A stretch of DNA of 64,000 bases. Origin: Myxococcota bacterium. Its GTDB lineage: Bacteria; Myxococcota; XYA12-FULL-58-9; JALHOP01. A model generated the notes under the pieces. That model worked only from the letters and a program-made list of their open reading frames with translations. It ran no database searches and was not told the origin of the DNA. Below are positions 1 through 64,000 of the stretch, in pieces (the stretch's first letter is position 1; each line of letters starts with the position of its first letter). The stretch lies in NCBI GenBank assembly GCA_041288095.1, contig JBGGMJ010000211.1, positions 32,001 through 96,000 on the forward strand. Reading direction: 5' to 3'. Made by a program: the position numbers and the translations under genes.

Positions 1-2
1 AG

Positions 3-245
3 AAGGGCACCATCGCGATCGGGTCCGATGCCGACGTCGTGGTATGGGATCCGAACAAGAAGTTCGAGCTCTCGCATAAGAATCTGCACATGAAGTCAGA
101 CTATGCTGCGTACGAAGGTAAGGTGGTCACGGGGGCGCCGAAAACGGTGCTGTCGCGCGGGGAGACCGTGATCGCGGACACGACGCAGCTCGTAGGCAAG
201 AAAGGTCGCGGCAAGTTCCTGCGACGAGGAGGATTGGGTGTCTGA
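3..245 (+). CDS. hydA: Dihydropyrimidinase / D-hydantoinase, C-terminal fragment (5' end outside window)
   Basis: Frame from base 3 reads KGTIAIGSDADVVVWDP...HMKSDYAAYEG...VLSRGE...G+GKFLRR, the typical C-terminus of cyclic amidohydrolases; ureidopropionase-like and NCS1 genes lie nearby. Confidence 0.85.
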   Translation, partial: KGTIAIGSDADVVVWDPNKKFELSHKNLHMKSDYAAYEGKVVTGAPKTVLSRGETVIADTTQLVGKKGRGKFLRRGGLGV

Positions 246-1050
246 AGCCAAGCGTTTCGCGGCTGGGTTGTTGCTGTGCACCTCGCTCATGGGCTGCGCC
301 TCGTTGGCCGGCTCCCTGGCCGGTTCGTCGTCGCGGCGGCCGCTATCGGACTGCGCCAGAGGTCTCGTCGAGCGCGGATACTTGCGCGAGGACCAGACCG
401 AAAAAGCAGACGAGTATTGCCGCGAATATTCTCCCGCCCAGCTCGCCGACGCGCAGCGGGCGGTCGACAACAAGCAGGCGTCGACGTTCTCCCAGGCACT
501 GGCCCTCATCAAGCGCGACCCTCCCGTCGCCGAGCCGGCCCCCGTCGTCGTCGCGGCCACCCCCGAGCCGGTGCCGGCGCCCACGCCCGAGCCGACTCCC
601 GAGCCTGCCCCTGCCCCAGCCCCAGCGGCCCCCGAGCCGGCACCAGCCGCTCCGGCGGATATTCTCGCCGTCGCTGGAGCGTATGAAGACCTCAGCACCT
701 TTGTAGGCCTGCTGAACGAAGCCGGCATGACGGAGCTCATCAGCCAGCCCGGTCCGTTCACCCTCCTCGCCCCGACCAACGCGGCGCTCGCCAAGTTCCC
801 GTACCTCGCCAAGAACAAGGAGCGCCTCAAGAAGGTGCTCGCCGTGCACATCATCGAGGGCGACGTGAATACCACCGAGGCCCCGGAAGCGCCGGCCAAG
901 CCCAAGCGCCTGACGACGGTCGGGGGCAAGTGGTTCCCGATGCGCGCCAAGGGCGGTGTCGTATCGATCGGCCGCGCCAAGGTCGTGCGTGCCGACGTTG
1001 CCGCCGCCAACGGCAGCATCGAGGTCATCGACGCGGTGCTCATGCCGTAG
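238..1050 (+). CDS. Fasciclin (FAS1) domain lipoprotein with Pro/Ala/Glu-rich linker
   Basis: Signal peptide with LMGC lipobox-like motif, PEP/PAP-rich linker, and FAS1 motifs GPFTLLAPTNAAL and AANGSIEVIDAVLMP. Confidence 0.85.
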   Translation: MSEAKRFAAGLLLCTSLMGCASLAGSLAGSSSRRPLSDCARGLVERGYLREDQTEKADEYCREYSPAQLADAQRAVDNKQASTFSQALALIKRDPPVAEPAPVVVAATPEPVPAPTPEPTPEPAPAPAPAAPEPAPAAPADILAVAGAYEDLSTFVGLLNEAGMTELISQPGPFTLLAPTNAALAKFPYLAKNKERLKKVLAVHIIEGDVNTTEAPEAPAKPKRLTTVGGKWFPMRAKGGVVSIGRAKVVRADVAAANGSIEVIDAVLMP

Positions 1051-1066
1051 GCTCGGCCGGCCTCGC

Positions 1067-2608
1067 TCATCTGTACGCGATGGCGAAGTCCTCGGGTGAA
1101 ATGCTGACGCTGCCGTCGGCTGGGCGCTTCTGCTCGCCGTCGATGGTCTTGCGATAGTTCACGACGGTGCAGGTGCGGGTCACCGTGCCGGCGCCGTCGG
1201 GCGCGTCGATGACCGTTTGCAGACTGTAGAGGCAGACGACGTTGTCGCCGGCGATGGTCGTGCTCGTCGCCAGTGTCTCGACCAGGCGCACGTTCTCCAC
1301 TTCGAACGCGAAGCAGCTCGTGCCCGGGGTAGCGGCGCTGCGCGGTGTGCTCGGCGCCAGCGAGCTGTAGCCGTATGACCAGGCGTCGCCGGCCTCGGGA
1401 TAGATGGGGTTCGTGCCCGTGCGGATCTCCTGGGCGTCGTTGGTACCGTCCCGGTCCGTGTCCTGGGTCAGGGTGCGCGCATCCAGCGGATTGGTGCCGA
1501 CGTGCAGCTCGAGGTCATCGGGGAAACCGTCGCCGTCGGAGTCCGACGACGAGGGGTCGTACCCCAGCGACGCTTCGGCGCAGTCGAGCAGCCCGTCGCC
1601 ATCGCGGTCACCGCTGCCAATCTCCAGACACTGAGAGCGACACAAGCCATCGTTGGGCATCAGCTCGAGGTCGACGCGATCACTGCAGCCGTCGCGGTCG
1701 ACGTCCGCCTCTGTCGGGTTCGGATCGGCCGCATCGCGGATGCCGTCGAGGTCGCTGTCGGGCCAGAGTTGATCGTTCCAAACGACACGGCTCAGGTTCA
1801 CCAGGTAGAAGTCGCGCGACTCGAAGCGGCGCTTGATCTCGGTGAAGGTGATGTCGAAGTCGAGCTGGTCGTCTTGGAGCTCCTGAAACGTACCGCCGCC
1901 GATGTCCGCCATCGGCTCGAGGAACGCAGACGGGTCGCCGTATTGGCAACCGCTCACGAAGCCCTCGTAGGTGAGCCGCGTCGTGCTGAGCTTGAGCTGG
2001 AATGGATGCCAGGTGGCCGCGAGGCGCATCAGCGACTCGGTCGCCGCTTGAACGGACTCGATGGGGATGCACGGATTCGGCTCGCCGTCCGACAAGAACT
2101 GAACGTCGTAGCGTGTACGCGCGAGCTCGGATGCGGTGATCGAGCGCATGTCGTCCTCGAGGAACTGGACGCCCTCGCGCAGCGCTTCGATGTAGTTCGT
2201 GGCGTCGAGGTCGTCGCGCAGTGGCGGAATGCCGGTGGCGACGAGAGTCGCGACGTCCGACATGAACGTGGGCGTTACCCGCTCGGCTTCGGAGTGAAAG
2301 CGGACGATGCCGAACGAAATGCTCGGGTTGTTGCCGTACTCTTCGATCACTCGCTGCACGGCATCGGCGCGCCTGTCCAGCGGGTCGCTCGTCGCGTTAC
2401 TGCCCGAGACGTCGATGATGAACAGGATCTTGTACGGGAAGGTCACCGATGCCGGCTCGACGGTGCAAGCGTCGCCCTCGACGTGGACGACGTTGTCCTC
2501 GACCGGTGGCGGCGGGTCCATGCAGGGCATGACACAAAGCTCCGCATCCGTGCAGGCGTACACGTTCAGTGCAACCCAGATGAGGGGCAATAGGCCGCGT
2601 GAAGCCAT
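1067..2608 (-). CDS. VWA-domain lipoprotein with thrombospondin type-3-like Ca-binding repeats (CglB/Mts-like adhesin)
   Basis: Signal ending in YAC; MIDAS motif DVSGS...TNY...SDGEP; repeated DxDxDG motifs (DSDLDG, DVDRDG, DRDGDG, DSDGDG, DTDRDG); Cys-rich. Start set at ATG 2608. Confidence 0.75.
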   Translation of the reverse strand: MASRGLLPLIWVALNVYACTDAELCVMPCMDPPPPVEDNVVHVEGDACTVEPASVTFPYKILFIIDVSGSNATSDPLDRRADAVQRVIEEYGNNPSISFGIVRFHSEAERVTPTFMSDVATLVATGIPPLRDDLDATNYIEALREGVQFLEDDMRSITASELARTRYDVQFLSDGEPNPCIPIESVQAATESLMRLAATWHPFQLKLSTTRLTYEGFVSGCQYGDPSAFLEPMADIGGGTFQELQDDQLDFDITFTEIKRRFESRDFYLVNLSRVVWNDQLWPDSDLDGIRDAADPNPTEADVDRDGCSDRVDLELMPNDGLCRSQCLEIGSGDRDGDGLLDCAEASLGYDPSSSDSDGDGFPDDLELHVGTNPLDARTLTQDTDRDGTNDAQEIRTGTNPIYPEAGDAWSYGYSSLAPSTPRSAATPGTSCFAFEVENVRLVETLATSTTIAGDNVVCLYSLQTVIDAPDGAGTVTRTCTVVNYRKTIDGEQKRPADGSVSISPEDFAIAYR

Positions 2609-2758
2609 GGGAATGGCGCTGCACACCGCGTACCACAGTGTGTGCTATCGCCTACCGTCGAAGACCCTCGAAATCATTGAGGGCGCCCACACCCGCCGGC
2701 GAGCGACATGTTGTCAGTGCTCACCACTTTCGCGGACAAACGACGTGCGCGCTCCCCA

Positions 2759-3157
2759 CTACCCGCGCCGGCTATCGACGCTCCAGATACCCGCTCCCCT
2801 GCACGCGATGTACAGGAAGATGAAGCAGAGCAGCAGCGCCGACAATCCCTGATTCGTGGTCGGGAAGAACTGGCTATTGAACTGGAACTTCCAGTGGAAC
2901 TGGATGTACGCGACCGCCATCTCACCGCTGCAGATGAACGCGGCGATGACGGTGAACAGCCCGATCATGACGAGCAGCCCGCCGATGACCTCGATGCAGC
3001 CGCCGAACCACATCTGCGAACCAACCTCCGCCACCGGGTACGACGGCATGAGGGGCACGAGCTTCGGAAGACCGGCGGTGACGAAGCAGAGGCCCGAGAC
3101 GATGCGCAGCACCGCGTACGCCTTGGCTTCGTGCGGCGAGAGGATTTTACCGAGCAT
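2759..3157 (-). CDS. DoxX family membrane protein
   Basis: 132 aa with 4 hydrophobic segments; LRIVSG, GLFT..AAFICSGEMAVAY and GAGIWSVD motifs. Confidence 0.85.
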   Translation of the reverse strand: MLGKILSPHEAKAYAVLRIVSGLCFVTAGLPKLVPLMPSYPVAEVGSQMWFGGCIEVIGGLLVMIGLFTVIAAFICSGEMAVAYIQFHWKFQFNSQFFPTTNQGLSALLLCFIFLYIACRGAGIWSVDSRRG

Positions 3158-3174
3158 GTCTTTTCTCCGGGTCC

Positions 3175-4047
3175 TTAGGTCTTTACGAGCTCGTCATAAG
3201 CCTCGGGACGGCGGTCCCTGAAGAATTGCCAGGTCTGACGGACTTCGTTGATCAGGTCGAGGTCGAGGTCGGCGACGATGACTTCGTCCTTGTCCTCGCT
3301 GCCCTCGGCCAAGATCTGACCGCGCGGGTTCACGAAGTAGCTGTGGCCGTAGAACTTACCGATGTTCCAGGGAGCCTCGGTACCGACGCGATTGATGGCG
3401 CCGACGTAGTAGCCGTTCGCCACCGCGTGTGCCGGCTGCTCGATCTTCCACAGGTACTGCGAGAGCCCGGCCACGGTCGCGGACGGATTGAAGACGATCT
3501 CGGCGCCGTTGAGTCCGAGGCAGCGCGCGCCCTCGGGGAAGTGTCTGTCATAGCAGATGTAGACGCCGATGGTCGCGTACTTGGTCTTGAAGACCGGATA
3601 GCCTCCGTCGCCGGGCTTGAAGAAGAACTTCTCCCAGAAGCCGCTGGTCTGCGGGATGTGCTGCTTGCGGTATTTGCCGAGATACTTGCCGTCGGCGTCG
3701 ATGACCGCCGCGGTGTTGTAGTAGACGCCGCGAATGTCCTCTTCGTAGATCGGCACGACGATGACCATGTCGTGCTTCTTGGCGAGGCCCTGCATGATCT
3801 CGGTCGTCGGACCCGGGCACTTCTCGGCTGCCGCGTACCAGCGCTTGTCCTGACTCGGGCAGAAGTACGGTCCGTTGAAGATCTCTTGCAGGCAGAGGAT
3901 CTTCACGCCCTTCTTCGCCGCCTCTTCGATCAGCGGGATGTGCTTGTCGAGCATCGCCTTCTGAATCTCGGCGACAGGCTTCGACTCGTCGTTGATCGGG
4001 TTTCCGCACTGAATGAGACCGCAACGCACGACCGACGTCTTGGACAT
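3175..4047 (-). CDS. Nitrilase-family carbon-nitrogen hydrolase, likely beta-ureidopropionase
   Basis: E-K-C triad motifs LQEIF, YRKQHIP and ICYDRHFPE; adjacent to NCS1 transporter and near dihydropyrimidinase. Confidence 0.85.
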   Translation of the reverse strand: MSKTSVVRCGLIQCGNPINDESKPVAEIQKAMLDKHIPLIEEAAKKGVKILCLQEIFNGPYFCPSQDKRWYAAAEKCPGPTTEIMQGLAKKHDMVIVVPIYEEDIRGVYYNTAAVIDADGKYLGKYRKQHIPQTSGFWEKFFFKPGDGGYPVFKTKYATIGVYICYDRHFPEGARCLGLNGAEIVFNPSATVAGLSQYLWKIEQPAHAVANGYYVGAINRVGTEAPWNIGKFYGHSYFVNPRGQILAEGSEDKDEVIVADLDLDLINEVRQTWQFFRDRRPEAYDELVKT

Positions 4048-4066
4048 GAGGGGCTCCGGAATTCGA

Positions 4067-5617
4067 TTAGGGGGCCGTAGCTACCTGGGGCCGCCCTAGG
4101 TTGTAAAGTCCGCGTTTGCCAGCGTAGTAGACCGCGCCGGCCAGCAGGAACCCGGTGAACCAGGCGTAGACGTAGAGGCCGTCCCAGAAGGCCGGCACGC
4201 TCTCGACGGCATGGGTGCTGTGCAGGAAGCCCGGCACGTTGGGCACCACGCCAATGACTAGCGCCGCGATGGCGAGCCAGCTCACGCCGCGATAGCGGCC
4301 GGTCGTGCGGTAGAGATCGGGAACGTCGAGCTCGGTCTTTCGCAGCAACCAGTAGTCGACCACCATGATGCCGGCGATGGGCCCGAGCAGCGCCGAGTAG
4401 CCGATGAGCCAGTTGAAGATGTACGCATCAGCGGACGCGAGCAGCTTCCAGGGCAACATGAGGATGCCGAGGATGCCGGTGATCAACCCGCCCGTCTTGA
4501 ACGAGATGTGACGCGGCGCGAGGTTCGCGAAGTCGTTCGCCGGGCTCACCACGTTGGCGGCGATGTTCACGGACACCGTCGCGATGGCGACGCCGAGCAA
4601 GGCGATGATGGCGACGACGATGCGCACACCGGGGCTCGCGATGACCTGACTCGAGGGGCTCGTGAGCTGCGCCAGCAAGTGAATGGGGTCCCAGAGCTTG
4701 CTCACGTCGGTGCCGGCGAGAATTACCTGCGAGGCGCTGGTGATGACGACGCCCATGGCCGAGAAGGCAATCATCGTCGTCGGGAGCCCCAAGGCTTGCC
4801 CGAGCATCTGCTCGCGTTGGCCTTTGCCGAAGCGCGTGAAGTCGGGAATGTTGAGCGACAAGGTCGCCCAGAAACCAACCATGCCGGTGAGCGACGGCAC
4901 GAAGACCTTCCAGAATTCGCCGAGGGTCGCGAACTTCGAATCCTGGCTGAAGATCGGCCCGAGTCCGCCGGCGCGGACGAGCACCCACGCGAGCAGCATC
5001 GCCGCGAGCACGAGGACGATGGGCGCCGCCCAGTTCTCGAAGACGCGCACGGCGTTCATGCCCTTGTAGATGATCCAGATGTTGAGCGCCCAGAAGATGG
5101 CGAACGTGATAGCGGACGGAAGCGTCAGCCCTAGAACCTGGGCGCCGCCGCCGAGCTCGCCGTAGGCGGGCCAGAGCGATTCGAGGAAGGTGCGAACGGC
5201 CTCGCCGCCAATGTACGTCTGAATACCGAACCAGCCGCAGGCGACAATGGCGCGCAGCACGGCGGCGACGTTGGCGCCGATGGTGCCGAACGAGGCCCGC
5301 GCCAGCACCGGAAACGGGATGCCGTATTTGGTGCCCGGGTGCGCGTTCAAGAGGATGGGCGCGAGGACGACGAGGTTCCCTAGCGCGATGGTGAAGAGCG
5401 CTTGCCACCAGTTCATGCCGACCGCGATGAGGCCGCCGGCCATCATGTAGGTCGGGATGCAGTGTGCCATCGAGATCCAGAGGGCCGCGAAGTTGTAGGT
5501 CGTCCAGGTGCGGCGGGACGGCGGCGTTGGAGCCAGATCGGCGTTGAACAGCGGACTGTTCGCGACGTCCGGAGGGAGCATCGCGAGGACTTCTTGAGTG
5601 AGCTGGGCGTCGTGCAC
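4067..5617 (-). CDS. NCS1 family nucleobase:cation symporter (pyrimidine/hydantoin permease)
   Basis: NADLAPT, GTKYGIPFPVLARASFG, WFGIQ, NIPDFTRF and NIAANVVSP motifs; about 12 TM segments. Confidence 0.92.
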   Translation of the reverse strand: MHDAQLTQEVLAMLPPDVANSPLFNADLAPTPPSRRTWTTYNFAALWISMAHCIPTYMMAGGLIAVGMNWWQALFTIALGNLVVLAPILLNAHPGTKYGIPFPVLARASFGTIGANVAAVLRAIVACGWFGIQTYIGGEAVRTFLESLWPAYGELGGGAQVLGLTLPSAITFAIFWALNIWIIYKGMNAVRVFENWAAPIVLVLAAMLLAWVLVRAGGLGPIFSQDSKFATLGEFWKVFVPSLTGMVGFWATLSLNIPDFTRFGKGQREQMLGQALGLPTTMIAFSAMGVVITSASQVILAGTDVSKLWDPIHLLAQLTSPSSQVIASPGVRIVVAIIALLGVAIATVSVNIAANVVSPANDFANLAPRHISFKTGGLITGILGILMLPWKLLASADAYIFNWLIGYSALLGPIAGIMVVDYWLLRKTELDVPDLYRTTGRYRGVSWLAIAALVIGVVPNVPGFLHSTHAVESVPAFWDGLYVYAWFTGFLLAGAVYYAGKRGLYNLGRPQVATAP

Positions 5618-5649
5618 GCGCGGCTTTTAGCGTTGTGACGCGGCAATCC

Positions 5650-5676
5650 GCAACTGCGGTCTGTCGCGACCGATAC
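5650..5676 (+). promoter_or_regulatory. Putative sigma-28-like promoter (GCAAC-N14-ACCGATAC)
   Basis: Matches the motif shared by six other intergenic sites; ends 11 nt before ATG 5688. Confidence 0.6.
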
Positions 5677-5687
5677 ACGAGGCCAGC

Positions 5688-6125
5688 ATGGGCACAGTCG
5701 TGAGTTTCGTACGGGGTATCGAGGCCAGGGCCGAAGACGTCAGCCGGCGCGGCAAGCTCAACGCGGCGACCGTCACGTTGGACAGCGGCGCCGTCGTAGC
5801 GCAGCGCGCCACGGCCATCCGACCGCATGAGCATCGCCATATCGAGCTCATGGACCGCTACGGGGCAGTGACCAACGACGCGGACGTGAGCGGCGTTCCC
5901 CTGCGCGCCGCGCACGATGCTTGGCTTGCTTGCCGGGCGGCGCTGGTGGCCGTCGGCGTCGAAGCCGCGGGTGTCGTCAGCTATGCCGGCGAGTACGGTG
6001 ATTGCCGCAAGCTTGCCGTGACCGTCGACCAGCGGCTGGTCGGTCCCTTCTCGATCCTCGACGGCACGCAGCCGCGCGACAGAGGCGCCATCGAAGCCGA
6101 CTTGCGGCGACTGCTAGCGCACTAG
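5688..6125 (+). CDS. Hypothetical protein (145 aa)
   Basis: Fills the gap between two minus-strand genes; GAGG upstream; preceded by the shared promoter motif; no recognisable domain. Confidence 0.55.
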   Translation: MGTVVSFVRGIEARAEDVSRRGKLNAATVTLDSGAVVAQRATAIRPHEHRHIELMDRYGAVTNDADVSGVPLRAAHDAWLACRAALVAVGVEAAGVVSYAGEYGDCRKLAVTVDQRLVGPFSILDGTQPRDRGAIEADLRRLLAH

Positions 6126-6130
6126 AGCTT

Positions 6131-6967
6131 TCACAGCTCCGCGGTAGCGAACGTATCGCAGGTCTTCGAGTCACCGGTCTCGACGCCCTTCTTGAACCAG
6201 CGAACGCGTTGCGCCGAGGTGCCGTGCGTGAAGCTGTCGGGTACGACCCGCCCGCGTGTCTCGCGTTGCAGGTTGTCGTCACCCACGGCGGAGGCGGCGT
6301 TCAGGCCTTCCTCGATGTCGCCAGCCTCGAGTAGTCCGTAGTCGCGGCCGGCATGATGCGCCCAGACGCCGGCGAGGCAGTCGGCTTGTAGCTCGGTGCG
6401 CACGCTGACGGCATTGCCGCGTGGGCCTTGGCGCGCCTGCGCCGTCTGCTCGAACACGCCGATGAGATTTTGCACGTGGTGCCCGACCTCGTGCGCGATG
6501 ACGTACGCCTCGGCGAAGTCGCCAGGAGCGTTGAAGCGGCGGGAGAGCTCTCGATAGAAGGCGAGGTCGAGATAGACCTGTTGATCGCGGGGACAATAGA
6601 ACGGGCCCATCGCGGATTCTCCCATGCCGCAGGCCGAGTCGACGGCGCCGTTGAAGAGCACGAGCTTGGGCTCGCGGTACCCATCGACCTGCTTGCTCCA
6701 CACGTCTTCGGTGCTGGCGAGCACCTTGGCGACGAATTGCTTGCCCGCGTCGTTCACCGGCGCGCTGGCGCTCGGGTCCTCGATGCCGGCGCTGGGCTCG
6801 TCGACCGGCTGGCCCTGAAGTATGTCCCGCGGATCGACACCGAGCAGCATCGAAATGACCGCGACGATGAGCGTGCCTCCGAGCCCTAGCCCTCCCAAGC
6901 GCATGCCGCGCCCCATGCCGCGCCGATCGACGACGTTACCGCTCTCCCGATAGCCCCCGAGCTTCAT
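6131..6967 (-). CDS. YpfJ-like neutral zinc metallopeptidase
   Basis: RESGNVVDRRG N-terminus, MGPFYCP, AHEVGHHVQ (HExxH), ELQADCLAG and SFTHGTSAQR motifs. Confidence 0.92.
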   Translation of the reverse strand: MKLGGYRESGNVVDRRGMGRGMRLGGLGLGGTLIVAVISMLLGVDPRDILQGQPVDEPSAGIEDPSASAPVNDAGKQFVAKVLASTEDVWSKQVDGYREPKLVLFNGAVDSACGMGESAMGPFYCPRDQQVYLDLAFYRELSRRFNAPGDFAEAYVIAHEVGHHVQNLIGVFEQTAQARQGPRGNAVSVRTELQADCLAGVWAHHAGRDYGLLEAGDIEEGLNAASAVGDDNLQRETRGRVVPDSFTHGTSAQRVRWFKKGVETGDSKTCDTFATAEL

Positions 6968-7019
6968 GTGCTCTCCCTGACAGGACACAGACTAACCATG
7001 CTGCTAGTTTCGCGCAGCA

Positions 7020-7703
7020 ATGAGCGTCCATCTCCTCGACCGGCCGGTTTGGAGCGCGCTGACCACGCGCTGGGCGTCGCTCGCGTTGGGCAAGCGCCCT
7101 GCCCTTCGACTGGCGCCGGAATACGGCCTGTTCGCCGCGACCGCCAACGACTCCCCGGACGCCCTGGCTGCTTTAGCGGACTTGGTCGCGCCCCGTGGCG
7201 AAACCTGGCTGGTCGAGATGCACGAGCCGCCGCCGCCACCACGGGTGAACGTCACTCGGCGCGTCGAGCTCTTTCAGATGATCGCCCCATCGCTGACACG
7301 AGCCGCCGTCGCCCCCGTGCCGTTCGTCGAGCTCGGTGACGCCGATGCAGCGGAGATGATCATGCTCGCCATGCTCACCAAGCCCGGCCCGTTCCTCCTG
7401 CGTACTCACCGGTTCGGCGGCTTCATCGGTGTCCGCGACAGCGGCCGGCTCGTCGCCATGGCAGGCACCCGCATGCGACTCCCAGGCTACTGCGAGGTCA
7501 GCGGCGTCTGCACCCATCCCGACTACCGCGGCCGTGGCTATGCCGGCGCTCTGATGCGCGTGGTCTGCCAGCGCATCCTCGACGCGGGCGAGACACCCAT
7601 CTTGCACACCTACGCGGCCAACAAGGGCGCGAACACGCTCTACGAGTCGCTGGGGTTCACGGTGCGCACGCCGGTGACGCTAACGGTGCTCACGAAGGGC
7701 TAG
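7020..7703 (+). CDS. GNAT family N-acetyltransferase (FR47-like)
   Basis: LDRPVWSAL N-terminus; EVSGVCTHPDYRGRGYA acetyl-CoA motif; LYESLGF. Confidence 0.9.
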   Translation: MSVHLLDRPVWSALTTRWASLALGKRPALRLAPEYGLFAATANDSPDALAALADLVAPRGETWLVEMHEPPPPPRVNVTRRVELFQMIAPSLTRAAVAPVPFVELGDADAAEMIMLAMLTKPGPFLLRTHRFGGFIGVRDSGRLVAMAGTRMRLPGYCEVSGVCTHPDYRGRGYAGALMRVVCQRILDAGETPILHTYAANKGANTLYESLGFTVRTPVTLTVLTKG

Positions 7704-8629
7704 GCGCGAAGGTCGAGCTCCCAGGTCTGGCTCACGAGGTCCTTGCCGAACATGTGGTTCGGTTGCTCGTGCACCAGCGTGTAACCCTCCGCCTCGTAGA
7801 TGCGGTGCGCGGACTTGAGGATGCTCTGCGTCCACAGCGTCATCGTGTGATAGCCGGCGCTCCTCGCGAAGCGGGTACACTCCTGGACGAGCTTGCGCCC
7901 AACCCCCAGCCCGCGCGCGGCGCGCTCGACGTAGAGCAGGCGCAGGCGGGCAACTCCGGGACGTTCTCGATGGCGGACAACGAACACCGAGCCCAGCATG
8001 GCGCCGTTGCGCTCCGCCACCCAACAGGACTCCTTGCCTGCTTCGAAATTCTCGATGAAGTCGGCGGTCACCTTCGCGACCAACGCTTCGTAGCCGTCGT
8101 TCCAGTCGTACTCTTCGGCGTAGACGATGGCCTGGCGCGCCGTGATCATGCCCATGTCGCCAATGCGATGCGGGCGCAGAATGACGGCGTCTTTGCCTGG
8201 GCCGGCGCCGAGCTTGTCCTCGATGAGCCGCATGGCAGCGACGAGGTCCCTCCGTGAGCTCTCGCCCAGCGGTTGGACGAGCTCGAGGATCGCCGCGCGG
8301 GCGCGCTTCTGCAGGTCGTTGAAGACCTTGCGGCCGGCCGCGGTCAGCTCGAGGTTGCTGCGACGTGCGTCCGCCTTCGAGCCGGTCCGCTTGATGAGCT
8401 TCTTGCTCTCGAAACCCTTGAGCATGCGGCTCAGGTAGCCGGCGTCGAGGCCCAGGTCGCGGCCGAGGTCACTCGCGGTCGCTTGAGAACGGTTGGCGAT
8501 CTCGTAGAGGGCGCGTACCTGCGCCAGCGAATAGGGACTGTCCAAGTGCCCATCGTCGAGCGCGCCCACCAGCCGGGTGTAGAAGCGGTTGAATTGGCGG
8601 ATCTCGCCGATGTCTGCCTCGATGCCCAT
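7700..8629 (-). CDS. Bifunctional MarR-family regulator / GNAT acetyltransferase
   Basis: IRQFNRFYT and LDAGYLSRML...DARR winged helix followed by GNAT motif LYVERAARGLGVG. Confidence 0.92.
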   Translation of the reverse strand: MGIEADIGEIRQFNRFYTRLVGALDDGHLDSPYSLAQVRALYEIANRSQATASDLGRDLGLDAGYLSRMLKGFESKKLIKRTGSKADARRSNLELTAAGRKVFNDLQKRARAAILELVQPLGESSRRDLVAAMRLIEDKLGAGPGKDAVILRPHRIGDMGMITARQAIVYAEEYDWNDGYEALVAKVTADFIENFEAGKESCWVAERNGAMLGSVFVVRHRERPGVARLRLLYVERAARGLGVGRKLVQECTRFARSAGYHTMTLWTQSILKSAHRIYEAEGYTLVHEQPNHMFGKDLVSQTWELDLRA

Positions 8630-8630
8630 G

Positions 8631-8666
8631 GTTGCCAGAGTCAACTAAATGCTTGCCAGAGTCAAC
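8631..8666. promoter_or_regulatory. Tandem imperfect-palindrome operator (TTGCCAGAGTCAAC x2)
   Basis: Identical 14-mer at 8632-8645 and 8653-8666 (21-bp period), each a near palindrome GTTG.C-N3-G.CAAC, directly upstream of the MarR-GNAT start codon. Confidence 0.75.
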
Positions 8667-8702
8667 GCACTCTCGTGGTGCCACCAGGACATCGTCCTCC
8701 GC

Positions 8703-8729
8703 ACAACCCCGCTGGGAGAGGGTCGATAC
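8703..8729 (+). promoter_or_regulatory. Putative sigma-28-like promoter (ACAAC-N14-GTCGATAC)
   Basis: Shared motif with one mismatch in each box; ends 10 nt before ATG 8740. Confidence 0.5.
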
Positions 8730-8739
8730 AAGCGCTGCC

Positions 8740-9999
8740 ATGAACATGCGCGTCAGCGGACAACACCCAGTCGCCTCCAGCAGCACCGACACCCGCCTCA
8801 AGACGCTGACACCTTTGACCGAGTGGTCGGCCGCGCAGCTCACCGAGATGCGCAGCAGGCTCGGCCTCGACGGCATCCAGCTACCGCCGGTCCGCACCGG
8901 GATCGCGCTCTATCGCGTGACCTACGCGACGCCGGACATCCGCGGCAACGCCACCACGGCGAGCGGGCTCCTCATGGTGCCGCTGGAGAAGAAAGAGCCG
9001 GCTCCGGTCCTGAGCTATCAGCACGGCACCACCGCGGGGCGGGACGCGGGCCCCTCGCGCAACCTCAAGGCTTCGCAGCACCTCATGGTCGCCGCCGTCT
9101 ATGGCGCAGCCGGATATCTCGGCGTGCTTGCCGACTACATCGGCTTCGGCGACTCGGCCGAGCCCAACCCCGAGCAGTACAAGGACCCCTCGCTCGTCAA
9201 CGTGCACGGCGCCAACCATCGGCGCATCATGCACCCCTATTGCAACGCCAAGACCGAGGCATCCGCTTGCGCGGACTTGCTGATCGCGGCGGGTGAAGCG
9301 GCCGAGCAACTAGGCGTGAAGCTGTCGGGCAAGCTCTTCTTGAGCGGCTACTCGCAGGGCGGCCAAGCGAGCATGGCGCTGCACCGACACCTCGAGACCG
9401 ACAGCGAGCTCAAGCGTCGCTTCAAGGTCACGGCCTCGGCGCCCATCGCCGGCCCGCACGACATCGTGCGCACCGTCGAGCGACTCCTCGAGCGCCCGAA
9501 CCCGATCTTCGGCACCGCGACTTTCGCCTACGGCATGATGGCGCGCGACCATGTCGGCAAGTTCTGGCCCAAGGTCACCGACTTCCTGGTGAGCCCGTAC
9601 GCCGAGCGCGCCTGGACCAACTTCTCCGAGCCACCGCCAGGGCGCGACGAATATCCCTGGAAGGATGGTTTCTCGGGCGTCGACCCGAAGAGCATCCTCA
9701 CTCCAAAGGTCTATGCCGATCTGTTCGTCGACGGCCGCATGCGACCCGACACAGAGTACGCTAAAGCGTGCGTCGCGAGCTCCGCGCACCTGGGCTGGAA
9801 GAGCGACACGCCGATCCTGCTCATCAGCCCACGCGAAGACGACATCTGTCCCGTCGATATCAACGGCGTCGACACCGAGCGCACCATGAAGGCCAACGGC
9901 TTCACGCAGGTAGGGCTGCTCTTGGTGCCGGGCGATCACCTCACGGGCGCGCGTGCGGCCTTCGCGGGCGCGGTCGCGTGCATGGAAAAGCTGCGCTAG
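8740..9999 (+). CDS. Alpha/beta hydrolase, secretory lipase (LIP)-like
   Basis: SYQHGT, DYIGFG, GYSQGG nucleophile elbow, EDD and GDH triad candidates; no hydrophobic signal peptide. Confidence 0.85.
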   Translation: MNMRVSGQHPVASSSTDTRLKTLTPLTEWSAAQLTEMRSRLGLDGIQLPPVRTGIALYRVTYATPDIRGNATTASGLLMVPLEKKEPAPVLSYQHGTTAGRDAGPSRNLKASQHLMVAAVYGAAGYLGVLADYIGFGDSAEPNPEQYKDPSLVNVHGANHRRIMHPYCNAKTEASACADLLIAAGEAAEQLGVKLSGKLFLSGYSQGGQASMALHRHLETDSELKRRFKVTASAPIAGPHDIVRTVERLLERPNPIFGTATFAYGMMARDHVGKFWPKVTDFLVSPYAERAWTNFSEPPPGRDEYPWKDGFSGVDPKSILTPKVYADLFVDGRMRPDTEYAKACVASSAHLGWKSDTPILLISPREDDICPVDINGVDTERTMKANGFTQVGLLLVPGDHLTGARAAFAGAVACMEKLR

Positions 10000-10409
10000 C
10001 GCTCGACGACTTTCGCGAGCTGCACTAGGTCCCAGAGGTTCCCGTAGAGGTCCTTGAACACCGCCGCCGTACCGTACGGCGCGCTCGTCGGCTCGCGCAC
10101 GAAGGTGATGCCCTTGGCGCGGTAGGCCGCGTAGTCGCGCGCGATGTCGTCGGTGTGCAGGAAGAGAAAGACCCGGCCACCCGATTGGTTGCCGATGAAC
10201 TTCTCCTGTTCGGGTGTGGCCGCGCGCGCCAACAAAAGCTGCGCGCCGCTACCCGCGCCAGGCGGGGCGACGATGACCCAACGCTTCTTCTGCTCGGGAA
10301 CCTCGCTGTCTTCGACGAGGGTAAACCCGAGCTCTCCGACGAAGAAGGCGATGGCTTCGTCGTAATCACGGACGACGAGCGCGATGCACGCAAGTGATTG
10401 ATTGGTCAT
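9996..10409 (-). CDS. VOC / glyoxalase family protein
   Basis: ALVVRDYDEAIAFF, GNQSGGRVFLFL and FKDLYGNLWDL motifs. Confidence 0.92.
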   Translation of the reverse strand: MTNQSLACIALVVRDYDEAIAFFVGELGFTLVEDSEVPEQKKRWVIVAPPGAGSGAQLLLARAATPEQEKFIGNQSGGRVFLFLHTDDIARDYAAYRAKGITFVREPTSAPYGTAAVFKDLYGNLWDLVQLAKVVER

Positions 10410-10432
10410 GTGTCTCCTCGTACATCATCGTC

Positions 10433-11086
10433 ATGCTCCGCTACGACGAAAGACTTCGAACGCTCGCGCTGGGTTTCGCGATGCTTGCGGGCTTCGTCGA
10501 CACCATCGGTTTTCTGATGTCGGGCGGCCTGTTCGTCTCCTTCATGAGCGGCAACTCGACGCGCCTCGCGATTGGCTTCTCCGAGACCAGCAGATTGGTC
10601 GGGCAAGCAGCGATGCTCATCGCCCTGTTCGTCCTGGGGGTGGTGACGAACGTCGTCGTGTGCGCTCGCGTTGGGGCGGCGCAGCGCAAGGTCACAGCGT
10701 GCGCGGTCGTGGCCGTCTTGCTCGTGGCTTCGGCGACGCTGCAATCGCTCGCGTGGCCTCGGGGGACGGTCTGGGCCGTGTGCCTGGCGATGGGGGCGGC
10801 CAACGTCGTGTTTCAGCGTGAAGGCGAGGTCAGCATCGGCGTCACGTACATGACCGGCAACCTGGTGCGGCTGGGCTATCGCATCGCCTACGCCTTGCTC
10901 GGTCAGGACCGCACCGCGTGGCTCCCCTATCTGCTGTTGTGGATCGCCTTCGTGCTCGGTGGCATCGGCGGCGCGCTGACCTACCGCGCTTCGGCGGCCC
11001 TTTGTTTGTGGGCCGCCGCGGCTTTCGCAATGGTGCTCGTCGTCGTCGCGCGGGTGCTCACGAGACCGCGATATCGAAGTGCATGA
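10433..11086 (+). CDS. YoaK / DUF1275 family membrane protein
   Basis: AGFVD..GF....GLFVSFMSGNST and TYMTGNL motifs; multi-TM. Confidence 0.88.
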   Translation: MLRYDERLRTLALGFAMLAGFVDTIGFLMSGGLFVSFMSGNSTRLAIGFSETSRLVGQAAMLIALFVLGVVTNVVVCARVGAAQRKVTACAVVAVLLVASATLQSLAWPRGTVWAVCLAMGAANVVFQREGEVSIGVTYMTGNLVRLGYRIAYALLGQDRTAWLPYLLLWIAFVLGGIGGALTYRASAALCLWAAAAFAMVLVVVARVLTRPRYRSA

Positions 11087-11104
11087 CGTCTTGCTGTGCG
11101 CAGC

Positions 11105-12667
<1,563 letters not shown>

Positions 12668-12746
12668 GCCCCCGAAATCGCAGAGACGGCTCGGACTCGC
12701 AAGCGTTGAGCGAAGGCGTCGGCTTCGTGGTACAGAAAATGGGCAA

Positions 12747-14105
12747 ATGAATCGTTCCCGTCTGGGCGTTCTATCCCCTCTCCTCCTCGCTTTTGCCCTC
12801 GCCTGCGCCAGCGGTGGCGGTAGCGGCGTTGGCAGCAGCGCCAGCCGCGCCAACATGAGCGGCGACGAGCTGCGCTCGAAGGGTGACCTGAGTGGCGCCT
12901 ATTCGGCCTACTTCAAGGAAGCGCAGAAGAAGCCCGACAACGAGAAGGTCCACGTCAACCTCGGCGAGGTCGCGGTCGACCTGAAGAAGTACGACGAAGC
13001 CGTCGTTGCCCTCGAGAAGGCCAAGCAGCTTGGCGCCGGTAATCGCGCGACCGTGGCCCTGGCGGCCGCCAAGGCCGGGCAAGGCAAATACGACGAGGCG
13101 TCCGCCATGATGGACGAAGTCCTCAACGATGACGACGACGCCGAGAACTTCTACAAGGCCGGCAACATCAAGCTCGCCGCCCGCAAGCCCCGCGAAGCCC
13201 AGCCGCTGCTCGAGACCGCGCTCAAGAAGGACAAGAAGCTCGAGCACCAGGGCGCCGTCGGCCGTTGCCAATCCGCGCTCGGCCAGCACGAGGAAGCCAT
13301 CAAGACGCTCGATGGCGTGCTCAAGCAGTACAAGAAGCAAGGTGCCGTCGCCGCCGAGATGGAAGTCTCGCTCGCCAACTCGATGGTCGCCACCGGCCGC
13401 CTCGAGGAGGCGTTCCAAAAGTATCGCCACGCCGCCGGCATGGACCCGCGCAACGGCGAGGCTCAAGCACGCTACGCCGCTATGATGCGCGAGCGCGGCG
13501 ACATCGAGGGCGCCATCACGGTGCTCAAGGCCGCCGAGTCCAAACAGCCGCACTCGGGTATCGTCCAATACCAGCTCGGCCTCGCCTACAAGGACTTCAA
13601 GCTGCGCGAGCAGGCCGTCATCGCCCTGCAGAAGGCCATCCAGTACGACCCCAGCCTCGGCGAGGCATACACCCCGCTCCTCGCCATGATGGAAGAGGAT
13701 AAGGTCTCGACCGACAAGCTCTACGGTACCCTCGAGGCCGCGGCCAACGGGGCTCCGGGCGACTTCGAGCTGCAAATGCGCTTCGGGAAGCTCGCCGAAG
13801 GCAAGAAGCAGTACGCTAAAGCGCTCGCTGCCTACGACCGCGCGGTGAAGGCGACGCCCGGCAACGTCGAGGCGAACTTCGCCCTCGGGTCGATGCAAGT
13901 CGTGATGGGCAAGATCGAGGACGCGAAGCAATCGTACGACGCGCTGCGTACCATCGACGAGATGAAGGCGGCCGACTTGCTCACGCTGATCGAGCGCGTT
14001 CCAGCGCAGCCGCAACCTAAGCAGGCACAGGCCGACGCGCAGCCGAAGCCCAAGAACAAGGCGAAGCCGTCGAAGAAGGCCAAGGGCAAGAAGAAAGGCC
14101 GTTAG
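12747..14105 (+). CDS. TPR-repeat lipoprotein with Lys-rich C-terminus
   Basis: Lipobox ALAC, multiple TPR-like helical repeats, basic tail KPKNKAKPSKKAKGKKKGR. Confidence 0.85.
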   Translation: MNRSRLGVLSPLLLAFALACASGGGSGVGSSASRANMSGDELRSKGDLSGAYSAYFKEAQKKPDNEKVHVNLGEVAVDLKKYDEAVVALEKAKQLGAGNRATVALAAAKAGQGKYDEASAMMDEVLNDDDDAENFYKAGNIKLAARKPREAQPLLETALKKDKKLEHQGAVGRCQSALGQHEEAIKTLDGVLKQYKKQGAVAAEMEVSLANSMVATGRLEEAFQKYRHAAGMDPRNGEAQARYAAMMRERGDIEGAITVLKAAESKQPHSGIVQYQLGLAYKDFKLREQAVIALQKAIQYDPSLGEAYTPLLAMMEEDKVSTDKLYGTLEAAANGAPGDFELQMRFGKLAEGKKQYAKALAAYDRAVKATPGNVEANFALGSMQVVMGKIEDAKQSYDALRTIDEMKAADLLTLIERVPAQPQPKQAQADAQPKPKNKAKPSKKAKGKKKGR

Positions 14106-14107
14106 CG

Positions 14108-14800
14108 ATGAGTGTCCTCGCCGTCGACATTGGTGGCAGCAACCTCAAGTTCCGCACCCAGCACCACAAGAAGCATGTCTCGGTGCCGTCAGGGCCGAAG
14201 TTCACGCCCCGCCAGATGATCACCGCTATCGCGGAGCACACCGCCGGCTGGAAGTTCGACCGCGTCACCCTCGGCTACCCAGGCCCGGTGGCGAACGACC
14301 GTCCCCTGCTCGAGCCCCACAACCTTGGCGGTGGCTGGGCGCGCTTCGACTACGCGAAGGCCTTCAAACGCCCGGTGCGCATGATCAACGACGCCGCGAT
14401 GCAAGCCCTCGGCGCCTACCGCGGCGGCCGCATGTTGTTCCTCGGGCTCGGCACGGGCCTCGGCTCCGCTCTCGTCCTCGACGGCGTCGTGCAACCGATG
14501 GAGCTCGCCCACTTGAGCTGGAGAAAGGGCAAGACCTTCGAAGAGCACCTCGGCGAGGCAGCGCTGCTCACCGAAGGCAAGAAGGCCTGGCGCAAGACGG
14601 TCACGCGCGCCATCGAGGACCTCTCGGCGGCATTCCTGGTCGAATACATCGTCATCGGCGGCGGCAACGCCAAGCGCCTCAAGGACGTCCCCGACAACGT
14701 GTTCATCGGCAGCAACGCGGACGCCTTCGTCGGCGCCTTCCGCGTCTGGGACGACCATGTGGTCAGCCCGCGCCGGATTTCCCCACGGCTCGCCGGCTAA
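14108..14800 (+). CDS. ROK family sugar kinase (polyphosphate glucokinase-like)
   Basis: LAVDIGGS, GYPGPV, NDAAMQALG, GLGTGLGSA and GGGN motifs. Confidence 0.88.
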   Translation: MSVLAVDIGGSNLKFRTQHHKKHVSVPSGPKFTPRQMITAIAEHTAGWKFDRVTLGYPGPVANDRPLLEPHNLGGGWARFDYAKAFKRPVRMINDAAMQALGAYRGGRMLFLGLGTGLGSALVLDGVVQPMELAHLSWRKGKTFEEHLGEAALLTEGKKAWRKTVTRAIEDLSAAFLVEYIVIGGGNAKRLKDVPDNVFIGSNADAFVGAFRVWDDHVVSPRRISPRLAG

Positions 14801-14859
14801 ATGGGGACACTAACCATTTTCGCTATGTGCCGTTGGAAAAATGGTTAGTGTCCCCATTT
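14799..14859. repeat. Perfect 22-bp inverted repeat (REP-like element or bidirectional terminator)
   Basis: AAATGGGGACACTAACCATTTT at 14799-14820 and its exact reverse complement at 14838-14859, 17-nt loop, between convergent ROK and guaB genes. Confidence 0.85.
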
Positions 14860-14864
14860 TACGA

Positions 14865-16352
<1,488 letters not shown>

Positions 16353-16375
16353 TCAACGCGTCACCCCAGACTCGG

Positions 16376-16403
16376 GCAACAGAAGACGATCCCAATCCGA
16401 TAC
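16376..16403 (+). promoter_or_regulatory. Putative sigma-28-like promoter (GCAAC-N15-TCCGATAC)
   Basis: Shared motif upstream of orphan ORF 16458. Confidence 0.55.
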
Positions 16404-16457
16404 TGGGAAACAACGCTGGATTCGCTTGGACCGGGATTTGCCAGCAGGGAGAGGCCA

Positions 16458-16838
16458 ATGAGCATCGACAACGTAGACCGCGCTGGAACCATCATGCCCG
16501 ATATTGGGAACGTGAAGCCCTACAAGGGCCCGAAGCCCAACATCGATCTAACGCAGCTCAGCTACGACCCGACGACCCGCAAGCTTCAGGTCAAGTGGAC
16601 CGCCAGCGACATCATCGAATCGCTGAAGCCCGTCATCGAGAAGAAGAATGGCGAGCTCCACGTGCAGCTCCAGAAGAGCGCGCCTGTTCAGATGAATAGC
16701 ACCGGCGGCTTCACCATTGGCGCGGGTGGCGCGGCCATGACCGAGCACACCGACGATGTGCAGCTTCCGGTGCTGGCCAAGGGCACGACCATCAAAGTGT
16801 GGAACGGCGACGTCGACGCCGGCACCTTCATCGCCTAG
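16458..16838 (+). CDS. Hypothetical protein (126 aa)
   Basis: GGAGAGG RBS, GC3-biased codons, downstream hairpin; no recognisable domain or signal peptide. Confidence 0.75.
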
Positions 16839-16852
16839 AAGCGAACCGAGAC

Positions 16853-16877
16853 GCGGGCGGCACTCAACACCGCCCGC
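16853..16877. terminator. Hairpin between convergent genes
   Basis: GCGGGCGG-N9-CCGCCCGC stem-loop; no U-tract. Confidence 0.45.
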
Positions 16878-16889
16878 ATCCCGCGACCG

Positions 16890-18233
16890 CTAGTCCTCCG
16901 GATAGCTCGCCCAGCCAGTCGTCCAATCGTCGGCGCCAATACCGCCGATGAAGGTGGCGCTGGTGTCGAAGAAGCCGTCGGCCGGCGGGGTCAGCCCGGT
17001 CAGGAACGACGCGGGCTGGAAGCTCGGCGCCGTCAGATGCGTGCTCGCCGCGGGCAGACCCGGGTCGACAGCGACGTTGGCGAGCGCATCCGCCATGAAC
17101 GCGACGGCCTCTTCGAAGCCATTGTCGTTGTTGGCGCTGCCGCTGCTTTCGTCTTGCCAGTTCACGCCACCGGCGTTGCTCCAGAACACCGAGCTTTGGA
17201 CCGCGAGGCGGGCGCCGAAGCCCTGCGTCGTTGCGCTATCGCGGACGTCCACGGCGGAGCTCTTGAAGCTCGCGAAGATGTGGTTGCCGTAGATGCCGGC
17301 GGTGCCGCGACGCAAGACCGCGCCCCGCGACGAGGTCGGCGTCGACGCGCTGCCGATGAGCGTCGCGTTGAAGATGGTCGGTTCGGTGCGCGGCAAGGCA
17401 TTGTAGTCCTGACCGTCCGGGCGATTGTCCGACTCGTAGCCGTTCGGATCCGAGCTCTGGCCGTTGATATGCTGCACGACCAAGAACTGGGTGCGGCCGC
17501 TCCAACCGAAGTCGGTGTCGAACCCGTCGTCCTGGTTCTGCGAGCTGATGACGTGTCTCAGGTCGGCGGTGCCGCCGAAGAGCTCGACGCCGTCGTCCGA
17601 GCCGCGGTGCACCTGCACGTAGTCGATGACCGTCGAATTGCCGACGCCGCAGAGGGTGAGCGCGTTGAACTCCTTGTCGGTTGCGTAGGTGAAGCCGGCG
17701 AACTCGATGCGGACGTAGCGCAGGATGCCGCTGTCATCGGCGACATCGTCGCCGCCGTAGTCACCCGTCGCGTCGGAGGCAGGCAGCGCCTCGAAGTGTG
17801 GCGAGGGCTCGTTGACGGGCGCGTTGCCGAGGATGAGCAAACCACCCCAGTCGCCGCCGGCGCGCGAGCCTTCTTCCTTGGCACTGGTGAAGACGATGGG
17901 CTCGGCCTCGGTGCCTTCAGCGACGATGCGTGCGCCGCGCGGGACGATCAGCGCCGCGCCGGTAAGGCCACGGATGGTCGTGCCCGGAGCGATCTCCAGG
18001 GTCACGCCCGACGCGACGGTGACGTAGCCGCCGTCGTTGCGTGGCGACAGGATCCAGTCGCCCGCGGCGAGGCGCGTGTCGGTGGTTACGTCGAGGTTCA
18101 AGCAGTTGGTGATGCCCGCGCAGCCGCCCTGCCCGTCATTCAATCCGACCTCGTTGCCGCCATCTTCTTCACTGCCGCACGCCGCCATGGCGGTCGCCAG
18201 CAATCCTGCAATGAGCACACTGTTGCGGTGCAT
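16890..18233 (-). CDS. Beta-helix-type lipoprotein associated with TonB-dependent receptor
   Basis: Lipobox MAAC; PIVFTS, GDWGGL, DDSGILRYVRIEFAG, DDGVELFGG and DDGFDTDFGW motifs typical of TBDR-linked beta-helix lipoproteins. Confidence 0.8.
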   Translation of the reverse strand: MHRNSVLIAGLLATAMAACGSEEDGGNEVGLNDGQGGCAGITNCLNLDVTTDTRLAAGDWILSPRNDGGYVTVASGVTLEIAPGTTIRGLTGAALIVPRGARIVAEGTEAEPIVFTSAKEEGSRAGGDWGGLLILGNAPVNEPSPHFEALPASDATGDYGGDDVADDSGILRYVRIEFAGFTYATDKEFNALTLCGVGNSTVIDYVQVHRGSDDGVELFGGTADLRHVISSQNQDDGFDTDFGWSGRTQFLVVQHINGQSSDPNGYESDNRPDGQDYNALPRTEPTIFNATLIGSASTPTSSRGAVLRRGTAGIYGNHIFASFKSSAVDVRDSATTQGFGARLAVQSSVFWSNAGGVNWQDESSGSANNDNGFEEAVAFMADALANVAVDPGLPAASTHLTAPSFQPASFLTGLTPPADGFFDTSATFIGGIGADDWTTGWASYPED

Positions 18234-18247
18234 GACATCCCTCTCCG

Positions 18248-21064
18248 TTAGAGCGCCCACTCCAGGGTCAGGCTGAATGCCGTCCCCGGTGTGTAGCGAT
18301 AAATGAAAACCTCACCACGCTTGACGCGGACGTCCTGCGCGAGAAGATTCGAGCCCGCGAGCTTGCCGACGAAGTGCTCGGCGATGCGCTGCGTGATCAC
18401 GAGATCGAGCTTGTGGAACGGCTGCTCGAAGGCATCGGGCGACCCGGCGACACCGACCTCCGAGATGCGCTTACCGAAGACGTTGTAGAGCGCGCTGAGC
18501 TGGGTCCCCGTGCTCTCGAAGCGGCCGCCGAGCTCGACGTTGACGACGTACGGCGACTGTCCTTGCAGCGCGCGCTTGCGGTTCGTGCCCTCGGTGGTGC
18601 CGCTCAAGCGGACCTGCGAATCGATGAGCGAGAGGTTCGCCGCGGCGAAGTATGGAGCAAGAGCCGGCGAGAAGCGCTTGAACGACGTCCGCGCCTCGAT
18701 TTCGACACCGAGAGCGCGCGCGCCATCCGTATTGACGTAGGTGATGTCGTCACCGGCGGGCGTCGCGAACACCTGTTCGATCGGGTCGTTGAAGCTCTTG
18801 TAGAAGGCGCCCGCCGCGAGCACCTCGGTGCCGCTCGGGAACATCTCCCAGCGCAGGTCAGCGTTGTGAATGCGAGTGTCGCGCAGATTCGGATCGCCGC
18901 TCGACGAGCGGCCCCGCGCGTAGTCGAAGAAGACGGTCGGCGCGAGCTCGCGGAACGTGGGGCGTGCCAGCGTGTAGCTGTAGGCCGCTCGCAGGTTCAT
19001 AGTGTCCGTTAGCGCGTACACGAGATTCGCCGCGGGTAAGAGGCCACCGACATTGCGAGTGGTATGCGTGCGGCCGATGGCGAAGTCGTTACCGGTATCA
19101 ATCGTTTGCGTAGCGTATTCGTAACGTGCGCCGGCGATGATCCTCAGTGGTGACAGCTTCACGATGTCGGTAAGCGCGTAACCAGCGAAGACCGCGCGAT
19201 CCGCGGCGTAGGCGTCGGCGGCGTTCGTGACCTCGCGGAAGCGCAGGATCGAGCCGATGTTGTCGCGCGCGAACAGGCCCTCGGGCGATTGCGTGAGATC
19301 CGCGCTGGTGGCGCTGCCGGTGGGCTCGTAGCGGAAGCGGCGGGACGAGAAGTCGCGGCTCGTCGCCATGATCAACGTACCGACTTTGACCTTGCCCAAG
19401 GGATAGGCGAACGCGAGGTCCGCTCCGCCACCGTAGGTCCAGTCGCCAAGGTCGGCGTAGAAGTGGTCCGCCTGGCCCAAGCTCGCGCCGACGAACACGA
19501 AGTCGCCGGTGTCGGTGGACTGGAAGACGGTGTCGCGGGTGTCCGGCTGCTTCTGCTGGGTATTCGAGACGTTGAGCTGCCAGCTCAAGGTCACGCCGTC
19601 GCCCAGCAGGTGCTCGCCCAAAAGCTGCGTGAATACGAGCGAGCGCTCCGTGAAGCGTAGGCTGGTGCGGCGGTTCACGAACGATTCACCGTTCGGCTCG
19701 ATGAGCGTCGTCTCGGCGATGTCGTCGGACGAGTGCGTGTAGAAGCTCACCAGCGTGAGTCGCTGCGTCGGCGACAGAGCCCAGCCGAGGTTGCCGAGCG
19801 CGCCGAGCTGCGCCGACTGGATGCCGGTCGTGAATCGGCGCTCGTCGGTTTGCACGGAGCCGGTGACGTCGGTGCGCCGGGCGACCGATTCGCGCCGCGT
19901 CGTCTTCATGCCGTAGTTGACGCTCGCGAGATAGCCGAGCGGCTTGCCGGCGAGGCTCACGGTGTCGCCCACCACCACCGCGACGCCCCCGTTCGGCAAC
20001 GCGCTCCTGTTCTTCGGTGTCCAGACGTTCTGGAAGTCGCGCCCAACGGCGTCAGCCTCGGCACGCGGCAAGGACTCGATGGAGCGATTGCGCGGCACGC
20101 TGTCGGGCAAGGAGCGCGTACCGTCGTCGTAGCCCAAGAAGTCGAGCTTGCCGCCGTCGTAGGTCGGCGTGTCCTTGAAGGTCGTGGCGGTGTCGCCGGA
20201 GACACCGAGACGGATCCGCAAGGTAAACTCGCTCGGGAACTCTCGGGTCTCGATCTGCAAGAGACCGCCCGCGAAGTTGCCGGGGACGTCGGGATTGAAG
20301 GTCTTCGAGACCGTGAGGTTCGCGAGCAGCGTTGCTGGAAACAAGTCGAGCGGCACTGAAGCGACGTCCGGGTCCGGGCTCGGGAGAGGCACGCCATTGA
20401 GCAGTGCTGCGCTATAGCGTCCGCCAAGGCCACGAATCAAAACGTATCGATTGTCCTGCACCGTGGCGGCGACGACGCGCTTCACGGCTTCGCCAGCGGT
20501 CGAGTCCGGGGTGCGCGCGATAGTCTCCGCGCTTACCGAGTCGCTGACGGTGGCGGCCTTCTGTCGCCGCACCAGCTGCACGGCGTCGGTCGCGCGGTCC
20601 GCGGTACCGACGACGACGATCTCGTTTTGCACCGTCGTGCGCTCTTCGCCCTGCCCGCCCAGCGCCACGTCGAGTCGCACCACCTCGGCGACGTTGACGA
20701 TGAGGTTCGAGAAGGTCCGCGCCGGCTTACCCTCGGCGAAGACACGCAAGCTGTACGTGCCCGGAGGAATGTCGACGAAGTAGTTGCCGTCGATGTCGGT
20801 GAGCGCGCGTAGCTCGAGCTCGACGACGGTTACCTGGGCCTCGATGAGCGCCTCGCCGGAGTCCGCGTCGACGACCGTGCCACGCAAGCGCCCCAGTCCC
20901 TCGGCGAGCGGCTGCGCGTCGTCCGGCTCGATGACCTCGGCGGGTGGCTCCGGCGCGGGTGGGATGCCGACATCGGGGAGCGACGCGCCGCCGTCCTGGG
21001 CGAGAGCGGTCGCGGGAGCCGCGAGCAACAGCACTGCGAAAACGAAGTGGCGTGTGGTGGTCAC
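18248..21064 (-). CDS. TonB-dependent receptor with N-terminal carboxypeptidase-regulatory-like domain
   Basis: Signal peptide, TDIDGNY domain, plug motif IRGLGGRY...NG, barrel motifs ARPTFREL and LQGQSPY; start (GTG 21064) approximate. Confidence 0.93.
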   Translation of the reverse strand: MTTTRHFVFAVLLLAAPATALAQDGGASLPDVGIPPAPEPPAEVIEPDDAQPLAEGLGRLRGTVVDADSGEALIEAQVTVVELELRALTDIDGNYFVDIPPGTYSLRVFAEGKPARTFSNLIVNVAEVVRLDVALGGQGEERTTVQNEIVVVGTADRATDAVQLVRRQKAATVSDSVSAETIARTPDSTAGEAVKRVVAATVQDNRYVLIRGLGGRYSAALLNGVPLPSPDPDVASVPLDLFPATLLANLTVSKTFNPDVPGNFAGGLLQIETREFPSEFTLRIRLGVSGDTATTFKDTPTYDGGKLDFLGYDDGTRSLPDSVPRNRSIESLPRAEADAVGRDFQNVWTPKNRSALPNGGVAVVVGDTVSLAGKPLGYLASVNYGMKTTRRESVARRTDVTGSVQTDERRFTTGIQSAQLGALGNLGWALSPTQRLTLVSFYTHSSDDIAETTLIEPNGESFVNRRTSLRFTERSLVFTQLLGEHLLGDGVTLSWQLNVSNTQQKQPDTRDTVFQSTDTGDFVFVGASLGQADHFYADLGDWTYGGGADLAFAYPLGKVKVGTLIMATSRDFSSRRFRYEPTGSATSADLTQSPEGLFARDNIGSILRFREVTNAADAYAADRAVFAGYALTDIVKLSPLRIIAGARYEYATQTIDTGNDFAIGRTHTTRNVGGLLPAANLVYALTDTMNLRAAYSYTLARPTFRELAPTVFFDYARGRSSSGDPNLRDTRIHNADLRWEMFPSGTEVLAAGAFYKSFNDPIEQVFATPAGDDITYVNTDGARALGVEIEARTSFKRFSPALAPYFAAANLSLIDSQVRLSGTTEGTNRKRALQGQSPYVVNVELGGRFESTGTQLSALYNVFGKRISEVGVAGSPDAFEQPFHKLDLVITQRIAEHFVGKLAGSNLLAQDVRVKRGEVFIYRYTPGTAFSLTLEWAL

Positions 21065-21143
21065 GCGCGAGGAATTAAGCGGTGCGCGTGTCGAGTTGGC
21101 TGCGCGCTTGTGACAGTCAGTGTCTTCGCTGTGCCAACTTTTG

Positions 21144-21560
21144 CTACTGGATCGTTGCTTCGGGAATGACCGCGATGGTGCGCGCCCCGGCGCCACGCGC
21201 TGTATCCATGAGCGTCACCGCGGCGCCATAATTGGCTCCGTCATCGGCGTCGAACAGCATCTGTCCGTCATTGCGAACAGAGAGCTCTTGCTGCAAACGG
21301 AATGCGACCTCGGGCTGCGGCACCACGGTGTCGTTGATGCGGACGCTGCCGTCGCGGTCGAGGCGGACGACGAGCGGCGGGATGGCGACGGCGGGCGGTG
21401 GGCTGTCGTCCTTCTTGGGCACCGCGACCTCGAAGGTCTTGGTGAGCAGAGGCGTCACCACCATGAAGATAATGAGGAGCACCAGAACGACGTCGACGAG
21501 CGGCGTCACGTTCATTTCGGGCTTTACGCCCTTGCCGCCCTGCTGGACCGTCATGCCCAT
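21144..21560 (-). CDS. exbD: ExbD/TolR family protein
   Basis: MNVTPLVDVVLVLLIIFMV motif. Confidence 0.92.
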   Translation of the reverse strand: MGMTVQQGGKGVKPEMNVTPLVDVVLVLLIIFMVVTPLLTKTFEVAVPKKDDSPPPAVAIPPLVVRLDRDGSVRINDTVVPQPEVAFRLQQELSVRNDGQMLFDADDGANYGAAVTLMDTARGAGARTIAVIPEATIQ

Positions 21561-21563
21561 GGG

Positions 21564-21968
21564 TCAATCCACCTTTTCGTCGACGGTGAGCGACACACCC
21601 GAGAAGCCGATGCCACGCGCCGTCGCGAACAGTGCACGGGCCTTGCCGTAGGTCAGCGACCGGTCGACCTTGATCACCAAGGGACGATCTTCGCTCTTCG
21701 CATGCTCGGCGGTGAGCCGGCGGAGCAGTCCGTCTTCGTCGACGACGTCGCGCTCGACCAGCATGCGTCCGCTGGCGGTGAGCGTCAGCGTCAGCGCTTC
21801 CATCTGACCTTCCCGCGCCACGTTTTTCGCCTTGGCGAGCTCGACCGCCTCGCCGGCTTCGAGCTGCGGCGCGATCACCATGAAGATGATGAGCAAGACC
21901 AACACCACGTCGACGAGCGGCGTGACGTTAATCTCGGGCTTAAGCTGCGTTCGAGGCTTGGCGCTCAT
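21564..21968 (-). CDS. exbD: ExbD/TolR family protein (second copy)
   Basis: INVTPLVDVVLVLLIIFMV motif. Confidence 0.92.
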   Translation of the reverse strand: MSAKPRTQLKPEINVTPLVDVVLVLLIIFMVIAPQLEAGEAVELAKAKNVAREGQMEALTLTLTASGRMLVERDVVDEDGLLRRLTAEHAKSEDRPLVIKVDRSLTYGKARALFATARGIGFSGVSLTVDEKVD

Positions 21969-22641
21969 GCGTGCTCCGCTTGCCGAAGAACTCGAGGTGA
22001 TCGAGCAGTTGGCCCGACGAGGTCGTCAGGTTCTTCTCGATGGTGTCCGCGACGCCGGAGAGGCGATTGAACAAGAGCACCGCCGGGATGGCGATGAGCA
22101 AGCCGAGCGCGGTGACGACCAGCGCTTCGGAGATGCCGCCCGCGACCGACGACAGACCGCCCGAGCCGGTGGCCGAGATCTTGGCGAAGGCGGCGATGAT
22201 GCCGACGACGGTACCCAAGAGGCCGACGAACGGGGCTACCGAGCCGACGGATGCGAGCGTCGAAAGGCCGCGGCGCAGATCGTGCCCGGTCTGCTCGTGC
22301 TGGCGAGCCATCTCGCGACGCACCACCTCGACGACGGCCTCATCATTGCGCAGCGAGCGGCTGCTCGACAGGAAGGTGTCGAGGACCGGCCGCAGCATGC
22401 GCGCCAGGTGCGAGCTCTTGTACGCAGCGGTGCGGTCGCGCAAGGCCCCGTAGTCGCCGCGATGAATGAGCTCGGCCGCTTCGCCCGCGAATGCACGCGA
22501 CTGCCGCTTGGAGCGCGCGTAGGCAATCGAGCGCTCGATGAACACGGCGAGGCTCGCCACCCCCATCGCGAGAAGCATGAAGGTGATGCCGCGGGCCATC
22601 CAATCCATCTCATGAAAGATGCGAACGATATCGAAGCTCAT
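21940..22641 (-). CDS. exbB: MotA/TolQ/ExbB proton channel protein
   Basis: APFVGLLGTVVGII and GISEALVVTALGL..AIPA motifs; ATGA overlap with tonB stop. Confidence 0.93.
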   Translation of the reverse strand: MSFDIVRIFHEMDWMARGITFMLLAMGVASLAVFIERSIAYARSKRQSRAFAGEAAELIHRGDYGALRDRTAAYKSSHLARMLRPVLDTFLSSSRSLRNDEAVVEVVRREMARQHEQTGHDLRRGLSTLASVGSVAPFVGLLGTVVGIIAAFAKISATGSGGLSSVAGGISEALVVTALGLLIAIPAVLLFNRLSGVADTIEKNLTTSSGQLLDHLEFFGKRSTHERQASNAA

Positions 22642-23393
22642 CGAGCAACTCCTTGTACGTAAGTGATCGGGAAAATTCGAAAAACGGGAACGGCGACGCC
22701 GTCGACTTTGGCGGGTGTGAAACGCCAGGTGCTGACCGCGGCGAGCGCCTCGCGAGCGAATGGGTGGTCCGCCGTAGCGGTCGTCGTCTGATTGGCGATC
22801 TTGACGGTCACTTTGAGCACTTGCAGATGCGAGACGGTGCCGTCCGCCTCGATCACGCCCTTCAGGATGACTTTGCCTTCCCAACCGTTGGCTTCGGCTT
22901 CGGGCGGCATGCGTGGCGCGACGTTGCCCTCCCTCGCGACCGCGGGCTCGCCGTTCTCGGGGAGGTTGATCGCCTTGGTGCCGGTGCCGCCGACGGTGCC
23001 CGCGGTGCCGACACCCGTGCTGGCGCTCGCCGTGGCCGCGGGTTGTGGCGCCGCCTCGACGGGAGCGTTCGCGGCCACCGGCGGCGACTCTATCGTGGGC
23101 GCCGGGGCCTGCGAGCTCGGCGGTGCCACGTCTGCTTTGGTGAGCGTCGTGATCTTCGGCTCCGGGCGCGGTTCCAGGCGTGGCTTCGGCGGCGGCGCGG
23201 GAGGCGGAGGTGGCGGCGGCGCGTTGAAGGTGACGTCGACCTTTTTGGGCTCGAGCGTCGGCACCGCGGCGCGGCCCGCGAAAAGAAGCGCCGCGGCGAT
23301 CAGCAGGCCGTAAGCGCCAATCGCCGCGCCGGTGGACGTCGCCATCCGCCCACGGCCCTCACGCGCATCCGTCTTTTGAAAGGCCTCGAACAT
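22638..23393 (-). CDS. tonB: Energy transducer TonB
   Basis: N-terminal TM anchor, Pro-rich linker, C-terminal GKVILKGVI..DG.V and WRFTPA motifs. Confidence 0.88.
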   Translation of the reverse strand: MFEAFQKTDAREGRGRMATSTGAAIGAYGLLIAAALLFAGRAAVPTLEPKKVDVTFNAPPPPPPPAPPPKPRLEPRPEPKITTLTKADVAPPSSQAPAPTIESPPVAANAPVEAAPQPAATASASTGVGTAGTVGGTGTKAINLPENGEPAVAREGNVAPRMPPEAEANGWEGKVILKGVIEADGTVSHLQVLKVTVKIANQTTTATADHPFAREALAAVSTWRFTPAKVDGVAVPVFRIFPITYVQGVAR

Positions 23394-23482
23394 TGCATGC
23401 TCGAGTTAGGCCTCGCGCGTGACGCGATGATGACGACAACGGTAAGCCTTGGCGACGGGAGTGTGCCGCGATCGCCCGCTCT

Positions 23483-24508
23483 TTAGTTTTCGAGGAGATG
23501 CAACGCCGTGTCGGCTTCTTTCACCAGCATCTCGAGCTCGTGCAGATCGTCGTACGTTTCGTTCAGGTCGCCGTTGTCACCATAGGCGACCAGGGCGTGG
23601 CCGTGGCCGGGGGCGATCGGCGCCAACAAGAAGGTGGCGGCGGAGCCTAGTCCGAAATAGCGGGCAAGCTCGGCGGCGCGTGGGTCGTTGTTCGACAAGC
23701 CGTGCACCAGGCCCTTGACCTTGGCGTGCGCGGTCACCTCGGGCAAATCCTCGAGCGCCCCGTCTGTCCGCGATGGCGTCACACCGCCATAGGCAACGAC
23801 CTTGAAGTTCGTGCCCAAGCGCTCGAACACCACGACGCGGCCGAAGTAATTCAACAAGGCTTGCGCCACGGCGCGGCCGACGCTGCGCACGGTCTCGGCC
23901 TCGTAGATCTTCTCCACTGCTTCGTAGAGCGTGCACTTCTCGATCGGCGGGAAGGAAGGCGGCGTCGCGAGGGTAACCCGCTTTGGCGGACTGGGCTGCG
24001 CCGGCGCCTGCGCGACACTCAGGGTCGGTGGGCGCGCGCGGCCGGAGAGCGGCGGCGCCGGCACGACGCCACGCAGACTCGGGTAGAGCTTCCCCAGCGT
24101 CTCTTCGATCTCGGTCTCGAGCGCGACGTACGCGCCGATGGCCGCTTTGGCGTGCAAGGCCACCTCATGGAGGTGATTCAAGACACGACCGTCGGCGACC
24201 GCGACGCCCAGCATCTCGCCGTCCCACGAGTAAGGGACGATGCGCAGACGATGGGCGACCTCGGCAGGCACGCGGCGCACCGCCTCCTGCGAAGCACGGA
24301 TCAATAGGCCACGCGGCAACGCCGGCACGGCGAGCTGCTTCGCCAAGATCCCGAGCAAGCGATCGGCTTCGACGTACCCGAGGGTCAAGAGGCAGGTGCC
24401 CAGCAAGCGATTGTTCTGCCGCTGCAGGCGCAAGGCGTCGTAGAGCTGGGGCCGGGTGATCAACCCTTCGCGTACGAGGATGAGGCCCAATGTTTCGTGG
24501 GACGACAC
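23483..24508 (-). CDS. MshEN / T2SSE N-terminal domain protein without ATPase domain
   Basis: LGLILVREGLIT..QL..AL..Q...LLG..L..LGYV MshEN-like motif, followed by T2SSE_N-like region; no Walker motifs. Confidence 0.8.
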   Translation of the reverse strand: MSSHETLGLILVREGLITRPQLYDALRLQRQNNRLLGTCLLTLGYVEADRLLGILAKQLAVPALPRGLLIRASQEAVRRVPAEVAHRLRIVPYSWDGEMLGVAVADGRVLNHLHEVALHAKAAIGAYVALETEIEETLGKLYPSLRGVVPAPPLSGRARPPTLSVAQAPAQPSPPKRVTLATPPSFPPIEKCTLYEAVEKIYEAETVRSVGRAVAQALLNYFGRVVVFERLGTNFKVVAYGGVTPSRTDGALEDLPEVTAHAKVKGLVHGLSNNDPRAAELARYFGLGSAATFLLAPIAPGHGHALVAYGDNGDLNETYDDLHELEMLVKEADTALHLLEN

Positions 24509-24678
24509 GAGCGGTATTGTGGGGCTTTTCTAATTCTCCTGCAAACGTTGACGGTTTGACCCTCATGCGATAGTCCCGCGCGAGTTATTCGTGAGGGCCG
24601 CCACTTGAGGCGGTCCAAAAGTGAAGGGCTCCCGCGCCACAGCGTCCAAATGGGGCCTCTACCGGAGAATCGTGCGCT

Positions 24679-25233
24679 ATGAAGCACCTCAAACTGCCGT
24701 TCCTTGCCTTGGTCGCCACCTCTCTCATCGCCGCGACCGCCGCCGCCAATGACAAGGTCGGCTACGTCGACATGGCCCGCGCCTTCAACGAGCTCGAGGA
24801 CAGCAAGCAGGCCAAAGAGCAGCTGAAGAAGGACTTCGACGTCAAACAGAAGCAGCTCGACGAAGCGCAGAACAAGCTCAAGACGAAGAAGGACGAGTTC
24901 GACGCCAAGTCCTCGATGATGAAGCCCGAGGTCAAGCAGCAGAAGCAGGACGAGCTGCAGAAAGACTTCGCGTCGCTCCAGCAGACGTACATGCAGCTGC
25001 AGCAGGACCTGTCGAAGCGCGAAGGCGCGCTCGTGCAGGACATCACCCGCAAGCTCCGCAAGGTGGTCGAGAAGCTCGGCGACCGCGAGAGCTACAGCAT
25101 GATCCTCGATATCGGTGATGGCGTGCTCTACTACAAGCGCCACCTCGACATCACCGACCAGGTCATTCGCGAGTACAACAAAGAGTACGGTACCAGCACC
25201 GCCAAAGAAGCCAACGCGGCCAACAAGAAGTAG
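24679..25233 (+). CDS. skp: OmpH/Skp periplasmic chaperone
   Basis: Signal peptide, KVGYVD, coiled coil, DITDQVI; directly upstream of lpxD. Confidence 0.93.
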   Translation: MKHLKLPFLALVATSLIAATAAANDKVGYVDMARAFNELEDSKQAKEQLKKDFDVKQKQLDEAQNKLKTKKDEFDAKSSMMKPEVKQQKQDELQKDFASLQQTYMQLQQDLSKREGALVQDITRKLRKVVEKLGDRESYSMILDIGDGVLYYKRHLDITDQVIREYNKEYGTSTAKEANAANKK

Positions 25234-25238
25234 CACCC

Positions 25239-26336
25239 ATGACGACGGTCGGAGCGTTGGCCGGGATGGTCGACGGTGCCGTGATTGGGGACGCTACACG
25301 TGAGATCCGCGGCGTCGCGGATCTGACGAGCGCGGGCCCCAACGACATCACCTTCCTCGCCAACGCGAAATACGCGAGCAAGGTAGCGACGACCCGCGCG
25401 GGCGCCGTCATCGTCATCAAGGCGCTCGAAGCAGCGCCTTGCGCGCAGCTCGTTTGCGCCAATCCGTACCTCGCGATGCAGACCATCGCGCAACACCTGA
25501 ACCCCGCGCCCAAGTACTCCGCTGGAGCGGAGGCCGGCGCTTTCGTCCACCCGGACGCCCGGCTCCACCCCACCGCGGTCGTGCGCGCCGGCGCCGTCGT
25601 CGAAGCCGGCGCCGTGATTGGCGAGCGCACCATCATCGAGCCGCTCGCCTACGTCGGCCGTGACGCCAAGGTTGGCGCCGACTGCTTGTTGCACCCGGGC
25701 GCCAAGGTGATGAATCGCTGCGAGCTCGGTGATCGCGTCATCATTCAGCCAAATGGCGTCGTCGGCTCCGACGGCTTCGGCTACGCGCCCGACGCCGCCG
25801 GCAAGCGCCACAAGATCCCCCAGGTCGGCATCGCCATCCTCGAAGATGACGTCGAGATCGGCGCCAACAGCACCATCGACCGCGCGACGTTCGGCGTCAC
25901 CCGCATCGGCAAGGGCACCAAGATCGACAATCTGGTGCAGATTGGCCACAACGTCGTCACCGGCAGCGACTGCGTCATCGTCAGCCAATCAGGTGTCGCG
26001 GGCAGCACCACGCTCGGCGACCGCGTCGTCATGGGCGCCCAGACCGGCGTTACCGGCCACGTGACGATCGCCTCGGACGTCACCCTCGCCGCGCGCGCCG
26101 CGGCCGCTGGTCGCATCGCCGCCGCTGGTGTTTATGGTGGCATCCCGGCTATCCCGCACCCGAAGTGGGTGAAGAGCATGGCCGTGGTGGCGATGCTTCC
26201 GGAGCTGCGCAAGAGGGTGCGCGAGCTCGAACGCAAGATTCTCGGAAACGGTCCCGCTTCAAATGGCGGGCCAAACGAAAAGTTCTCGAGTGCAGAGGGT
26301 GTCGATGGCGATTCATCCGACAGCAATCGTTCATAA
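25239..26336 (+). CDS. lpxD: UDP-3-O-acyl-glucosamine N-acyltransferase
   Basis: GSDGFGY, KIPQVG, EIGANSTIDR and KIDNLVQIGHN motifs; hexapeptide repeats. Confidence 0.97.
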   Translation: MTTVGALAGMVDGAVIGDATREIRGVADLTSAGPNDITFLANAKYASKVATTRAGAVIVIKALEAAPCAQLVCANPYLAMQTIAQHLNPAPKYSAGAEAGAFVHPDARLHPTAVVRAGAVVEAGAVIGERTIIEPLAYVGRDAKVGADCLLHPGAKVMNRCELGDRVIIQPNGVVGSDGFGYAPDAAGKRHKIPQVGIAILEDDVEIGANSTIDRATFGVTRIGKGTKIDNLVQIGHNVVTGSDCVIVSQSGVAGSTTLGDRVVMGAQTGVTGHVTIASDVTLAARAAAAGRIAAAGVYGGIPAIPHPKWVKSMAVVAMLPELRKRVRELERKILGNGPASNGGPNEKFSSAEGVDGDSSDSNRS

Positions 26337-27117
26337 GGGCGCCGAGATCGATCCGACGGCGGAGATCGGGCCCCTCTGCGTCATCGGCCCGCGCGTCAAG
26401 ATCGGCCGTGAGACCAAGCTCCTGTCGCACGTCTCGGTCGACAACGACACCACCATCGGCGCCAAGAACGTCATTCACCCTTTCGTCGCGCTCGGTGGTC
26501 CACCGCAAGATCTGAAGTTCAAGGGCGAGCCGGCGCGCGTCATCATCGGCGATGACAACGTCATCCGCGAAGGCGTGACCATCAACATGGGTACCGCCGG
26601 TGGTCACATGGAGACGCGGATCGGCAGCCGCTGCCTGCTCATGGCCTACGCCCACGTCGCCCATGACTGCATCATCGGTGACAACGTCATCATGGCCAAC
26701 TCGGCGACCCTCGCCGGTCACGTCACGCTCGAGGACGAGGTCCGCATCAGCGGTCTCGCCGCCATCCACCAGTTCGTCCGCATCGGCCGCGCCGCGTTCC
26801 TGGCCGGTGGCGCCATGGTCGCGCAGGACATCCCGCCGTGGTGTATCGCTCAAGGCGACCGCGCCGAGCTAGCCGGCCTCAACGTCGTCGGCTTGAAGCG
26901 TGGTGGCTGGAGCCGCGAGCGTTTGGGCGCGCTGCGCGAGTGCTTCAAAATGATCTTCTATCCCGAGCGCACACGCGCCGAGGGTATCGATCGCGCCGAA
27001 CAGGAGCTCGCTCCCAAGAGCAAGGACGCGGCGGAGCTCGTCGCGTTCGTCCGTGCCTCCAAGCGCGGTGTGGCCTCGGCTCGACCGCTTGGCGCGAACG
27101 AGCCGGACGAGACGTGA
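26305..27117 (+). CDS. lpxA: Acyl-ACP--UDP-GlcNAc O-acyltransferase
   Basis: IHPTAIV, PQDLKF, IREGVTI, HVAHDC, LAGHV and HQFVRIG motifs. Confidence 0.97.
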   Translation: MAIHPTAIVHKGAEIDPTAEIGPLCVIGPRVKIGRETKLLSHVSVDNDTTIGAKNVIHPFVALGGPPQDLKFKGEPARVIIGDDNVIREGVTINMGTAGGHMETRIGSRCLLMAYAHVAHDCIIGDNVIMANSATLAGHVTLEDEVRISGLAAIHQFVRIGRAAFLAGGAMVAQDIPPWCIAQGDRAELAGLNVVGLKRGGWSRERLGALRECFKMIFYPERTRAEGIDRAEQELAPKSKDAAELVAFVRASKRGVASARPLGANEPDET

Positions 27118-27965
27118 GCAGCGCGCCGAGCGACCGCATCGGACTCATCGCGGGCAACGGCACCTTCCCCATCTTCTTCGCCCGCGCCGCCAAGAAGCGC
27201 GGCTTCACGGTCATCGCCGTCGGCATGAGGGGCGAGACCAAGCCGGAGGTCGCTCGTGAAGTCGACGAGATGACCTGGGTGAAGGTCGGACAGCTCAAGC
27301 CCATGATCGAAGCCTTCGTGAAAGGCGGCTGCACGCAGGCCGCGATGGCGGGCGGTGTGCGCAAGACCCGCTTGTTCGAGCGTGCTCGGCCCGACTTCCT
27401 CGCCATGAAGCTCTTGGCCCGCGCCGCGATCCGCCGCGACGACGGCATGCTGCGCGCCGTAGCGGACGAGTTCGAGAAAGCCGGCGTCACCATCATCGAT
27501 TCGACGGTCTTCATGCCCGAGGCGCTGGCGCCGGAAGGCGTGATGACCAAGAAGAAGCCCGACCCTCGCGAATGGCAGGACTTGCGTTACGGGCTCGTCA
27601 TCGCCCGCGAGATCGGCAAGCTCGACATCGGTCAGACGGTGGTCGTCAAGGACGGCGCCGTCGTCGCGCTCGAGGCCATCGAGGGCACGGACGCATGCAT
27701 CGCCCGCGCCGGCGCGCTCACCAACAAGAAGGGCGCGGTCATCGTCAAAGTAGCCAAGCCCGCGCAAGACATGCGCTTCGATGTCCCCGCAATCGGCCCG
27801 AAGACGCTCGTGTCGATGCGTGACGCGGGCGTGCGCGTGCTCGGCATCGAAGCCGGCCGCACACTCATCCTCGAGCCCGAGCAGTTCGTGAACGAAGCGG
27901 ACGCCGCGGGGCTGGTCATCGTCGGCCTGACGAGCAACGAAATCCTCACGGCGGCGGCATCATGA
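27114..27965 (+). CDS. lpxI: UDP-2,3-diacylglucosamine diphosphatase LpxI
   Basis: GLIAGNGTFP, LDIGQTVVV, EAIEGTD and QDMRFDVPAIG motifs; GTGA overlap with lpxA. Confidence 0.95.
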   Translation: MSSAPSDRIGLIAGNGTFPIFFARAAKKRGFTVIAVGMRGETKPEVAREVDEMTWVKVGQLKPMIEAFVKGGCTQAAMAGGVRKTRLFERARPDFLAMKLLARAAIRRDDGMLRAVADEFEKAGVTIIDSTVFMPEALAPEGVMTKKKPDPREWQDLRYGLVIAREIGKLDIGQTVVVKDGAVVALEAIEGTDACIARAGALTNKKGAVIVKVAKPAQDMRFDVPAIGPKTLVSMRDAGVRVLGIEAGRTLILEPEQFVNEADAAGLVIVGLTSNEILTAAAS

Positions 27966-28909
27966 GCGGCAAAGTGCGTATCGCTGTCGTCGGCGGTGGC
28001 CACCTCGGAACCTATCACTGTCAGAAGATTGTGGCGGATGAGCGGGCGCAGCTCGTCGCGGTCATCGATCCAGTGGACGAGAAACGGCAGAAGCTCGCGA
28101 GCCTCCATCACGTGTCGGCCTTCGCGACTCTCGCCGAGCTTCGCGACCCCGTCGATGCCGTCATCGTCGCGACGCCGACGCGCACGCACTCCGCTATCGC
28201 GCACGAGGCCCTAGAGCGCAATCTGCACGTCCTGGTGGAGAAGCCGATCACGGCAACGACGAGCGAAGCCGTCGCGCTGGTGGAGGCGGCGAAGAAGCGC
28301 GGCCGCGTGTTGCAGGTCGGCCACACCGAGCGCTGGAACCCCGCCGTCACCGCGGCGCTCGCCATGGTGGACAAGCCCGGCTACATCGTCGCCGAGCGCC
28401 TGGCCCCCTTCTCCGGCCGCAGCACCGACGTCGACGTGGTGCTCGACCTGATGATCCATGACCTCGACATCGTCGGCGCGCTGATCTCGGCTAAGCTCGT
28501 CGAAACGCGAAGCGTCGGTGTTCCCATCATCACCAGCGAGATCGATATGGCGGCGGCGCGGCTGCAGTTCGAGGACGGCACCGTGGCGCAGATCTCCGCG
28601 GGCCGCGCGAGCCTCGAGCCGGTACGCAAGATCCGCCTGTTCACCAAGGAACGCTACGTGTCGATCGACTGCGCGGCGCGCGAGGTGAAGTCGGTGCGGC
28701 GCCTACCACCCGAGCCCGGCAGCACGTGGCCCCAGATCTCCGGTGAGCCCGTCGAGGTACCGCCGGGCGACGCCTTGCAGCTCCAGGACCGCGACTTCAT
28801 TCGTTGCATCCTCGAAAACGGACGGCCGCGTGTCGATGGGCCCGCGGGGCTGCGCGCGCTCGAGCTCGCCGAAGCGGTCAAGCAAGCACTGACCGCCCCC
28901 CTCGCCTGA
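27962..28909 (+). CDS. Gfo/Idh/MocA oxidoreductase, GnnA-like
   Basis: GGGHLG, VEKP, VGHTERWNP and DVVLDLMIHD motifs; located in the lpx operon. Confidence 0.85.
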   Translation: MSGKVRIAVVGGGHLGTYHCQKIVADERAQLVAVIDPVDEKRQKLASLHHVSAFATLAELRDPVDAVIVATPTRTHSAIAHEALERNLHVLVEKPITATTSEAVALVEAAKKRGRVLQVGHTERWNPAVTAALAMVDKPGYIVAERLAPFSGRSTDVDVVLDLMIHDLDIVGALISAKLVETRSVGVPIITSEIDMAAARLQFEDGTVAQISAGRASLEPVRKIRLFTKERYVSIDCAAREVKSVRRLPPEPGSTWPQISGEPVEVPPGDALQLQDRDFIRCILENGRPRVDGPAGLRALELAEAVKQALTAPLA

Positions 28910-29042
28910 GCGCCAAGCCGGCGAAAAATGGGTGGGACATTTTTCCCATCGTCATGGGTGCCGCGGTCCACGGTGCCGAGAACGAACGCCTGCCCGCTGG
29001 TCTCCCGGCGGGCGGCAAAACACTCAACCAGGACAGAAACCA

Positions 29043-29300
29043 ATGTCGATGTCTGGCACCATCATGCGCCGCCGTTTGGAAATGCTTCGCGACTTCAACA
29101 GCCCGAATCCCTACGCGCGCCACGCCGCCAGGGCCGAGTGGAGGGGCGCCGCGCAAGAGAAGGCACTCCTCATGGGTATGATGGCGAACCCGATGATGTG
29201 GAACCCGATGGGCATGGCGATGATCGGCGGCTATGCCACCAGCAAGTTCGTGAGTAACTACGCACGCCTCTCGCGCGGCGGCGGCCGTTACTACTACTAG
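29043..29300 (+). CDS. Small Met-rich hypothetical protein (85 aa)
   Basis: ORF with GC3-biased codons, GGA upstream, stop overlapping the convergent Crp gene stop (CTAG). Confidence 0.6.
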   Translation: MSMSGTIMRRRLEMLRDFNSPNPYARHAARAEWRGAAQEKALLMGMMANPMMWNPMGMAMIGGYATSKFVSNYARLSRGGGRYYY

Positions 29301-30064
29301 CTATCGTCGCGGCCGAGTTGTCCGCTCCAGCGGCTGAACACGGCGCCTTGCTCGCCGCTGGTCGTCGAGAAACCGAGCAGATGCGGGGGCAAGATCCCTT
29401 CCATCTCGCGCAACCGCTTGAGCGTCCACCGCTCGCCTTCACGCACCAGCCACCCCTGCGCTTCGATCGACTTGAGCGCGCGGGTGATGGTGCGGCGGTT
29501 GACACCGAGGTGCGCCGCCAGCGCGACCGGGCCTATGGGCTCCGAGAGGATCATCGCGTCGTCGCCGCGCTGACCGACGCGTTCGCCGTGATCGAGCAGC
29601 AGGCGTAGGAGTCGCGTCTCGACGTCATAGATCGCCATCACCTGCGCGGTGTGGTTGGCGAGCAGGTGTCGCACGCAGGCGTCCCGGTAGAGCCGGTAGG
29701 CGACCGCCGGTTCCTGGGCCAGCTTCGCGAAGGCCGCGTTTTCGATGCAGACGACCGTCGCATCGACCTCGGCCCGAACGCTCACCATCCAGGGCACCCC
29801 GGCCGCCCATTCCGCGTCCCCGAAGAGGGCTGGCCCGCTCAGGATCCCGAGCGCCATGGTCACGTCTTCCCTGTGATTTCGCCGGTATAAGACGACGGCG
29901 CCGCTCGCCAGGTAGAAAACGTCACGTTGGGGCGATCCCGCCCGCACCAAGATGTCGCCGGCGCCGAGAATACGGACGTTGCAACGCATAGCGACACGGC
30001 GGAGCTCCGCGTCGTCGACCTCGGCGAACAAGGGGGCACGCCGCAGTAGAGCATAGGCTTCCAC
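29297..30064 (-). CDS. Crp/Fnr family transcriptional regulator
   Basis: cNMP-binding fold (PLFAE, SGAV, LFGD) and C-terminal HTH LAAHLGVNRRTITRALK. Confidence 0.85.
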   Translation of the reverse strand: MEAYALLRRAPLFAEVDDAELRRVAMRCNVRILGAGDILVRAGSPQRDVFYLASGAVVLYRRNHREDVTMALGILSGPALFGDAEWAAGVPWMVSVRAEVDATVVCIENAAFAKLAQEPAVAYRLYRDACVRHLLANHTAQVMAIYDVETRLLRLLLDHGERVGQRGDDAMILSEPIGPVALAAHLGVNRRTITRALKSIEAQGWLVREGERWTLKRLREMEGILPPHLLGFSTTSGEQGAVFSRWSGQLGRDDS

Positions 30065-30081
30065 GCGGCTGTCTTAACATC

Positions 30082-32550
30082 GTGAACGGTTTAGCCCCAA
30101 CCAAGTCCGCGAGCCCGCTCTGGCTGGAGGCTCTGACGCCCGCTGAGCCGGCCGCACGCCCGGTTGTGCACACGCCGCGCCGTGAGCCGGCGGTACGCCG
30201 CCTGCCCTTGGAGCCCGTGTCCTCGGGCGAGCGCGTTGCCTACCACACCGCGTGGATCCAGCATGCGCGTCACTCCATCAACAACCCCCGCTTGGCCGGC
30301 AAGATCGCGTTCGACGGCGCTTCGGACGGGCTCTACGCGAACGGGCGGTTCGCGACCGACGCAAGCGCCTGGGAGCACCTCGACCTCGCGACGTACCGGC
30401 CCGCCATCACGTCGTTGCCACGTCTCCTCATGATGTCGAAGGAAGAGCTCGTCGCTCGCGTGGCCGATGCTCTCTGTGACCTCGACGACGTGAAGGTCGA
30501 GACCGTGGTCAGCCACGTCGCCGAGAGGCTCTACAGAGCGCCGGTCGTCACCCAGCTGCGCGTCGGTGTCGACCTGGATATCTTGGCCGCCTTCTTGGAC
30601 AAGAACCAAGACGCCATCCGCGCGACGATGCGGACCAGGTTCGCCGCCGAGCGTCGCGAGGACGTCGCGCGCACCATCGCCGACCTCGCCGCCTATCCGC
30701 AGCTGTCGGCCCACGAAGTCTGGTTGCAGGGAGCGGGAGCCAAGCGCCACCGCGACGTGTCGTATTTCGCCGATCTGCGGGCCAACGAGCTCGCGCCTTA
30801 CCTTACCCGCCCCGTGGACCGGATGGGCAACGAGCCCAACTACCTGCTGGCGGCGCAGCTGGCGCGCTTTCTCCTCGGCGCCGAGCCAGGCACGTCGTTT
30901 TCATCCGCTGTCGCGGACTTCAAGGAGCTGGCGTGGGACGCGAGTCTCGCCCCCCAGGGCTGGACAGACTTCACGGTCGCCGACGCCGAACGCCTGTCGC
31001 GGGTCTACACGTTCATTCCGTGCTGGCACACCGGCGCCAAGGGGCCATACGACCTCGGCATCGACGACTTGCCGGAGGACATCCACTCGCGCTTCACCAA
31101 GCTGGCGCAGGTCCCCTTCTCCACGTCCATCATGCGAGACTACGCCGCCCTGCGCGGCGAGCGCGGAGGCCTCGCCGGGTCCTTGCTCGTCACCACCGAG
31201 CACGCTTTAGCGGACAAAATCGATCTCTTCCGACACCTCATCGTCGAGGACGGCATGGCCGGCAAGGACATCCGCGTGGTCTGGAAGCACCACTCGGCGG
31301 ATCCGCTGGTCATCGAGCTCTGCGAGCGACTGTTCGGGGTGACCGGAGAGAAGGCCTCGCCGAGGGGCGTGTGGACGGCGGACACGCGGCTCGAGTGGCT
31401 CGCGAGCGGCGCCCTCGAGCAAGCGGTGCGCGACGCCAGCGCCGACGGCCGCACCGTCAACGTGCACCTCCAGGGCGTGCGTTCGTGGGGCGTCGCCGGC
31501 GAGCTGAAGGCGCTCTATCCCAACGTACCGATCAACGCCTGCTCCCACACGACCAGCGAGGTGCCCGAGATCCTCACCCTGCCCGAGGGCCTCGAGGACG
31601 TGGCGCTCGCCATCATGGCCACGTGCGAAGCGAAGATCCGCTACGAGCGGCACGTGTTCACGCTGAGCTTCATGCGGCTCGTCCTCGATATCGAAAAAGC
31701 ACTCGAGAGCGAGATCGGCGTGGTGCGCGGCGGCCGCCGCTTCCTCGTCTACGGCGGCGCGGGTCGAATCATCGGCGGCGCGGTCGTCGACGCGCTCCGT
31801 AACATGAAGAAGCTCTCGGTAGCGGTCGTCGATCCGTGGCTCGCCACGCCCGAGGGTAAAGCCAAGCGCGAAGCCTTGATCGCTCAGGGAGTCGACATCA
31901 TCGACAGCGACGCGGAGCTCGAGCACGAGCTGCGCACCAAGAGCTTGTTCATCGTCAACGCCACCGCCGACGACGCGTTCTATCACCGCGACTACACGCG
32001 CATCGGCAAGAACAAGGCGGTCGTGCTCAACCTCGGCACCGGCCAGCGCGGCTTCTCCATGAAGCACCTCGAGGAGCTGGCGTTCGACCAACGCACCGGC
32101 GGGCTGCAACGGCGACGCCTCGTGGGCGAGATCGATCGGCATCAAGCGTCGTACGCCTACAAGATCTTGAACGACCAAGGGTTGCCGGTCGACGTCTTCG
32201 CCCTCGGTGACGGCGCCGTTTACAACCTCGGCGAGCGCAGCCCCAACCCACGCGAGCTGTCGGCCTTCAACAACCTTTTGATCCTCGAGTCACTTCATCA
32301 AGCCGCGCATGACCGTTCGAGCGGACTGCTAGGGCCGCGGGTCCTCGGCTCGGTTCGCGTGGCATTCACGGACGAGGCCGACCCGCGCCCGGTCATTGCT
32401 TTCCTGCCTCGCGACATGGAGCACACGCTCCCTTGGCCGAAGATCTGGCCGGACGCCATCGCCGCGGACCATGACGGGCCGGTGATTCGCGTCGACCTCA
32501 CGAAGTCACCCGACGAGGTTCGTCGCATCGCCGCCCACTGCGTCAGCTAG
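30082..32550 (+). CDS. Hypothetical protein with C-terminal adenosylhomocysteinase-like NAD-binding domain
   Basis: Ordered motifs FLVYGGAGRIIG, FIVNAT, VVLNLG and LGDGAVYNLG resemble SAHH; first ~350 aa unrecognised. Confidence 0.6.
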   Translation: MNGLAPTKSASPLWLEALTPAEPAARPVVHTPRREPAVRRLPLEPVSSGERVAYHTAWIQHARHSINNPRLAGKIAFDGASDGLYANGRFATDASAWEHLDLATYRPAITSLPRLLMMSKEELVARVADALCDLDDVKVETVVSHVAERLYRAPVVTQLRVGVDLDILAAFLDKNQDAIRATMRTRFAAERREDVARTIADLAAYPQLSAHEVWLQGAGAKRHRDVSYFADLRANELAPYLTRPVDRMGNEPNYLLAAQLARFLLGAEPGTSFSSAVADFKELAWDASLAPQGWTDFTVADAERLSRVYTFIPCWHTGAKGPYDLGIDDLPEDIHSRFTKLAQVPFSTSIMRDYAALRGERGGLAGSLLVTTEHALADKIDLFRHLIVEDGMAGKDIRVVWKHHSADPLVIELCERLFGVTGEKASPRGVWTADTRLEWLASGALEQAVRDASADGRTVNVHLQGVRSWGVAGELKALYPNVPINACSHTTSEVPEILTLPEGLEDVALAIMATCEAKIRYERHVFTLSFMRLVLDIEKALESEIGVVRGGRRFLVYGGAGRIIGGAVVDALRNMKKLSVAVVDPWLATPEGKAKREALIAQGVDIIDSDAELEHELRTKSLFIVNATADDAFYHRDYTRIGKNKAVVLNLGTGQRGFSMKHLEELAFDQRTGGLQRRRLVGEIDRHQASYAYKILNDQGLPVDVFALGDGAVYNLGERSPNPRELSAFNNLLILESLHQAAHDRSSGLLGPRVLGSVRVAFTDEADPRPVIAFLPRDMEHTLPWPKIWPDAIAADHDGPVIRVDLTKSPDEVRRIAAHCVS

Positions 32551-34158
32551 CTACTTGACCTCGGAGCTACCGCTCTCGCTGCGATTCTCGACCGGCTGGG
32601 CCTGGACGCCGTTGCGATCAATCTCCGCCAGACGCCGACTCATGCGGTCGTTGTCCACCCGCAAGAAGCGCTGCTCTTCGCGCAGGGCCATCAGCTCGCT
32701 CGCGAGATCGGCCGCCTTGGTCTCGGCTGTGCTGCTGCCCTCGCGCACCAGGCGCAGCTCTGCCTCGGAGGCGTCGAGCTGACGCTGGAGCGTCGCGACG
32801 TCGGTCTTCAAGCCTTCGATCTCGCGCTTCTGGTCGTCGAGCGACTTCTGCCGGTCGGTGATCTCGAGCTTCAGAGCCTCTTGCGCTCGGCCGGCGTCCT
32901 CGATGGCGAGCTCGCGCTCGCGGATGGTGCCTTGCAGCTCGGCGGCGCGAGTTTCTCGCTCGTTACGGGCCTCCGCGGCTTCGTCGCCCAGCTCTTGCAG
33001 GCGCTTGTCGCGTTCGCTGACCGTGGCGCGGAGCTCCTCGATACCGCGGTTGGCGTCGCTGAGCTGCGCCTCGAAGGTGGCGACCTTGTTCTCGAGCTCG
33101 CTGCGCACACGCGCAAGCTCGCTCTCCAGCTCACCTCGCACGCGGCCAAGCTCGTCGTTCGCGGCGGTCAGCTGGGTCTCGCGCTCGCTGAGCGCCGTGC
33201 GGGTGCTCTCGAGGTCACGCGTGGTGATGGCGTATTGATCGACCAGCTCGACTTGCCGCGAGTCGGCCGCCGCGAGTCCCGCGGTGAGCTCGTCGATTTG
33301 CTGGCGAGCACCCGTCAGGTCGTTCTGCGTCGTCGTCAGCTCGTTGGTGAGCGACGCGATGCGCGCCTCACCTTCGGCGATGGTGCGCGTCGAGGTTTCG
33401 CGCATCTCGTTGAAGACTTGCTGCGCCGTCTCGATCTTGCTGCGGAAGTCCGCGAGCAGCGCGTTCTTTTCGTCGCGCTCCTGCTCGAGCTTCATGTGCC
33501 AAGCTTCGTTGGCGGCGTCCATCTCCTGACGCAGGGCGGCGAGCTCGCCTTGGAGCTGAGAGTTGGCCGCGACACCTTCGTTGATCATGGCGTTCAGGCG
33601 CGCTTCCTCGGTGCGGAAGGCCTGGGCGCTACGGGTCGCCTGGTCGCGGACGGTGGCATACCGCTCGACAGCGGACGCGCGTTCGCTCTCTTTGGCGTCG
33701 ACGAGCTGATCGACGGCGTCGACCTGGCGCTGCTTGATGCTCCAGACCCAGCCGACCCGGGCCAAGTCGCGCTCGAGCTCTCGCACACGGTCCCGCAAGA
33801 ACTGCATTTTCTTGTCGAGCCCAGCGAGGTTTTTGCGAGGAGGAGGTGGCGGCGCCGAACGGAAGTCGACGTCTCTGACCTGATTGAAGACGCGGTGGAT
33901 GAAGGCGCGGTCTTCTTCGGTGATTTCGCCGATGTCCGGGAGATTGGCGCGGGCCCGCATGGCAGGCGGAGCGTTGGGGTCGGCTATCTCGACGATTTCC
34001 TGGGTGTCGTAGCTTTCGACCTCGTCGACGGCCTCGACTGAAACAGCTGAAACCTCATCGAGGGGCAGCTCTTCAGGTGCCTGCTCTTCAGTAGGTTCGG
34101 CTGCGGCGTCGGCAGAGTACTGCGCGGACGCGGCGTCGTCGGTTGGTTCCGTCGCCAT
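32551..34158 (-). CDS. Long coiled-coil protein with acidic N-terminus
   Basis: About 400 aa of heptad-like E/R/L/A-rich helix; no ATPase motifs. Confidence 0.8.
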   Translation of the reverse strand: MATEPTDDAASAQYSADAAAEPTEEQAPEELPLDEVSAVSVEAVDEVESYDTQEIVEIADPNAPPAMRARANLPDIGEITEEDRAFIHRVFNQVRDVDFRSAPPPPPRKNLAGLDKKMQFLRDRVRELERDLARVGWVWSIKQRQVDAVDQLVDAKESERASAVERYATVRDQATRSAQAFRTEEARLNAMINEGVAANSQLQGELAALRQEMDAANEAWHMKLEQERDEKNALLADFRSKIETAQQVFNEMRETSTRTIAEGEARIASLTNELTTTQNDLTGARQQIDELTAGLAAADSRQVELVDQYAITTRDLESTRTALSERETQLTAANDELGRVRGELESELARVRSELENKVATFEAQLSDANRGIEELRATVSERDKRLQELGDEAAEARNERETRAAELQGTIRERELAIEDAGRAQEALKLEITDRQKSLDDQKREIEGLKTDVATLQRQLDASEAELRLVREGSSTAETKAADLASELMALREEQRFLRVDNDRMSRRLAEIDRNGVQAQPVENRSESGSSEVK

Positions 34159-34235
34159 CGTTCCCCTAATCCCTTAACGTTCGAGTCTTTCGCCAGCGTA
34201 CCCGGTTCTGTCTTCTATGCAAGCGCCGACTGTAG

Positions 34236-36818
34236 GTGCGTGCTAACCTCGCGTCGGTGCTCGCGGTCGCCGTCGTTGCCTGGGTCACAGTCGCTTCGCC
34301 GCCGGCGGTGTCGCCGTGTGCGCGGGTCACCGTCACGGCCTCCCTCGACCCCAGATCCCATGACATCACCGGGACCGCCACATGCACCGTAGCCCGCGAT
34401 ACGCGCCTGCGCGCCGCGACCTACCCCCGTCTCCTGCGCACGCCTGCCGGGGTCAATGATGTGCGGCAGCCATGGTTCTATCCGCAAGGCTTCGACCCTG
34501 CCGACATGGCACTCAGCGACGAGGCAGGCGTGGCGCTGAACGGCGACGGCGCCTGGCAGGACCTGGGTGCCCGACGGGCCGGCGAGCTCGTCACGCTCCA
34601 CTTCGTGACCCGCGTGCCGCGGCGTAACGGCGTCCTGGGCGAGCGTGACGGCACCTTCTATATGCTCGGCGGCTGGCACCCGGCGTTCGCCGACGAAGGC
34701 ACCCCGGTCGCGGCGACGACCGTCGAGCTCCACCTGACGGCGCCGCGCCACACCGTCGGCTTCGCGGGCGAGACGCCATTTGGTGCGCACGCGCCCAGGC
34801 GGGTCGACGGCGTCATGGAAGCGCGGTTCGTGCCCTGGCTGGTCGCCGGCTCGGCCTCGGTGAAGCTGCGCGACGCGGCCGTGGTCATCACGCCGGCGGC
34901 CGCGCCGCGGGGCGAGACGCCTTATGACCTGCGCGAAATCACGGCTGGGCTCGATGGGCTCGCGTCCCGTGAGCTCTCCGAGACCCTCGAGGTCGGCGCC
35001 AACTGGGCCGATGCCCAAGTCCTGCCGCGCCGCCGGCTCATCGTCGTGCTGGCGCCGCTCCGAGAACGCCTGGTCGAGCGCTTCGACGGTGGCTTCGCGG
35101 TCTCGGATCGAGCTTTTCACGTCGCGTCGATCTTGCAGCGCCTGCATCGCCTGGCCATTTGGCGCGCCCAGCTCGCGAGCTATGCCCTGCCCAAGGCTCG
35201 GTCCGCTGAAGCGGGTCCTGACGCTCTACCCGCCGAGCTCGTCGCCGATACGCTCGGGGTCATCATGCGCGACGCCTTGGCGCGCAATCTCTACCGCAGC
35301 AACGAGCACGCGGCACAGATGCTCGAGCACATCGCCATCATCCCGGAGATCGACTCTCTCATCTTCGCTCCGCAAGTGGCCTTCGCCGACGCTTACTACG
35401 AAGCCATCGACGAGACGCCGGTCGTCGCCAATCACCTCGACGACTTCGACACGACGCTCCCGCGCGGCAAGATGGTCGCCGTAAAGCTCGTCGACCGCGT
35501 CGGTGACGCCGGCGCGCTCGCCATCGCCCAGGCGTATCTGCCGAGCACCTCGAACTGGCTCTCGCTGGTGCGGGCCGGTGCCGGCGACGAGGTGGTGACC
35601 GCCCTGCGCGAGTGGCTGGGGCCGGCGCCGAAGGTCGACTATGTCCTCGCGGATATCGAGACCCTGCCGGAGGGCACGCGCGTCCGCATAGATGCCGTCG
35701 GGCCCGACGCCGACAAGGTGCACGAGCCGATCATGGTGCGCCTGCGCCTCCCCGGCAAACATCGGCTCGAGGCGACGCGTATCGGCCCCGGTGAGCTGTT
35801 TTTTCCGGGCAAGGAGAAGCCGAAGCTCGTCGAGCTCGATCCGTTCGAGCGGACGGTCCAGCTCGCGACCCAGCCCGGAGAGACCACGCGCTACAACGAC
35901 CGCAGCACGCCGCGCTGGCGCTTTCTCTTGAACGACATCACCGGCCTCTTCCAGATCACCAATCAGCAAGTGAGCGCCAGCGCCGACTTCGCGCTGCGGC
36001 GCATTCACGACCTTCGCTACGCCTTCGGCTTCAGCGCCTCTTACGCGCCGGAGTCGGTGGGCGTATCGGCGAGCGCGGCCTACAAGTTCGGAAAGGCCGT
36101 GACACCCTTGCAGCTCGCCGACCGCATCGGTGTCGGCATCGGCTACAATCGCCTGCGCGGCGAGTTCGACGACGCGACTCCAGGCGATCTCTTGTCGCTG
36201 TCTATCGGCTACGGCCACGACGACCGCCTGAATCCGTACTTCAGCTTCGAAGGCTCGGGCTGGTCTCTGTCGAGCGGCGTCGCTTATGGCCGCGATGACC
36301 GCGGCGTCGACTACGTCTTCGGGCAGGTCGGCGCCGGCGTGCTCCACATCTGGCAGCTCGCGTTGGGCCACGCCCTGGTCGGCCGACTACGAGGCGACGT
36401 GTTGATCGGCCAGGCTCCCAAGCAGAGCGAGCTGCGCCTCGGCGGCCGCTATCGCGGCGGGCGCGGTTACGAGGTCAACGAGGCGCGCGGCACGGAGCGC
36501 ATCACCGCCAGCGCCGAGTATCGCCACATCCTCGAGAACGACATGCGCTCGGACTGGCTGCGCCTCTTCACGTTCACGCGTGTCGAAGGCGCCTTCTTCT
36601 CCGACGTCATCGTGCTACCGGTTGACCGCGCCGGCTGCCAGCGCTCGGTGTTCACCGATGTCGGCTACAGCGTTCGCTTCATCGGCGACGTGTTCAACCT
36701 CTACACCAGCTCCCTGGGCTTCGACTTCGGCTTCCCGCTCAACCGCTGTCCCGACGAGAGCGACCGCTTCCCGGTCACCATCTACGCGTCGTTCTTACAG
36801 TCGTTCGCGTCGTTCTAA
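34236..36818 (+). CDS. Exported protein: aminopeptidase-like N-terminal region plus Omp85-like C-terminal barrel
   Basis: Signal peptide, GWHP-containing beta region, alternating beta strands, LGGRYRGGRGY loop motif, terminal Phe. Confidence 0.6.
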   Translation: MRANLASVLAVAVVAWVTVASPPAVSPCARVTVTASLDPRSHDITGTATCTVARDTRLRAATYPRLLRTPAGVNDVRQPWFYPQGFDPADMALSDEAGVALNGDGAWQDLGARRAGELVTLHFVTRVPRRNGVLGERDGTFYMLGGWHPAFADEGTPVAATTVELHLTAPRHTVGFAGETPFGAHAPRRVDGVMEARFVPWLVAGSASVKLRDAAVVITPAAAPRGETPYDLREITAGLDGLASRELSETLEVGANWADAQVLPRRRLIVVLAPLRERLVERFDGGFAVSDRAFHVASILQRLHRLAIWRAQLASYALPKARSAEAGPDALPAELVADTLGVIMRDALARNLYRSNEHAAQMLEHIAIIPEIDSLIFAPQVAFADAYYEAIDETPVVANHLDDFDTTLPRGKMVAVKLVDRVGDAGALAIAQAYLPSTSNWLSLVRAGAGDEVVTALREWLGPAPKVDYVLADIETLPEGTRVRIDAVGPDADKVHEPIMVRLRLPGKHRLEATRIGPGELFFPGKEKPKLVELDPFERTVQLATQPGETTRYNDRSTPRWRFLLNDITGLFQITNQQVSASADFALRRIHDLRYAFGFSASYAPESVGVSASAAYKFGKAVTPLQLADRIGVGIGYNRLRGEFDDATPGDLLSLSIGYGHDDRLNPYFSFEGSGWSLSSGVAYGRDDRGVDYVFGQVGAGVLHIWQLALGHALVGRLRGDVLIGQAPKQSELRLGGRYRGGRGYEVNEARGTERITASAEYRHILENDMRSDWLRLFTFTRVEGAFFSDVIVLPVDRAGCQRSVFTDVGYSVRFIGDVFNLYTSSLGFDFGFPLNRCPDESDRFPVTIYASFLQSFASF

Positions 36819-37096
36819 CGGCGTTCGGCACGCATCGCCGCTTGGGCGCCCAGCAAGAACGCCGGCACCAGGTCGCTATTGAGCTTCGTGAAATCACCGA
36901 TGGTGTAAACGCCGAGGCGCGACAACTTCGCGGCGCGCTCGGGGCCGACCTGCAGCAGCGACTGGACGCTCTCGCGCGAGAGGTTGACCAGAGGCGTGAG
37001 GCCGTTGCGGCGGCGATAGGCGTTCTCGTCGACCAAGGCGCGGCGAACAGGCGCGTCGAGGTAGGCCGCGGTGCGTTGGGTAAGACCGATTCTCAT
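36815..37096 (-). CDS. Small protein with helix-hairpin-helix-like motif
   Basis: SLLQVGPERAAKLSRLGVYTIGDF resembles HhH motifs; GGAGG RBS before ATG 37096. Confidence 0.6.
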   Translation of the reverse strand: MRIGLTQRTAAYLDAPVRRALVDENAYRRRNGLTPLVNLSRESVQSLLQVGPERAAKLSRLGVYTIGDFTKLNSDLVPAFLLGAQAAMRAERR

Positions 37097-37121
37097 GGGG
37101 AAGCCTCCGAGGGGAGCCCTG

Positions 37122-37149
37122 TTATCGTGCGCGAGGCGGTCGGTGTTTC
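37122..37149 (-). promoter_or_regulatory. Putative sigma-28-like promoter (GAAAC-N15-CACGATAA)
   Basis: Shared motif with one mismatch per box, upstream of ORF starting at 37096. Confidence 0.45.
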
Positions 37150-37166
37150 GCCCGAGCGCGCGGCTG

Positions 37167-37436
37167 TCAGGTGGAACGTTGGTCATCCCGGAGGGCGGCT
37201 TCGGCCAAGGCGCGGACGTCCTCCGTCAATCCGAGGTGGCGCGCGCCTCCCGAAAACGGGCACTTGCCGGACTTTCCGGTCGCCCCGCTGCCGCCGCTCT
37301 TGGCCGCCTCGGTGTGCGCCGCGAGGAAGGCCTCGAGGGTGATGCCGTCTGACAAAGTGGCAGCAACGGCCGCCGGTTGCGCGGGGGCCGGGCTGAGAAC
37401 CGCTGCGTCACGAAGGGCTTCGAGCTTCACGTCCAT
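37167..37436 (-). CDS. Small hypothetical protein (89 aa) with GKCPF motif
   Basis: GGAGG RBS; low-complexity Ala/Pro/Gly sequence; preceded by the shared promoter motif. Confidence 0.6.
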   Translation of the reverse strand: MDVKLEALRDAAVLSPAPAQPAAVAATLSDGITLEAFLAAHTEAAKSGGSGATGKSGKCPFSGGARHLGLTEDVRALAEAALRDDQRST

Positions 37437-37459
37437 GCTACCTCCGGGGGAGGTAGACG

Positions 37460-37486
37460 TTATCGGGACGTGGGTGGCGGCGTTGC
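37460..37486 (-). promoter_or_regulatory. Putative sigma-28-like promoter (GCAAC-N14-CCCGATAA)
   Basis: Strong match to shared motif in the bamA-orphan intergenic region. Confidence 0.65.
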
Positions 37487-37512
37487 GCGGGCCGCGCCGC
37501 GAAGGCGCAGAC

Positions 37513-40125
37513 CTAGAAGAAGTTGCCGATGGTGAACTCGAAGATGAGGCTCCGGTCGGTGGGCCGCACCTTGGTGATCGGGATACCCCACTCGAAGCGC
37601 AGCGGACCGATCGGCGAGAGCCAGCGCAAGCCGAAGCCGAACGAGTAGTAGAGGCCGAGTGGCGGCTTGATCGGATCGGTGCTGTTGAAGAGGTACGCGT
37701 TCGGACGCAGGTCCTTCGGCGTGTCGAGATAGAAGAAGCCTTCGTTGTCGTCGTAAGCGTTGCCGGCGTCTGTGAAAAGGACGCCCTTGATGCCGGCGGC
37801 GGTGAGGATGGGGAACTCGAGCTCGAGATTGAACACGACCTCTTTGTTACCGCCGCGCACGAACTCGGTGGTCTCGCCGAGTGGCTCGCCCTTGTAGCCG
37901 ACGTTGACGCGGGGCCCGAGCGAGCGTGGATTGAAGCCGCGGACCGAGTAGATGCCGCCCGGGAAGAAGCGCTCGGAGATCTGCACGCCCTGCTCGCCGT
38001 TCCCGGTGATGTAGCCGAACTGCCCGCGGAACTTGAGCGTGAAGTTCAACGGCAGCGGCACGTAGCGTTGGATGTTCAAGGTGTAGCGCTGGTACTCGAG
38101 GCCGGTGTCCGAGCCCCACGCCTTGTTCGAAACCTCGGTCGCGAGGATGTGGTAGTGGCCTGACCGCGGAAACAGACGGTTGTCGCGCGTGTCGTAGGCG
38201 ATACTCGCGTTGAACGCCGAGTTCATGCCGTTGTTGTTGAGGTTCTCGTAGTCAATCTGGCGGCCGCCGCCGACCTCGTCGATGTTGATCTGCTCGAGCG
38301 TATAACCGACGTTGACGCGCCAGTCGGGCGTGATCGGATAGCCGAGCGTCGGCGAGAAGCCGGTCGCCGAGCGCGCGAAGTCTTGGTAGAAGCGCTTGGT
38401 GATGTAGGCCTTGAAGCCGAGCTGCCAGCGCGTATCGAGGAAATACGGCTCGATGAAGTCGAAGGTCGCGAGCTGGCGCGCGAACGTACCGAACGAGAGC
38501 TGCGCCGACAGCGACAGAAGGTTGCCGTTCCCCAGGAAGTTGTTCTGGGAGATCTGCATCGTCGCGATGAACGATTCGACGCTCGAGAAGCCGGCGCCAA
38601 TCTGGAACGTGCCGGTCGACTTCTCCTTGATCTCGACCTGGACGTTCATGGTGTCCGGGCGCGAGCCGCGATTGGTCGTGATCTCGACGGTCTCGAAGTA
38701 ACCGAGCTGGTAGATGCGCGCCTTCGAGCGCGCGATGCCGGTGGCGCTGTACTTGTCGCCCTCGAAGATACGCATCTCGCGGCGCACGACCTTGTCGCGG
38801 GTCTTGGTGTTGCCGACGATGTCGATGCGGTCGAAGTAGACGAGGTCGCCGCGCTGGACCTGCAGCTCGAGGTCGACCGTCCTGGTCTTGGGGTCCGTCC
38901 GCGTCAGCGGATTGACGTTGGTGTAAGCGTAGCCCTGGTCGCGATAGGCGTCGGTGACGGCTTGCAGGTCGGCGAAGAGCTTGGTGCGATTGAAGAGCTC
39001 GCCGCGCGCGATGGTGAGACGCTGGCGCAGCGAGCTCTCGCTGACCACGACCTTGCCGGCCTCGTCGGCGAGCTCGACGTCACCACTGAAGCTGATCTTG
39101 CCGATGTCGTATTGCTCGCCTTCGTCGATCGGCACCGACAAGTAGATGTAACGGCGGTCGGGCGAGATGGTCGCCGAGGGCTCGCCGACTTTCACCGACA
39201 CGAAACCGTTGTCGTAATAGAGCGCCTGGATGCGGAACATGTCGGTCTCGAAGAACTCGCGCTTGTAAGTTCCCGCTTGCGACAAGAACGAGAGCTCGTT
39301 GCCCTCGCGCGTTTGCAGCACGGCCTTGATCTGGTCGTCGGGGATCTTCTTGTTGCCGACGAAGGCGATGTGCTTGACGATGACCTTGGCGTTCTCCTGG
39401 ATCTCGAAGACGACGTTCACTTCGGCGTCGTCGCCGTCGATGGGCTCGATGCGATAGCGGACTTGCGCGAGGAAGTAGCCCTTCTCGACGTAGAGGTCCT
39501 TGATCTTCTCGACGTTGCGCTTGAGCTGGTCGGTGTTGAGGATGCTGTACGGTTTGACGTCGACGACCGGTTTCATGTCGTCTTCGCCCAGGTCATCGAG
39601 GCCGACGAACTTGACCTCTTGAACGGCCGGCCGCTCCACGACCACGAACACCAGGCGCACGCCTCCGGTCGCCGGCTCGGTCTCGGCGCGCACGTCGCGG
39701 AAGAACGTCGTCCCCCAGATGGCACGCAAGTCGGTGGTGACGACCGTCGGGTCGAGAGCGCTACCGGCGCGTGACTTCACGACCGCGAGCACCGCCTCGG
39801 GATCGACGCGGCGCACACCTTCGACGCTCACATCGACGATACGGAGCTCGTCGGCATCGCCCTTCGGCGCCGGTGGGCGCTTGCCGCGCGTCGGAGTCGG
39901 CGCTGGTTGCGGCTGCGGTTGCGCTGGCGGGTTGACCTCGGTGGCCTCCCCTGGTCGCGGCGGGTAGTTCTTGATCGTCGAATCGGGGTCGGTCGTCGAA
40001 GGCGCGGGCTGCGTCGGCGACGCGGGCGCCCGTGAGGTCGACGGATCGCGGGCCGGCGGCGTCGCCTCCTGAGCGGCCACCGTCGCGGACCACGCGACGA
40101 TGCATGCTACCGCAAGGAGTCTCAC
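37513..40125 (-). CDS. bamA: Outer membrane protein assembly factor BamA
   Basis: POTRA repeats, [31 protein letters not shown] and terminal FEFTIGNFF. Confidence 0.97.
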
Positions 40126-40814
40126 GCCCGCTCCTCGACCAGTCCGTCGTGCAACACCAGGCGGCGCGACATACGGTCCGCGAGACCACGGTTGTGCGTG
40201 ACGACGATGAGCGTGATGCCGCGGGTCGCGTTCAGGCGGAAGAGCAGCTCGTGGATCTCTTCGCCGGTCTTCTCGTCGAGGTTGCCGGTCACCTCGTCCG
40301 CCAAGAGCAGCGGCGGGTCGAGCACCAAAGCGCGCGCCAGAGCGACGCGTTGCTGCTCGCCACCCGACAGCTCGCCAGGGCGATGCTCGACGCGGGCAGC
40401 GAGCCCAACGTCGGTCAAGGCGCGCATGGCTCGCTCGCGGGCCTCGTCGCGCGACTGACGGCGGATGAGCGCCGGCATCATGACGTTTTCGAGGGCGCTG
40501 AACTCGGGCAACAGGTGGTGGAACTGGAAGACGAAGCCGAGCTCGCGGTTGCGGAAGTCGGCGAGCTCCGACGGCGACAAAGCGGTGAGATCCCGTCCGT
40601 CATAGTGGATGGTGCCGCTGTCCGGGAGGTCGAGGGTGCCGAGGGTGTGCAGGAGCGTGCTCTTCCCCGCCCCCGACGCGCCGATGATCGAGACGACTTC
40701 GCCCTTCCTGATGACGAGCGACGCGCCACGCAGCACGTCGATGACGGCGCCGCCCTTGCGATAGCGTTTGTTCAAGGCCCGCGCTTCCAAAAGCACGGAG
40801 GAGCTATCCGTCAC
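40122..40814 (-). CDS. lolD: Lipoprotein-releasing ABC transporter ATPase
   Basis: [18 protein letters not shown] (LolD motif) and LSGGEQQRV. Confidence 0.95.
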
Positions 40815-42555
40815 GCAAACCCTCGACCGGCGTCAGGGAGGACCCACGGAGCGCGGGGAAAACAGCGAAATTCCAAACGATGAGAAGAGCGGAAAGGGCT
40901 ACGAGGACGACGTCAGAGACCTCCAGATGCACGGGGAGCGCATCGATATAGTAGACGTCGTTGGGAAGCCAGAGCCTCCGGAGGCCGGCAACGAGGATGA
41001 GCGCGAGCACCACCCCGACGGCGATCCCGAAGCCGCCGACGAGCAAGCCTTGGGTGATGAAGATCTTCATGATGCCCGCGTCGTGGGCACCCATGGTCTT
41101 CAAGATGGCGATCTCTTTCTTCTTCTCGATGACGCTCATGGTGAGCGTGTTCACGATCGAGAAGCTCGCGACCAAGATGATGAAGACCAGCACGATGAAG
41201 GCAACGACACGCTCGAGCTTCAAGGCCGCGAACAGCGTCTGGTTGCGAACCTTCCAGTCCACCAAGGTGAGCGGCGCGGTCGCGCTCTTGGCGTTCGCGA
41301 GCGCGGCGTTGCCGTAGATGTCGCTCTTCTCTGGATCGGCGGTGAGGATCTGAACGCCGGTCGCCTCGTGGGGGCCGAGCTCGTAGAAGCGGCGCGCTTC
41401 GTCGAGGGACACGAAGGTGAGGTGCGCGTCGTATTCGTACATCTTGCTCGAAAAGACACCGACCACCTGGAGGCTCACCGACTTGGGCGCGACCCCGACG
41501 GGTGTCAGCACTTCGAGGAGTGGTGAAAGGACGCGCAGCTTGTCGCCCACCTTCACCTGGAGGCTGTTCGCCATCTCGACGCCGATGACGATGCCGGGCA
41601 CCTTCGCCGGAGGCGCGAACTCGGCGTCACTCTCGATCGGCTTGCCCGCGTCCAGCGGCGCCTTGAGGCCGTCGAGGCTGCCGCGGGTGATCTGGCCGAG
41701 CACGGTGATCACGCTCGGCGCTCGGAAGGGATCGATGCCGACCATCAGCGCGGTGCCGGTATAGTTGGCGCCGGGATTCGCGACCGCGACCTCACCTTGA
41801 ACGTAAGGAGACGCCGCGACCACACCGGAAGTCGCGGCGATTTCGTCGACCAGCGTAGGTGTCAGCTGCAGCGGACGCCCGTCGGCGGCCTCGATGCTCG
41901 CATGCGCATTGGCGCCGATAATCTTGGTGCGCAGGTCGCCTTCGAACCCCGACAGCACCGCGAGAGCGCCGATGACGGCCATGACGCCGACCGCGACACC
42001 GATGATCGAGATGGCGGTGACGATCGAGACCGCCTGCGAGCTCTTCGACAAGAGAAAGCGCCGACCAATCATCGCCTCGTAGCCGAGGCGCATGCTCGAC
42101 GGCCCGCTGGTGAGGAAGAGAAAGCCGACCGAGGCTCCGAAGTAGGTGCACGCCGCGAGGGCCGCCGGCGCGATGAGCAAGGCGCGCAAGGGAGCGGAGG
42201 TGAGGCCGTGCTCGCCCGGCCCCATGACCGCGAGGACGGCGGCGAGGTCGAGCACGAGGAGGCAGCCGACGAACAGCTCCCAGGTAGGCATGCGCTTGAG
42301 CACCGCGGCGGCGGTGAGGCCGACGAGCATGGACGTCGCGCAAGCCCAGAGCCACAGCAGTGTCGGCTCGCGCTCGAGCGTCAGCGACGAGCGCATGTAG
42401 ATGACCCACAACACGCTGCCGGAGACCGCGAGCGCGCCGGTGATCGCGGCGGCGGCGCGGAGCGAGAAGCGGCGTGAAGCAAGCCGTCGTCGCGCCAACC
42501 CCGTGAGTGCGAGCTGCACCAACAGGAGAATGGCGATGACGACGAGACCGCTCAC
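40804..42555 (-). CDS. LolC/E family permease with extra N-terminal membrane domain
   Basis: SIIGVAVGV...[20 protein letters not shown] and VYYIDALP motifs; between lysS and lolD; GTGA overlap with lysS. Confidence 0.9.
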
Positions 42556-44066
42556 GTCGTTCGGCGGAGCTGCGGGAAGAGGATGACCTCGCGGATCGAG
42601 AGCGCATTGGTGAAGAGCATCACCAAGCGATCGATACCGAGACCGAAACCGCCGGTCGGCGGCATGCCGTGCTCGAGGGCGCGGACGTAGTCCTCGTCCA
42701 TTTGATGCGCTTCTTGGTCGCCTGCCTCGCGTTGAGCGAGCTGGCCTTCGAAGCGTGCCTTTTGATCGAGCGGATCGTTGAGCTCGGAGAAGCCGTTGGC
42801 GAACTCGCGTCCGGCGATGAAGAGCTCGAAGCGATCGACGAACCACGGGTTCGAAGGCTTCTTGCGCGCGAGCGGCGAGACGTCGAGTGGGAAGTCGTAC
42901 ACGAACGTGGGCTGAATGAGTTTCTGCTCGGCGAAGTGCTCGAAGAGCGCCACGACGCGCCCCCCCGACGTCATCCCCTTCTGCCAAAGACTCAAGCTCT
43001 TCAAGAGCTCCGTCGACTTGGCTTCGTCACGCGCCTCTTCGGGCGACGGGCCTCCGTGCTTATGGATGGCCTCGAGCATCGACAGGCGTTGAAACGGCGC
43101 CGCCATCGAGATCTCGTGTTCGCCAAAGCGGATGTTGGTGGTACCGAGCACCGCCTGGGCCGCGCCCGCGAGCAGGTCCTCGATGAACCGCATCAGCTTC
43201 TGGTAGTCGCTGTACGCTTCGTACGACTCCAGCATGGTGAACTCCGGATTGTGGAAGGTGCTGATGCCCTCGTTCCGGAAGTTGCGGTTGATCTCGAAGA
43301 CACGCTCGAGGCCGCCGACCACCAGGCGCTTCAAGTAGAGCTCCGGCGCGATGCGCAGGTAGAGGTCGACGTCGAGCGTGTTGTGATGCGTCTTGAACGG
43401 ACGCGCCGCGGCGCCGCCGGCGATTGGATGCATCATCGGCGTCTCGACCTCGAGGAAGTCGTTCTTCACGAAGAAGTCGCGGATCCAATGCACGAGGCGC
43501 GAGCGGATGCGGAAGATGCGGCGCGTCTCGGCGTTCGAGACCAAGTCGAGGTAGCGCTGGCGATAGCGGATCTCGGTATCGGTCACGCCGTGCCACTTTT
43601 CCGGAAGTGGCCGTAGGGTCTTGGTGATGATGCGGAACAGCGAAGCCGCGATGGACAGCTCGCCGGTCTTGGTCCGCATCGGCGTACCGACGACACCGAT
43701 GAAGTCGCCGATGTCCATGTGCTTCAAGAGCTCGAAGGCCTTTTCGCCGACCTTGTCCTTCTTGAGGTAGATCTGGAGCTTGCCGACGGGCTCGTTGTTG
43801 GGGCCCAAGTCGTCGGTCGTGCCGTCCTGGATGCGCAGGAACGCGGCCTTGCCCATGAGGTTCACGGCGACGACACGGCCTGCGATGGCGTGATTCTCGG
43901 TCACGGCTTCGAGAGCGGCGGCTGATTGCTCGGTGGCGTAGCGTTTCACGAAGGCCGCGACGGTGGTGTCGACCGCGAAGTCGTTGGCGTAGGGGTCGAT
44001 TCCAAGCTCGCGCAATTCGTTGGTCTTGCGCAGGCGCTGCTCGTACTGCTCGTCGCGTTCAGTCAT
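42552..44066 (-). CDS. lysS: Lysine--tRNA ligase (class II)
   Basis: PLPEKWHG, RYRQRYLDL, GGAAARPF, RIAPELYLKRL and GMPPTGGFGLGIDRL motifs. Confidence 0.98.
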   Translation of the reverse strand: MTERDEQYEQRLRKTNELRELGIDPYANDFAVDTTVAAFVKRYATEQSAAALEAVTENHAIAGRVVAVNLMGKAAFLRIQDGTTDDLGPNNEPVGKLQIYLKKDKVGEKAFELLKHMDIGDFIGVVGTPMRTKTGELSIAASLFRIITKTLRPLPEKWHGVTDTEIRYRQRYLDLVSNAETRRIFRIRSRLVHWIRDFFVKNDFLEVETPMMHPIAGGAAARPFKTHHNTLDVDLYLRIAPELYLKRLVVGGLERVFEINRNFRNEGISTFHNPEFTMLESYEAYSDYQKLMRFIEDLLAGAAQAVLGTTNIRFGEHEISMAAPFQRLSMLEAIHKHGGPSPEEARDEAKSTELLKSLSLWQKGMTSGGRVVALFEHFAEQKLIQPTFVYDFPLDVSPLARKKPSNPWFVDRFELFIAGREFANGFSELNDPLDQKARFEGQLAQREAGDQEAHQMDEDYVRALEHGMPPTGGFGLGIDRLVMLFTNALSIREVILFPQLRRTT

Positions 44067-44177
44067 GGGGGTCGCGCGCGCAATAGCGTGCGGAATCGAA
44101 GGGGTCAAGCAACGGATTTTGTGAGTCGAAACGCCATCGTAGAGGCCTGTCCGGGTATGTGGTAAACCCTGGAAACG

Positions 44178-45827
44178 ATGTGCTTGCGCACCGTGGCTCT
44201 GGCCACGACCATGGCCTTCCTCGCCACCGGCACCGCTGCCGAGGTTGCCGCCTCTCCCGAGCGCGTGGCGGTGGCGGGAAAGCGCGCTCCATCCAAGAAG
44301 GCCAAGGCCTCGAGCAAACGTCCACCACCTCCCGAGCCGGAGCTCGAGGCACCGGCGCTCGAAGAGCCACCGAAGCCCGCAAGCGCCGCAACTCCAGTCG
44401 CGTCGCAGGGGCCGCCGACGCTCTCCACCAAGTACCGAGCGGTGGCCATTCTGCCCTTCGATACATCGGACGTTGGTGAGTCGCTCATCCGCTCGATCGA
44501 ACAGGCCCTCATCAACGAGATCGAGGACAAAGGCGGGTTTCGCGCCGTGTCGCCGCGCGACGTCGTGAGCGAAGCGGCTTCCTACGACATGAGCCCGGGC
44601 AAGTGCGCGAACGAAGATGTTGCCTGCTGGGCTCAGGTGGCCCGTCACGCCCGCGCCCACCTCGCGATCGTCACGCGCGTCGCCGCCCTCGGCGGCGTGC
44701 TCAACTTGTCGCTCCGCCTGCTCGATGCGCAGACCGGCAGCGAGGTCGGCCGCGTCGCCGAGGCTCTGTCCGAGAAAACGGACGAGCGCGCCGCCCAGAT
44801 GCATCGGATGGCCGTGCAGTTGTTCACGCCGGCGGAGTACGTCGGCACGCTCATCGTCAAAAGCGACGAAGCCGGCGCCGACATCTACCTGAACGACAAG
44901 CTCGTCGGCACCACCCCGCTCAAGGCGCCGCTCAAGAGCTTGCCGGCGGGTCCCTACATCTTGCACGTCACCAAGGAAGGCTTCGCCGACGTCTACCAGT
45001 TCGTCGACGTCGCCTATAACCGCGTCTCGACCATCACGGTGAGCCTCGCCACCAACACCATTTCGGGCGCCATCGCTTTCGGCTCCGACACGGGCTTCGG
45101 CAGCGTGTACGTCATTTCGGACTTGCCCGAGGTCGAGGTGCGTATCGACGGCGAGCCCAAAGGCATGACGCCGCTCGAAGGCGCGATCTCGCAAGTCCCT
45201 GCCGGCAGCCGGCGCTTGTCTCTGCGTCGTGGCAACGCCGCGCCGCTGGTGCGCGAGCTCAAGGTCGAGAAAGGAAAGCGCACCGACGTCGGCGTCAGCG
45301 TGGGCCCGGACGGCACCCTCACGGCGGTGGTCATGGTGAGCTCCTTGGACAGCCCCTTGCCGGTCGACCCAGGCCTGTCGACGCCGGTCGCGGGCGTCAA
45401 GGCAGCCGGGCCCACCGCCGAAGCCAGCCATCCAGTCTTCACGAGCGGACTCGTGGTTGCCGGCGTGGGTGTGGTGGCGCTCGGCATCGGCGGCGTATTC
45501 GCGAGTCAAGTGCGCTCCGCCAACAACGCGGCCAAGGACTACGAGCGCACCATTCGTGAAAGTGACGACCCCGTGGAGCGCAACGAGGCGCGCGAGGATC
45601 TCGCCCAGCTCAACGAGGACGGTCCGGGCAAGGAGCGCAATCAGTGGATCGCGCTCGGCATCGGAGGGGGCTTGTTGCTCACCGGGGGCCTGCTCATGGC
45701 GGCGGATCATTGGCACTGGTTCGGCATCGGCGCGCAGAGCGCCGGCCGCGACCGGGACGATGGGCTCCGTATCGGGGTGATGCCGGGCCCTGGCGGCGGA
45801 ATGGTGAGCATCGCGACACCGTGGTAG
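44178..45827 (+). CDS. PEGA domain-containing exported/membrane protein
   Basis: Signal peptide, two PEGA-like repeats (GADIYLND..VGTTPL; VRIDGE..GMTPL), C-terminal Gly-rich hydrophobic segments. Confidence 0.85.
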   Translation: MCLRTVALATTMAFLATGTAAEVAASPERVAVAGKRAPSKKAKASSKRPPPPEPELEAPALEEPPKPASAATPVASQGPPTLSTKYRAVAILPFDTSDVGESLIRSIEQALINEIEDKGGFRAVSPRDVVSEAASYDMSPGKCANEDVACWAQVARHARAHLAIVTRVAALGGVLNLSLRLLDAQTGSEVGRVAEALSEKTDERAAQMHRMAVQLFTPAEYVGTLIVKSDEAGADIYLNDKLVGTTPLKAPLKSLPAGPYILHVTKEGFADVYQFVDVAYNRVSTITVSLATNTISGAIAFGSDTGFGSVYVISDLPEVEVRIDGEPKGMTPLEGAISQVPAGSRRLSLRRGNAAPLVRELKVEKGKRTDVGVSVGPDGTLTAVVMVSSLDSPLPVDPGLSTPVAGVKAAGPTAEASHPVFTSGLVVAGVGVVALGIGGVFASQVRSANNAAKDYERTIRESDDPVERNEAREDLAQLNEDGPGKERNQWIALGIGGGLLLTGGLLMAADHWHWFGIGAQSAGRDRDDGLRIGVMPGPGGGMVSIATPW

Positions 45828-48091
45828 CCGCCGGACGGGCCGGGCTTTTGCTGCTCGCCGGCCTCTTCGCTTGCAGCCCGAGCCTCGAGACGCCCAGCGG
45901 CGTGCGGATTCGCTGCGTCGACCATGATGACTGCCCGAGCGAGCGCTGCAGCACCACCGTCGGCGTCTGCATCGCGAAGGACGACGACGACTCGCCTTTG
46001 CGGATCGTCAGCGTCGAGGCGCTCGACTCACGGCACATCGTGGTGCTCTTCAATCGTGTCGTCGACCCCTCGTCAGCCGGTGACTTCACGGTCTACGCGT
46101 TGAGCCCGGGGATTTCACCGGAGGCCGCTGAGGTCGCCGACGATCACTTGAGCGTCACCGTGCAGACGACTCAGCAAAAGCTCCGCACGTACCTGGTCGA
46201 TGTCGTGGATGTGTTCGACCCCATCGGTCGTCCACTGGAGCGGACACAGAAGACCTTCACCGGCATCGGCGAACAAGTGAGCGCACTGGCGCCGACGCCG
46301 TTGGCGCCGCTCGATCACAGCCTCTTCGGTGAGCCGGAGGTCGCCTTGACCTGGAGCGCTCTCGACGACGCGGTGGACTACTCGATCGAGGTGGTGCGTC
46401 TCACACCCGCCGGCGAGATACCCATCGTCGGTTCGCCCTTCGTCACACGCGAAACCGAGCTGAACCTGACCGTCGAAGCAGACGCCACCTATTCATGGCG
46501 GGTCACCGCGGACACCAGCCGTGAGCCGCCGGTGACGTCGTCGTTTGCTGTCTTTGGCGACGCGATCCACGTCTACTGCGCGGCGACCGCCGACTGCTCG
46601 CTGGCCGACACCTGGGACGCCGGCACCAGCGTCAACCCGAGCCGCCGCATCGGGCGAGCCCTGGCGCTCGCGGCGTTTCTGTCGCGCGGCGAGGTTCGCA
46701 TCGCGGGTCGCGGCGCCGGCGGCGCCTATGACGAAGGCTTCATCGTGGCCGCGCCCATCACGCGCATCCGTGGCGGCTACGATCCGAGCTTCACGGTGCT
46801 CGACCCCGCGGCGACACCGACCATCATCCGTGGCGATCCAGCGGCCGTGCGGGTCATCACCACCATCCCCCTCGAGCTCTTCGATCTCGAGCTGCACGCA
46901 AGCGGCGGGGTTGCCTTGGCCTTGACCGGCGTCGCTCAGTTTGCGGCCACGCGCCTCAACTTGTTGGCGGCCAACGGTGGACGACCGCTCGACGCGCGCC
47001 GCTGCACGGACGGGATCGTCGTGACGTTCTCGAATCTCAGCACCGGAACGTTGGATGGTCCTGGCTTTCCGGCGCAGAGCCGGGTCACGGGCGCCTGTGA
47101 GGTCGACTTCGATCACGCCGCGATTGGTGGCGCGGGCATCGAGGTGGTCGCCGCCGGCGCAACCTTCCTCGATTCCACGATCGCCGTGACAACGGGGCGA
47201 CCCACGGGCGATCAGGATTTCCTTGGTCTCGAGATCGAGGCCGTGCTCGTCCAACGCGGCTCGGTCACGCTCCTGCGCAGCTTCGTGCGCGCCGGCACCG
47301 ATGACGGAGCCGAGCGCCGGGTTGCCTTGCGCGTCCTTGGCGGCGGTAACGCAAGGGTCGACTCCAGCACCCTCGTCGCGGCGCGGGTCGGCTATGGCGA
47401 ATGCGACCCCGTGAGCTGCCAGGGCTACGCGTATGCCATCGAGGGCCGTGACGTCGACGGCGTCGGGGAAGTCGATATCGTCGTGACCAACTCGGTCTTG
47501 GCCGCGAGCAGCACGCCGTTCACGAACGAGCGGACCGCGTCGGCGGTGTATTGGGTTGGCCCCGGAAGAATGTCGCTCATCCACGACATTCTCTACGCGA
47601 GCGAAGGAACTGCCCTGCAGGTAAACCCCGGGCAGGCGTCGGGCAACGACCTTCAGGTCCTCGATAGCGCTCTGGTGTGCAGCGGCACGAGCGTCGGCGG
47701 TGACAACGTCAGCGACGTTCCACCGCGCCTGCTGCGAGCCACCGCCATCGTCGGCTGCACGACGCCGTACATGCGCTTGGGGGCCAGCTACACGACCGCG
47801 TCCGCCATCATGAGCATCAGTGACCCCGCGCCGCATTCCTTTTCCAACCTGCATGTCTTGGCTGCCCCGGTGTCGGCGACGTTCCCCCAGTACGCTGGCG
47901 CGGACACCATACCCGGCACCGCGGACGACGACTGGTCGTGCGGTGCGGCCTGCTCGGGCCTCGGCGAGTCGAGCCAAAACCCAATCTGTGGGTCGAGCGG
48001 CGCGTCGACCTGCGCTGCTTCGGTCACGGTGGACAGCGCGGGCGTCAATCGGACCTCGCCGGTGAGCCTCGGCCCCCGGGAGGTCGATTGA
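45821..48091 (+). CDS. Cys-rich lipoprotein with Ig-like, FN3-like and beta-helix regions (paralog 1)
   Basis: LFAC lipobox, C..DDCP...C....C module, VVLFNR Ig-like, WRVTAD FN3-like, C-terminal DSAGVNR...LGPRE. Confidence 0.7.
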   Translation: MVAAGRAGLLLLAGLFACSPSLETPSGVRIRCVDHDDCPSERCSTTVGVCIAKDDDDSPLRIVSVEALDSRHIVVLFNRVVDPSSAGDFTVYALSPGISPEAAEVADDHLSVTVQTTQQKLRTYLVDVVDVFDPIGRPLERTQKTFTGIGEQVSALAPTPLAPLDHSLFGEPEVALTWSALDDAVDYSIEVVRLTPAGEIPIVGSPFVTRETELNLTVEADATYSWRVTADTSREPPVTSSFAVFGDAIHVYCAATADCSLADTWDAGTSVNPSRRIGRALALAAFLSRGEVRIAGRGAGGAYDEGFIVAAPITRIRGGYDPSFTVLDPAATPTIIRGDPAAVRVITTIPLELFDLELHASGGVALALTGVAQFAATRLNLLAANGGRPLDARRCTDGIVVTFSNLSTGTLDGPGFPAQSRVTGACEVDFDHAAIGGAGIEVVAAGATFLDSTIAVTTGRPTGDQDFLGLEIEAVLVQRGSVTLLRSFVRAGTDDGAERRVALRVLGGGNARVDSSTLVAARVGYGECDPVSCQGYAYAIEGRDVDGVGEVDIVVTNSVLAASSTPFTNERTASAVYWVGPGRMSLIHDILYASEGTALQVNPGQASGNDLQVLDSALVCSGTSVGGDNVSDVPPRLLRATAIVGCTTPYMRLGASYTTASAIMSISDPAPHSFSNLHVLAAPVSATFPQYAGADTIPGTADDDWSCGAACSGLGESSQNPICGSSGASTCAASVTVDSAGVNRTSPVSLGPREVD

Positions 48092-50325
48092 TGCGCCGCA
48101 TCGCCCTTCTGCTCGCGCTCTCGTCGGCCTGCAGCGTGTCCCTCGTCACTCCAGACGACGCCGTTATCGTGTGCGACGAGGACGCCGACTGCCCACTCGG
48201 CCGCTGCGATGTGGCGCTCCAGCGCTGCGTCGGAGCGGGCAGTGGCACGCCACTGCGCTTCACGTCCGCTATCGCGACCTCGTCGGTGCGGGTCGATGCC
48301 GTGTTCAATCAGCCGCTGGCGCCGCGAAGTGTCGTCGGCGCGGCGCAGGTGACGATCGTTCCAGCTCTCGCGGTCACAGGGCTCGCGCTCGACGAAACCA
48401 ATCAGCGCCTCTCGGTCACTACCGAGCAGCAAGCCTTCGATGTCGTCTACACACTGACGGTCACCGGTTTTTTGGCCAGCGCCGGCGACCCGCTCGAGGA
48501 AACAGCGCGCAGCCAATCGTTCACGTCCTTTCTCGGGCTCGCTGACCGGAATCCGCCCGCCATCATCCGGCCCGCGGACGGCAGTCGGGTGCGCGGCGGT
48601 GACGTGGACTTCGCTTGGCAAGCAATCGGTGGCGCCACCAGCTACACGCTGGAAGTCTTCCGGCGCGGTGAGGCCGCGCCACTCGCCCTCGTCGAGGTTC
48701 CGGCCACCACGACGACCATCAGCATCGCGCTGCCGCTCGAAGGCACGTACGACTGGCGCGTACGCGCCGACACCACCACCGCGGGCGTCTACAACAACGC
48801 CGCCTTCGATGCTCTCGTCGACGCCGTCTACGTCTCCTGTTCCGAGCCAGAGTGTCCGCCGCGTCTCGGCAATGGCAGCAGGCGGGCGCCGGTCCAACGC
48901 ATCAACGAGGGTCTGGTGCTCGCGCGTCAGCTAGGCATCGGCTCGGTGCGCGTCGCGGCCCGCGCCGACGGTGGCACCTACGACGAGATCTTGGTGCTCG
49001 CGGACACACCAGTGACGATCGATGGTGGATTCGACGCCGCCTTTACCCCCGGCGCAGGCCGCGCCGAAATCGCAGCCGTCGGCACCGTGATTGTCGCCCG
49101 ACCGGCCTCGGGACCGTTGCGTATCGCCAACGTTCTGCTCTCGGCTCTGTCGGCGCCGAACCTCGAGGTCGTCAGCGTCGAGGGCGCCACCGACATCACC
49201 TTCGACGACGTCGTCATCCTGGCCGAGCCGACCATCGATACGAGCGTCGGTATCAACTGTGACGGCCGCCCGGGTATCGCCGACGTGCACCTCGCCGACG
49301 TGACCATGCTCCTCAGCACCAGCGCATCCGTGGGGGTCGAGCCCAGCGAGTCGATGGTGGGAATTCGCGGGCGCGATGCGCGTCTCGACGTCCGCGATAG
49401 CTTCCTCTCCGTGGGCTTGGAGCCGGCTGGCGGCGGAGGCCCGAACCAGATTCGCGGCATCGAGCTGCTCGGCAACGGTACGTTCGCCGCCACGCGTCTC
49501 ACGGTGGGCGTCGGCTACGCGGTCGCCGTGTCGACGGCATACTTCGATGACCGCAGCGCGCGGCCGAGCGGCGCCCCGGCGTACGATTTGATCGAGGCCT
49601 CGCGTTTTTTCGTGCCGGTCAGCAACAGCGCCATCATTGCCGTGTACATCACCCATTTGCGACGCATTGTTGTCCGCAATAGCGTCGTGGTCGCGGGCGG
49701 CGCCCCCGCGGTCGACGCGGTGCGTATCCTCGGCGGCCTCGAGGACGGCTCGCCCGGCGACGGGCCCAATTTCATCCACGACCTCATTCAGGTCACGAAC
49801 GACCGGCCCTCGAACGCCATCGCGAGCAACGTCAAGGGGTTCATGGTCGCCAATTCGATCATCACGACCGATGCGTGCACCAACGTGGCCTGCGGTTCGA
49901 CGACCAATCGCTGCCTATTCGTCAACGGCGACGTGGGCCCCGCCGCGCTCGTCGGCACGGCCCTCGCGTGCGAGGCGCCCTACGCGGGCTTCGGTCTTGG
50001 CTCCCCCGACTTCAGCCAGCCCTCTCCCAGCTGCGCCGACGGCCAGGGACGCGTCATTCGCTGCACCGGCACCACCCTCGTCACGCCACCGCTCGGCGCC
50101 TATTTCACCGATGGCGACGGCGCCGACGCCAGCATCGGCACAGCCGCGGACAATGACTACCACCTGCTCGTCGGCGCACCGGCAAGCCTGCGCACCGGAG
50201 GCGTCAACTTGGCCGGCAACGTTTGCGGGTACGCCGATCAGTCATTGCCCTGCAACGCCGGCACCACCGACGCCGATGGCGTCACGCGCTCCAATCCGTT
50301 TTCGATGGGCCCCTACGAGTACTGA
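48091..50325 (+). CDS. Cys-rich lipoprotein with Ig-like, FN3-like and beta-helix regions (paralog 2)
   Basis: SSAC lipobox, same domain order as the upstream gene, WRVRAD, C-terminal DADGVTR...MGPYEY; TGATG coupling. Confidence 0.7.
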   Translation: MRRIALLLALSSACSVSLVTPDDAVIVCDEDADCPLGRCDVALQRCVGAGSGTPLRFTSAIATSSVRVDAVFNQPLAPRSVVGAAQVTIVPALAVTGLALDETNQRLSVTTEQQAFDVVYTLTVTGFLASAGDPLEETARSQSFTSFLGLADRNPPAIIRPADGSRVRGGDVDFAWQAIGGATSYTLEVFRRGEAAPLALVEVPATTTTISIALPLEGTYDWRVRADTTTAGVYNNAAFDALVDAVYVSCSEPECPPRLGNGSRRAPVQRINEGLVLARQLGIGSVRVAARADGGTYDEILVLADTPVTIDGGFDAAFTPGAGRAEIAAVGTVIVARPASGPLRIANVLLSALSAPNLEVVSVEGATDITFDDVVILAEPTIDTSVGINCDGRPGIADVHLADVTMLLSTSASVGVEPSESMVGIRGRDARLDVRDSFLSVGLEPAGGGGPNQIRGIELLGNGTFAATRLTVGVGYAVAVSTAYFDDRSARPSGAPAYDLIEASRFFVPVSNSAIIAVYITHLRRIVVRNSVVVAGGAPAVDAVRILGGLEDGSPGDGPNFIHDLIQVTNDRPSNAIASNVKGFMVANSIITTDACTNVACGSTTNRCLFVNGDVGPAALVGTALACEAPYAGFGLGSPDFSQPSPSCADGQGRVIRCTGTTLVTPPLGAYFTDGDGADASIGTAADNDYHLLVGAPASLRTGGVNLAGNVCGYADQSLPCNAGTTDADGVTRSNPFSMGPYEY

Positions 50326-50328
50326 CGC

Positions 50329-51442
50329 CTACTCGAGCTCTTTCTGATCGGTCGCTGTCTTACCCAGCAGATACGACTCGATGAAGCCATCGAGGTCGCC
50401 GTCGAGGACAGCGTCGGTGTTGCCCGCTTCGTGTCCGGTGCGATGATCCTTCACGAGACGATACGGCTGCAGAACGTACGAACGGATCTGCGAGCCCCAC
50501 TCGATCTTCTTGCGGTCACCGGCGAGCTTCTCGCGCTCTTCATCGCGCTTGCGCAGCTCGAGCTCGAAGAGCTTGGCGCGCAGCATCTTCATCGCCTTGG
50601 CGCGGTTCTTGTGCTGGCTACGCTCCGCCTGACAGGCGACGACGATGCCGGTGGGCATGTGCGTCAGGCGGATGGCCGACTCCGTCTTGTTGACGTGCTG
50701 ACCGCCCGCTCCGCTCGAGCGGTAGGTATCGACACGCAGATCTTCGTCGCGGATCTCCACCTGCACGTCGTCGTCGATCTCGGGCGCTGTCGCGACCGAG
50801 GCAAACGAGGTGTGACGACGCTTGGCCGAGTCGTAGGGGCTGATGCGCACCAAGCGGTGCACTCCCTGCTCCGCCTTCAGATACCCATAGGCGTACGGGC
50901 CGGTGATCTCGAGCGAGGCGCTCTTGATGCCGGCTTCTTCGCCGTGCTGGATGTCGAGCACCTCGACCTTGAAGTCGTGCTGCTCGGCCCAGCGGCTGAG
51001 CATGCGCATGAGCATCTGCGCCCAATCCTGGCTCTCGGTGCCGCCGGCTCCGGCGTTGATCGAGAGGAGCGCGTTGTTCTTGTCGTATTCGCCACCGAGC
51101 ATGCGCTGCAGCTCGAACTGCTCGATGGTCTTCTTCGCCGTGCCGATGTTGTTGTCGACCTCGGCGGCAATCTCGGCGTCCTGGTCGGCGAGCTCGAGCA
51201 AGCCGTCGGCGTCCGAGATCAGCTTTCCCACGTAGCGGAACTGCTGCACGACGCGCTCGAGCCGCGTGCGTTCTTGCTGGAGCTTGGCGGCGGCCTGGGC
51301 GTCTTGCCAGAGGGCGGGGTCACCCGAGCGTTCTTCTATCTCGACGAGCTGTCTCTCCAAGCCGGCGATGTCAAAGATGCCTCCGCAGCAAGGAGACTCG
51401 GTCTTGGAGCTGCGTGAGGAGTGGCTTGCGGTCGTCGCTCAT
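50329..51442 (-). CDS. prfB: Peptide chain release factor 2 (programmed +1 frameshift)
   Basis: GAGGTESQDW, HRLVRISPY, GAGGQHVN and WGSQIRSY motifs; 23-codon first frame from ATG 51442 ends in CTT-TGA-C. Confidence 0.97.
51370..51384 (-). promoter_or_regulatory. prfB frameshift site (internal SD plus CTT TGA C)
   Basis: Minus strand reads GGAGG-CAT-CTT-TGA-C; +1 shift gives GAC ATC GCC GGC TTG, in frame with the main ORF. Confidence 0.95.
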
Positions 51443-51476
51443 GGAGCAGGCATCTGCATGCCCAGCCTCGTGAAAG

Positions 51477-54089
51477 TCAACCGCTCTGCGCGACTCGGTC
51501 GGCGATAGTCTTGGCGAACTGGTGCACGTTCGCCATCGTGCTCATCGAGAGGACCTCATTGGCGTAGAAAATCCCGCCCTCGCCTTGGAGGTTTCGGGCG
51601 CGCTCGAAGAACTTCTCCATGCGCATGGCGTCGCCGTCGACATGAGGGAAGAACTTCCAGCGTCGGGCTTCGACGAGCTCGACCGAGGTAGCTCCGAGCT
51701 TCTCCATGTCGCCACGGATCTTGGCTACGACATCGGCGTCGCTGAGCTGCTCCGGCGCAAAGAGGTGGAAGATGCAGAGGTCGTCGTCGGGGTAGCGCTT
51801 GATCCACGCCATCGGGTGACCGGCGCGGTCCTCGCGCATGTTTTCGCGCAGGTACCCGACTTCGGCGCGCCCGTCGGCAACGCCCCGCACGCGGCAGGCG
51901 AAGGTGCTGTACGGCATGTGCTTGACCAGGCCGAAGAGCTGCTGCTGTTCGGGTGGCGCGTCGATGAATTCGAGCGACTGCTTGAGGTCGCAAGCGACGA
52001 CGACGCGATCGAAGTGTTGCTTGCCGGCGGCGGTGTGCACGATGGCGGTGCCGTCATCGCGCGACTCCAGGCGCCGCACCGGGGTCGACAGCTTGACGTC
52101 GAGGTCCTTGGCGACGCCTTCCCAGATGGGAGTCGTGCCGTGCTTCCACATGAGGAGCTCGCCGCTGCCGGCGCCGACGATGGTCTGCGGCCCGAGCATG
52201 CGCATGCCGAACACCGACGGTGTGTCGCCGGGGAAACCGTAGCCGTAACCAGTCAGATAGGTATCGAGCGCCGGCGCGAAGGCTTCGAAACCCTGGCGTG
52301 AGGCTACGATGCCGAGCGGCTCGGCGAGGTCTTCGTGGGGCACTTCGAGGCCGTCGCCGGCCTGATTACGAGCCTTGAAGTTCGTGACCATGTAGCGCAG
52401 CGCGCCGGCGTAGAACGCGGCCGTCTCCGAGAACGTGCGCGGTGGTCGGGCTTTGCCGGTCGAGAGGTCGTACTGCACCTGCTGCGGAAAGCTCGTGGTG
52501 TGCACGCCGTGCTCTAGGCCCAGCGCCACGATCCCGTCGTACATGCGTGGCACGCCCATGGTTGCGCCCATGTCGTGCTCGCGTCCGTTGAAGCGGACGG
52601 TGAAGCTCTTGCCTCCGACGCGGTCGTCGGCCTCGAGAACCGTGACGTTGGCGTAGCCCTGGCTGCGCAGATCGTGCGCAACCGAGAGGCCCGAAGGACC
52701 GGCGCCGACCACGCAGATCGCTGCGTTCTTCGCGAGCGGCTCGTCGCGTGGGGGTCGTGGCTTCGCGGCGGCATCGACCGCCTGGGTGTGCGCCTCGACC
52801 TCGTCGACACAGGCGCGGATCGCCGCCACCTGCTCGGGCGTCGCACGCAGGGCGTCGAGCTTGGCGCGGCTCGGCATCTCGCGCACCGGCTTGACGCTCG
52901 CGTCCGGTCCGCCTTTGCGGAAAACGAACTGGTCGACGTTCATGTGTCCGCTGCGGAAGCCACCGGCGATGCCCAGCAGATACATGTCCTGCATGCGCTT
53001 GAATCGGTCGTTGTAGCGCTCGCCGCGCAGCTCGGGCCAGGCGGCTTCGAAGTTCGCATGCCAGGCGAGCAACGTCTTGTCGTAGCTGTCGGTGATGCGC
53101 TGTACGTCCTCGGCCGCCCCGAACCAGTCCGCCGCCGCGGTGTCGATCTGCTCGCGCGAGGGACACAGACCGTCGCGGAAGATGTACTCGCCCATCCAGG
53201 CGTTGCAGCGCACCTTGCTCTTGGGCTCGAGGATGGCTTGCAGAGCGAAGCTGCCGCCGGGCTTCAGGCACGCCTGGGCGCATTCGAAGTAGCCGCGGAA
53301 GTTCTTGGGACCGACCGCTTCGATCATCTCGATGGAGACCACGTGATCGAAGTGGTCCTTGGGGAAGCGCTTCGCGAGGTCGCGATAGTCGCTGTAGATG
53401 AACGACACGCCGCCGATGTCCTTCGAGAGCGCGCGGGCGAGCTTGAGCTGCTCGTTCGAGATGGTGATGCCGACGACCTCGGCGCCGTAGTGCTTGGCGG
53501 CGTAGCGGGCAAAGCCGCCGAAGCCGCAGCCGATGTCGAGGACGCGGTCACCGGGCTTCAACCCCATCTTACGACACAAGAGATCGTGCTTGGCGTTCTG
53601 CGCGTCCTCGAGGGTGTAGCCGTCGGCATAGACGCCGCTGGTGTACGCCAGGGTCGGCCCGAGCATGCGCGCGTAGAGGGGGTTGCCAACGTCGTAGTGT
53701 TCCTTGGCGACGTTGGTCGAGCGCGTGATGGTCTGGCGGTTGAAGAAGATGGCGAGGGCGTCGCGGTAGAGGTGGCGTGCCGCGGCCTCGGCGAGGAGCA
53801 ACGGCGTCCGCGTGATCACGTCGGCCGTGAACAGGCGCTCCTTGGCCTTGATGGCGGTGAGCCGCGCGGTCAGCTCGTCGAGCGACTTACAGTCCCAGAG
53901 GCCGTCCATGTATGTGACGCCGAGCTGCATGTCCGGGTCACGGAGGACCCGGGCGTAGAAGCTCGGGTCGTGGACGGTGACGTCCTGAGGTGCGTTGCCG
54001 CCGATGCGGACGCCGGCAGCGGCCAGGAGCTCGGTGACGGTGCGTTGTGCGGGCGAAATAGCGCCCTTACCGACGTGTCCGTTGCTCAT
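51477..54089 (-). CDS. Fusion: cyclopropane-fatty-acyl synthase-type methyltransferase plus FAD-dependent (PUFA isomerase-like) domain
   Basis: N-half HYDVGN, VLDIGCGFGG, VSIEMIEAVG, YDKTLLAW; C-half VVGAGPSG, LEADDRVGGK, DMGATMGVP; one uninterrupted ORF. Confidence 0.85.
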   Translation of the reverse strand: MSNGHVGKGAISPAQRTVTELLAAAGVRIGGNAPQDVTVHDPSFYARVLRDPDMQLGVTYMDGLWDCKSLDELTARLTAIKAKERLFTADVITRTPLLLAEAAARHLYRDALAIFFNRQTITRSTNVAKEHYDVGNPLYARMLGPTLAYTSGVYADGYTLEDAQNAKHDLLCRKMGLKPGDRVLDIGCGFGGFARYAAKHYGAEVVGITISNEQLKLARALSKDIGGVSFIYSDYRDLAKRFPKDHFDHVVSIEMIEAVGPKNFRGYFECAQACLKPGGSFALQAILEPKSKVRCNAWMGEYIFRDGLCPSREQIDTAAADWFGAAEDVQRITDSYDKTLLAWHANFEAAWPELRGERYNDRFKRMQDMYLLGIAGGFRSGHMNVDQFVFRKGGPDASVKPVREMPSRAKLDALRATPEQVAAIRACVDEVEAHTQAVDAAAKPRPPRDEPLAKNAAICVVGAGPSGLSVAHDLRSQGYANVTVLEADDRVGGKSFTVRFNGREHDMGATMGVPRMYDGIVALGLEHGVHTTSFPQQVQYDLSTGKARPPRTFSETAAFYAGALRYMVTNFKARNQAGDGLEVPHEDLAEPLGIVASRQGFEAFAPALDTYLTGYGYGFPGDTPSVFGMRMLGPQTIVGAGSGELLMWKHGTTPIWEGVAKDLDVKLSTPVRRLESRDDGTAIVHTAAGKQHFDRVVVACDLKQSLEFIDAPPEQQQLFGLVKHMPYSTFACRVRGVADGRAEVGYLRENMREDRAGHPMAWIKRYPDDDLCIFHLFAPEQLSDADVVAKIRGDMEKLGATSVELVEARRWKFFPHVDGDAMRMEKFFERARNLQGEGGIFYANEVLSMSTMANVHQFAKTIADRVAQSG

Positions 54090-54098
54090 GGTCCTAGT

Positions 54099-54126
54099 TT
54101 TTCGGCAACCCACCCGCCGGCGGTGC
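54099..54126 (-). promoter_or_regulatory. Putative sigma-28-like promoter (GCACC-N15-GCCGAAAA)
   Basis: Shared motif ending 9 nt before ATG 54089. Confidence 0.6.
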
Positions 54127-54137
54127 GTGGACCCGCC

Positions 54138-54165
54138 GCACCGCCGCGTACCTTTTGGCCGATAA
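54138..54165 (+). promoter_or_regulatory. Putative sigma-28-like promoter (GCACC-N15-GCCGATAA)
   Basis: Perfect sigma-28 -10 consensus; back-to-back with the minus-strand copy. Confidence 0.65.
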
Positions 54166-55080
54166 ATGGTCGTCTTGGTCGCTATCGAGCGAAATTCCCC
54201 CGTTCAGACCGCCGGATCGCCGCCGCCAGGGCCCGAAAGCGCCATTCTGGCACCGACCAAGGCCGCGCCCGCCGCGCTCCCTGATCTGCCCAAGCGCCCG
54301 GAATCGTGGGGCCCGTTCCTCTACAAGGAGGACCGTCTGCCCACCGCCGTGGTCGCGGCGGGGGTCGCCCTATCGCTCGCGCCCTTCCTGGTGCCGATGA
54401 GCGCCGGGACCATCGCCTGTCTCCTGCCGGTCGCTCTGGCGGCGCGGGTCATGGCCCCGGTGCATCAGCACCACCACGCCCACCTCAAGGTCTTCACCAA
54501 CCGCTGGCTCAACAAGCTCTACGACACCGTGCTCATGCTCGGCGGCGGTAACGTCACGACCGGATGGGAGATGCAGCACTGCCGCGGCCATCACACCCAG
54601 TATCTCGACCACGAGAAGGACGTCGCCGGGTCCATGCGCTTCACGAAGAGTGGTCCGTTCCGGCGGATCATCTACACGGTGCTGGGTGATGCGAGCTCGC
54701 TGCGCGATGCCTGGAAGATCGCCGGCCAGAGCCGCGACCCCGGCAAAGTCCGCCGCCGGCTCGCCGGCGAGGTCGCCCTGCAGGTCGCGGTGAACGGTGC
54801 GCTGCTCGCCATCAATCCGCCCCTGGCGCTTGCGACCATCATCCTGCCCAACGTGCTCCTGCGCTGGATGGTCTTCTGGAAGTCATTCGACCAGCACGAC
54901 GCCGCGCCGGGCAACGATGTTTACGACGGCTCGGTGAACGTCTCGGGGCGCATCCAGGAGCTCTTCCTGAACGTCGGCCACCACACGGCGCATCACAAGA
55001 AGCCGACACTCCACTGGTCACGGCTGCCGGAGCTGACCGACCAGATCAAAGACAAGATCCCCACGGTGCTCATGCGCTAG
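54166..55080 (+). CDS. Membrane fatty acid desaturase family protein
   Basis: Three His boxes HQHHHAH, HCRGHH and HHTAHH plus hydrophobic segments; real start may be TTG 54175. Confidence 0.88.
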   Translation: MVVLVAIERNSPVQTAGSPPPGPESAILAPTKAAPAALPDLPKRPESWGPFLYKEDRLPTAVVAAGVALSLAPFLVPMSAGTIACLLPVALAARVMAPVHQHHHAHLKVFTNRWLNKLYDTVLMLGGGNVTTGWEMQHCRGHHTQYLDHEKDVAGSMRFTKSGPFRRIIYTVLGDASSLRDAWKIAGQSRDPGKVRRRLAGEVALQVAVNGALLAINPPLALATIILPNVLLRWMVFWKSFDQHDAAPGNDVYDGSVNVSGRIQELFLNVGHHTAHHKKPTLHWSRLPELTDQIKDKIPTVLMR

Positions 55081-56557
55081 ACATCACGCGCCTCACCGTC
55101 GCGCGATCGACGAGGCGGATGAACCCGACCCCCACGGCAATCAAGGCGAGCCACACCACGACGTCGCCAGCGCGCACATAGACGGTCAACGAGTCGCGCA
55201 AGCCGACATCACCGGTGAGCACGGTTTGCTCACCCAGGGACGTCTGGCCACGCACCCGGCCGCGCGGATCGATGATGGTCGAGATACCGGTGTTGGTCGC
55301 GCGGGCCACCCAGCGATCGGTTTCGACGGCACGCAACACGTACGCGTCGCGGTGCTGGTACGGCCCGCTCGAGGCGCCATACCAGGCGTCGTTGGTGATA
55401 TTCACGAGCAGACGCGACCCGTGCAGCGCGAGATTGCGACTGATGGCGGGGAAGATTCCGTCATAGCACACAAGCGCGCCCGCCTGCATGGTGCCGATGG
55501 GATCGGTGCGGCGCCCGGCGCTCACCTCGCCCAGCTCGGGAACGATCGCGCTGACGGCCAAGAGACGCGCCAGCGGCACGTACTCTCCGAACGGCACCAA
55601 GGCGATCTTGTCGTGACGGCCGAGCACGGTGCCGTCCGGGCCGACCGCGAAAGCGGAGTTCGTCACGACGCTGCCGCCGTCCTCGAAGCGCAGGGTCGCC
55701 GCGCCCACGATCATGGGCACCGTGCCGGTCGCGAACGGGAACAAGGCGATGCGGGGATCGGGCCGGCCGGGCCACGCTGCCTCCGGCCAGACGACGAGCT
55801 GCGCGCCCTCGCCTTGCGCGCGCTTACTCAGCTCCTCGTAGGTCGCACGAATGGTCACGGCATTGTCGAGGTCGCGGTTCTTGATGTCCTGGGCGATGTT
55901 GCCCTGCAAGAGCCCCACGCGCAGCGTCTGCCCATCGGTGCCGGGATAGAACATGCGTATGCCGCCGGCGAGATGAATGAGCGCGACGAGGAGCCCTACC
56001 ACCGCGCTCGACCAGGGTCGGCCGCGCATGTCGCCGATAGCCGCGCCACAGAGCGCCACCACCGCGGTGACGGCGTGGCTACCGCCCACGGCGGCAAGCT
56101 GCACCAGCGGCAGATCGCGCGCCATCGCCCAGCTCCACTCGCCCCAGGGAAACGCGGCGATGACCCAGCCGCGCAACCAATCCACCGTGAGCACCGCCGC
56201 CGCGAACGCGAGATACGGGTGCACCACGCGCACCGCTAACGCGGACAGTCGGGGAATGAGCGCCCAGTACGCGGCGCAATAGGCCACGAGCAACACCAAG
56301 GCAGGCAGCGCTTGCCAGGGCGGCATGCCGCCGTAGCGGATCATGGCGATCGACAACCACCAGAGAAGCACCGAGAAGAAGCCGAGCCCCGCGGCGAAAG
56401 GCTCTCGTCCGCGATAGAGGTAAGCGACGCCGGCCAGCAGGAAGACCTCGCGAGGCAGCCACTCGAAGAGCGGCCCATCGCCGAACCCGGGCACGGCGAA
56501 TGGGAAGGCCAGGGCCGAGAGGGCTCCGACCATCAAACCGAAGAGAATGCGGGTCAC
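55070..56557 (-). CDS. lnt: Apolipoprotein N-acyltransferase
   Basis: FPW, QGNI, VWPE, K..LVPFGEYVP, CYDGIF, NITNDAWYG and RATNTGIS motifs. Confidence 0.96.
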   Translation of the reverse strand: MTRILFGLMVGALSALAFPFAVPGFGDGPLFEWLPREVFLLAGVAYLYRGREPFAAGLGFFSVLLWWLSIAMIRYGGMPPWQALPALVLLVAYCAAYWALIPRLSALAVRVVHPYLAFAAAVLTVDWLRGWVIAAFPWGEWSWAMARDLPLVQLAAVGGSHAVTAVVALCGAAIGDMRGRPWSSAVVGLLVALIHLAGGIRMFYPGTDGQTLRVGLLQGNIAQDIKNRDLDNAVTIRATYEELSKRAQGEGAQLVVWPEAAWPGRPDPRIALFPFATGTVPMIVGAATLRFEDGGSVVTNSAFAVGPDGTVLGRHDKIALVPFGEYVPLARLLAVSAIVPELGEVSAGRRTDPIGTMQAGALVCYDGIFPAISRNLALHGSRLLVNITNDAWYGASSGPYQHRDAYVLRAVETDRWVARATNTGISTIIDPRGRVRGQTSLGEQTVLTGDVGLRDSLTVYVRAGDVVVWLALIAVGVGFIRLVDRATVRRVMSSA

Positions 56558-56636
56558 TCCGGGGTGGGTACGCCATTGGCGTGCTCGCTTCCAGCCGTGT
56601 GTTACCTTCTTGTGTCCGGAGAGGGGCCGCTCCGGG

Positions 56637-58409
56637 ATGAAAGGTACCTCTTCGATGCTACTCGCTTGCTTGCGTGGGCGTGCTTGTCGCGGTGGATTCT
56701 TGATAGCGGCGTTGACGGTGGCGGGATGTGACGGTGACGACGGGCGCAATGGCCGCGATGGCGTTGACGGCGTCGACGGCACCAACGGCACGCCTGGCCA
56801 GGACGGCAGCGCCGGTTCGAGCTGCACGACTTCACAGAACGCGGCCGGCGATACCGTCATCAGTTGCACCGACGGCACCAGCGTCACCATCGACGCCAGC
56901 GGCAACGTCGTACCGCCGCCGCCCGTGGGTCTCGATCACCAGGCACAACAGCTGGTGCTGTCGGTCGACGTTCAGGCCGCTTACAACGGCACGACCATGT
57001 TCTGGCGCACGCGCTTCAAAGGTAACGAGGGCAAGTACCAAGACTATTATCACTTCACGGGCGGTCGCTGGACGCTCGAAGGCCGCTCGCGGCGCGACAC
57101 GGCGGCCAGCCTGCGCAACCCCACCGATCCGCGCCAAGGGGACATCGACCCCGCGGTCGCCAATACGCATGAGTCGCGGATCGCGCTCATGTTCCATGAC
57201 CCGGCGAACCCCAAGGTCCAGCACTTCGAGAAGTACGGCTGCTTCATGACCTGCCATGACCGTCTGCGGCAGATGCCGCGCTGGACCAGCTCCGATGGCG
57301 ACCGCACCAAATACATTCGCTTCGATGACTCGGCGAATTGGTGGGACAAGCCGGTGGAAGCGAGCATCACGGTCGCGGGCACGCCGGTGCTCGACCTCTG
57401 GCATTGGCGGGCGCACCGCGGCCATTTGATTGGCGCCGCCGACGACCAGACGGTGACCGCTGTCCGCGAGGCCGACAATGCGACGTCCGCGACGGCGGGC
57501 GCCGGCCGCAAGAGCGATGCGGGCACGGCCGTCGTAAGCACGCAGAACCGCGTCGATGGCGGCGCCGGCACGTGCGTGGGGAGCGGCACTCAGCTCTGCA
57601 CCGAGTTCGTCCTCGATCCGCTGACGACCGGCGGCAAGTTCGTCTTCAAGTGGGAAGACTTCTTCAGAACGCCCTCGTTCTACATGACCACCGAAGCGGA
57701 TGCGCAGACCGGGCCGCTGGCGCCGAATCCGACGCGTCTCGCCTGGGCTCAGGCGGTTGCCGGCGGCTACACGCCGAGTGAAGGCGACACCGTTCCCCGC
57801 CGCATCCTGCGCGCCGGCTCGGGCAGCGCCGCCGACATCAAGGACACCGGCACCACCTTCACGCGCCTGTCGCAATACGACGACTATGGCTTGTGGGACG
57901 TGCGCATGAGCCGCGCCTTGACCACCGCCAACGCCGACGACGTCGACTTCACCGACGGCAACACGTACCACGTCGGCATCTCGTCGCATCTCTGGGAGTA
58001 CGGCGGTCGCGACCACTATGCATCGCTCCCCTACTCGGTCGAGCTCACGGGCGCGGACCCCAGCGGCTCTGTCGCCGACATCAAAGCGGTACTCTTCGTG
58101 GGTACGACGCCCGATTGGGCGACCGTGCCGACGTTCCGTGCTTACCTCGTGCAGCCGGGCATCATGTCCTGGGACTTCCTCGTCGGCAATCTCACCGCGG
58201 CGACGTACAACGACCCGCTCACGGGCGACCCCGTCGACAACACACACGAAGGGGCCGACGAAATGCGGGCAGCGACGCACACGTGCGCCGATTGCCACAC
58301 GGTGACCGAGGCGCAAGACCGCGCCACGCCGAGCACGGGCGGTTCGCTGGAGAAGACCATGCCGCAGCGCAAAGGCATCTTCTCCCTGACGCCGTTGCCG
58401 CCACTGTAA
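56637..58409 (+). CDS. Lipoprotein cytochrome c with ethylbenzene-dehydrogenase-gamma/DOMON-like domain and collagen-like stalk
   Basis: VAGC lipobox, G-X-Y repeats, AAYNG..MFW, ESRIALMF, CFMTCH, LDLWHWRAHR and CADCH; start may be 56655. Confidence 0.72.
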   Translation: MKGTSSMLLACLRGRACRGGFLIAALTVAGCDGDDGRNGRDGVDGVDGTNGTPGQDGSAGSSCTTSQNAAGDTVISCTDGTSVTIDASGNVVPPPPVGLDHQAQQLVLSVDVQAAYNGTTMFWRTRFKGNEGKYQDYYHFTGGRWTLEGRSRRDTAASLRNPTDPRQGDIDPAVANTHESRIALMFHDPANPKVQHFEKYGCFMTCHDRLRQMPRWTSSDGDRTKYIRFDDSANWWDKPVEASITVAGTPVLDLWHWRAHRGHLIGAADDQTVTAVREADNATSATAGAGRKSDAGTAVVSTQNRVDGGAGTCVGSGTQLCTEFVLDPLTTGGKFVFKWEDFFRTPSFYMTTEADAQTGPLAPNPTRLAWAQAVAGGYTPSEGDTVPRRILRAGSGSAADIKDTGTTFTRLSQYDDYGLWDVRMSRALTTANADDVDFTDGNTYHVGISSHLWEYGGRDHYASLPYSVELTGADPSGSVADIKAVLFVGTTPDWATVPTFRAYLVQPGIMSWDFLVGNLTAATYNDPLTGDPVDNTHEGADEMRAATHTCADCHTVTEAQDRATPSTGGSLEKTMPQRKGIFSLTPLPPL

Positions 58410-58415
58410 GCGACG

Positions 58416-58781
58416 CTAGGCGCCGAGGACCTTTTTGATGCCGGCGAGCAAGGCGTCGGGCTTGTACGGCTTGACGATCCAGGCCGTCGCGCCGGCGGCC
58501 TTACCCCGCTGAGCCGACTCCATGGCCGCGTCGGTGGTGAGGACGAAGATCGGCGTCTTGGCGTGCGCGGGGATCTGACGCACCTGACGGATCATCTCGA
58601 GGCCGTCCATCATGGGCATGTTCATGTCGACGATGATGAGATCGATGGCGCTGCGTTGCGCGAGGGTCACGCCGCCGATGCCGTCTTGAGCCTCGACGAC
58701 ACCGAAGCCGCGGCCCTCCAGAAAAACGCGTAGCTGTTGGCGTACGGTCGCAGAGTCGTCGACCACCATGATCTGTTTCAT
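58416..58781 (-). CDS. Single-domain response regulator, CheY-like
   Basis: VVDDS, DMNMPMMDG, LTT and GATAWIVKP motifs. Confidence 0.92.
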   Translation of the reverse strand: MKQIMVVDDSATVRQQLRVFLEGRGFGVVEAQDGIGGVTLAQRSAIDLIIVDMNMPMMDGLEMIRQVRQIPAHAKTPIFVLTTDAAMESAQRGKAAGATAWIVKPYKPDALLAGIKKVLGA

Positions 58782-58788
58782 GAGCTCC

Positions 58789-59886
58789 TCAGGGGCATGA
58801 CACGAGGTTGGCGATCCATTCGCGAATGACATCGGCCGAGGGGTCCAACGTAAACGAGCCCAGCGGCGGCATCGTCGTCTCCAGCGGATCGGGCACTTCG
58901 GCGATCTCGTGCACCGTCGTCCAGAGCGGAGAGCCGTTCGGGTTGCGTGGTGTCACCTTGCTGCAAATCGCCGAATCGAGGAGCGACGTATCCCAGCGCA
59001 TGTCGAGCACACTCGATACCACGGAGCCGCCCGGTTGATGGCAGTGCGCGCAATTGATGTGCAGATAACTGCGCATGCGCTCGTAGGTAGGCACGGCACT
59101 ATCGGTGCTCGAAACCAGCGCGGGCAGCGTCGCTATCGCGGACTCCTCCGGCGGCGTGGTGAACAGGCCTATGTGCCCAATGGCGCGGATCTGGTTGTCG
59201 ACCACGCCCGCGTAGTCGAAGTCCATGTTCATGGTCGGCGTGTGGAGGCCAATCACGGAGCCGGCCTCCGCGGGATGGCACCGCAAGCAGTTGACGCGCG
59301 AGGGGAACAGATGCCGATGCGTCCCGGCCGGTAGATCGTAGGAGCCGACCTCTTGCGTCGCGAGCAGATCGGCATCGCTGCCGTCTTCACGCCAGCGATA
59401 GGTGTAGCCCCGCCAACGGTCAGGGTCGCGCAGGAAAAAGCGTGTCTCGAGCAGCCGTGCGCTGGTGTCGTCGCCGGGCACGACGTTGACGTAGAACTCC
59501 TTCATGATGATGGTGCCGACCGGCATGATCCACGCGCCCGTCGTCGTGAAGCCGATGGTCGTGCCCGCCGGGATCGCGAAGTAGCGCTTCTTGTGCTCGC
59601 CGTCGGTCCACAGATGGATGCGCAGGTCATACGGGACGAATTCGGCGGCCGGCGTGTGCGCCGCGAGGTTGGCGTAGCAGTTGGTCTGCGAAACCAGCGG
59701 CGAGAGTAATGGCGGTTGTCCCGGTACCGGCGTCTGCACGACGCAGCTCACGGTGTCGACCCGCGCGGTTAGGCCATAAGGCTTGGGGCCGTCGTCATGT
59801 GTGTCCTGGTCGGTGTCGCCACCACCACCCGGGGAAGGGCTGCAGGCGGCAAGCAAGAGGACCAACGGGCAACACCAACGCTTCAC
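58789..59886 (-). CDS. Diheme c-type cytochrome lipoprotein (SO2930-like)
   Basis: LAAC lipobox, PY....LWTDG..K.R, PVGTIIMKEF, ETR, CLRCH, RSYLHINCAHCH and MPPLG motifs. Confidence 0.82.
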   Translation of the reverse strand: MKRWCCPLVLLLAACSPSPGGGGDTDQDTHDDGPKPYGLTARVDTVSCVVQTPVPGQPPLLSPLVSQTNCYANLAAHTPAAEFVPYDLRIHLWTDGEHKKRYFAIPAGTTIGFTTTGAWIMPVGTIIMKEFYVNVVPGDDTSARLLETRFFLRDPDRWRGYTYRWREDGSDADLLATQEVGSYDLPAGTHRHLFPSRVNCLRCHPAEAGSVIGLHTPTMNMDFDYAGVVDNQIRAIGHIGLFTTPPEESAIATLPALVSSTDSAVPTYERMRSYLHINCAHCHQPGGSVVSSVLDMRWDTSLLDSAICSKVTPRNPNGSPLWTTVHEIAEVPDPLETTMPPLGSFTLDPSADVIREWIANLVSCP

Positions 59887-59956
59887 ACCATCTTTGTCGT
59901 CGTGCGGCGACTGTTGTGCAAGCTCGGCGAGCCGCATCGTGGTAATTTCAAGACAC

Positions 59957-60829
59957 GTGTCACTTCCGAAGCAGGCGGTGCTGATCGGGCCCGCGAACGA
60001 CGTTCGCAAGGCAGTCCAGGAGCGGCTGGCGGCGCTCGGGTTGCGGTGTGTCGTCGATGAAGGCGGCCGCGCCGAGAGCGTCCTCCGCACCACGCGACGG
60101 GTCGTCTTGGTGCTCATCGATGGCCGTAGCGCCATCGAGAATGTTGCCTGGGTGAAGTGGGCGAAAGACGCACATCCGCAAGCCGCAATCGCTTGGTTGC
60201 CGCCGGCGAAGAACGCTCCGGGAGAGTTGCGTGCGCTGGTCACCAAGGTCATCGACGAGACCCAACCGCAGCCCGTGCTCCGCGCCGCCGAGCTCACCCT
60301 CTCTTCCGCCCTCTTCCCACCCAAGCTCGTCGGAGTGTTGCGCGAGGCGGCCCAGGTAACGTTGCAGGAGCAGTTCAAGGTGACGCTGCCGCCAGCTCCG
60401 GCCGAGCTGCGTGGCGACTACGAGCCGCGTGACGAGGTCGCCGTCGCCGTCGCCTTCAACAGCGCGGCGCTGACTGGACATCTCACGCTGTTCGCTACCG
60501 CGGTCATGCTCGAAGAGCTGATGGTCGACGCCCATCGCACGCGCTCACCGGGTGAGGAGATCGCCGTCGAGCTCGCGAACCTCGTCGCCGGACACATGCG
60601 CAGCTTGTTGCTGCGCAGCCTCTCGGATTTCAGTTACAAAATCCCCGTGCGTTGGTCCGCCTCGAGCCGGGCGAGCATGGGGCCGCCGCCCGCGCTCGTG
60701 CTACCCGTGAGCCGCGGCACCCAGCGGCTCTGGCTCGAGCTGCGGCTCAATCACTTGGACGGGGAAGCGTTGAACCAGGTCAGCGAGCAAACGATTCTGC
60801 CAACGGGCTCTCTGAGCTTTCTCGAATGA
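59957..60829 (+). CDS. CheX-like domain protein with degenerate receiver-like N-terminus
   Basis: ELANLVAG (ExxN) motif preceded by G-containing beta strand; start approximate. Confidence 0.55.
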   Translation: MSLPKQAVLIGPANDVRKAVQERLAALGLRCVVDEGGRAESVLRTTRRVVLVLIDGRSAIENVAWVKWAKDAHPQAAIAWLPPAKNAPGELRALVTKVIDETQPQPVLRAAELTLSSALFPPKLVGVLREAAQVTLQEQFKVTLPPAPAELRGDYEPRDEVAVAVAFNSAALTGHLTLFATAVMLEELMVDAHRTRSPGEEIAVELANLVAGHMRSLLLRSLSDFSYKIPVRWSASSRASMGPPPALVLPVSRGTQRLWLELRLNHLDGEALNQVSEQTILPTGSLSFLE

Positions 60830-62079
60830 CCCGTTCCGGTCCTCTGCGTGTCGCGGGTCTGTTGCTGCTCGGTTCCACCCTCACGGGCAGCAAGTGCGTG
60901 AGCTACGACGAGCGGCTGACGGTGCCCAGCGATCCGAACAACGCCGGTGACGCCGACGGCGATGCCGACCCCGGCGACGGGACCGTGACGGAGTGCCTGC
61001 CGCCCGAGCCGGTTTACGACCTGAACGAGATGCGTCGCGCCGCCTGTGTCGGCCTGCGCTGCGCCTCACAGCGCGCCTCTGCATTCTGGTTCGACGCTTG
61101 GGAAGATCACGACGTCGTCCGTGTCGTCCGCTTTCGCGATGACGCTCCGGGGCCGCGCTTCGACGTCACCGACGAGCAAGGCGCGCCGTCGAGCCTCGCG
61201 TTCGTCCAGGGTACGCCGGTGACGCTGATCGTCCGCAACGAGGGTGATGCCGGGGTCAGCCGAGCTTATGACTTCACCGCGCCGCTCCTCTTCCACCACG
61301 TCGCCTGGCGCGACATCGCGACGAGCGACGGCACCTACGAAGCCGCGACCTTCGACGCGGTGTTGCCCGGCTACGCTAGTGGCCAGCGGCGCGAGGTCGT
61401 GATCGCGTTCGTCCCCATCGAGCGCGGCACCTTCGACGTCTACTCGTCGGGCGGCGTCGTCAACGGCACCGCCTATTCCGCTATCGCGTCCGGAACGGCG
61501 ACGCCTGATCTCGCGACCGGCGACGCGGGCCAGGGCATGAAGACGACGCTCACGATCACGGGCGATTCCCCGTTGACTCTGTTTCGGGGCAGCGACGTCG
61601 ACCGCGATGCGCGCCTCGACGACGATCCGCGCCGCGCCGCGAGCGACCCAGTATGGGACCCAGGCAACCTGCGCACGGTGACCATCGACGCGGTCGAGGC
61701 ACAGAACCCCGATACCGGCGGAGACATCTTCACCTTTCAGTGGAGCTCACTCGCCTTCCCGGTGAACGTCGCTCACGTGATCGAGCTGCACAGTGTCGCG
61801 GCCAACCGCTACCAGCACAACTTCACCGCCCTGGGTCTCATGCGTGGCTCGGTGAACCGCGGCGTCAGCGACAGCCAAACCGAGGTGCGCGCGGCTTCGT
61901 ACGACAGCATCAACATCGTCGCGGGCAAGACCATCCGCATCTACTTCGTGCCCACCGTCATCGCCCGCTACGAAGTTTTCTGCCAGCTGGGGATCGTCTT
62001 CAGCAGCAACGGTCAGCCCGACCTGCAATCGGGACACGCGGGCGCCGGCATGCACGATGTGGTCGAGGTCGTGCCGTGA
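60826..62079 (+). CDS. Exported protein with two cupredoxin-like domains
   Basis: C-terminal HNF...YEVFC...GHAGAGM type-1 Cu ligands; N-terminal repeat of the same pattern lacks His/Cys. Confidence 0.7.
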   Translation: MTRSGPLRVAGLLLLGSTLTGSKCVSYDERLTVPSDPNNAGDADGDADPGDGTVTECLPPEPVYDLNEMRRAACVGLRCASQRASAFWFDAWEDHDVVRVVRFRDDAPGPRFDVTDEQGAPSSLAFVQGTPVTLIVRNEGDAGVSRAYDFTAPLLFHHVAWRDIATSDGTYEAATFDAVLPGYASGQRREVVIAFVPIERGTFDVYSSGGVVNGTAYSAIASGTATPDLATGDAGQGMKTTLTITGDSPLTLFRGSDVDRDARLDDDPRRAASDPVWDPGNLRTVTIDAVEAQNPDTGGDIFTFQWSSLAFPVNVAHVIELHSVAANRYQHNFTALGLMRGSVNRGVSDSQTEVRAASYDSINIVAGKTIRIYFVPTVIARYEVFCQLGIVFSSNGQPDLQSGHAGAGMHDVVEVVP

Positions 62080-62891
62080 GAGCGATCTGGGTCGTCGTCG
62101 CGGGCCTCATGGTGTCCTCGGCGGCACGCGCGTATCCCCCGTATCGCCGGCTCGCCATGGTGCACTACGGGGCACCCGTGGGCTGCGAGCTATGCCACGC
62201 GCGCGCCGACAGCACCGAGCGCAGCGCCTACGGACGGGCGTGGCACGACAAGGGCGAAAACGAGAGCGCCTTCGGACCGCTCGAGGGGGGCGACCTCGAC
62301 GGCGACGGCACGCGCAACGTCGACGAGATTCGCGGCGGCTCCGACCCCAATGACCGGGAAAGCACGCCGTCGAGCCCGGGCAAATACGCCAAGCGGGCAC
62401 AGGTCACGCACATTCCCGTCGAGCAGCTCCAACTCGTGGCCGAGGCCGTCGAGCGTTACGACGTCGTCGAGCCCACCTTGAGTCCCGCCCAACTCGCGAA
62501 GCTCGAAGCAGGCCTCGGCCGCACCGCCACAGCGGACGAGAGATTGCCTACCCTTTATCTCGCGGTGCGCGGGGGCAAGCCCGACGAGGTGTTGGTCTTC
62601 AGCCACGCCGGCGCCGGCAAGCTCGAGGTGTCGCTGTTGCTCGCGATTGGCACCGACGGCAGAGCACGGCGCATCGCCCTCTATCGCGCTGGTGGCGATG
62701 ACGGCGCGCGTTTCCAAGCTTATCTGCGCTGTTTCAGCGGACGCGGAAAAGACGACATCGCGAGACGCGCCGCGCTCGAGTGCGCCGGCGCCTCCGCCAA
62801 GAACGCGACCGACAAACAGCTGAACGCGGTCATCGCGGAATCCGTGCGGGCGGCGCTATGGCTGGTGTTCACCGCCTTCGGAGCGAGCTGA
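62076..62891 (+). CDS. Exported monoheme cytochrome c-like protein with DxDxDG motif
   Basis: Signal peptide ARA-YP, CELCH, DLDGDG..N.DEI..GSDP; C-terminal domain uncertain. Confidence 0.65.
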   Translation: MRAIWVVVAGLMVSSAARAYPPYRRLAMVHYGAPVGCELCHARADSTERSAYGRAWHDKGENESAFGPLEGGDLDGDGTRNVDEIRGGSDPNDRESTPSSPGKYAKRAQVTHIPVEQLQLVAEAVERYDVVEPTLSPAQLAKLEAGLGRTATADERLPTLYLAVRGGKPDEVLVFSHAGAGKLEVSLLLAIGTDGRARRIALYRAGGDDGARFQAYLRCFSGRGKDDIARRAALECAGASAKNATDKQLNAVIAESVRAALWLVFTAFGAS

Positions 62892-62901
62892 TGGTGCGAC
62901 C

Positions 62902-63507
62902 TTGAACCCAGAAGGTCTCGACCTCAATCGGTACGCTCCTGTCGCGAGCGCCCCGCCACCGGCGAGCGTCGGCTGGGTCGTGGCGGCAATCGTCCTGTTC
63001 GTGCTGTTCATCGCGCTATCAGCGACATTGGCGGCGCGCTGGCTGCCGTCCGCTATCGAAGACGACGCCCTGCTCCCACGCGCGTCGCGTCCGGTGCGAC
63101 TGCTCGTGCTCGTTACCTTGGTCGCGCTCCTCGGGGTCCAAGCGCTCGGGGCCATCGACGTCTTCGTCCAGACGCGCATCGTCTACGACGACGCCGGGGC
63201 CTACTTCGCGCACCTGTCGCTGGGACGTCTCGTCGGCACCAGCCATGCGCACCTATTCGGCTACGCCTTGCTCTACGGCATGGTGGCGCTCTTTGCCTGC
63301 ATGAGCGCCGCGCCGCCGGCGTGGAAGCGCTGGCTGGTGGCGGCGTTGTGCTGGGCTGGCCCGTTCGACATCGCGTCGTGGTGGGGCATGAAGTATCTCA
63401 CCGCGCGCTTCGAGCTGCTGTCGCATGCCACCGCGCTGGCGAGCGTCGGCGCTAGTCTCGCGACTCTGCTGCTCGTCGCATCCGCCGTTCGCAAGGCGCC
63501 CGCGTGA
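62902..63507 (+). CDS. Membrane protein with SHAHLFG motif
   Basis: About 5 hydrophobic segments; in operon arrangement with flanking genes. Confidence 0.65.
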   Translation: MNPEGLDLNRYAPVASAPPPASVGWVVAAIVLFVLFIALSATLAARWLPSAIEDDALLPRASRPVRLLVLVTLVALLGVQALGAIDVFVQTRIVYDDAGAYFAHLSLGRLVGTSHAHLFGYALLYGMVALFACMSAAPPAWKRWLVAALCWAGPFDIASWWGMKYLTARFELLSHATALASVGASLATLLLVASAVRKAPA

Positions 63508-64000
63508 GCCGACAAACCACCAGCATTCGGCGGCGCCTGTTGCTCGCCGTTCTGCCGGTGATGACGGTGGCTCTGCTCGCGGCGCTGCTCGTCGCCACCG
63601 CCACCGCGCGGCGCGGCCTGTCATCGCTTTCGGATACGAACCTGACGCTCACCGCCGAAAGCCTGGCTGACGCCATCGGCCAGACCGTCGCGGACGCTTT
63701 GGCGGACACGGTGACCGCGGCGCGGCTCGATCTCGCTGCCGAAGCCGTCGAGACCGGTGACCCGAAGAACTTCGACTGGTACGCCGACGAGCTGGTGCTG
63801 GGGAAACGCAAGTACTCGGGGCTCGCGGTCGCCGACAACGCCGGCAAGGCGGTCGCGGCGAACGCCATCGACCGCACGGGCAAGCCCCTGACGCAGCTCA
63901 TTCGCGGCGGCGTCCTCGAGGCCGCGGTGGTCGGCCGGCTCGCGGGCGCGGGCAAAGACGCCTCGGCGGCGTTCGGCCCCGGCGAGGCAAGCGCGTTCGC
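63504..64000 (+). CDS. Membrane sensor (MCP or histidine kinase) N-terminus with Cache-like periplasmic domain, truncated by window end
   Basis: GTG 63504 opens a frame SIRRRLLLAVLPV-TM-long helix-YSGLAVADNAGKAVA, typical of dCache sensors; not in the ORF track because there is no stop in the window. Confidence 0.65.
   Translation, partial: MSRQTTSIRRRLLLAVLPVMTVALLAALLVATATARRGLSSLSDTNLTLTAESLADAIGQTVADALADTVTAARLDLAAEAVETGDPKNFDWYADELVLGKRKYSGLAVADNAGKAVAANAIDRTGKPLTQLIRGGVLEAAVVGRLAGAGKDASAAFGPGEASAF

Follow-up and report, generated by a model that had tools for sequence, protein, structure and literature searches.

In Bdellovibrio bacteriovorus, the attack-phase FliA regulon is described as using the promoter sequence TTAAG-N16-CCGATA, carried by 92 of the 140 attack-phase promoters that were mapped (Karunker et al. 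2013, PMC3627812), and as forming a large programme, for the most part non-flagellar, with 59% of its genes 'hypothetical' (PMC3627812). WhiG of Actinomycetota is associated in published accounts with sporulation in Streptomyces and with type IV pili in Rubrobacter (PMC8325347; 10.64898/2026.01.14.699351), and is reported to be controlled by an RsiG/c-di-GMP anti-sigma. In the open complex described for Pseudomonas aeruginosa fliC, GCCGATAA spans positions -15 to -8 and TCTAAAG positions -36 to -30 (PMC12784957).

An uncultured Myxococcota bacterium with a genome of 66% G+C carries a promoter class of consensus aCGCAAC-N14/15-GCCGATAAt that heads ~364 transcription units (roughly 500 genes). 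These several hundred near-identical promoters seem to place roughly a tenth of the genes, most of them functionally unassigned, under a relative of FliA that recognizes another upstream box. Judged from sequence, the class is probably read by a non-flagellar sigma factor of the sigma-28 (FliA/WhiG) type, for which a paralogue here termed C92-type is the most likely candidate.

Within the window, the whole 64-kb stretch of DNA that was analysed, a first-pass annotation had proposed a regulon of seven genes preceded by bipartite sites. All seven sites are present at the coordinates and on the strands proposed (Table 1), each intergenic and facing the next gene, and they score 18.2 to 24.3 bits against a position weight matrix learned genome-wide; no further position in the 64 kb reaches 16 bits, the runner-up scoring 15.9 bits. 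Exact matches to GCAACN{16,17}CGATA number three in the window against 0.15 expected, a count reached in 0 of 100 dinucleotide shuffles. The sites are real and form one class, but seven genes proved far too small a scale for it.

Table 1. Promoter sites and target genes in the window, with the two candidate sigma genes
Feature	Position	Strand	Remarks
Promoter GCAAC-N14-ACCGATAC	5650..5676	+	21.9 bits; predicted start ~5684, 4-nt leader
Target gene, 145 aa, no known family	5688..6125	+	Gene call; without Pfam match
Promoter ACAAC-N14-GTCGATAC	8703..8729	+	19.8 bits; predicted start ~8737, 3-nt leader
Target gene, 419 aa	8740..9999	+	No Pfam match at 1e-5
Promoter GCAAC-N15-TCCGATAC	16376..16403	+	18.6 bits; exact-pattern match; leader ~47 nt
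Target gene, 126 aa, no known family	16458..16838	+	Gene call; without Pfam match
Promoter GAAAC-N15-CACGATAA	37122..37149	-	18.2 bits
Target gene, 93 aa, no known family	36815..37096	-	Start revised to 37096
Promoter GCAAC-N14-CCCGATAA	37460..37486	-	24.3 bits, top site of window; exact-pattern match
Target gene, 89 aa, no known family	37167..37436	-	Gene call; without Pfam match
Promoter GCACC-N15-GCCGAAAA	54099..54126	-	20.3 bits; predicted start ~54091, 2-nt leader
Target gene, 870 aa	51477..54089	-	Cyclopropane-fatty-acid-synthase-like methyltransferase fused to flavin amine oxidase
Promoter GCACC-N15-GCCGATAA	54138..54165	+	20.1 bits; divergent from 54099-54126 promoter
Target gene, fatty acid desaturase	54166..55080	+	Pfam FA_desaturase 2e-21, from residue 85
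C92-type sigma paralogue, 294 aa	G000:C92:35188-36072		Outside window; FliA_WhiG family
C127-type sigma paralogue, 275 aa	G000:C127:21744-22571		FliA_WhiG 166 bits

The genes were called from codon statistics, and single starts may be wrong. The target of the 37149 site most probably begins at 37096 rather than 37186, because GGAGG precedes the ATG and the orthologues in sister genomes G001 and G003 begin there; the longer version of this ORF has no Pfam match. At the 54138 site the -10 box is directly followed by the ATG at 54166, which is replaced by AGA in sister genome G002, so the desaturase, with its listed reading frame unchanged, should truly start downstream of this ATG, at a place that is uncertain; a TTG at 54175 is conserved. 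The 870-aa product matches the Pfam families CMAS (5.6e-66) and Amino_oxidase (1.2e-23). As a lead only, the 419-aa product may resemble an alpha/beta hydrolase or lipase: an Atlas feature search places it at 0.97 to alpha/beta-hydrolase (LIP/Peptidase_S9) clusters, and the best ten matches all agree. An Atlas search with the 145-aa product gave no usable match.

The promoter boxes are conserved. At five of the seven window promoters (5650, 8703, 37149, 54126 and 54138), the comparison omitting 16376 and finding no counterpart of 37486, the boxes are retained in sister genomes and the spacers have diverged; conservation does not extend beyond the two boxes. G002 keeps both boxes of the 5650 promoter with a different stretch between the -10 and the ATG, has GCAAC and GTCGATAC around an entirely different spacer at 8703, retains both boxes at 54126 and carries GCACC-N15-GCCGATAT at 54138. 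The G001 orthologue of the 37149 target is preceded by an identical GAAAC-N15-CACGATAA with a different spacer, and the G003 counterpart of this promoter is GCAAC-N14-GTCGATAA. The 89-aa gene has no counterpart at the aligned place in G001 or G003.

The motif is far from equally frequent in coding and other positions. Genome-wide, matches of at least 16 bits number 378 upstream in sense orientation, 27 in convergent intergenic regions and 140 in coding sequence (both strands, and ~10 times larger than the upstream regions), as counted with a matrix trained on those same upstream regions; at this threshold, three local shuffles yield 9 to 12 matches between genes and ~90 within coding sequence. 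The independent controls are the reversed exact pattern and hexamer counts. The strict pattern GCAACN{15,16}CCGATA has 117 matches and its backward reading 4. In oriented upstream regions CGATAA is observed 186 times where 20.6 are expected (antisense strand: 69), and CCGATA 231 times where 35.2 are. When 533 upstream CGATA sites are aligned, GCAAC emerges at a fixed distance, and the spacer is N14 or N15 only, in a ratio of 266:130.

The targets had been characterized as orphan and lipid-modifying genes. Of 107 sampled targets, 86 lack a Pfam family, compared with 11 of 46 non-target window genes, and Pfam bears out the cyclopropane-synthase-like and desaturase genes. Target products are cysteine-poor. 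Except for one lone FHIPEP gene, the sampled targets are non-flagellar, and pilus genes are not targets in this genome: none of 12 pilin-like genes carries a site, and among 8 secretion-ATPase operons only 1 does. We infer that the targets constitute a switchable life-stage or stress programme.

Compared with the canonical FliA/sigma-28 promoter TAAA-N15-GCCGATAA described for P. aeruginosa fliC (PMC12784957), the motif has the same -10 (the sigma-28 consensus, matched at 8/8 positions), the same spacing and the same register, whereas its -35 is CGCAAC where the canonical one reads CTAAAG. By the fliC numbering the -35 box lies at -35 to -30. Among 435 sites, start codons lie 8-11 nt from the C of CGATA in only 3 cases and then 12-17 nt from it in 54, a sharp lower edge that fits a transcription start at +13 (fliC numbering). 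Transcription is predicted to begin ~13 nt after the C of CGATAA, in which case about one promoter in eight would be leaderless or nearly so.

The suggestion of an alternative sigma with a shifted -35 specificity is supported by this geometry, by the non-core targets and by the presence of sigma-28-family genes, of which a search found two in this genome and a third in the genus. Both candidates have FliA_WhiG as their best family (164 and 166 bits) and FliA and WhiG as their best structures. The C92-type sigma keeps a region 2 of the sigma-28 type (RIRGA), which would account for the unchanged GCCGATAA box, and has an altered -35 recognition helix, LGLSKSW(T/A)SRLH against the canonical (L/G)xSESRVSQLH, which would account for CGCAAC in the CTAAAG register. 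The altered helix (LSKSW.SR.H) is invariant in 25 of 25 aligned relatives, and recurs at further Myxococcota loci. S224 and Q228 of Pseudomonas FliA, described as contacting -36 to -34 (PMC12784957), align to S271 and R275 of the C92-type sigma; Arg takes the place of Q228 and Trp that of the adjacent Arg, with RIRGA shared, a helix-to-box argument built on one solved complex and an alignment.

Among 151 Myxococcota genomes, whose relatedness confounds the comparison and leaves its Mann-Whitney figure too strong, the median motif count is 30 where a C92-type homologue has at least 63% identity (n=23), 10 at 50-62% (n=28), 5 at 35-49% (n=39) and 2 where there is none (n=61). In genus g18, the member with a homologue has 17 copies and four members without one have 0 to 2. 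Against this trend, no homologue was found in G022, G055 and G094, which have 14 to 18 motif copies, and the incomplete genomes G148 and G114 carry 15 and 41. In Myxococcaceae, which have a 45% homologue with an identical helix, the strict pattern is not enriched. G005 (60 copies) was considered as a homologue-less exception and rejected, the gene being present at a contig end beside its conserved neighbours, with its first 51 codons running off the contig. In G001 and G005, flagellin genes have the promoter CTAAAG-N14-G(G/T)CGATG and adjoin a canonical FliA scoring above the family cut-off; in G015, with 42 motif copies, no flagellin or rod gene was found, and no canonical FliA-like paralogue was matched by either of two sigma queries. 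The motif reader is probably not the flagellar FliA. Most likely it is the C92-type sigma, a Myxococcota-wide FliA/WhiG-like sigma whose presence tracks motif abundance.

The C92-type gene lies in a conserved cluster: a 185-aa protein, a small TPR protein, a fast-evolving ~150-aa protein, the sigma and a ~165-aa protein. A 20.4-bit site lies upstream of it in G000. At the loci of 39 relatives, sites of at least 16 bits number 54 on the strand of the sigma against 8 on the opposite one; a site is found upstream of the cluster in 18 of 32 loci and just 3' of the sigma in 22 of 38. With the motif on the sigma's own cluster, the circuit is probably self-reinforcing.

The C127-type paralogue has a canonical helix (TDSRVCQLH), as does the flagellar FliA, which here accompanies CTAAAG promoters, and we consider it unlikely that it reads the motif, whether alone or with the C92-type sigma. 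Its close orthologues are confined to this genus and G005 (59% identity), where motif counts are highest (91-143 and 60), its family match is the 166-bit one, and a FlgM-like ORF directly follows its gene in four of four genomes examined, giving a duplicated FliA-FlgM pair. However, G004, G015, G020 and G025 are motif-rich without it (37, 42, 40 and 45 copies), and the motif was not found upstream of its gene.

ECF promoters usually have the layout AAC-N16-CG, and the motif likewise has 16 nt between an AAC at -35 and a CG at -10. The genome holds 36 Sigma70_r2 matches and ~30 ECF-like sigma genes, one of them the second gene of an operon that an 18.2-bit site precedes. A group 4 (ECF) sigma is nevertheless a very improbable reader. 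ECF sigmas are usually autoregulated, but no examined sigma gene has the motif directly upstream, and the ECF gene behind the site has no orthologue within the genus (best match 39% identity). The -10 comprises all 8 nt of GCCGATAA, including a conserved ATAA, unlike the short CGT-type box, and ~364 units far exceed usual ECF regulons. The motif is instead linked to the C92-type cluster.

It is scarcely credible that the motif serves the primary housekeeping sigma or a group 1/2 paralogue (C89 or C128), GATAAT acting as a TATAAT-like -10: the targets are overwhelmingly non-core and Pfam-less, a distinct TTGAC-N17/18-TA class is almost never coupled to CGATA (4 cases among 227), and GCCG at -15 to -12 is the hallmark of sigma-28 as described in PMC12784957. 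This holds although TATAAT ends in the same five bases (ATAAt), the genome has two additional RpoD-like genes and the motif is its sharpest promoter signal. A bipartite transcription-factor site or dispersed repeat can practically be discounted, given the strict orientation, the fixed lower distance to start codons, the conservation of the two boxes only and a geometry identical to that of the sigma-28 promoter solved in PMC12784957.

As described for WhiG, the preferred reading, a C92-type sigma at the head of this class, has a sigma factor from the sigma-28 family re-used for a non-flagellar developmental programme. WhiG keeps a canonical promoter, and its regulons are small by comparison. 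The attack-phase programme of Bdellovibrio, as described, shares with the Myxococcota class a sigma-28-type promoter and a large, mostly non-flagellar and hypothetical-rich set of genes. However, the Bdellovibrio account involves a single flagellar FliA, a near-canonical -35, flagellar genes within the regulon and mapped start sites (PMC3627812), whereas the Myxococcota class, known here from sequence alone, implicates a paralogue of its own, whose helix is altered, together with a CGCAAC -35, in a group where the flagellins of sister genomes keep canonical promoters.

The seven copies of the bipartite motif that the first-pass annotation had picked out in the window all carry the sequences it gave, and in our own gene calls each is intergenic and aimed at the next gene, as it had proposed. 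Three of the seven match GCAACN{16,17}CGATA exactly, where 0.15 matches are expected in the window, and none of 100 shuffles reaches three. On a weight matrix trained on the whole genome, the seven score 18.2 to 24.3 bits, and no other window position attains 16 bits.

The motif extends throughout the genome under study (G000), whose assembly comprises 5.85 Mb in 212 contigs with 66% G+C and is about 90% complete, the window being C211:32001-96000; a caller of our own based on codon statistics yields 4821 genes (91% coding). In 2679 oriented upstream regions with a spacer of at least 40 nt, the most enriched hexamers include CGATAA (186 copies versus 20.6 expected, with 69 antisense) and CCGATA (231 versus 35.2); TTGACA is also enriched (76 versus 6.2). 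Alignment of 533 upstream CGATA sites brought out GCAAC 14 nt 5' of GC-CGATA-A and no other signal, and iterative refinement of the matrix led to aCGCAAC-N14/15-GCCGATAAt, with N14 and N15 spacers in a ratio of 266:130. A separate, weak TTGAC-N17/18-TA class is present as well, in which CGATA is the partner in just 4 of 227 cases.

Matches to the motif are concentrated in front of genes, as expected of a promoter element: the weight matrix, which was trained on the same upstream regions that it counts, finds, at 16 bits or more, 378 matches upstream in the sense orientation versus 27 in convergent intergenic regions and 140 in coding sequence with both strands counted. At this threshold, local shuffling, done three times, leaves about 90 matches in coding and 9 to 12 in intergenic sequence. 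The independent control is a strict pattern set against its own reverse: GCAACN{15,16}CCGATA has 117 copies in G000, and only 4 when read backwards. The sites precede 364 distinct first genes, and counting the genes close behind these brings the total to about 502. Most alternative sigma regulons are of modest size and linked to a known function; the regulon predicted here, if the reading is true, would take in about a tenth of the genes in an uncultured myxobacterial lineage.

The strict pattern occurs 91 to 143 times in genomes of the same genus, versus 2 to 3 times for the control; counts range from 1 to 60 in the rest of the order and are at background in most other orders. Five of the window promoters were compared with sister genomes (G001, G002 and G003). 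At 5650 and 8703, G002 keeps the boxes, with the spacer or the stretch between the -10 box and the ATG replaced, and both divergent promoters at 54126 and 54138 are retained in the same genome. The 37149 promoter is retained in G001 with a different spacer, and G003 has GCAAC-N14-GTCGATAA at this place. An 89-aa gene of the window was not found at the aligned locus in either G001 or G003. Thus, genes turn over at this locus and the promoter type persists.

The -10 box had been equated with the sigma-28 consensus, and the genome-wide matrix agrees, reading G-C-C-G-A-T-A-A, where each position contributes between 0.8 and 2.6 bits. In the solved open complex of the Pseudomonas aeruginosa fliC promoter, as described in an excerpt of the structure paper (PMC12784957), the boxes are (-36)TCTAAAG(-30) and (-15)GCCGATAA(-8). 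Spacing and register are canonical on this numbering, GCAAC-N14-GCCGATAA placing GCAAC at -34 to -30 and CGCAAC at -35 to -30. The -35 box is aCGCAAC genome-wide and differs from the canonical sigma-28 TAAA (CTAAAG). TAAA-N14-16-GCCGATAA has no copy in G000, looser TAAA-type patterns show no enrichment there (3 intergenic versus 1 in the control), and no second -35 class, TAAA included, was found among those sites, 139 of 350, whose -35 box scores weakly.

In 435 sites of at least 14 bits, the start codon hardly ever lies less than 12 nt past the C of CGATA: the interval is 8-11 nt in 3 cases and 12-17 nt in 54 (about one in eight), with a broad second group at 25-60 nt; nine sites less than 8 nt from the start codon probably reflect mis-called starts such as 54166. 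Transcription would begin 13 nt past this C, about 8 nt beyond the -10 box, according to the fliC numbering in the excerpt (PMC12784957), and the sharp lower edge of the intervals lends this prediction indirect support. A start at that point would leave little or no leader on the mRNAs of the 12-17 nt group, which in the window comprises the genes at 5688, 8740 and 54089. The positions of these promoters suggest that the lineage may make many leaderless mRNAs.

The alternative sigma factor that the first-pass annotation had postulated has two candidates of the sigma-28 family in G000, which also encodes RpoD, two further RpoD-like proteins, RpoH and about 30 ECF-like proteins. These candidates, named C92 type (294 aa) and C127 type (275 aa) after their contigs, score 163.7 and 166.1 bits against NCBIfam TIGR02479 (FliA/WhiG), just below its cut-off of 189.6 bits, although neither has a better-matching family; the flagellar FliA paralogue of the sister genomes reaches 215-237 bits. 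The solved chains closest to the C92 type are 9wsm/9wsf (FliA), 6pfv (listed simply as 'RNA polymerase sigma factor'), 1rp3 and 6pmi, with E values of 6e-27 to 3e-22, and the C127 type has a similar set. The -35 helix, canonically SESRVSQLH with contacts through Ser and Gln, is canonical in the C127 type (TDSRVCQLH) and altered in the C92 type (SKSWTSRLH), in which Ser is retained and Gln is replaced by Arg; this Ser and Arg align with S224 and Q228, which make the contacts in Pseudomonas. Both the helix of the C92 type, LGLSKSW(T/A)SRLH, and region 2 are invariant in relatives down to 48% identity.

The C127 type is followed directly by a FlgM-like gene of about 79 aa, missed by the gene caller, in all four genomes examined, and its locus looks like a duplicated FliA-FlgM pair distinct from the flagellar one. 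It is confined to this genus, to G005 (a relative holding both sigma types) and, distantly, to two other genomes. FlgM-like genes adjoin the C127-type sigma and the flagellar FliA instead of the C92 type, in whose cluster no flagellar or FlgM family gene was found.

The canonical FliA is a third member of the family, encoded in the sister genomes inside a flagellar cluster (rod, two flagellins, FlgM) that was not found in the roughly 90%-complete G000 assembly, where only a lone FHIPEP gene was found. This gene, for a FlhA/SctV-type export gate, is the sole one of its kind in the assembly and isolated from other flagellar genes, and it has a GCAAC-type site of 20.4 bits at a distance of 386 nt upstream. 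Flagellin genes in the sister genomes carry the promoter CTAAAG-N14-G(G/T)CGATG, and flagellar FliA therefore pairs with the canonical box and not with GCAAC. The genus offers a natural experiment in sigma specificity, with paralogues that share a -10 box and have different -35 boxes, and the C92 type, with its invariant change of three to four helix residues, is the likely reader of CGCAAC.

Motif abundance follows the C92-type gene across 151 Myxococcota genomes, the median count being 30 where a homologue of at least 63% identity is present, 10 at 50-62%, 5 at 35-49% and 2 where there is none, counts on which relatedness inflates any test; within one genus the figures are 17 copies versus 0-2. 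G005, an outlier with 60 copies, does hold a C92-type gene, whose first 51 codons run off a contig end beside conserved neighbours, and two strong sites precede its C92-type cluster. A 20.4-bit site likewise stands ahead of the G000 cluster (185-aa gene, TPR gene, 159-aa gene, sigma). In the loci of 39 relatives (238 kb), sites of at least 16 bits number 54 on the sigma strand versus 8 on the other, with a site ahead of the cluster in 18 of 32 loci and just 3' of the sigma gene in 22 of 38. The latter site precedes a conserved gene for a protein of about 165 aa, and the G000 homologue of this gene also has one.

An ECF (group 4) sigma factor as reader was rejected: a site of at least 12 bits directly upstream, as autoregulation would have it, was found for none of the ECF-like genes, and the sole ECF gene whose operon follows a site is strain-specific. 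Because of the altered helix, the co-occurrence, the linkage to the cluster, the canonical box of flagellar FliA and the strain-specificity of the ECF candidate, the motif can with good confidence be assigned to the C92-type sigma.

The C92-type sigma belongs to a module conserved across Myxococcota, together with a 185-aa Gly-rich protein, a 138-aa TPR protein, a protein of about 150 aa and the protein of about 165 aa; the TPR and 165-aa proteins are each found in 34 of 39 loci. The 150-aa protein evolves fast and has the N-terminus M-x-R-I-G-G-G-G-P. It matches no Pfam family (best E 0.008 among 23 members, scattered across families) and no solved structure (best E 0.21), and no known family was found in the module beyond the TPR protein and the sigma factor. 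A 9-Mb single-contig Myxococcaceae genome (G119) encodes a 278-aa sigma homologue with the helix QSKSWASRLH and, directly 3' of it, the 165-aa gene. Same-helix homologues under generic annotation names are also present in cultured Myxococcus, Pyxidicoccus, Corallococcus, Stigmatella and Archangium, which makes the prediction testable at the bench without culturing the source organism. The strict pattern shows no enrichment in the family of Myxococcus xanthus.

An anti-sigma factor would hold the regulon off, and the 150-aa neighbour would be the obvious candidate. A likeness of the 185-aa and 165-aa proteins, at their C-termini, to needle or rod proteins of type III systems, and of the small TPR protein to the corresponding chaperones, was considered and is not claimed, since searches gave no Pfam match at E <= 0.01, no relevant PDB match and only generic matches for the TPR protein. 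The module might conceivably be a secretion-coupled, FliA/FlgM-like checkpoint off the flagellum, in which the 150-aa protein would be an exported anti-sigma factor, FHIPEP would be part of the exporter and many cysteine-poor, apparently signal-peptide-less orphans would be exported by it, perhaps as effectors against prey or competitors; we hold this to be very improbable.

Loci and gene sets of the proposed C92-type sigma system and its surroundings (Pfam-less, matching no Pfam family)
Feature or gene set	Location	Pfam-less	Threshold
Motif sites in the window	5650+, 8703+, 16376+, 37149-, 37486-, 54126-, 54138+		
C92-type sigma	G000:C92:35188-36072		
C127-type sigma	G000:C127:21744-22571		
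C127-type sigma with FlgM-like gene	G000:C127:21744-22805; G001:C10; G002:C20; G005:C6		
Sigma module	G000:C92:23691-24182 and C92:35188-38065; loci L111-L149 of relatives		
Homologue of the 165-aa gene	G000:C92:23691-24182		
Sigma homologue of Myxococcaceae (L166)	G119:C1:2838000-2841000		
Flagellar cluster	G001:C2:511000-547500; G002:C2; G005:C48 (loci L164, L165)		
FHIPEP gene	G000:C31:3248-5781		
89-aa gene	window 37167-37436		
MarR-GNAT gene	window 7700-8629 (minus)		
Paired 14-mer	window 8632-8666		
1052-aa protein	window 42552-45710 (minus)		
Best-scoring first genes		51/60	1e-6
Random sample from remaining 298 first genes		30/40	1e-5
Window targets		5/7	1e-5
Other window genes		11/46	1e-5

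The target genes, meaning the first genes behind motif sites, had been described as orphan and lipid-modifying, and both descriptions hold. No Pfam family was found for 86 of 107 targets versus 11 of 46 other window genes (Fisher p = 5e-11), so that four in five sampled members of the regulon are without a recognisable family. One sequence rule would thereby place several hundred 'dark' genes under common regulation. Spurious open reading frames are ruled out as the cause of the orphan excess by a coding score per codon of 0.34 in targets versus 0.36 in other genes, and paralogy is ruled out as the source of the motif, as 114 of the 364 targets have any paralogue and the largest all-target family has 4 members. 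In the window, Pfam identifies two lipid-modifying targets, one a desaturase and the other a cyclopropane synthase fused to an amine oxidase; a 419-aa window target resembles a lipase-type alpha/beta hydrolase in its Atlas features, which is a lead only.

Target proteins are shorter than others (less than 150 aa in 26% versus 14%) and more basic (median pI 7.8 versus 6.4), and their cysteine content is 0.58 times that of other proteins, a depletion that holds in every length class tested. Signal peptides are rarer, at 6.6% versus 22.5% by a crude regular expression rather than a dedicated predictor. Named families among the targets include peptidases (M20, C11 and S8), a beta-lactamase-fold hydrolase, a GH3 glycosidase, a serpin, glutathione peroxidase, a di-haem peroxidase and amine oxidases. 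A link to type IV pili was not seen, with a site at 0 of 12 pilin-like genes and 1 of 8 secretion-ATPase operons.

Two further features of the window were recorded. Two copies of the 14-mer TTGCCAGAGTCAAC, with their starts 21 nt apart, lie between the start of a divergent MarR-GNAT gene and the 8703 promoter, and one of them is retained in G002; the repeat is probably the MarR operator. In a 1052-aa protein, the core of a class II lysyl/aspartyl-type tRNA synthetase is confined to the last 450 or so residues, and no Pfam family was found in the N-terminal part of about 600 residues. The layout resembles that of lysyl-lipid synthase fusions.

The closest precedent is the attack-phase regulon of Bdellovibrio, in which, according to an excerpt of the published account (PMC3627812), 92 of 140 promoters carry TTAAG-N16-CCGATA and 59% of the genes are hypothetical. 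From this analogy, and because the named targets include hydrolases, peroxidases and enzymes that modify lipids, we infer that the target set may be a switchable life-stage or stress programme. A search of the openly accessible literature found no published account of this sigma factor or motif. Non-flagellar roles of sigma-28 factors are already known in Bdellovibrio and for WhiG of actinomycetes, and Chlamydia provides a further case. New here are a phylum-wide paralogue with a re-specified -35 box, in a genus that also holds the canonical flagellar FliA, the conserved, motif-bearing five-gene module around the sigma gene, and the size and 'dark' content of the regulon.

Follow-up and report, generated by a model that had tools for sequence, protein, structure and literature searches.

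A gene in the window, i.e., the 64,000-nucleotide stretch of soil-bacterium DNA analysed here, encodes a protein in which a Cfa-type, SAM-dependent methyltransferase is joined to a flavin domain of the polyunsaturated fatty acid isomerase (PAI) family, and it lies head to head with a gene for a membrane fatty acid desaturase. The assignments of both genes are due to strong homology and not to chance. The fusion and its desaturase neighbour point to an undescribed way to modify membrane fatty acids; a literature search, with most subscription journals outside its coverage, found no published description of the fusion or of the related operon. With a probability of roughly 0.5, we propose that the fusion is a genuine, vertically inherited bifunctional enzyme that would modify unsaturated acyl chains of membrane phospholipids, first by addition of a C1 unit and then by shift or addition of a double bond.

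Build and occurrence of the fusion gene

The open reading frame of the fusion spans 51477..54113 on the minus strand and encodes 878 residues from a GTG codon. The start is likely the ATG at 54089, giving 870 residues, since this agrees with the length of the database twin of the protein (P0003, 870 residues, 100% identity) and with an AGGA read in the sequence 4-7 nt 5' of this codon. Pfam placed CMAS at residues 130-396 (E 5.8e-66) and Amino_oxidase at 474-823 (E 1.3e-23), and a PDB sequence search gave the same order, i.e., the CFAS domain N-terminal and the flavin domain C-terminal. In the 870-residue protein, the CFAS-type half comprises residues 1-397 (52899..54089, minus strand; Pfam CMAS, 6bqc) and the PAI-family FAD-binding half residues 452-870 (51480..52736, minus strand; 2b9w, Foldseek; stop codon at 51477-51479), with a conserved linker of about 55 residues between them (52737..52898, minus strand; alignment A2 and AlphaFold). 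Thus, the original prediction of one 870-residue protein joining a CFA-type SAM domain to an FAD domain is borne out by Pfam and by the matches to 6bqc and 2b9w. Downstream on the same strand lies prfB, for peptide chain release factor 2 (50329..51360; Pfam PCRF, RF-1).

A search for the same architecture elsewhere yielded 30 distinct full-length fusions (P0003-P0032) among 32 database matches, with identities to the window protein of 48-100% in alignment A2 (49-100% by BLASTP); fusions accounted for 3/80 of the kept genome loci and 2/10 of the metagenome loci. The linker, of near-constant length in the 30 fusions, shows the motif PVRELPSRxxLDAxRAT ahead of a long helix. It is modelled by AlphaFold with pLDDT of 92-93 (residues 401-440) and 82 (residues 441-450), with helices at 408-414 and 418-442, and the whole two-enzyme chain with a pLDDT of 89.9 and a pTM of 0.88. 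The window genome is a metagenome bin of 212 contigs, 90% complete. Logan contigs from two runs, which may come from the source sample, match the fusion without indels, and one of them, of 1413 nt, crosses the domain junction. The chance that an assembly or frameshift artefact has united two adjacent genes is thus negligible, and as far as sequence data reach we reject it on the 30 fusions from many assemblies, the conserved linker and the bridging contig.

The two halves of the protein

The N-terminal half matched E. coli CFAS (6bqc) in the PDB sequence search with E 1.7e-81 to 9.6e-83, residues 24-402 (878-residue numbering) aligning with 19-375, and it contains the SAM-binding motif VLDIGCGFGG. 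The structural check of the halves that had been suggested gave a Foldseek match of the N-terminal model to 6bqc (TMt 0.94). The alignment from chain residue 19 and this TMt indicate that the E. coli-type N-terminal domain, to which PMC11387697 assigns lipid binding, is retained. By these matches the half is a complete two-domain Cfa-type SAM methyltransferase. On NCBIfam PRK11705 / NF008686, the equivalog model for E. coli Cfa, it reached 383.1 bits, short of the cut-off of 400, and it is about 40-43% identical to standalone CFAS.

The bicarbonate ligands of E. coli CFAS are Glu239, His266, and Tyr317 (PMC11387697). At the five positions of this site (C139, E239, H266, I268, and Y317) the 6bqc alignment gives S, E, Q, I, and Y in the fusion, i.e., the equivalents of Glu239 and Tyr317 are kept and His266 is replaced by Gln. 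Gln at this position was found in 35/35 fusion rows (30 distinct sequences) and in all five CFAS of the split operons described below, as well as in 5/5 CFAS-like genes beside DUF1365, which are UfaM-like by synteny; C-E-H-I-Y is retained in 71 of the 73 other standalone CFAS loci, the remaining two carrying Gln (L057) and Ser (L012) at the His266 position. The accessible text on cotton GhCPS1 and GhCPS2 reports the same His266-to-Gln and Cys139-to-Ser changes in enzymes that nevertheless make cyclopropane fatty acids (PMC3132707); the site of GhCPS1 reads S-E-Q-I-Y, and for GhCPS2 the text of that paper gives I729 at the H266 position. Since the change is shared with cotton cyclopropane synthases, the altered bicarbonate site does not decide the product, and we dropped the replacement of His266 as proof of a non-cyclopropane product.

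The C-terminal half aligned end to end with P. acnes PAI (2b9w) in the PDB sequence search, residues 460-873 (878-residue numbering) on 3-421, with E 5e-45 to 1.1e-45; the next-best amine oxidases reached E 1.2e-10 to 8.4e-12, the match at 1.2e-10 being confined to the Rossmann part. Foldseek likewise placed 2b9w first (E 1.9e-28, TMt 0.85) and the next FAD protein at E 4.8e-19 and TMt 0.72. Residues 9-422 of the 427 in 2b9w are covered, at about 26% identity in the structure alignment. The half carries the FAD Rossmann motif GAGPSG (NAD_binding_8, E 1.5e-12), the GxGxxG glycines are invariant in alignment A1, and many further positions are invariant along the whole PAI-like domain in all fusions. 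These comparisons and the predicted structure identify the C-terminal half as a full-length member of the PAI family within the amine-oxidase fold. The likeness to Cutibacterium acnes PAI, at first noted for the N-terminus of that enzyme, thus extends over the whole domain, and a grouping with amine oxidases lacking PAI features was not observed, PAI being far ahead of all others. At the position aligned with Arg88, which we take to be the carboxylate-binding Arg of PAI, the C-terminal half does not have Arg, and we place no weight on this comparison. No NCBIfam model for the PAI-like domain was found; at E<=1e-30 the PAI-like family comprises 187 clusters and is unnamed.

The desaturase neighbour and the split operon

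The divergent desaturase gene occupies 54175..55080 on the plus strand, with an alternative ATG at 54166, and encodes P0002, a small membrane di-iron protein. From this ATG the protein has 304 residues, a Pfam FA_desaturase match of E 2e-21 (77.3 bits; cut-off 29.7), three His boxes (HQHHH at 100, HCRGHH at 138, and HHTAHH at 272) and two hydrophobic blocks. Translation probably begins at the TTG at 54175, because an 89%-identical relative at locus L001 lacks the ATG and the database twin, P0035, is 301 residues long. The profile match makes P0002 a member of the membrane fatty acid desaturase (PF00487) family; no NCBIfam model for P0002-like desaturases was found, and the protein atlas returned generic 'fatty acid desaturase' clusters only. 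Its relatives number 15, counting the window's own twin, and those with known context adjoin PAI-associated CFAS genes. The intergenic region common to both genes (54090..54174; 76-85 bp between them) contains an inverted repeat with two perfect 10-nt arms (54118-54127 / 54137-54146), and a consensus scan found no sigma-70-like site in it; L001 has a nearly identical region, with the inner portion of the repeat conserved.

Beyond the desaturase, lnt, for apolipoprotein N-acyltransferase, lies on the minus strand (55070..56905; Pfam CN_hydrolase, LNT_N). At another fusion locus, L002, the order is YbeY-Lnt-fusion-PrfB, with Lnt directly upstream of the fusion and no desaturase between, and at L099 the neighbours are heme genes; such a placement among housekeeping genes fits a membrane function. 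The predicted pairing with a divergent three-His-box desaturase therefore stands for the window and L001 but not for L002, L003, L099, and L100, where no desaturase adjoins the fusion, and in the whole L002 genome no P0002-like gene was found at E<=1e-10. Since many fusions are without it, the desaturase is not required by the fusion, and we rejected it as an obligate partner. The window genome contains six FA_desaturase genes.

In Kofleriaceae and metagenomes, CFAS, PAI-like protein and desaturase are encoded by separate genes of one rigid operon, in the order desaturase, PAI-like, cyt-b5 desaturase, P0002-like desaturase and CFAS, with a second P0002-like gene last in 3/5. The Kofleriaceae operon has four desaturase-family genes, one of them fused to cyt-b5, and P0002 and the other desaturase of the operon are split in the tree with a support of 100. 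Among the ten standalone PAI-like loci of the subclade, a desaturase lies upstream in nine and a cyt-b5 desaturase downstream in eight. A P0002-like gene lies directly upstream of the PAI-associated CFAS in all five loci complete enough to see, which gives the desaturase-fusion link independent support. At L141, a standalone PAI-like gene 54% identical to the C-terminal domain has no lipid genes around it, so that not every close PAI-like relative sits in such a cluster. By the tree, fused and split CFAS are one lineage, united in a clade with UFBoot 98 / SH-aLRT 92 (21 rows), whereas the CFAS-like genes beside DUF1365, UfaM-like by synteny only, fall on a separate long branch (100).

Proposed reaction and comparison with known systems

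In the bifunctional reading that we favour, the Cfa-type half, in keeping with its homology, would place a C1 unit from SAM onto a cis double bond. The methylated product would remain on the enzyme and be handed to the PAI-type flavin domain, which may move or remove a hydride beside the new branch, so that the double bond would be shifted or a second one formed in conjugation with it. Instead of a plain cyclopropane fatty acid, we would expect an acyl chain with a C1 branch (or a cyclopropane ring) at mid-chain and a double bond that is shifted or conjugated. We infer by analogy that this order parallels UfaM then UfaD, where methylation yields a weak C-H bond that is attacked by the flavoenzyme; UfaD is reported to favour the methyl-branched product of UfaM (PMC7380195, accessible text). 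The adjacent di-iron desaturase would be an accessory added in this lineage that provides the same chain with a double bond or alters one further.

It is rather unlikely that the fusion is an ordinary cyclopropane fatty acid synthase. Its score just described on the E. coli Cfa equivalog, its identity to standalone CFAS and the S-E-Q-I-Y site, as in the cyclopropane-making cotton enzymes, would all suit such a function, and deletion of the oxidase domain in cotton is reported to lower activity by about 70% and not to abolish it (PMC3132707, accessible text); with about 30% remaining, a flavin domain can be joined to CFAS and yet have no catalytic part in the pathway. However, the PAI-like domain is strongly conserved in every fusion, with invariant positions throughout, a non-His residue at the His266 position is found in just 2/73 other standalone CFAS loci, and a role as mere stabiliser is hard to explain for a domain that persists as its own gene in the split operon.

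PAI turns linoleate into 10E,12Z-CLA, acting on free 1,4-dienes without net redox change. The original prediction offered a conjugated, branched, cyclopropene or furan-type lipid as conceivable products. In the order of the original prediction, a desaturase-made 1,4-diene would be conjugated by the PAI-like domain before one bond is methylated or cyclopropanated, and we regard this as improbable. It draws on PAI, the sole characterised relative, which requires a methylene-interrupted diene (PMC13365329, accessible text), and on the desaturase genes, i.e., six in the window genome and four in the split operon; given the action of PAI on free 1,4-dienes and the four operon desaturases, such an order fits at least as well. 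Against it, the fusions at L002, L003, L099, and L100 have no dedicated desaturase nearby, no P0002-like gene was found in the L002 genome, and the methylase-flavoenzyme domain order, as in tmpB-tmpA, is opposite to the proposed steps, which is a weak argument.

Quite doubtful is an analogue of BfaB-BfaA or TmpB-TmpA, in which the flavin domain would reduce a methylene branch to give a 10-methyl-type saturated fatty acid. Two unrelated flavoproteins already pair with Cfa-like methylases, and tmpBA has the same order (PMC7791843, accessible text), but the C-terminal domain is of neither the BfaA nor the TmpA type: Pfam assigns it to Amino_oxidase, and other FAD families touch the Rossmann stretch only (FAD_binding_3, residues 465-495). 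It aligns with the single-cofactor PAI, with no second nucleotide-binding domain for NAD(P)H evident, and this reading would leave the partner desaturases without a role.

Membership of the known furan pathway was rejected. UfaO (DUF1365, PF07103), present in 26/301 genomes of the phylum sample, was found neither in the 90%-complete window genome nor in three other genomes of the genus, and the amine-oxidase genes beside DUF1365 (3/6 fetched loci) matched the C-terminal domain at E 5e-10 to 9e-4; with a flavin domain that is not UfaD-like and no DUF1365/UfaO, that pathway is not present in the window. It is a long shot that the PAI-type flavoenzyme, Gln-type CFAS and P0002-like di-iron proteins make up another route, independent of DUF1365, to fatty acids of the furan type or to otherwise oxygenated, methylated conjugated ones. 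Here the flavin domain would form a 10,12-type conjugated diene (the geometry of the PAI product and the type of substrate of UfaO), the ring methyl would come from the methylase, and the desaturase-like di-iron enzyme would insert oxygen; the two genes of the window would be this route at its smallest, and the Kofleriaceae operon would encode all of it, from a monoene onwards.

To our knowledge, one member only of the PAI family has a known function. The family gains a natural context here, i.e., a rigid desaturase/methylase operon and a compact fusion that should express easily, and identification of the product would give a function to its unnamed clusters. Such work could also lead to a new membrane lipid in soil Myxococcota-like bacteria and to the role of a flavin domain joined to a cyclopropane synthase, and a single gene might then serve to make branched or conjugated fatty acids.

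Tuberculostearic-type, furan and plant cyclopropane fatty acids are known to be made by a Cfa-like methylase paired with a flavoprotein. With PAI (2b9w) the fusion shares the end-to-end alignment of its C-terminal domain, the FAD Rossmann motif and the amine-oxidase fold, although PAI stands alone and acts on free linoleate, whereas the domain in the window is fused behind a phospholipid-directed methyltransferase. With E. coli CFAS (6bqc) it shares the lipid-binding N-terminal domain, the SAM catalytic domain and the equivalents of Glu239 and Tyr317, and it differs in its sub-equivalog score, in Gln for His266 and Ser for Cys139, and in a C-terminal extension of 470 residues. The UfaM-UfaD-UfaO system, as far as described in the accessible text of PMC7380195, likewise combines a Cfa-like methylase with an amine-oxidase-superfamily flavoenzyme on phospholipid chains; in the window, the flavin domain is PAI-like and fused to the methylase, which falls in a different clade. 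Plant cyclopropane synthases and AtUFAMD1 also hold flavin and CFAS domains in one polypeptide (PMC3132707 and PMC10940516, accessible text), but the flavin domain is N-terminal, as stated in the original prediction and in agreement with PMC3132707, in contrast to the order CFAS then flavin in the window; by its published description the plant domain is set apart as UfaD-like (38.5% to UfaD), not PAI-like. BfaAB and TmpBA couple a Cfa-like methylase to a flavoprotein, tmpB-tmpA in the same order, and with BfaA and BfaB joined by engineering, conversion rose to about 90%; according to the same accessible text, however, these are naturally two genes, with flavoproteins unrelated to PAI and no desaturase partner (PMC7791843). 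The window family adds a third, independent type of flavoprotein, the PAI family, to the pairings of Cfa-like methylases.

A methyltransferase and a PAI-like flavoprotein in one chain

The fusion protein links two intact enzymes in a single conserved chain. A Cfa-type methyltransferase (CFAS) comes first and retains the lipid-binding domain of phospholipid-directed CFAS; a full flavoprotein of the family of PAI, the P. acnes polyunsaturated fatty acid isomerase (PDB 2b9w), follows it. The open reading frame spans 51477..54113 on the minus strand, with 878 residues counted from GTG; translation probably begins at the ATG at 54089, giving 870 residues, a start favoured by an AGGA just upstream and by the equal length of the identical database protein P0003. 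The original prediction of a CFA-type and an FAD domain within a single ORF was confirmed by Pfam, which placed CMAS at residues 130-396 (E 5.8e-66) and Amino_oxidase at residues 474-823 (E 1.3e-23). The likeness to PAI named in the original prediction also held: the C-half matched 2b9w end to end (E 5e-45), and the second-best amine oxidase reached E 1.2e-10 in a match confined to the Rossmann part.

Searching 5.8 billion proteins by word index yielded 32 matches, and the architecture was found elsewhere in 30 of them (P0003-P0032), full-length fusions of 852-1048 residues from several sources, one an Elusimicrobiota bin. Their identity to the window protein is 48-100% in the alignment of the 30 fusions and 49-100% by BLASTP. 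With one genome kept per species, fusions accounted for 3 of 80 loci (L001 at 89%, L002 at 69% and L003 at 55%), and for two of the ten metagenome loci (L099 and L100). The linker between the halves has near-constant length and carries the motif PVRELPSRxxLDAxRAT, followed by a helix. Logan contigs from two soil runs, which may be the source sample, cover the fusion stretch with no indels, a single 1413-nt contig bridges the domain junction, and pieces of 99-100% identity are also present in runs from two further studies. An assembly or frameshift artefact is ruled out, as far as sequence can show, by the 30 fusions, the conserved linker and the junction-spanning contig.

AlphaFold2, run with the alignment of 30 fusions, modelled the whole chain at a mean pLDDT of 89.9 and a pTM of 0.88, including a confidently modelled linker. 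In the Foldseek ranking of this model, E. coli CFAS (6bqc) came top (TMt 0.94), PAI followed (TMt 0.85, E 1.9e-28), and the flavoprotein after it reached 4.8e-19.

Around the fusion and the adjacent desaturase gene lie housekeeping genes: bamA, lolD, a lolC/E-type permease gene, lysS and prfB on one side and lnt on the other. The prfB ORF (50329-51360, minus strand) has a TTG start and begins at position 2 of the PCRF profile. A programmed +1 frameshift is usual for RF2, and in that style the first codons may lie in another frame, upstream to 51476. Beyond prfB, GC-rich DNA at 45644-50325 (plus strand) holds two putative genes, ORFs of ~800 residues without a Pfam family; L002 has two similar-sized ORFs beyond prfB (9819-14308, minus strand), likewise without families. 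The neighbours of the L003 fusion are a SpvB/TcdB_toxin_midN/FG-GAP protein (2545-5220, plus), a glutathione S-transferase (8573-9241, plus), another short gene of the CMAS family in the opposite orientation (11083-12015, minus) and a LysR regulator (12322-13233, plus).

Split operons, the wider family and the CFAS active site

A standalone PAI-like gene, ~38-41% identical to the C-domain, was found in two Kofleriaceae bins (L009 and L055) and on eight metagenome contigs (L094-L098 and L101-L103). Its surroundings follow a fixed order, namely a desaturase gene (desA), the PAI-like gene itself, a desaturase fused to cytochrome b5, a desaturase like P0002 (the divergent neighbour of the fusion in the window) and CFAS. 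Upstream, desA is present in 9 of 10 loci (the L097 contig ends there); downstream, the b5 desaturase is present in 8 of 10 (the L101 and L102 contigs end), and the P0002-like gene followed by CFAS in all five loci that reach far enough, with a second P0002-like desaturase after CFAS in L009, L055 and L097. This neighbourhood, independent of the fusion, ties together the same three protein families. In a maximum-likelihood tree built from every third database fusion, the split rows, 18 randomly drawn ordinary loci and L057, 16 fusion and 5 split rows formed one CFAS clade (UFBoot 98, SH-aLRT 92), apart from 19 ordinary CFAS rows and 4 CFAS-like genes adjacent to DUF1365. The CFAS and PAI-like families are kept together, fused or not.

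When the C-domain was compared exhaustively, without a profile, with 1.84 billion cluster representatives, 187 proteins matched at E<=1e-30, a number that rose to 709 at E<=1e-10; among them the CFAS fusion formed a single cluster (P0031). The CMAS domain was absent from all 16 long relatives scanned; these carry tandem amine-oxidase, or AMP-binding, carrier-protein, thioesterase, BD-FAE or catalase domains, partners that fit a family handling acyl chains. A PAI-like match at E<=1e-20 was present in 18 of the 401 genomes sampled from the phylum, and four of these matches, the window counted, sit in open frames of ~900 residues. PAI-like domains also occur inside large carrier-protein enzymes (L143:3566-10447, minus strand; P0096, P0108, P0109, P0121, P0173, P0192 and P0190), an arrangement that suggests carrier-bound acyl chains as substrates of PAI-type chemistry. 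One type, AMP-binding, PAI-like, PP-binding and thioesterase in ~2300 residues, comes from a pair of large genomes in the phylum of the window; in another, PAI-like, PP-binding and BD-FAE domains follow a catalase-like one. A standalone gene at L141:8926-10197 (plus strand), at 54% closer to the C-domain than the operon copies, lies among polysaccharide-type genes (pyruvyl transferase, FrhB-like, a methyltransferase), with no CFAS or desaturase within 8 kb.

The bicarbonate site of E. coli CFAS comprises Glu239, His266 and Tyr317 (PMC11387697), and Cys139 and Ile268 are described as further positions of it (PMC3132707). Mapped through the 6bqc alignment, the window has Ser, Glu, Gln, Ile and Tyr at C139, E239, H266, I268 and Y317. 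With copies of the window itself and HSPs spanning under 300 query residues left aside, Gln replaces His266 in 35/35 fusion rows representing 30 distinct sequences (SEQIY in 33; CEQLY in P0009, CEQIY in P0011) and in all five split CFAS (CEQFY); among the 73 other standalone CFAS loci, CEHIY is the reading in 71, and L057 (Gln) and L012 (Ser) depart from it. Gln also occupies this position in 5/5 DUF1365-adjacent CFAS-like genes of the same phylum, which were seen in five of six fetched DUF1365 loci and are UfaM-like by synteny only. The His-to-Gln change is a mark of CFAS enzymes working with a flavoprotein partner and, on the tree, arose separately in the fusion/split clade and in the DUF1365-linked clade.

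Reading the change as a sign of non-cyclopropane chemistry fails, because the cotton enzymes GhCPS1 and GhCPS2, with the same changes, make cyclopropane acids: PMC3132707 describes Cys139 to Ser in both of these FAD-oxidase-CPS fusions, and His266 to Gln in GhCPS enzymes, though its residue list has I729 for GhCPS2.

The genome of the window has a second CFAS-like gene, split over two contig ends (C126:58268-59260 continuing in C182:6-173; L145, L146), alone among unrelated genes and with Gln at His266 (S-E-Q-T-Y). Three CMAS matches in this genome, which is 90% complete, exceeded 90 bits, and no His-type Cfa was among them.

The divergent desaturase

As the original prediction stated, a three-His-box FA_desaturase protein, P0002, lies head to head with the fusion; its gene spans 54166..55080 (304 residues), and translation probably begins at the TTG at 54175. 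P0002-like desaturases are well apart from desA in the tree (support 100), where the window protein forms a subclade with L001, P0036 and P0037. P0036 and the 70%-identical fusion P0005 come from the same source with the same 7833-bp longest contig, which suggests a possible third adjacent desaturase-fusion pair. The desaturase was inserted between lnt and the fusion in the lineage of the window, because L002, of the same GTDB genus, runs YbeY-Lnt-fusion-PrfB.

The L002 and L003 fusions have no P0002-like gene within 6 kb, and none was detected in the 5.5 kb upstream of those in L099 (which adjoins heme synthesis genes) and L100, loci with little downstream sequence. At the whole-genome level, L002 had none at E<=1e-10, and the L003 search found a 26%-identical desaturase only. 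The desaturase is therefore an accessory to the fusion and no fixed partner, and most fusions presumably act alone amid housekeeping genes, on ordinary unsaturated membrane lipids.

Within the divergent intergenic region of 76-85 bp, a perfect 10-nt inverted repeat with a 9-nt spacer (54118-54146) could be a shared operator; the L001 copy of the region is almost unchanged, and the flanking codons vary.

Proposed reaction and known lipid systems

We propose, at a probability of about 0.5, that the methylase acts first. Its target would be a cis double bond in the acyl chain of a phospholipid, and the flavin domain would then abstract a hydride beside the new branch; returning the hydride elsewhere would shift the double bond, and passing it on would create a second, conjugated one. 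The desaturase would add or further modify a double bond. Many fusions have no diene source nearby, and the methylase product may therefore be the natural substrate of the flavin domain. This order is proposed also because UfaD, the flavoprotein of the furan pathway, is described as preferring the methyl-branched product of UfaM, possibly through a weaker C-H bond (PMC7380195), and because physically joining BfaA to BfaB is reported to give conversion up to about 90% (PMC7791843).

The best placed of the alternatives, and still unlikely, is an ordinary cyclopropane synthase whose flavin domain is auxiliary, as the products of the cotton fusions would allow. That the isomerase acts first, on a diene, as its PAI kinship would permit, is somewhat more doubtful, given the many fusions without a nearby diene source. 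Least probable is a reduction like that of the 10-methyl systems Bfa and Tmp, which likewise pair a methylase with a flavoprotein; BfaA and TmpA are described as members of other flavoprotein families (PMC7791843), which sets them apart from the PAI-family domain of the fusion.

The components found here also differ from those of the furan pathway, described as UfaM, UfaD and the DUF1365 protein UfaO (PMC7380195). The flavin domain of the fusion is unlike the flavoproteins beside DUF1365 (best match 5e-10). A search for DUF1365 was negative for the window's genome, which is 90% complete, and for the three other genomes of the genus; in the phylum sample, 26 genomes out of 301 have it. In the plant synthases and AtUFAMD1, the flavin domain is described as UfaD-like and leads the chain (PMC3132707, PMC10940516), whereas in the window CFAS precedes the flavin domain. 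The PAI-like domain is not represented by any NCBIfam model, and full-text literature, in which most subscription journals are outside coverage, yielded no description of the fusion or the operon. A methylase and flavoprotein pair acting on acyl chains is already known; the flavoprotein family, the order of the fusion and the attached desaturase family are new here.

Follow-up and report, generated by a model that had tools for sequence, protein, structure and literature searches.

The window analysed here, the whole stretch of 64,000 nt, holds at 56558..64000 the left part of an acquired island of 12.68 kb (~12.7 kb, no strand assigned), which ends past the window at window-equivalent position 69241 (contig C211 101241). 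Its edges come from a blastn comparison with the same-genus genome G002: the match breaks off at L003 2557 and picks up again at L003 15242, whereas on the G002 side the corresponding points are 30 bp apart. The left junction is 56557/56558, both junctions are spanned by contigs from soil-metagenome DNA runs, and end repeats of the island were looked for with none seen. The block is absent from all three same-genus genomes, in each of which lnt directly adjoins the downstream backbone gene. The island is thus dispensable for the genus, which counts against the reading preferred below, as does, by way of caveat, the state of the host genome, a 90%-complete assembly of 212 contigs from a soil bacterium. 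Eight genes named in an earlier sequence-only reading (three heme-motif proteins, a cupredoxin, a His-motif membrane protein, CheY, a CheX-like protein and a Cache-type sensor) are real, each having been checked against the sequence, and the island continues past the window end with g9, g10 and g11.

Two lipoprotein cytochromes and a response regulator lie at the left of the island. The first gene, g1 (56637..58409, + strand), encodes a lipoprotein-type leader, an EB_dh domain of heme-b type (Pfam E 1.4e-27; 97.7 bits, cut-off 33.3) and a single C-terminal CxxCH; it was found neither in the three same-genus genomes nor in the 15 module loci compared. The product of g3 (58789..59886, - strand), with a lipoprotein-type leader and two CxxCH motifs, is a diheme c-type cytochrome that matches TIGR03806, the model of SO2930-family diheme cytochromes, at E 1e-54. 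Full membership of that family is ruled out by its 185.7 bits, under the 313.3 cut-off, and g3 is classed as a relative only. Among the other loci, g3 was found in one only; a homolog (39% identity) lies 5 kb upstream of the Cyc2-like/kinase pair of genome G401. That cheY directly follows the diheme cytochrome holds true, since g2 (58416..58781, - strand) lies 7 nt past g3 on the same strand. It encodes a single-domain CheY-like response regulator (Response_reg, Pfam E 7e-26; NCBIfam CheY model, E 2e-20 and 73 bits, under the 189 cut-off), in whose translation the acidic pocket (D-D, D-x-N-M-P), the Thr and the Lys are readable. Homologs of 45-50% identity adjoin the module in L019, L024 and L025. 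Because FliM is matched above cut-off in the genome, CheY could act on a flagellar target.

From 59957 to window-equivalent 67570, seven genes follow one another with 4-nt overlaps or gaps of at most 10 nt, and the tightly packed operon that had been proposed from 59957 onward is confirmed. Its first gene, g4 (59957..60829, + strand), encodes a REC-like domain followed by a CheX-like phosphatase domain. Pfam gave g4 no match of its own, and the assignment comes from alignment with three relatives that match CheX above the Pfam cut-off, namely the paralog g10 (window-equivalent 66602-67570, past the window, + strand; REC-like/CheX, 32.2 bits against a cut-off of 27) and two L019 homologs. D55, E205, N208 and P230 of g4 are invariant among these relatives, and both g4 and g10 keep E-x-x-N...P, the consensus of the CheX phosphatase site.

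The second gene, g5 (60826..62079, + strand), encodes an exported protein without a match in a Pfam search, modelled as two beta-sandwich domains. Domain 1 resembles cupredoxin domains at Z 7.5 and has lost the Cys and one His. Domain 2 resembles them at Z 8-11.8 (e.g. 4hcf_A, Z 10.4, rmsd 1.4, 87 residues aligned) and matches AcoP of A. ferrooxidans at Z 10.2 (rmsd 2.2, 111 aligned). All 7 sequences compared share H331 (followed by Asn), C386, H404 and M409; the spacing is C-x17-H-x4-M, in which the C-x17-H stretch is unusually long. Domain 2 keeps the type-1 copper ligand set H/C/H/M, and g5 is by fold and ligands a predicted copper protein. A search of a collection of 5.8 billion proteins found only three.

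The product of g6 (62076..62891, + strand) has a signal peptide, a monoheme c domain with one CxxCH, a Ca-binding TSP3-type repeat and an FMN_bind-like domain, the last with structural neighbours in FMN_bind at TM 0.50-0.54 (ESM Atlas). Its CxxCH, D-x-D-x-D-G and C219 are invariant in 12/12 aligned relatives. Next to it, g7 (62902..63507, + strand) encodes a membrane protein with an H-x-H pair, D156 and W160/W161, which all 21 sequences compared retain; with the ESM Atlas as the only lead (PF27139 clusters, feature score 0.95, TM 0.84), it is a probable member of Pfam Aq_1264_TM (PF27139). In L019 and L020, g6 and g7 are a single protein. Of the 92 family representatives, 11 are as long as such a fusion (495-526 aa), and all six of these that were aligned are fusions. 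In the family alignment of the monoheme cytochrome g9 (window-equivalent 66163-66648, past the window, + strand), CxxCH and a Met-Met pair are both invariant. The predicted heme motifs of g11, g9 and g6 are more than chance occurrences, judged by their invariance across family alignments.

Between g7 and g9, g8 (63504 to window-equivalent 66161, + strand; 63504..64000 in the window is the N-terminus) encodes an 885-aa membrane CheA-type kinase laid out as dCache-like domain, HAMP, PAS, Hpt and CheA-type ATPase, with no CheW domain. The sensor that had been linked to Che signalling is itself the CheA-type kinase, and an exported electron-transfer set beside Che-type signalling genes is borne out by gene content. 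In P1, Hpt is matched at E 1.3e-11 (Pfam) and all 8 sequences compared keep the H-T-x-K-G site; in P4, HATPase_c is matched at E 3e-19, with 40% identity to classical CheA over 195 residues. Classical CheA aligns over Hpt and ATPase, and NCBIfam CheA models are matched at E 5e-59, far under their whole-protein cut-offs. P3 (H-kinase_dim) has no Pfam match at E <=0.01, and the classical-CheA alignment starts at the end of P3. For P5, no CheW match was found; the protein stops six residues past the ATPase match, and six full-length orthologs likewise stop right after the ATPase. Among the six CheA-type ATPase matches in the genome, that of g8 is the only one without an adjacent CheW domain. The MCP, CheA and CheW genes that were to be sought past the window are thus represented by the CheA-type kinase; the 13 CheW and 11 MCP matches of the genome are all on contigs other than the 127.7-kb one that carries the island, and on the latter a profile search found no MCP, CheW, CheB or CheR. 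Pfam dCache_1 is matched weakly (E 6e-4; 19.9 bits, cut-off 45), and dCache matches under the Pfam cut-off count against the preferred reading. The translated periplasmic domain of g8 has no Cys and no His.

Modelling the sensor in complex with a cytochrome, as had been suggested, gave a weak pass for the g8 sensor domain with g9 (median score 0.34, best control 0.00; partner pLDDT at least 91, runs agreeing in 100% of contacts). Of 157 solved complexes 116 attained the mark used, and of 215 mismatched pairs 2 did; both of these mismatches scored no higher than 0.60, a range in which only 18 of the 157 solved complexes passed. The model thereby gives weak support to a predicted g8 sensor-g9 contact.

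Near the right edge, g11 (window-equivalent 69203-68022, past the window, - strand) encodes a Cyc2-like porin-cytochrome of 393 aa, recognized by motif and model. After a leader, A-x-P-x-F-A-R-x-Y is followed three residues on by a single CxxCH (residues 34-38), which all 13 aligned sequences share. The model (pLDDT 71) is a barrel of about 16-17 strands with OprP 2o4v_A as its best PDB match (E 2.5e-11, TMq 0.59), OprO 4rjw ranking 30th. In the available part of PMC8406198, OprP and OprO are named as structural homologs of Cyc2, a 16-strand porin of >=365 aa with A-x-P-x-F-A-R-[Q/K]-[T/Y] upstream of the heme site. Measured against that partial account, g11 is like the Cyc2 iron oxidases (Mariprofundus Cyc2PV-1, A. 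ferrooxidans Cyc2) in its signal peptide, single N-terminal CxxCH, P-x-F-A-R-x-Y, length above 365 aa and OprP/OprO-like barrel of ~16 strands. Unlike them, g11 and its close relatives read A-x-P-x-F-A-R-A-Y, with A replacing Q/K, and the P-x-L that Cyc2 has four residues past CxxCH is P-V-R (P-x-R) in g11. Both departures from the motifs given in that source count against the preferred reading, and iron oxidation by g11 is putative. The distant relatives P0105-P0107 in the g11 alignment fit the published A-x-P-x-F-A-R-[Q/K]-[T/Y], as that excerpt gives it, exactly and have P-K-L, the P of which is missing from most of the g11 subfamily.

The neighbourhood is conserved in part: the core recurs in distant genomes, whereas the three nearest relatives lack the whole cluster. 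Module genes adjoin a signalling protein (CheA-like kinase, CheY, CheX, classical Che cluster, REC protein or sensor-cyclase) in 11 of the 17 other loci examined, so the link is no accident of the host genome. The same gene families occur together, variously ordered and fused, both on unplaced metagenome contigs and in four or more families of the phylum. Of 400 genomes of the phylum, seven carry the g11 subfamily, five of them with a g8-type sensor within 3.3 kb of it; in L052, L054, L057 and L065, g11 is directly upstream of g8. Unlike Cyc2, this subfamily adjoins a sensor protein, not respiratory genes, the sensor having a CheA-type kinase or a cyclase output. In G008 and G016 the output is a cyclase, and Cyc2-like and g9-like genes still adjoin. 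The g9-g6-g7 set stands beside CheY in L019 and L025, beside MCP and CheY in L024 and beside a globin-MCP/CheB/CheA cluster in L051. Three genomes count against the preferred reading: in G401 the kinase is 22 kb from the g5-g9-g6-g7 cluster, in G083 no g8-type sensor was found with the sensor query used, and in G228 the g9-g6-g7 set neighbours a classical Che cluster. Globin and PAS were the only input domains seen in the MCP of that cluster, so direct periplasmic read-out cannot be universal.

Collectively, the observed gene content, folds, motifs, island status and conserved neighbourhoods underlie the preferred reading, to which we give slightly under an even chance: an electron-transfer chain of the envelope, monitored by a CheW-independent CheA-type kinase that signals to CheY. 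The fused monoheme cytochrome-porin g11 would sit in the outer membrane and take electrons from a reductant outside the cell, Fe(II) by analogy with Cyc2. These would pass through the periplasmic carriers, the small cytochrome g9 and the two-domain cupredoxin g5, to g6, a heme-c/FMN_bind-like protein that would dock on g7 with its periplasm-facing His-x-His site; the lipoprotein cytochromes g1 and g3 would be local extras. The periplasmic domain of g8 would read the state of the chain, most likely via g9, and set the level of CheY-P by phosphorylating g2 in a self-contained CheW-independent phosphorelay, which the two REC-like/CheX phosphatases g4 and g10 would reset. We infer the direction and substrate of the electrons, the g8-g9 contact, the phosphate transfer to g2 and the output, be it motility or other. 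The proposal, made from the window alone, of an electron-transfer chain feeding a redox/energy-taxis pathway is partly supported, with taxis as output and redox as input both inferred. The union of cytochromes, copper carriers and a kinase in one island suggests that the cell senses external reduced metals through electron flow.

No published description of such a system was found in the literature searched. The island resembles CheA-CheW-MCP pathways, including those of energy taxis, in the Hpt H-T-x-K-G site, the CheA-type ATPase, the CheY partner and the CheX-type phosphatases, and differs from the classical form in that g8 lacks a CheW-like domain and brings a transmembrane sensor, HAMP and PAS of its own. 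Periplasmic heme-c sensor domains are known in the chemoreceptors GSU0582/GSU0935 of Geobacter and DcrA of Desulfovibrio, and apocytochrome TorC acts on the TorS sensor. As in these cases, a c-type cytochrome is proposed to be the periplasmic signalling input; unlike in them, it is a separate protein beside a heme-free dCache-like sensor, in a set that includes an outer-membrane porin-cytochrome. The Geobacter Esn network, in which MCP, CheW, CheA and a diguanylate cyclase are needed for electrode growth, likewise ties a chemosensory-type pathway to extracellular electron transfer, a tie that is proposed for the island; it differs in that its MCP is of a cytoplasmic GAF type and operates with CheW and a complete CheA, and the portion of the source available places esnA outside the esnBC gene cluster and mentions no adjacent cytochrome genes (PMC5585712).

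Among other explanations, lithotrophic or auxiliary Fe(II) oxidation, running from the Cyc2-like protein through cytochrome and cupredoxin to the membrane, would come with its own taxis regulators; the dCache-like pocket of the kinase would bind a small ligand, not a chain component, and the two halves would meet only in behaviour, the cell being kept at its substrate. This is unlikely but deserves weight, as dCache domains usually bind small molecules, the g8 periplasmic domain has neither Cys nor His and the L051 module lies by an MCP whose detected inputs are globin and PAS. The A. ferrooxidans rus-operon chain consists of Cyc2, rusticyanin/AcoP, Cyc1 and an aa3 oxidase, and the island resembles it in clustering an outer-membrane Cyc2-type protein, a cupredoxin, of which domain 2 superposes on AcoP, and c-type cytochromes. 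Such a set mirrors the iron-oxidation chains of Cyc2 organisms, as far as the available part of PMC8406198 describes them. Unlike the rus operon, the island has no oxidase, possesses g6-g7, CheA-type kinase, CheY and CheX, and encodes a two-domain cupredoxin with a 17-residue Cys-His loop. Terminal oxidase, bc1 and carbon-fixation genes are absent from every annotated locus, which argues against the Fe(II) pathway, and the lack of oxidase and bc1 counts against the preferred chain as well. Also against Fe(II) oxidation with separate regulators, the sensor domain keeps Cyc2-like and g9-like neighbours with a cyclase output and without g5, g6 and g7, and the g8 sensor-g9 prediction was a weak pass.

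Distinctly unlikely is a periplasmic metal-stress system for oxidation or handling of copper or mixed Cu(I)/Fe(II), in which cupredoxin, cytochromes and g6-g7 would oxidize the metal or pass it along, with the kinase signalling the metal load. Distant g6-g7 loci do point to copper, and so count against the preferred reading: L055 and L056 have CusA/CzcA-family pumps above cut-off, L056 a CueO-like multicopper oxidase and L053 SCO1/SenC. The predicted copper site of g5 and the periplasm-facing H-x-H/D site of g7 would fit as well. However, the copper genes occur only in these more distant loci (28-38% identity to g6/g7) and are absent from the island, L052 and L054, and the G401 pump scores as multidrug type, not CusA. 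We know of no copper system that includes a Cyc2-like porin-cytochrome or a CheY/CheX relay.

Finally, a mosaic island, in which transfer merely brought cytochrome and signalling genes together without a functional link, would suit the absence of the block from the same-genus genomes, the finding of g1 in no other locus and of g3 in one, and the gene order that varies between loci, but is disfavoured as very improbable, given that these gene families are found together again and again, differently arranged and fused, in several families of the phylum and that stop and start codons overlap in the operon.

An island of eleven genes (g1 to g11) is rare, horizontally acquired and conserved as a set, a new arrangement built from known kinds of parts. 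DNA homology to G002, one of three same-genus genomes, ends at window position 56557 and restarts at window-equivalent position 69242 (numbering continued past 64000), two points that lie 30 bp apart in G002. In all three same-genus genomes, lnt, the backbone gene flanking the island, directly adjoins the gene that follows g11 here. Because homology breaks and resumes in this manner, and because of the lnt adjacency in the relatives, the insert is delimited to 12.68 kb, with a content of exactly g1 to g11. Both junctions are spanned by contigs from two DNA runs; these may represent the source sample, and the spanning argues solely against an assembly join. The window covers positions 32001-96000 of contig C211; the region has a G+C content of 64–70% in an assembly of 5.85 Mb (212 contigs, 90% complete), and the stretch is present in DNA runs labelled soil metagenome, all from one study. 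Neither g5 nor g7 was found in the 40 nearest genomes, nor a full-length g8 in the same-genus genomes. Repeats of more than 7 nt, direct or inverted, were not found at the island ends, and the island proteins scanned contain no integrase or transposase domain. Scanning the island for promoter-like sites (0 found, 1.0 expected) and terminator-like sites (6 found, 5.9 expected) was uninformative.

Every gene listed in the sequence-only reading, which described a cytochrome and cupredoxin cluster interleaved with chemotaxis-type signalling, is present at the locus; just past the window end come two further cytochromes and a second CheX-like gene. Seven genes of the forward strand, g4 to g10, are joined by overlaps of 4 nt or gaps of at most 10 nt. 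They encode a protein with REC-like and CheX-like halves (g4, 59957-60829), a two-domain cupredoxin (g5, 60826-62079), a monoheme cytochrome c with a TSP3 repeat and an FMN_bind-like domain (g6, 62076-62891), a membrane protein with an invariant H-x-H (g7, 62902-63507), an 885-aa membrane CheA-type kinase (g8, 63504-66161), a monoheme cytochrome (g9, 66163-66648) and a second REC-like and CheX protein (g10, 66602-67570; Pfam 32.2 bits, cut-off 27). Convergent with g10 on the reverse strand lies g11 (69203-68022), a heme-motif outer-membrane protein. Also on the reverse strand, 70 bp from the start of g4 and divergent from it, is g3 (59886-58789), a lipoprotein diheme cytochrome related to TIGR03806 and scoring under its cut-off, followed after 7 nt on the same strand by the CheY-type receiver g2 (58781-58416). 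The product of the forward-strand g1 (56637-58409) is a lipoprotein combining an EB_dh domain with a C-terminal CxxCH. Two genes were rejected as core parts: g1, which occurs in 0/15 compared loci and 0/3 same-genus genomes, and g3, which recurs only in the genome G401, the same-genus matches to it being paralogous domains within proteins of 760–960 aa.

The domain order of g8 is a dCache-like periplasmic domain (residues about 36–284; a weak match, E 6e-4, under cut-off), HAMP, PAS, Hpt and HATPase_c. Its best NCBIfam matches are CheA models (E 5e-59, far under the whole-protein cut-offs), and it aligns with the classical CheA of a related locus over the Hpt site and 195 ATPase residues at 40% identity. 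Since the protein ends six residues after the ATPase alignment, it is without a CheW-like P5 domain; the full-length orthologs end likewise (6/6), and two have a second Hpt. In the kinase orthologs P0110 and P0111 (G401:C13:177410-180754; about 1115 aa), a second Hpt-like stretch lies between the first Hpt and the ATPase. Across the whole genome there are six CheA-type ATPase matches, 13 CheW and 11 MCP, and the five other kinases lie on contigs C74, C9, C71, C123 and C76, every one of which has CheW matches. The earlier suggestion to look downstream for MCP, CheA and CheW has a divided outcome: CheW and MCP family searches of the island's whole contig gave 0 matches, window-equivalent positions 64000-74000 included, and the sensor itself is the CheA-type kinase. 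Given this domain make-up, the missing P5 and the lack of CheW and MCP on the contig, g8 is predicted to be a CheA-type catalytic core acting as a stand-alone membrane sensor kinase, with no need of MCP or CheW. The receiver pocket residues are present in g2. In g4 and g10, as in two homologs of a different genome, the REC-like half has an invariant Asp and the CheX half has E-x-x-N, then Pro 22 residues on, which we take to be the CheC/CheX/FliY phosphatase signature. Kinase, CheY and phosphatase make up, by their predicted functions, a complete fast relay, with which no adaptation enzymes were found.

The outer-membrane protein g11 resembles Cyc2, the porin-cytochrome iron oxidase. In the subfamily alignment of g11, a leader is followed by A-x-P-x-F-A-R-A-Y, three residues and CxxCH. 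As defined in the accessible part of PMC8406198, Cyc2 has a signal peptide, a single CxxCH, A-x-P-x-F-A-R-[Q/K]-[T/Y], P-x-L past the heme site, a length of 365 aa or more and a 16-strand porin like OprO/OprP; the same source states that Cyc2 may have further functions. The island protein fits all of this except at two points, A for Q/K and P-x-R for P-x-L, and both motifs are exact in more distant members of the alignment. Its structural model (pLDDT 71, with the N-terminal 90 residues at low confidence) contains a barrel of about 16–17 strands, for which OprP is the top PDB match (E 2.5e-11, TMq 0.59) and OprO ranks 30. On account of the two motif departures and the OprP-type barrel model, g11 is graded as Cyc2-like, a member of a putative divergent subfamily, and not as an established iron oxidase. 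Searched with a profile built on the Cyc2-like alignment, 96/400 further genomes of the phylum give matches, which makes the wider family a common one there; only 7/400 contain the g11 subfamily (E 1e-100 or better).

No Pfam hit was obtained for g5, and a search of 5.8 billion proteins gave two relatives only. Modelled at pLDDT 78, g5 forms two beta-sandwich domains, the second of which matches cupredoxin domains with Z 8–11.8, including AcoP of A. ferrooxidans, nitrosocyanin and auracyanin. The His-Asn, Cys, His and Met are invariant (7/7), with an unusual Cys-His loop of 17 residues; in domain 1, Cys and His are gone in this lineage and kept in three more distant copies. In g9, the CxxCH and a Met-Met pair are invariant, and g6 combines an invariant CxxCH with a Ca-binding D-x-D-x-D-G repeat and a further domain near FMN_bind (ESM Atlas TM 0.50–0.54, a lead only). 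In g7, H-x-H, D and WW are invariant in 21/21 sequences; ESM Atlas models would place it in Pfam Aq_1264_TM, and a literature search for ‘aq_1264’ returned nothing. In two loci (L019 and L020) g6 and g7 are a single polypeptide; members of fused length (495–526 aa) represent 11/92 family representatives, and those aligned are fusions in 6/6 cases. The fusion order suggests that g6 is periplasmic, at the N-terminus of g7, and this order together with the hydrophobic stretches would put the conserved His pair of g7 near the periplasmic face. The g6–g7 pair is an uncharacterised heme and membrane module, fused or split across phyla.

Elsewhere, module genes lie beside a signalling protein in 11/17 other loci, and the same-genus genomes are without the island, so that conservation of the neighbourhood holds for the former and fails in the latter. 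The gene contents are g9, g6, g7, g11, g8 in L052 (genome G095); g11, g8, g9, g6, g7 in L054 (G091), with a di-heme peroxidase before them; g7, g11, g8 in L057 (G114); g7, g9, g8 in L022; g5, g9, fused g6-g7, g11 in L020; CheY, g9, g6, g7 in L025; and g7, an MCP-domain protein and CheY in L024. One strand of L053 (G083) carries SCO1, a REC-DUF4388 protein and, directly downstream of the latter, g7; the other carries g11, g6, g9 and two g5 copies. G401 has one cluster of CheX, CheY, g5, CheX, g9 and fused g6-g7 and, 22 kb off, another of a g3-like diheme cytochrome, an RND pump, g11 and g8. Relatives of g8 (79% identical) and g5 (69% identical) probably share one contig, since the same 11,005-bp ENA contig is listed for both. 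In L051 (402-5944; G228:C243), g9, g6 and g7 are followed directly, with one unassigned 190-aa ORF between, by genes for a globin-PAS MCP, for CheB and for a full CheA that has two CheW-like stretches; in G228 the heme and membrane module connects with a classical chemotaxis cluster for oxygen sensing. Among unassigned neighbour ORFs, blastp found only one more shared small gene, encoding a small exported protein absent from the island (L051 6046-6618 and L053 15403-15933, 36% identity to each other). Six loci are without a signalling protein: four are contigs of at most 5.5 kb, and L055 and L056 are too distant, have no signalling genes and were set aside as a different use of g6-g7. There, distant g6/g7 homologs (L056, G120:C48, 10166-19989; L055, G116:C167, 507-10408) are accompanied by CusA/CzcA-family pumps and a multicopper oxidase of CueO-like type; next to them, both loci have an unassigned protein of some 480 aa, the two copies being 44% identical.

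A g8-type sensor lies within 3.3 kb in 5/7 genomes of the g11 subfamily, a count taken among kin, three of them in one family, and not of independent events. In G008 and G016, the sensor is 26–29% identical to g8 over about 380 residues, has a HAMP-cyclase output instead of the kinase and adjoins Cyc2-like and g9-like genes; g5, g6 and g7 are absent. The set shared by these two genera (L078, G008:C5, 6830-12003; L079, G016:C432, 3302-9844) comprises a dCache-like/HAMP/adenylate-guanylate cyclase, a conserved ORF of 228 aa that gives a weak desulfoferrodoxin-like match, a Cyc2-like gene and a cytochrome resembling g9. The G228 sensor is joined to a classical histidine kinase. In this, the most telling pattern of the comparison, input domain and cytochrome neighbours stay together while the output changes, as would be expected if the cytochromes were part of the input.

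Contact between sensor and cytochrome was modelled with the g8 periplasmic domain, g9 and heme, using custom alignments. The median score is 0.34 (best control, 0.00), partner pLDDT is at least 91, and the runs agree on 100% of contacts. In the calibration, made with no small molecule and with other alignments, the contact mark was reached by 116/157 solved complexes and 2/215 mismatched pairs; at scores up to 0.60, 18/157 solved complexes passed, and both passing mismatches also fall there. The proposed complex of sensor and cytochrome thereby gains weak support, and the model gives a small push toward direct read-out, short of proof.

Collectively, a tentative and rather doubtful proposal can be formulated, in which the Cyc2-like porin-cytochrome, g9 and the heme-free dCache-like domain would constitute a receptor that takes electrons as its input in place of a bound ligand, an ‘electroreceptor’ that would span the envelope and respond to Fe(II) outside the cell or to redox potential. 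The output would be a module that differs between genomes: here it is a CheA-type kinase without CheW domain, in G008 and G016 an adenylate/guanylate cyclase, in G228 a classical histidine kinase. In the likeliest mode of working, which is favoured over this bolder proposal with a little less than even confidence, electrons would enter at g11 and travel via g9 and g5 to g6-g7; the periplasmic domain of g8 would read the state of this chain, g8 would phosphorylate CheY, and g4 and g10 would reset the CheY signal. Control of the flagellar motor by CheY is possible, because the genome has a FliM match, and the output could equally be non-motility. By analogy with Cyc2, Fe(II) would be the default substrate; Cu(I) may be another, kept as an option because of the copper genes in distant loci. 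None of the annotated loci encodes an oxidase. The electron-transfer chain feeding redox or energy taxis, as first proposed from the sequence, is in part supported and made sharper, the underlying observation being confirmed.

Heme-c sensor domains in chemoreceptors and the action of TorC on TorS are parallels. The accessible parts of the literature on Cyc2 with CheA, on CheA-like kinases without P5 or CheW, and on Cyc2 in Myxococcota (PMC12442345) contain no description of the arrangement. The Geobacter Esn network, a chemosensory pathway tied to electrode growth, differs in its cytoplasmic GAF-MCP, its CheW and its full CheA, as far as the accessible part of PMC5585712 describes it. If the proposal is true, a cell would detect an outside reductant by passing electrons inward to a carrier read by a kinase. 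The kinase would show that a CheA-type catalytic core can serve as an ordinary sensor kinase of the membrane, with no receptor array. Cyc2 is the main genome marker for calling iron oxidisers; were one of its subfamilies wired to signalling, some ‘iron-oxidiser’ calls would be sensing systems. All parts are small and expressible, which makes the model directly testable.

Around the island, an 878-aa fusion of a cyclopropane-fatty-acid-synthase-type methyltransferase and a flavin amine-oxidase domain (window 51477-54113, reverse strand) adjoins a fatty-acid desaturase (54166-55080, forward strand), and the two look like a lipid-modification pair unrelated to the island. On the reverse strand at 50329-51360, an ORF with a GGQ motif may encode a class-I release factor; it starts short of the customary N-terminal stretch, as would fit the prfB programmed frameshift. 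On the other side, the island's neighbour on the reverse strand is a DUF4388 protein carrying an MshE-type motif for c-di-GMP binding (window-equivalent 72350-73576; 18350-19576 in L003, which is C211:86001-106000), and it has counterparts of 92–94% identity in the three same-genus genomes.
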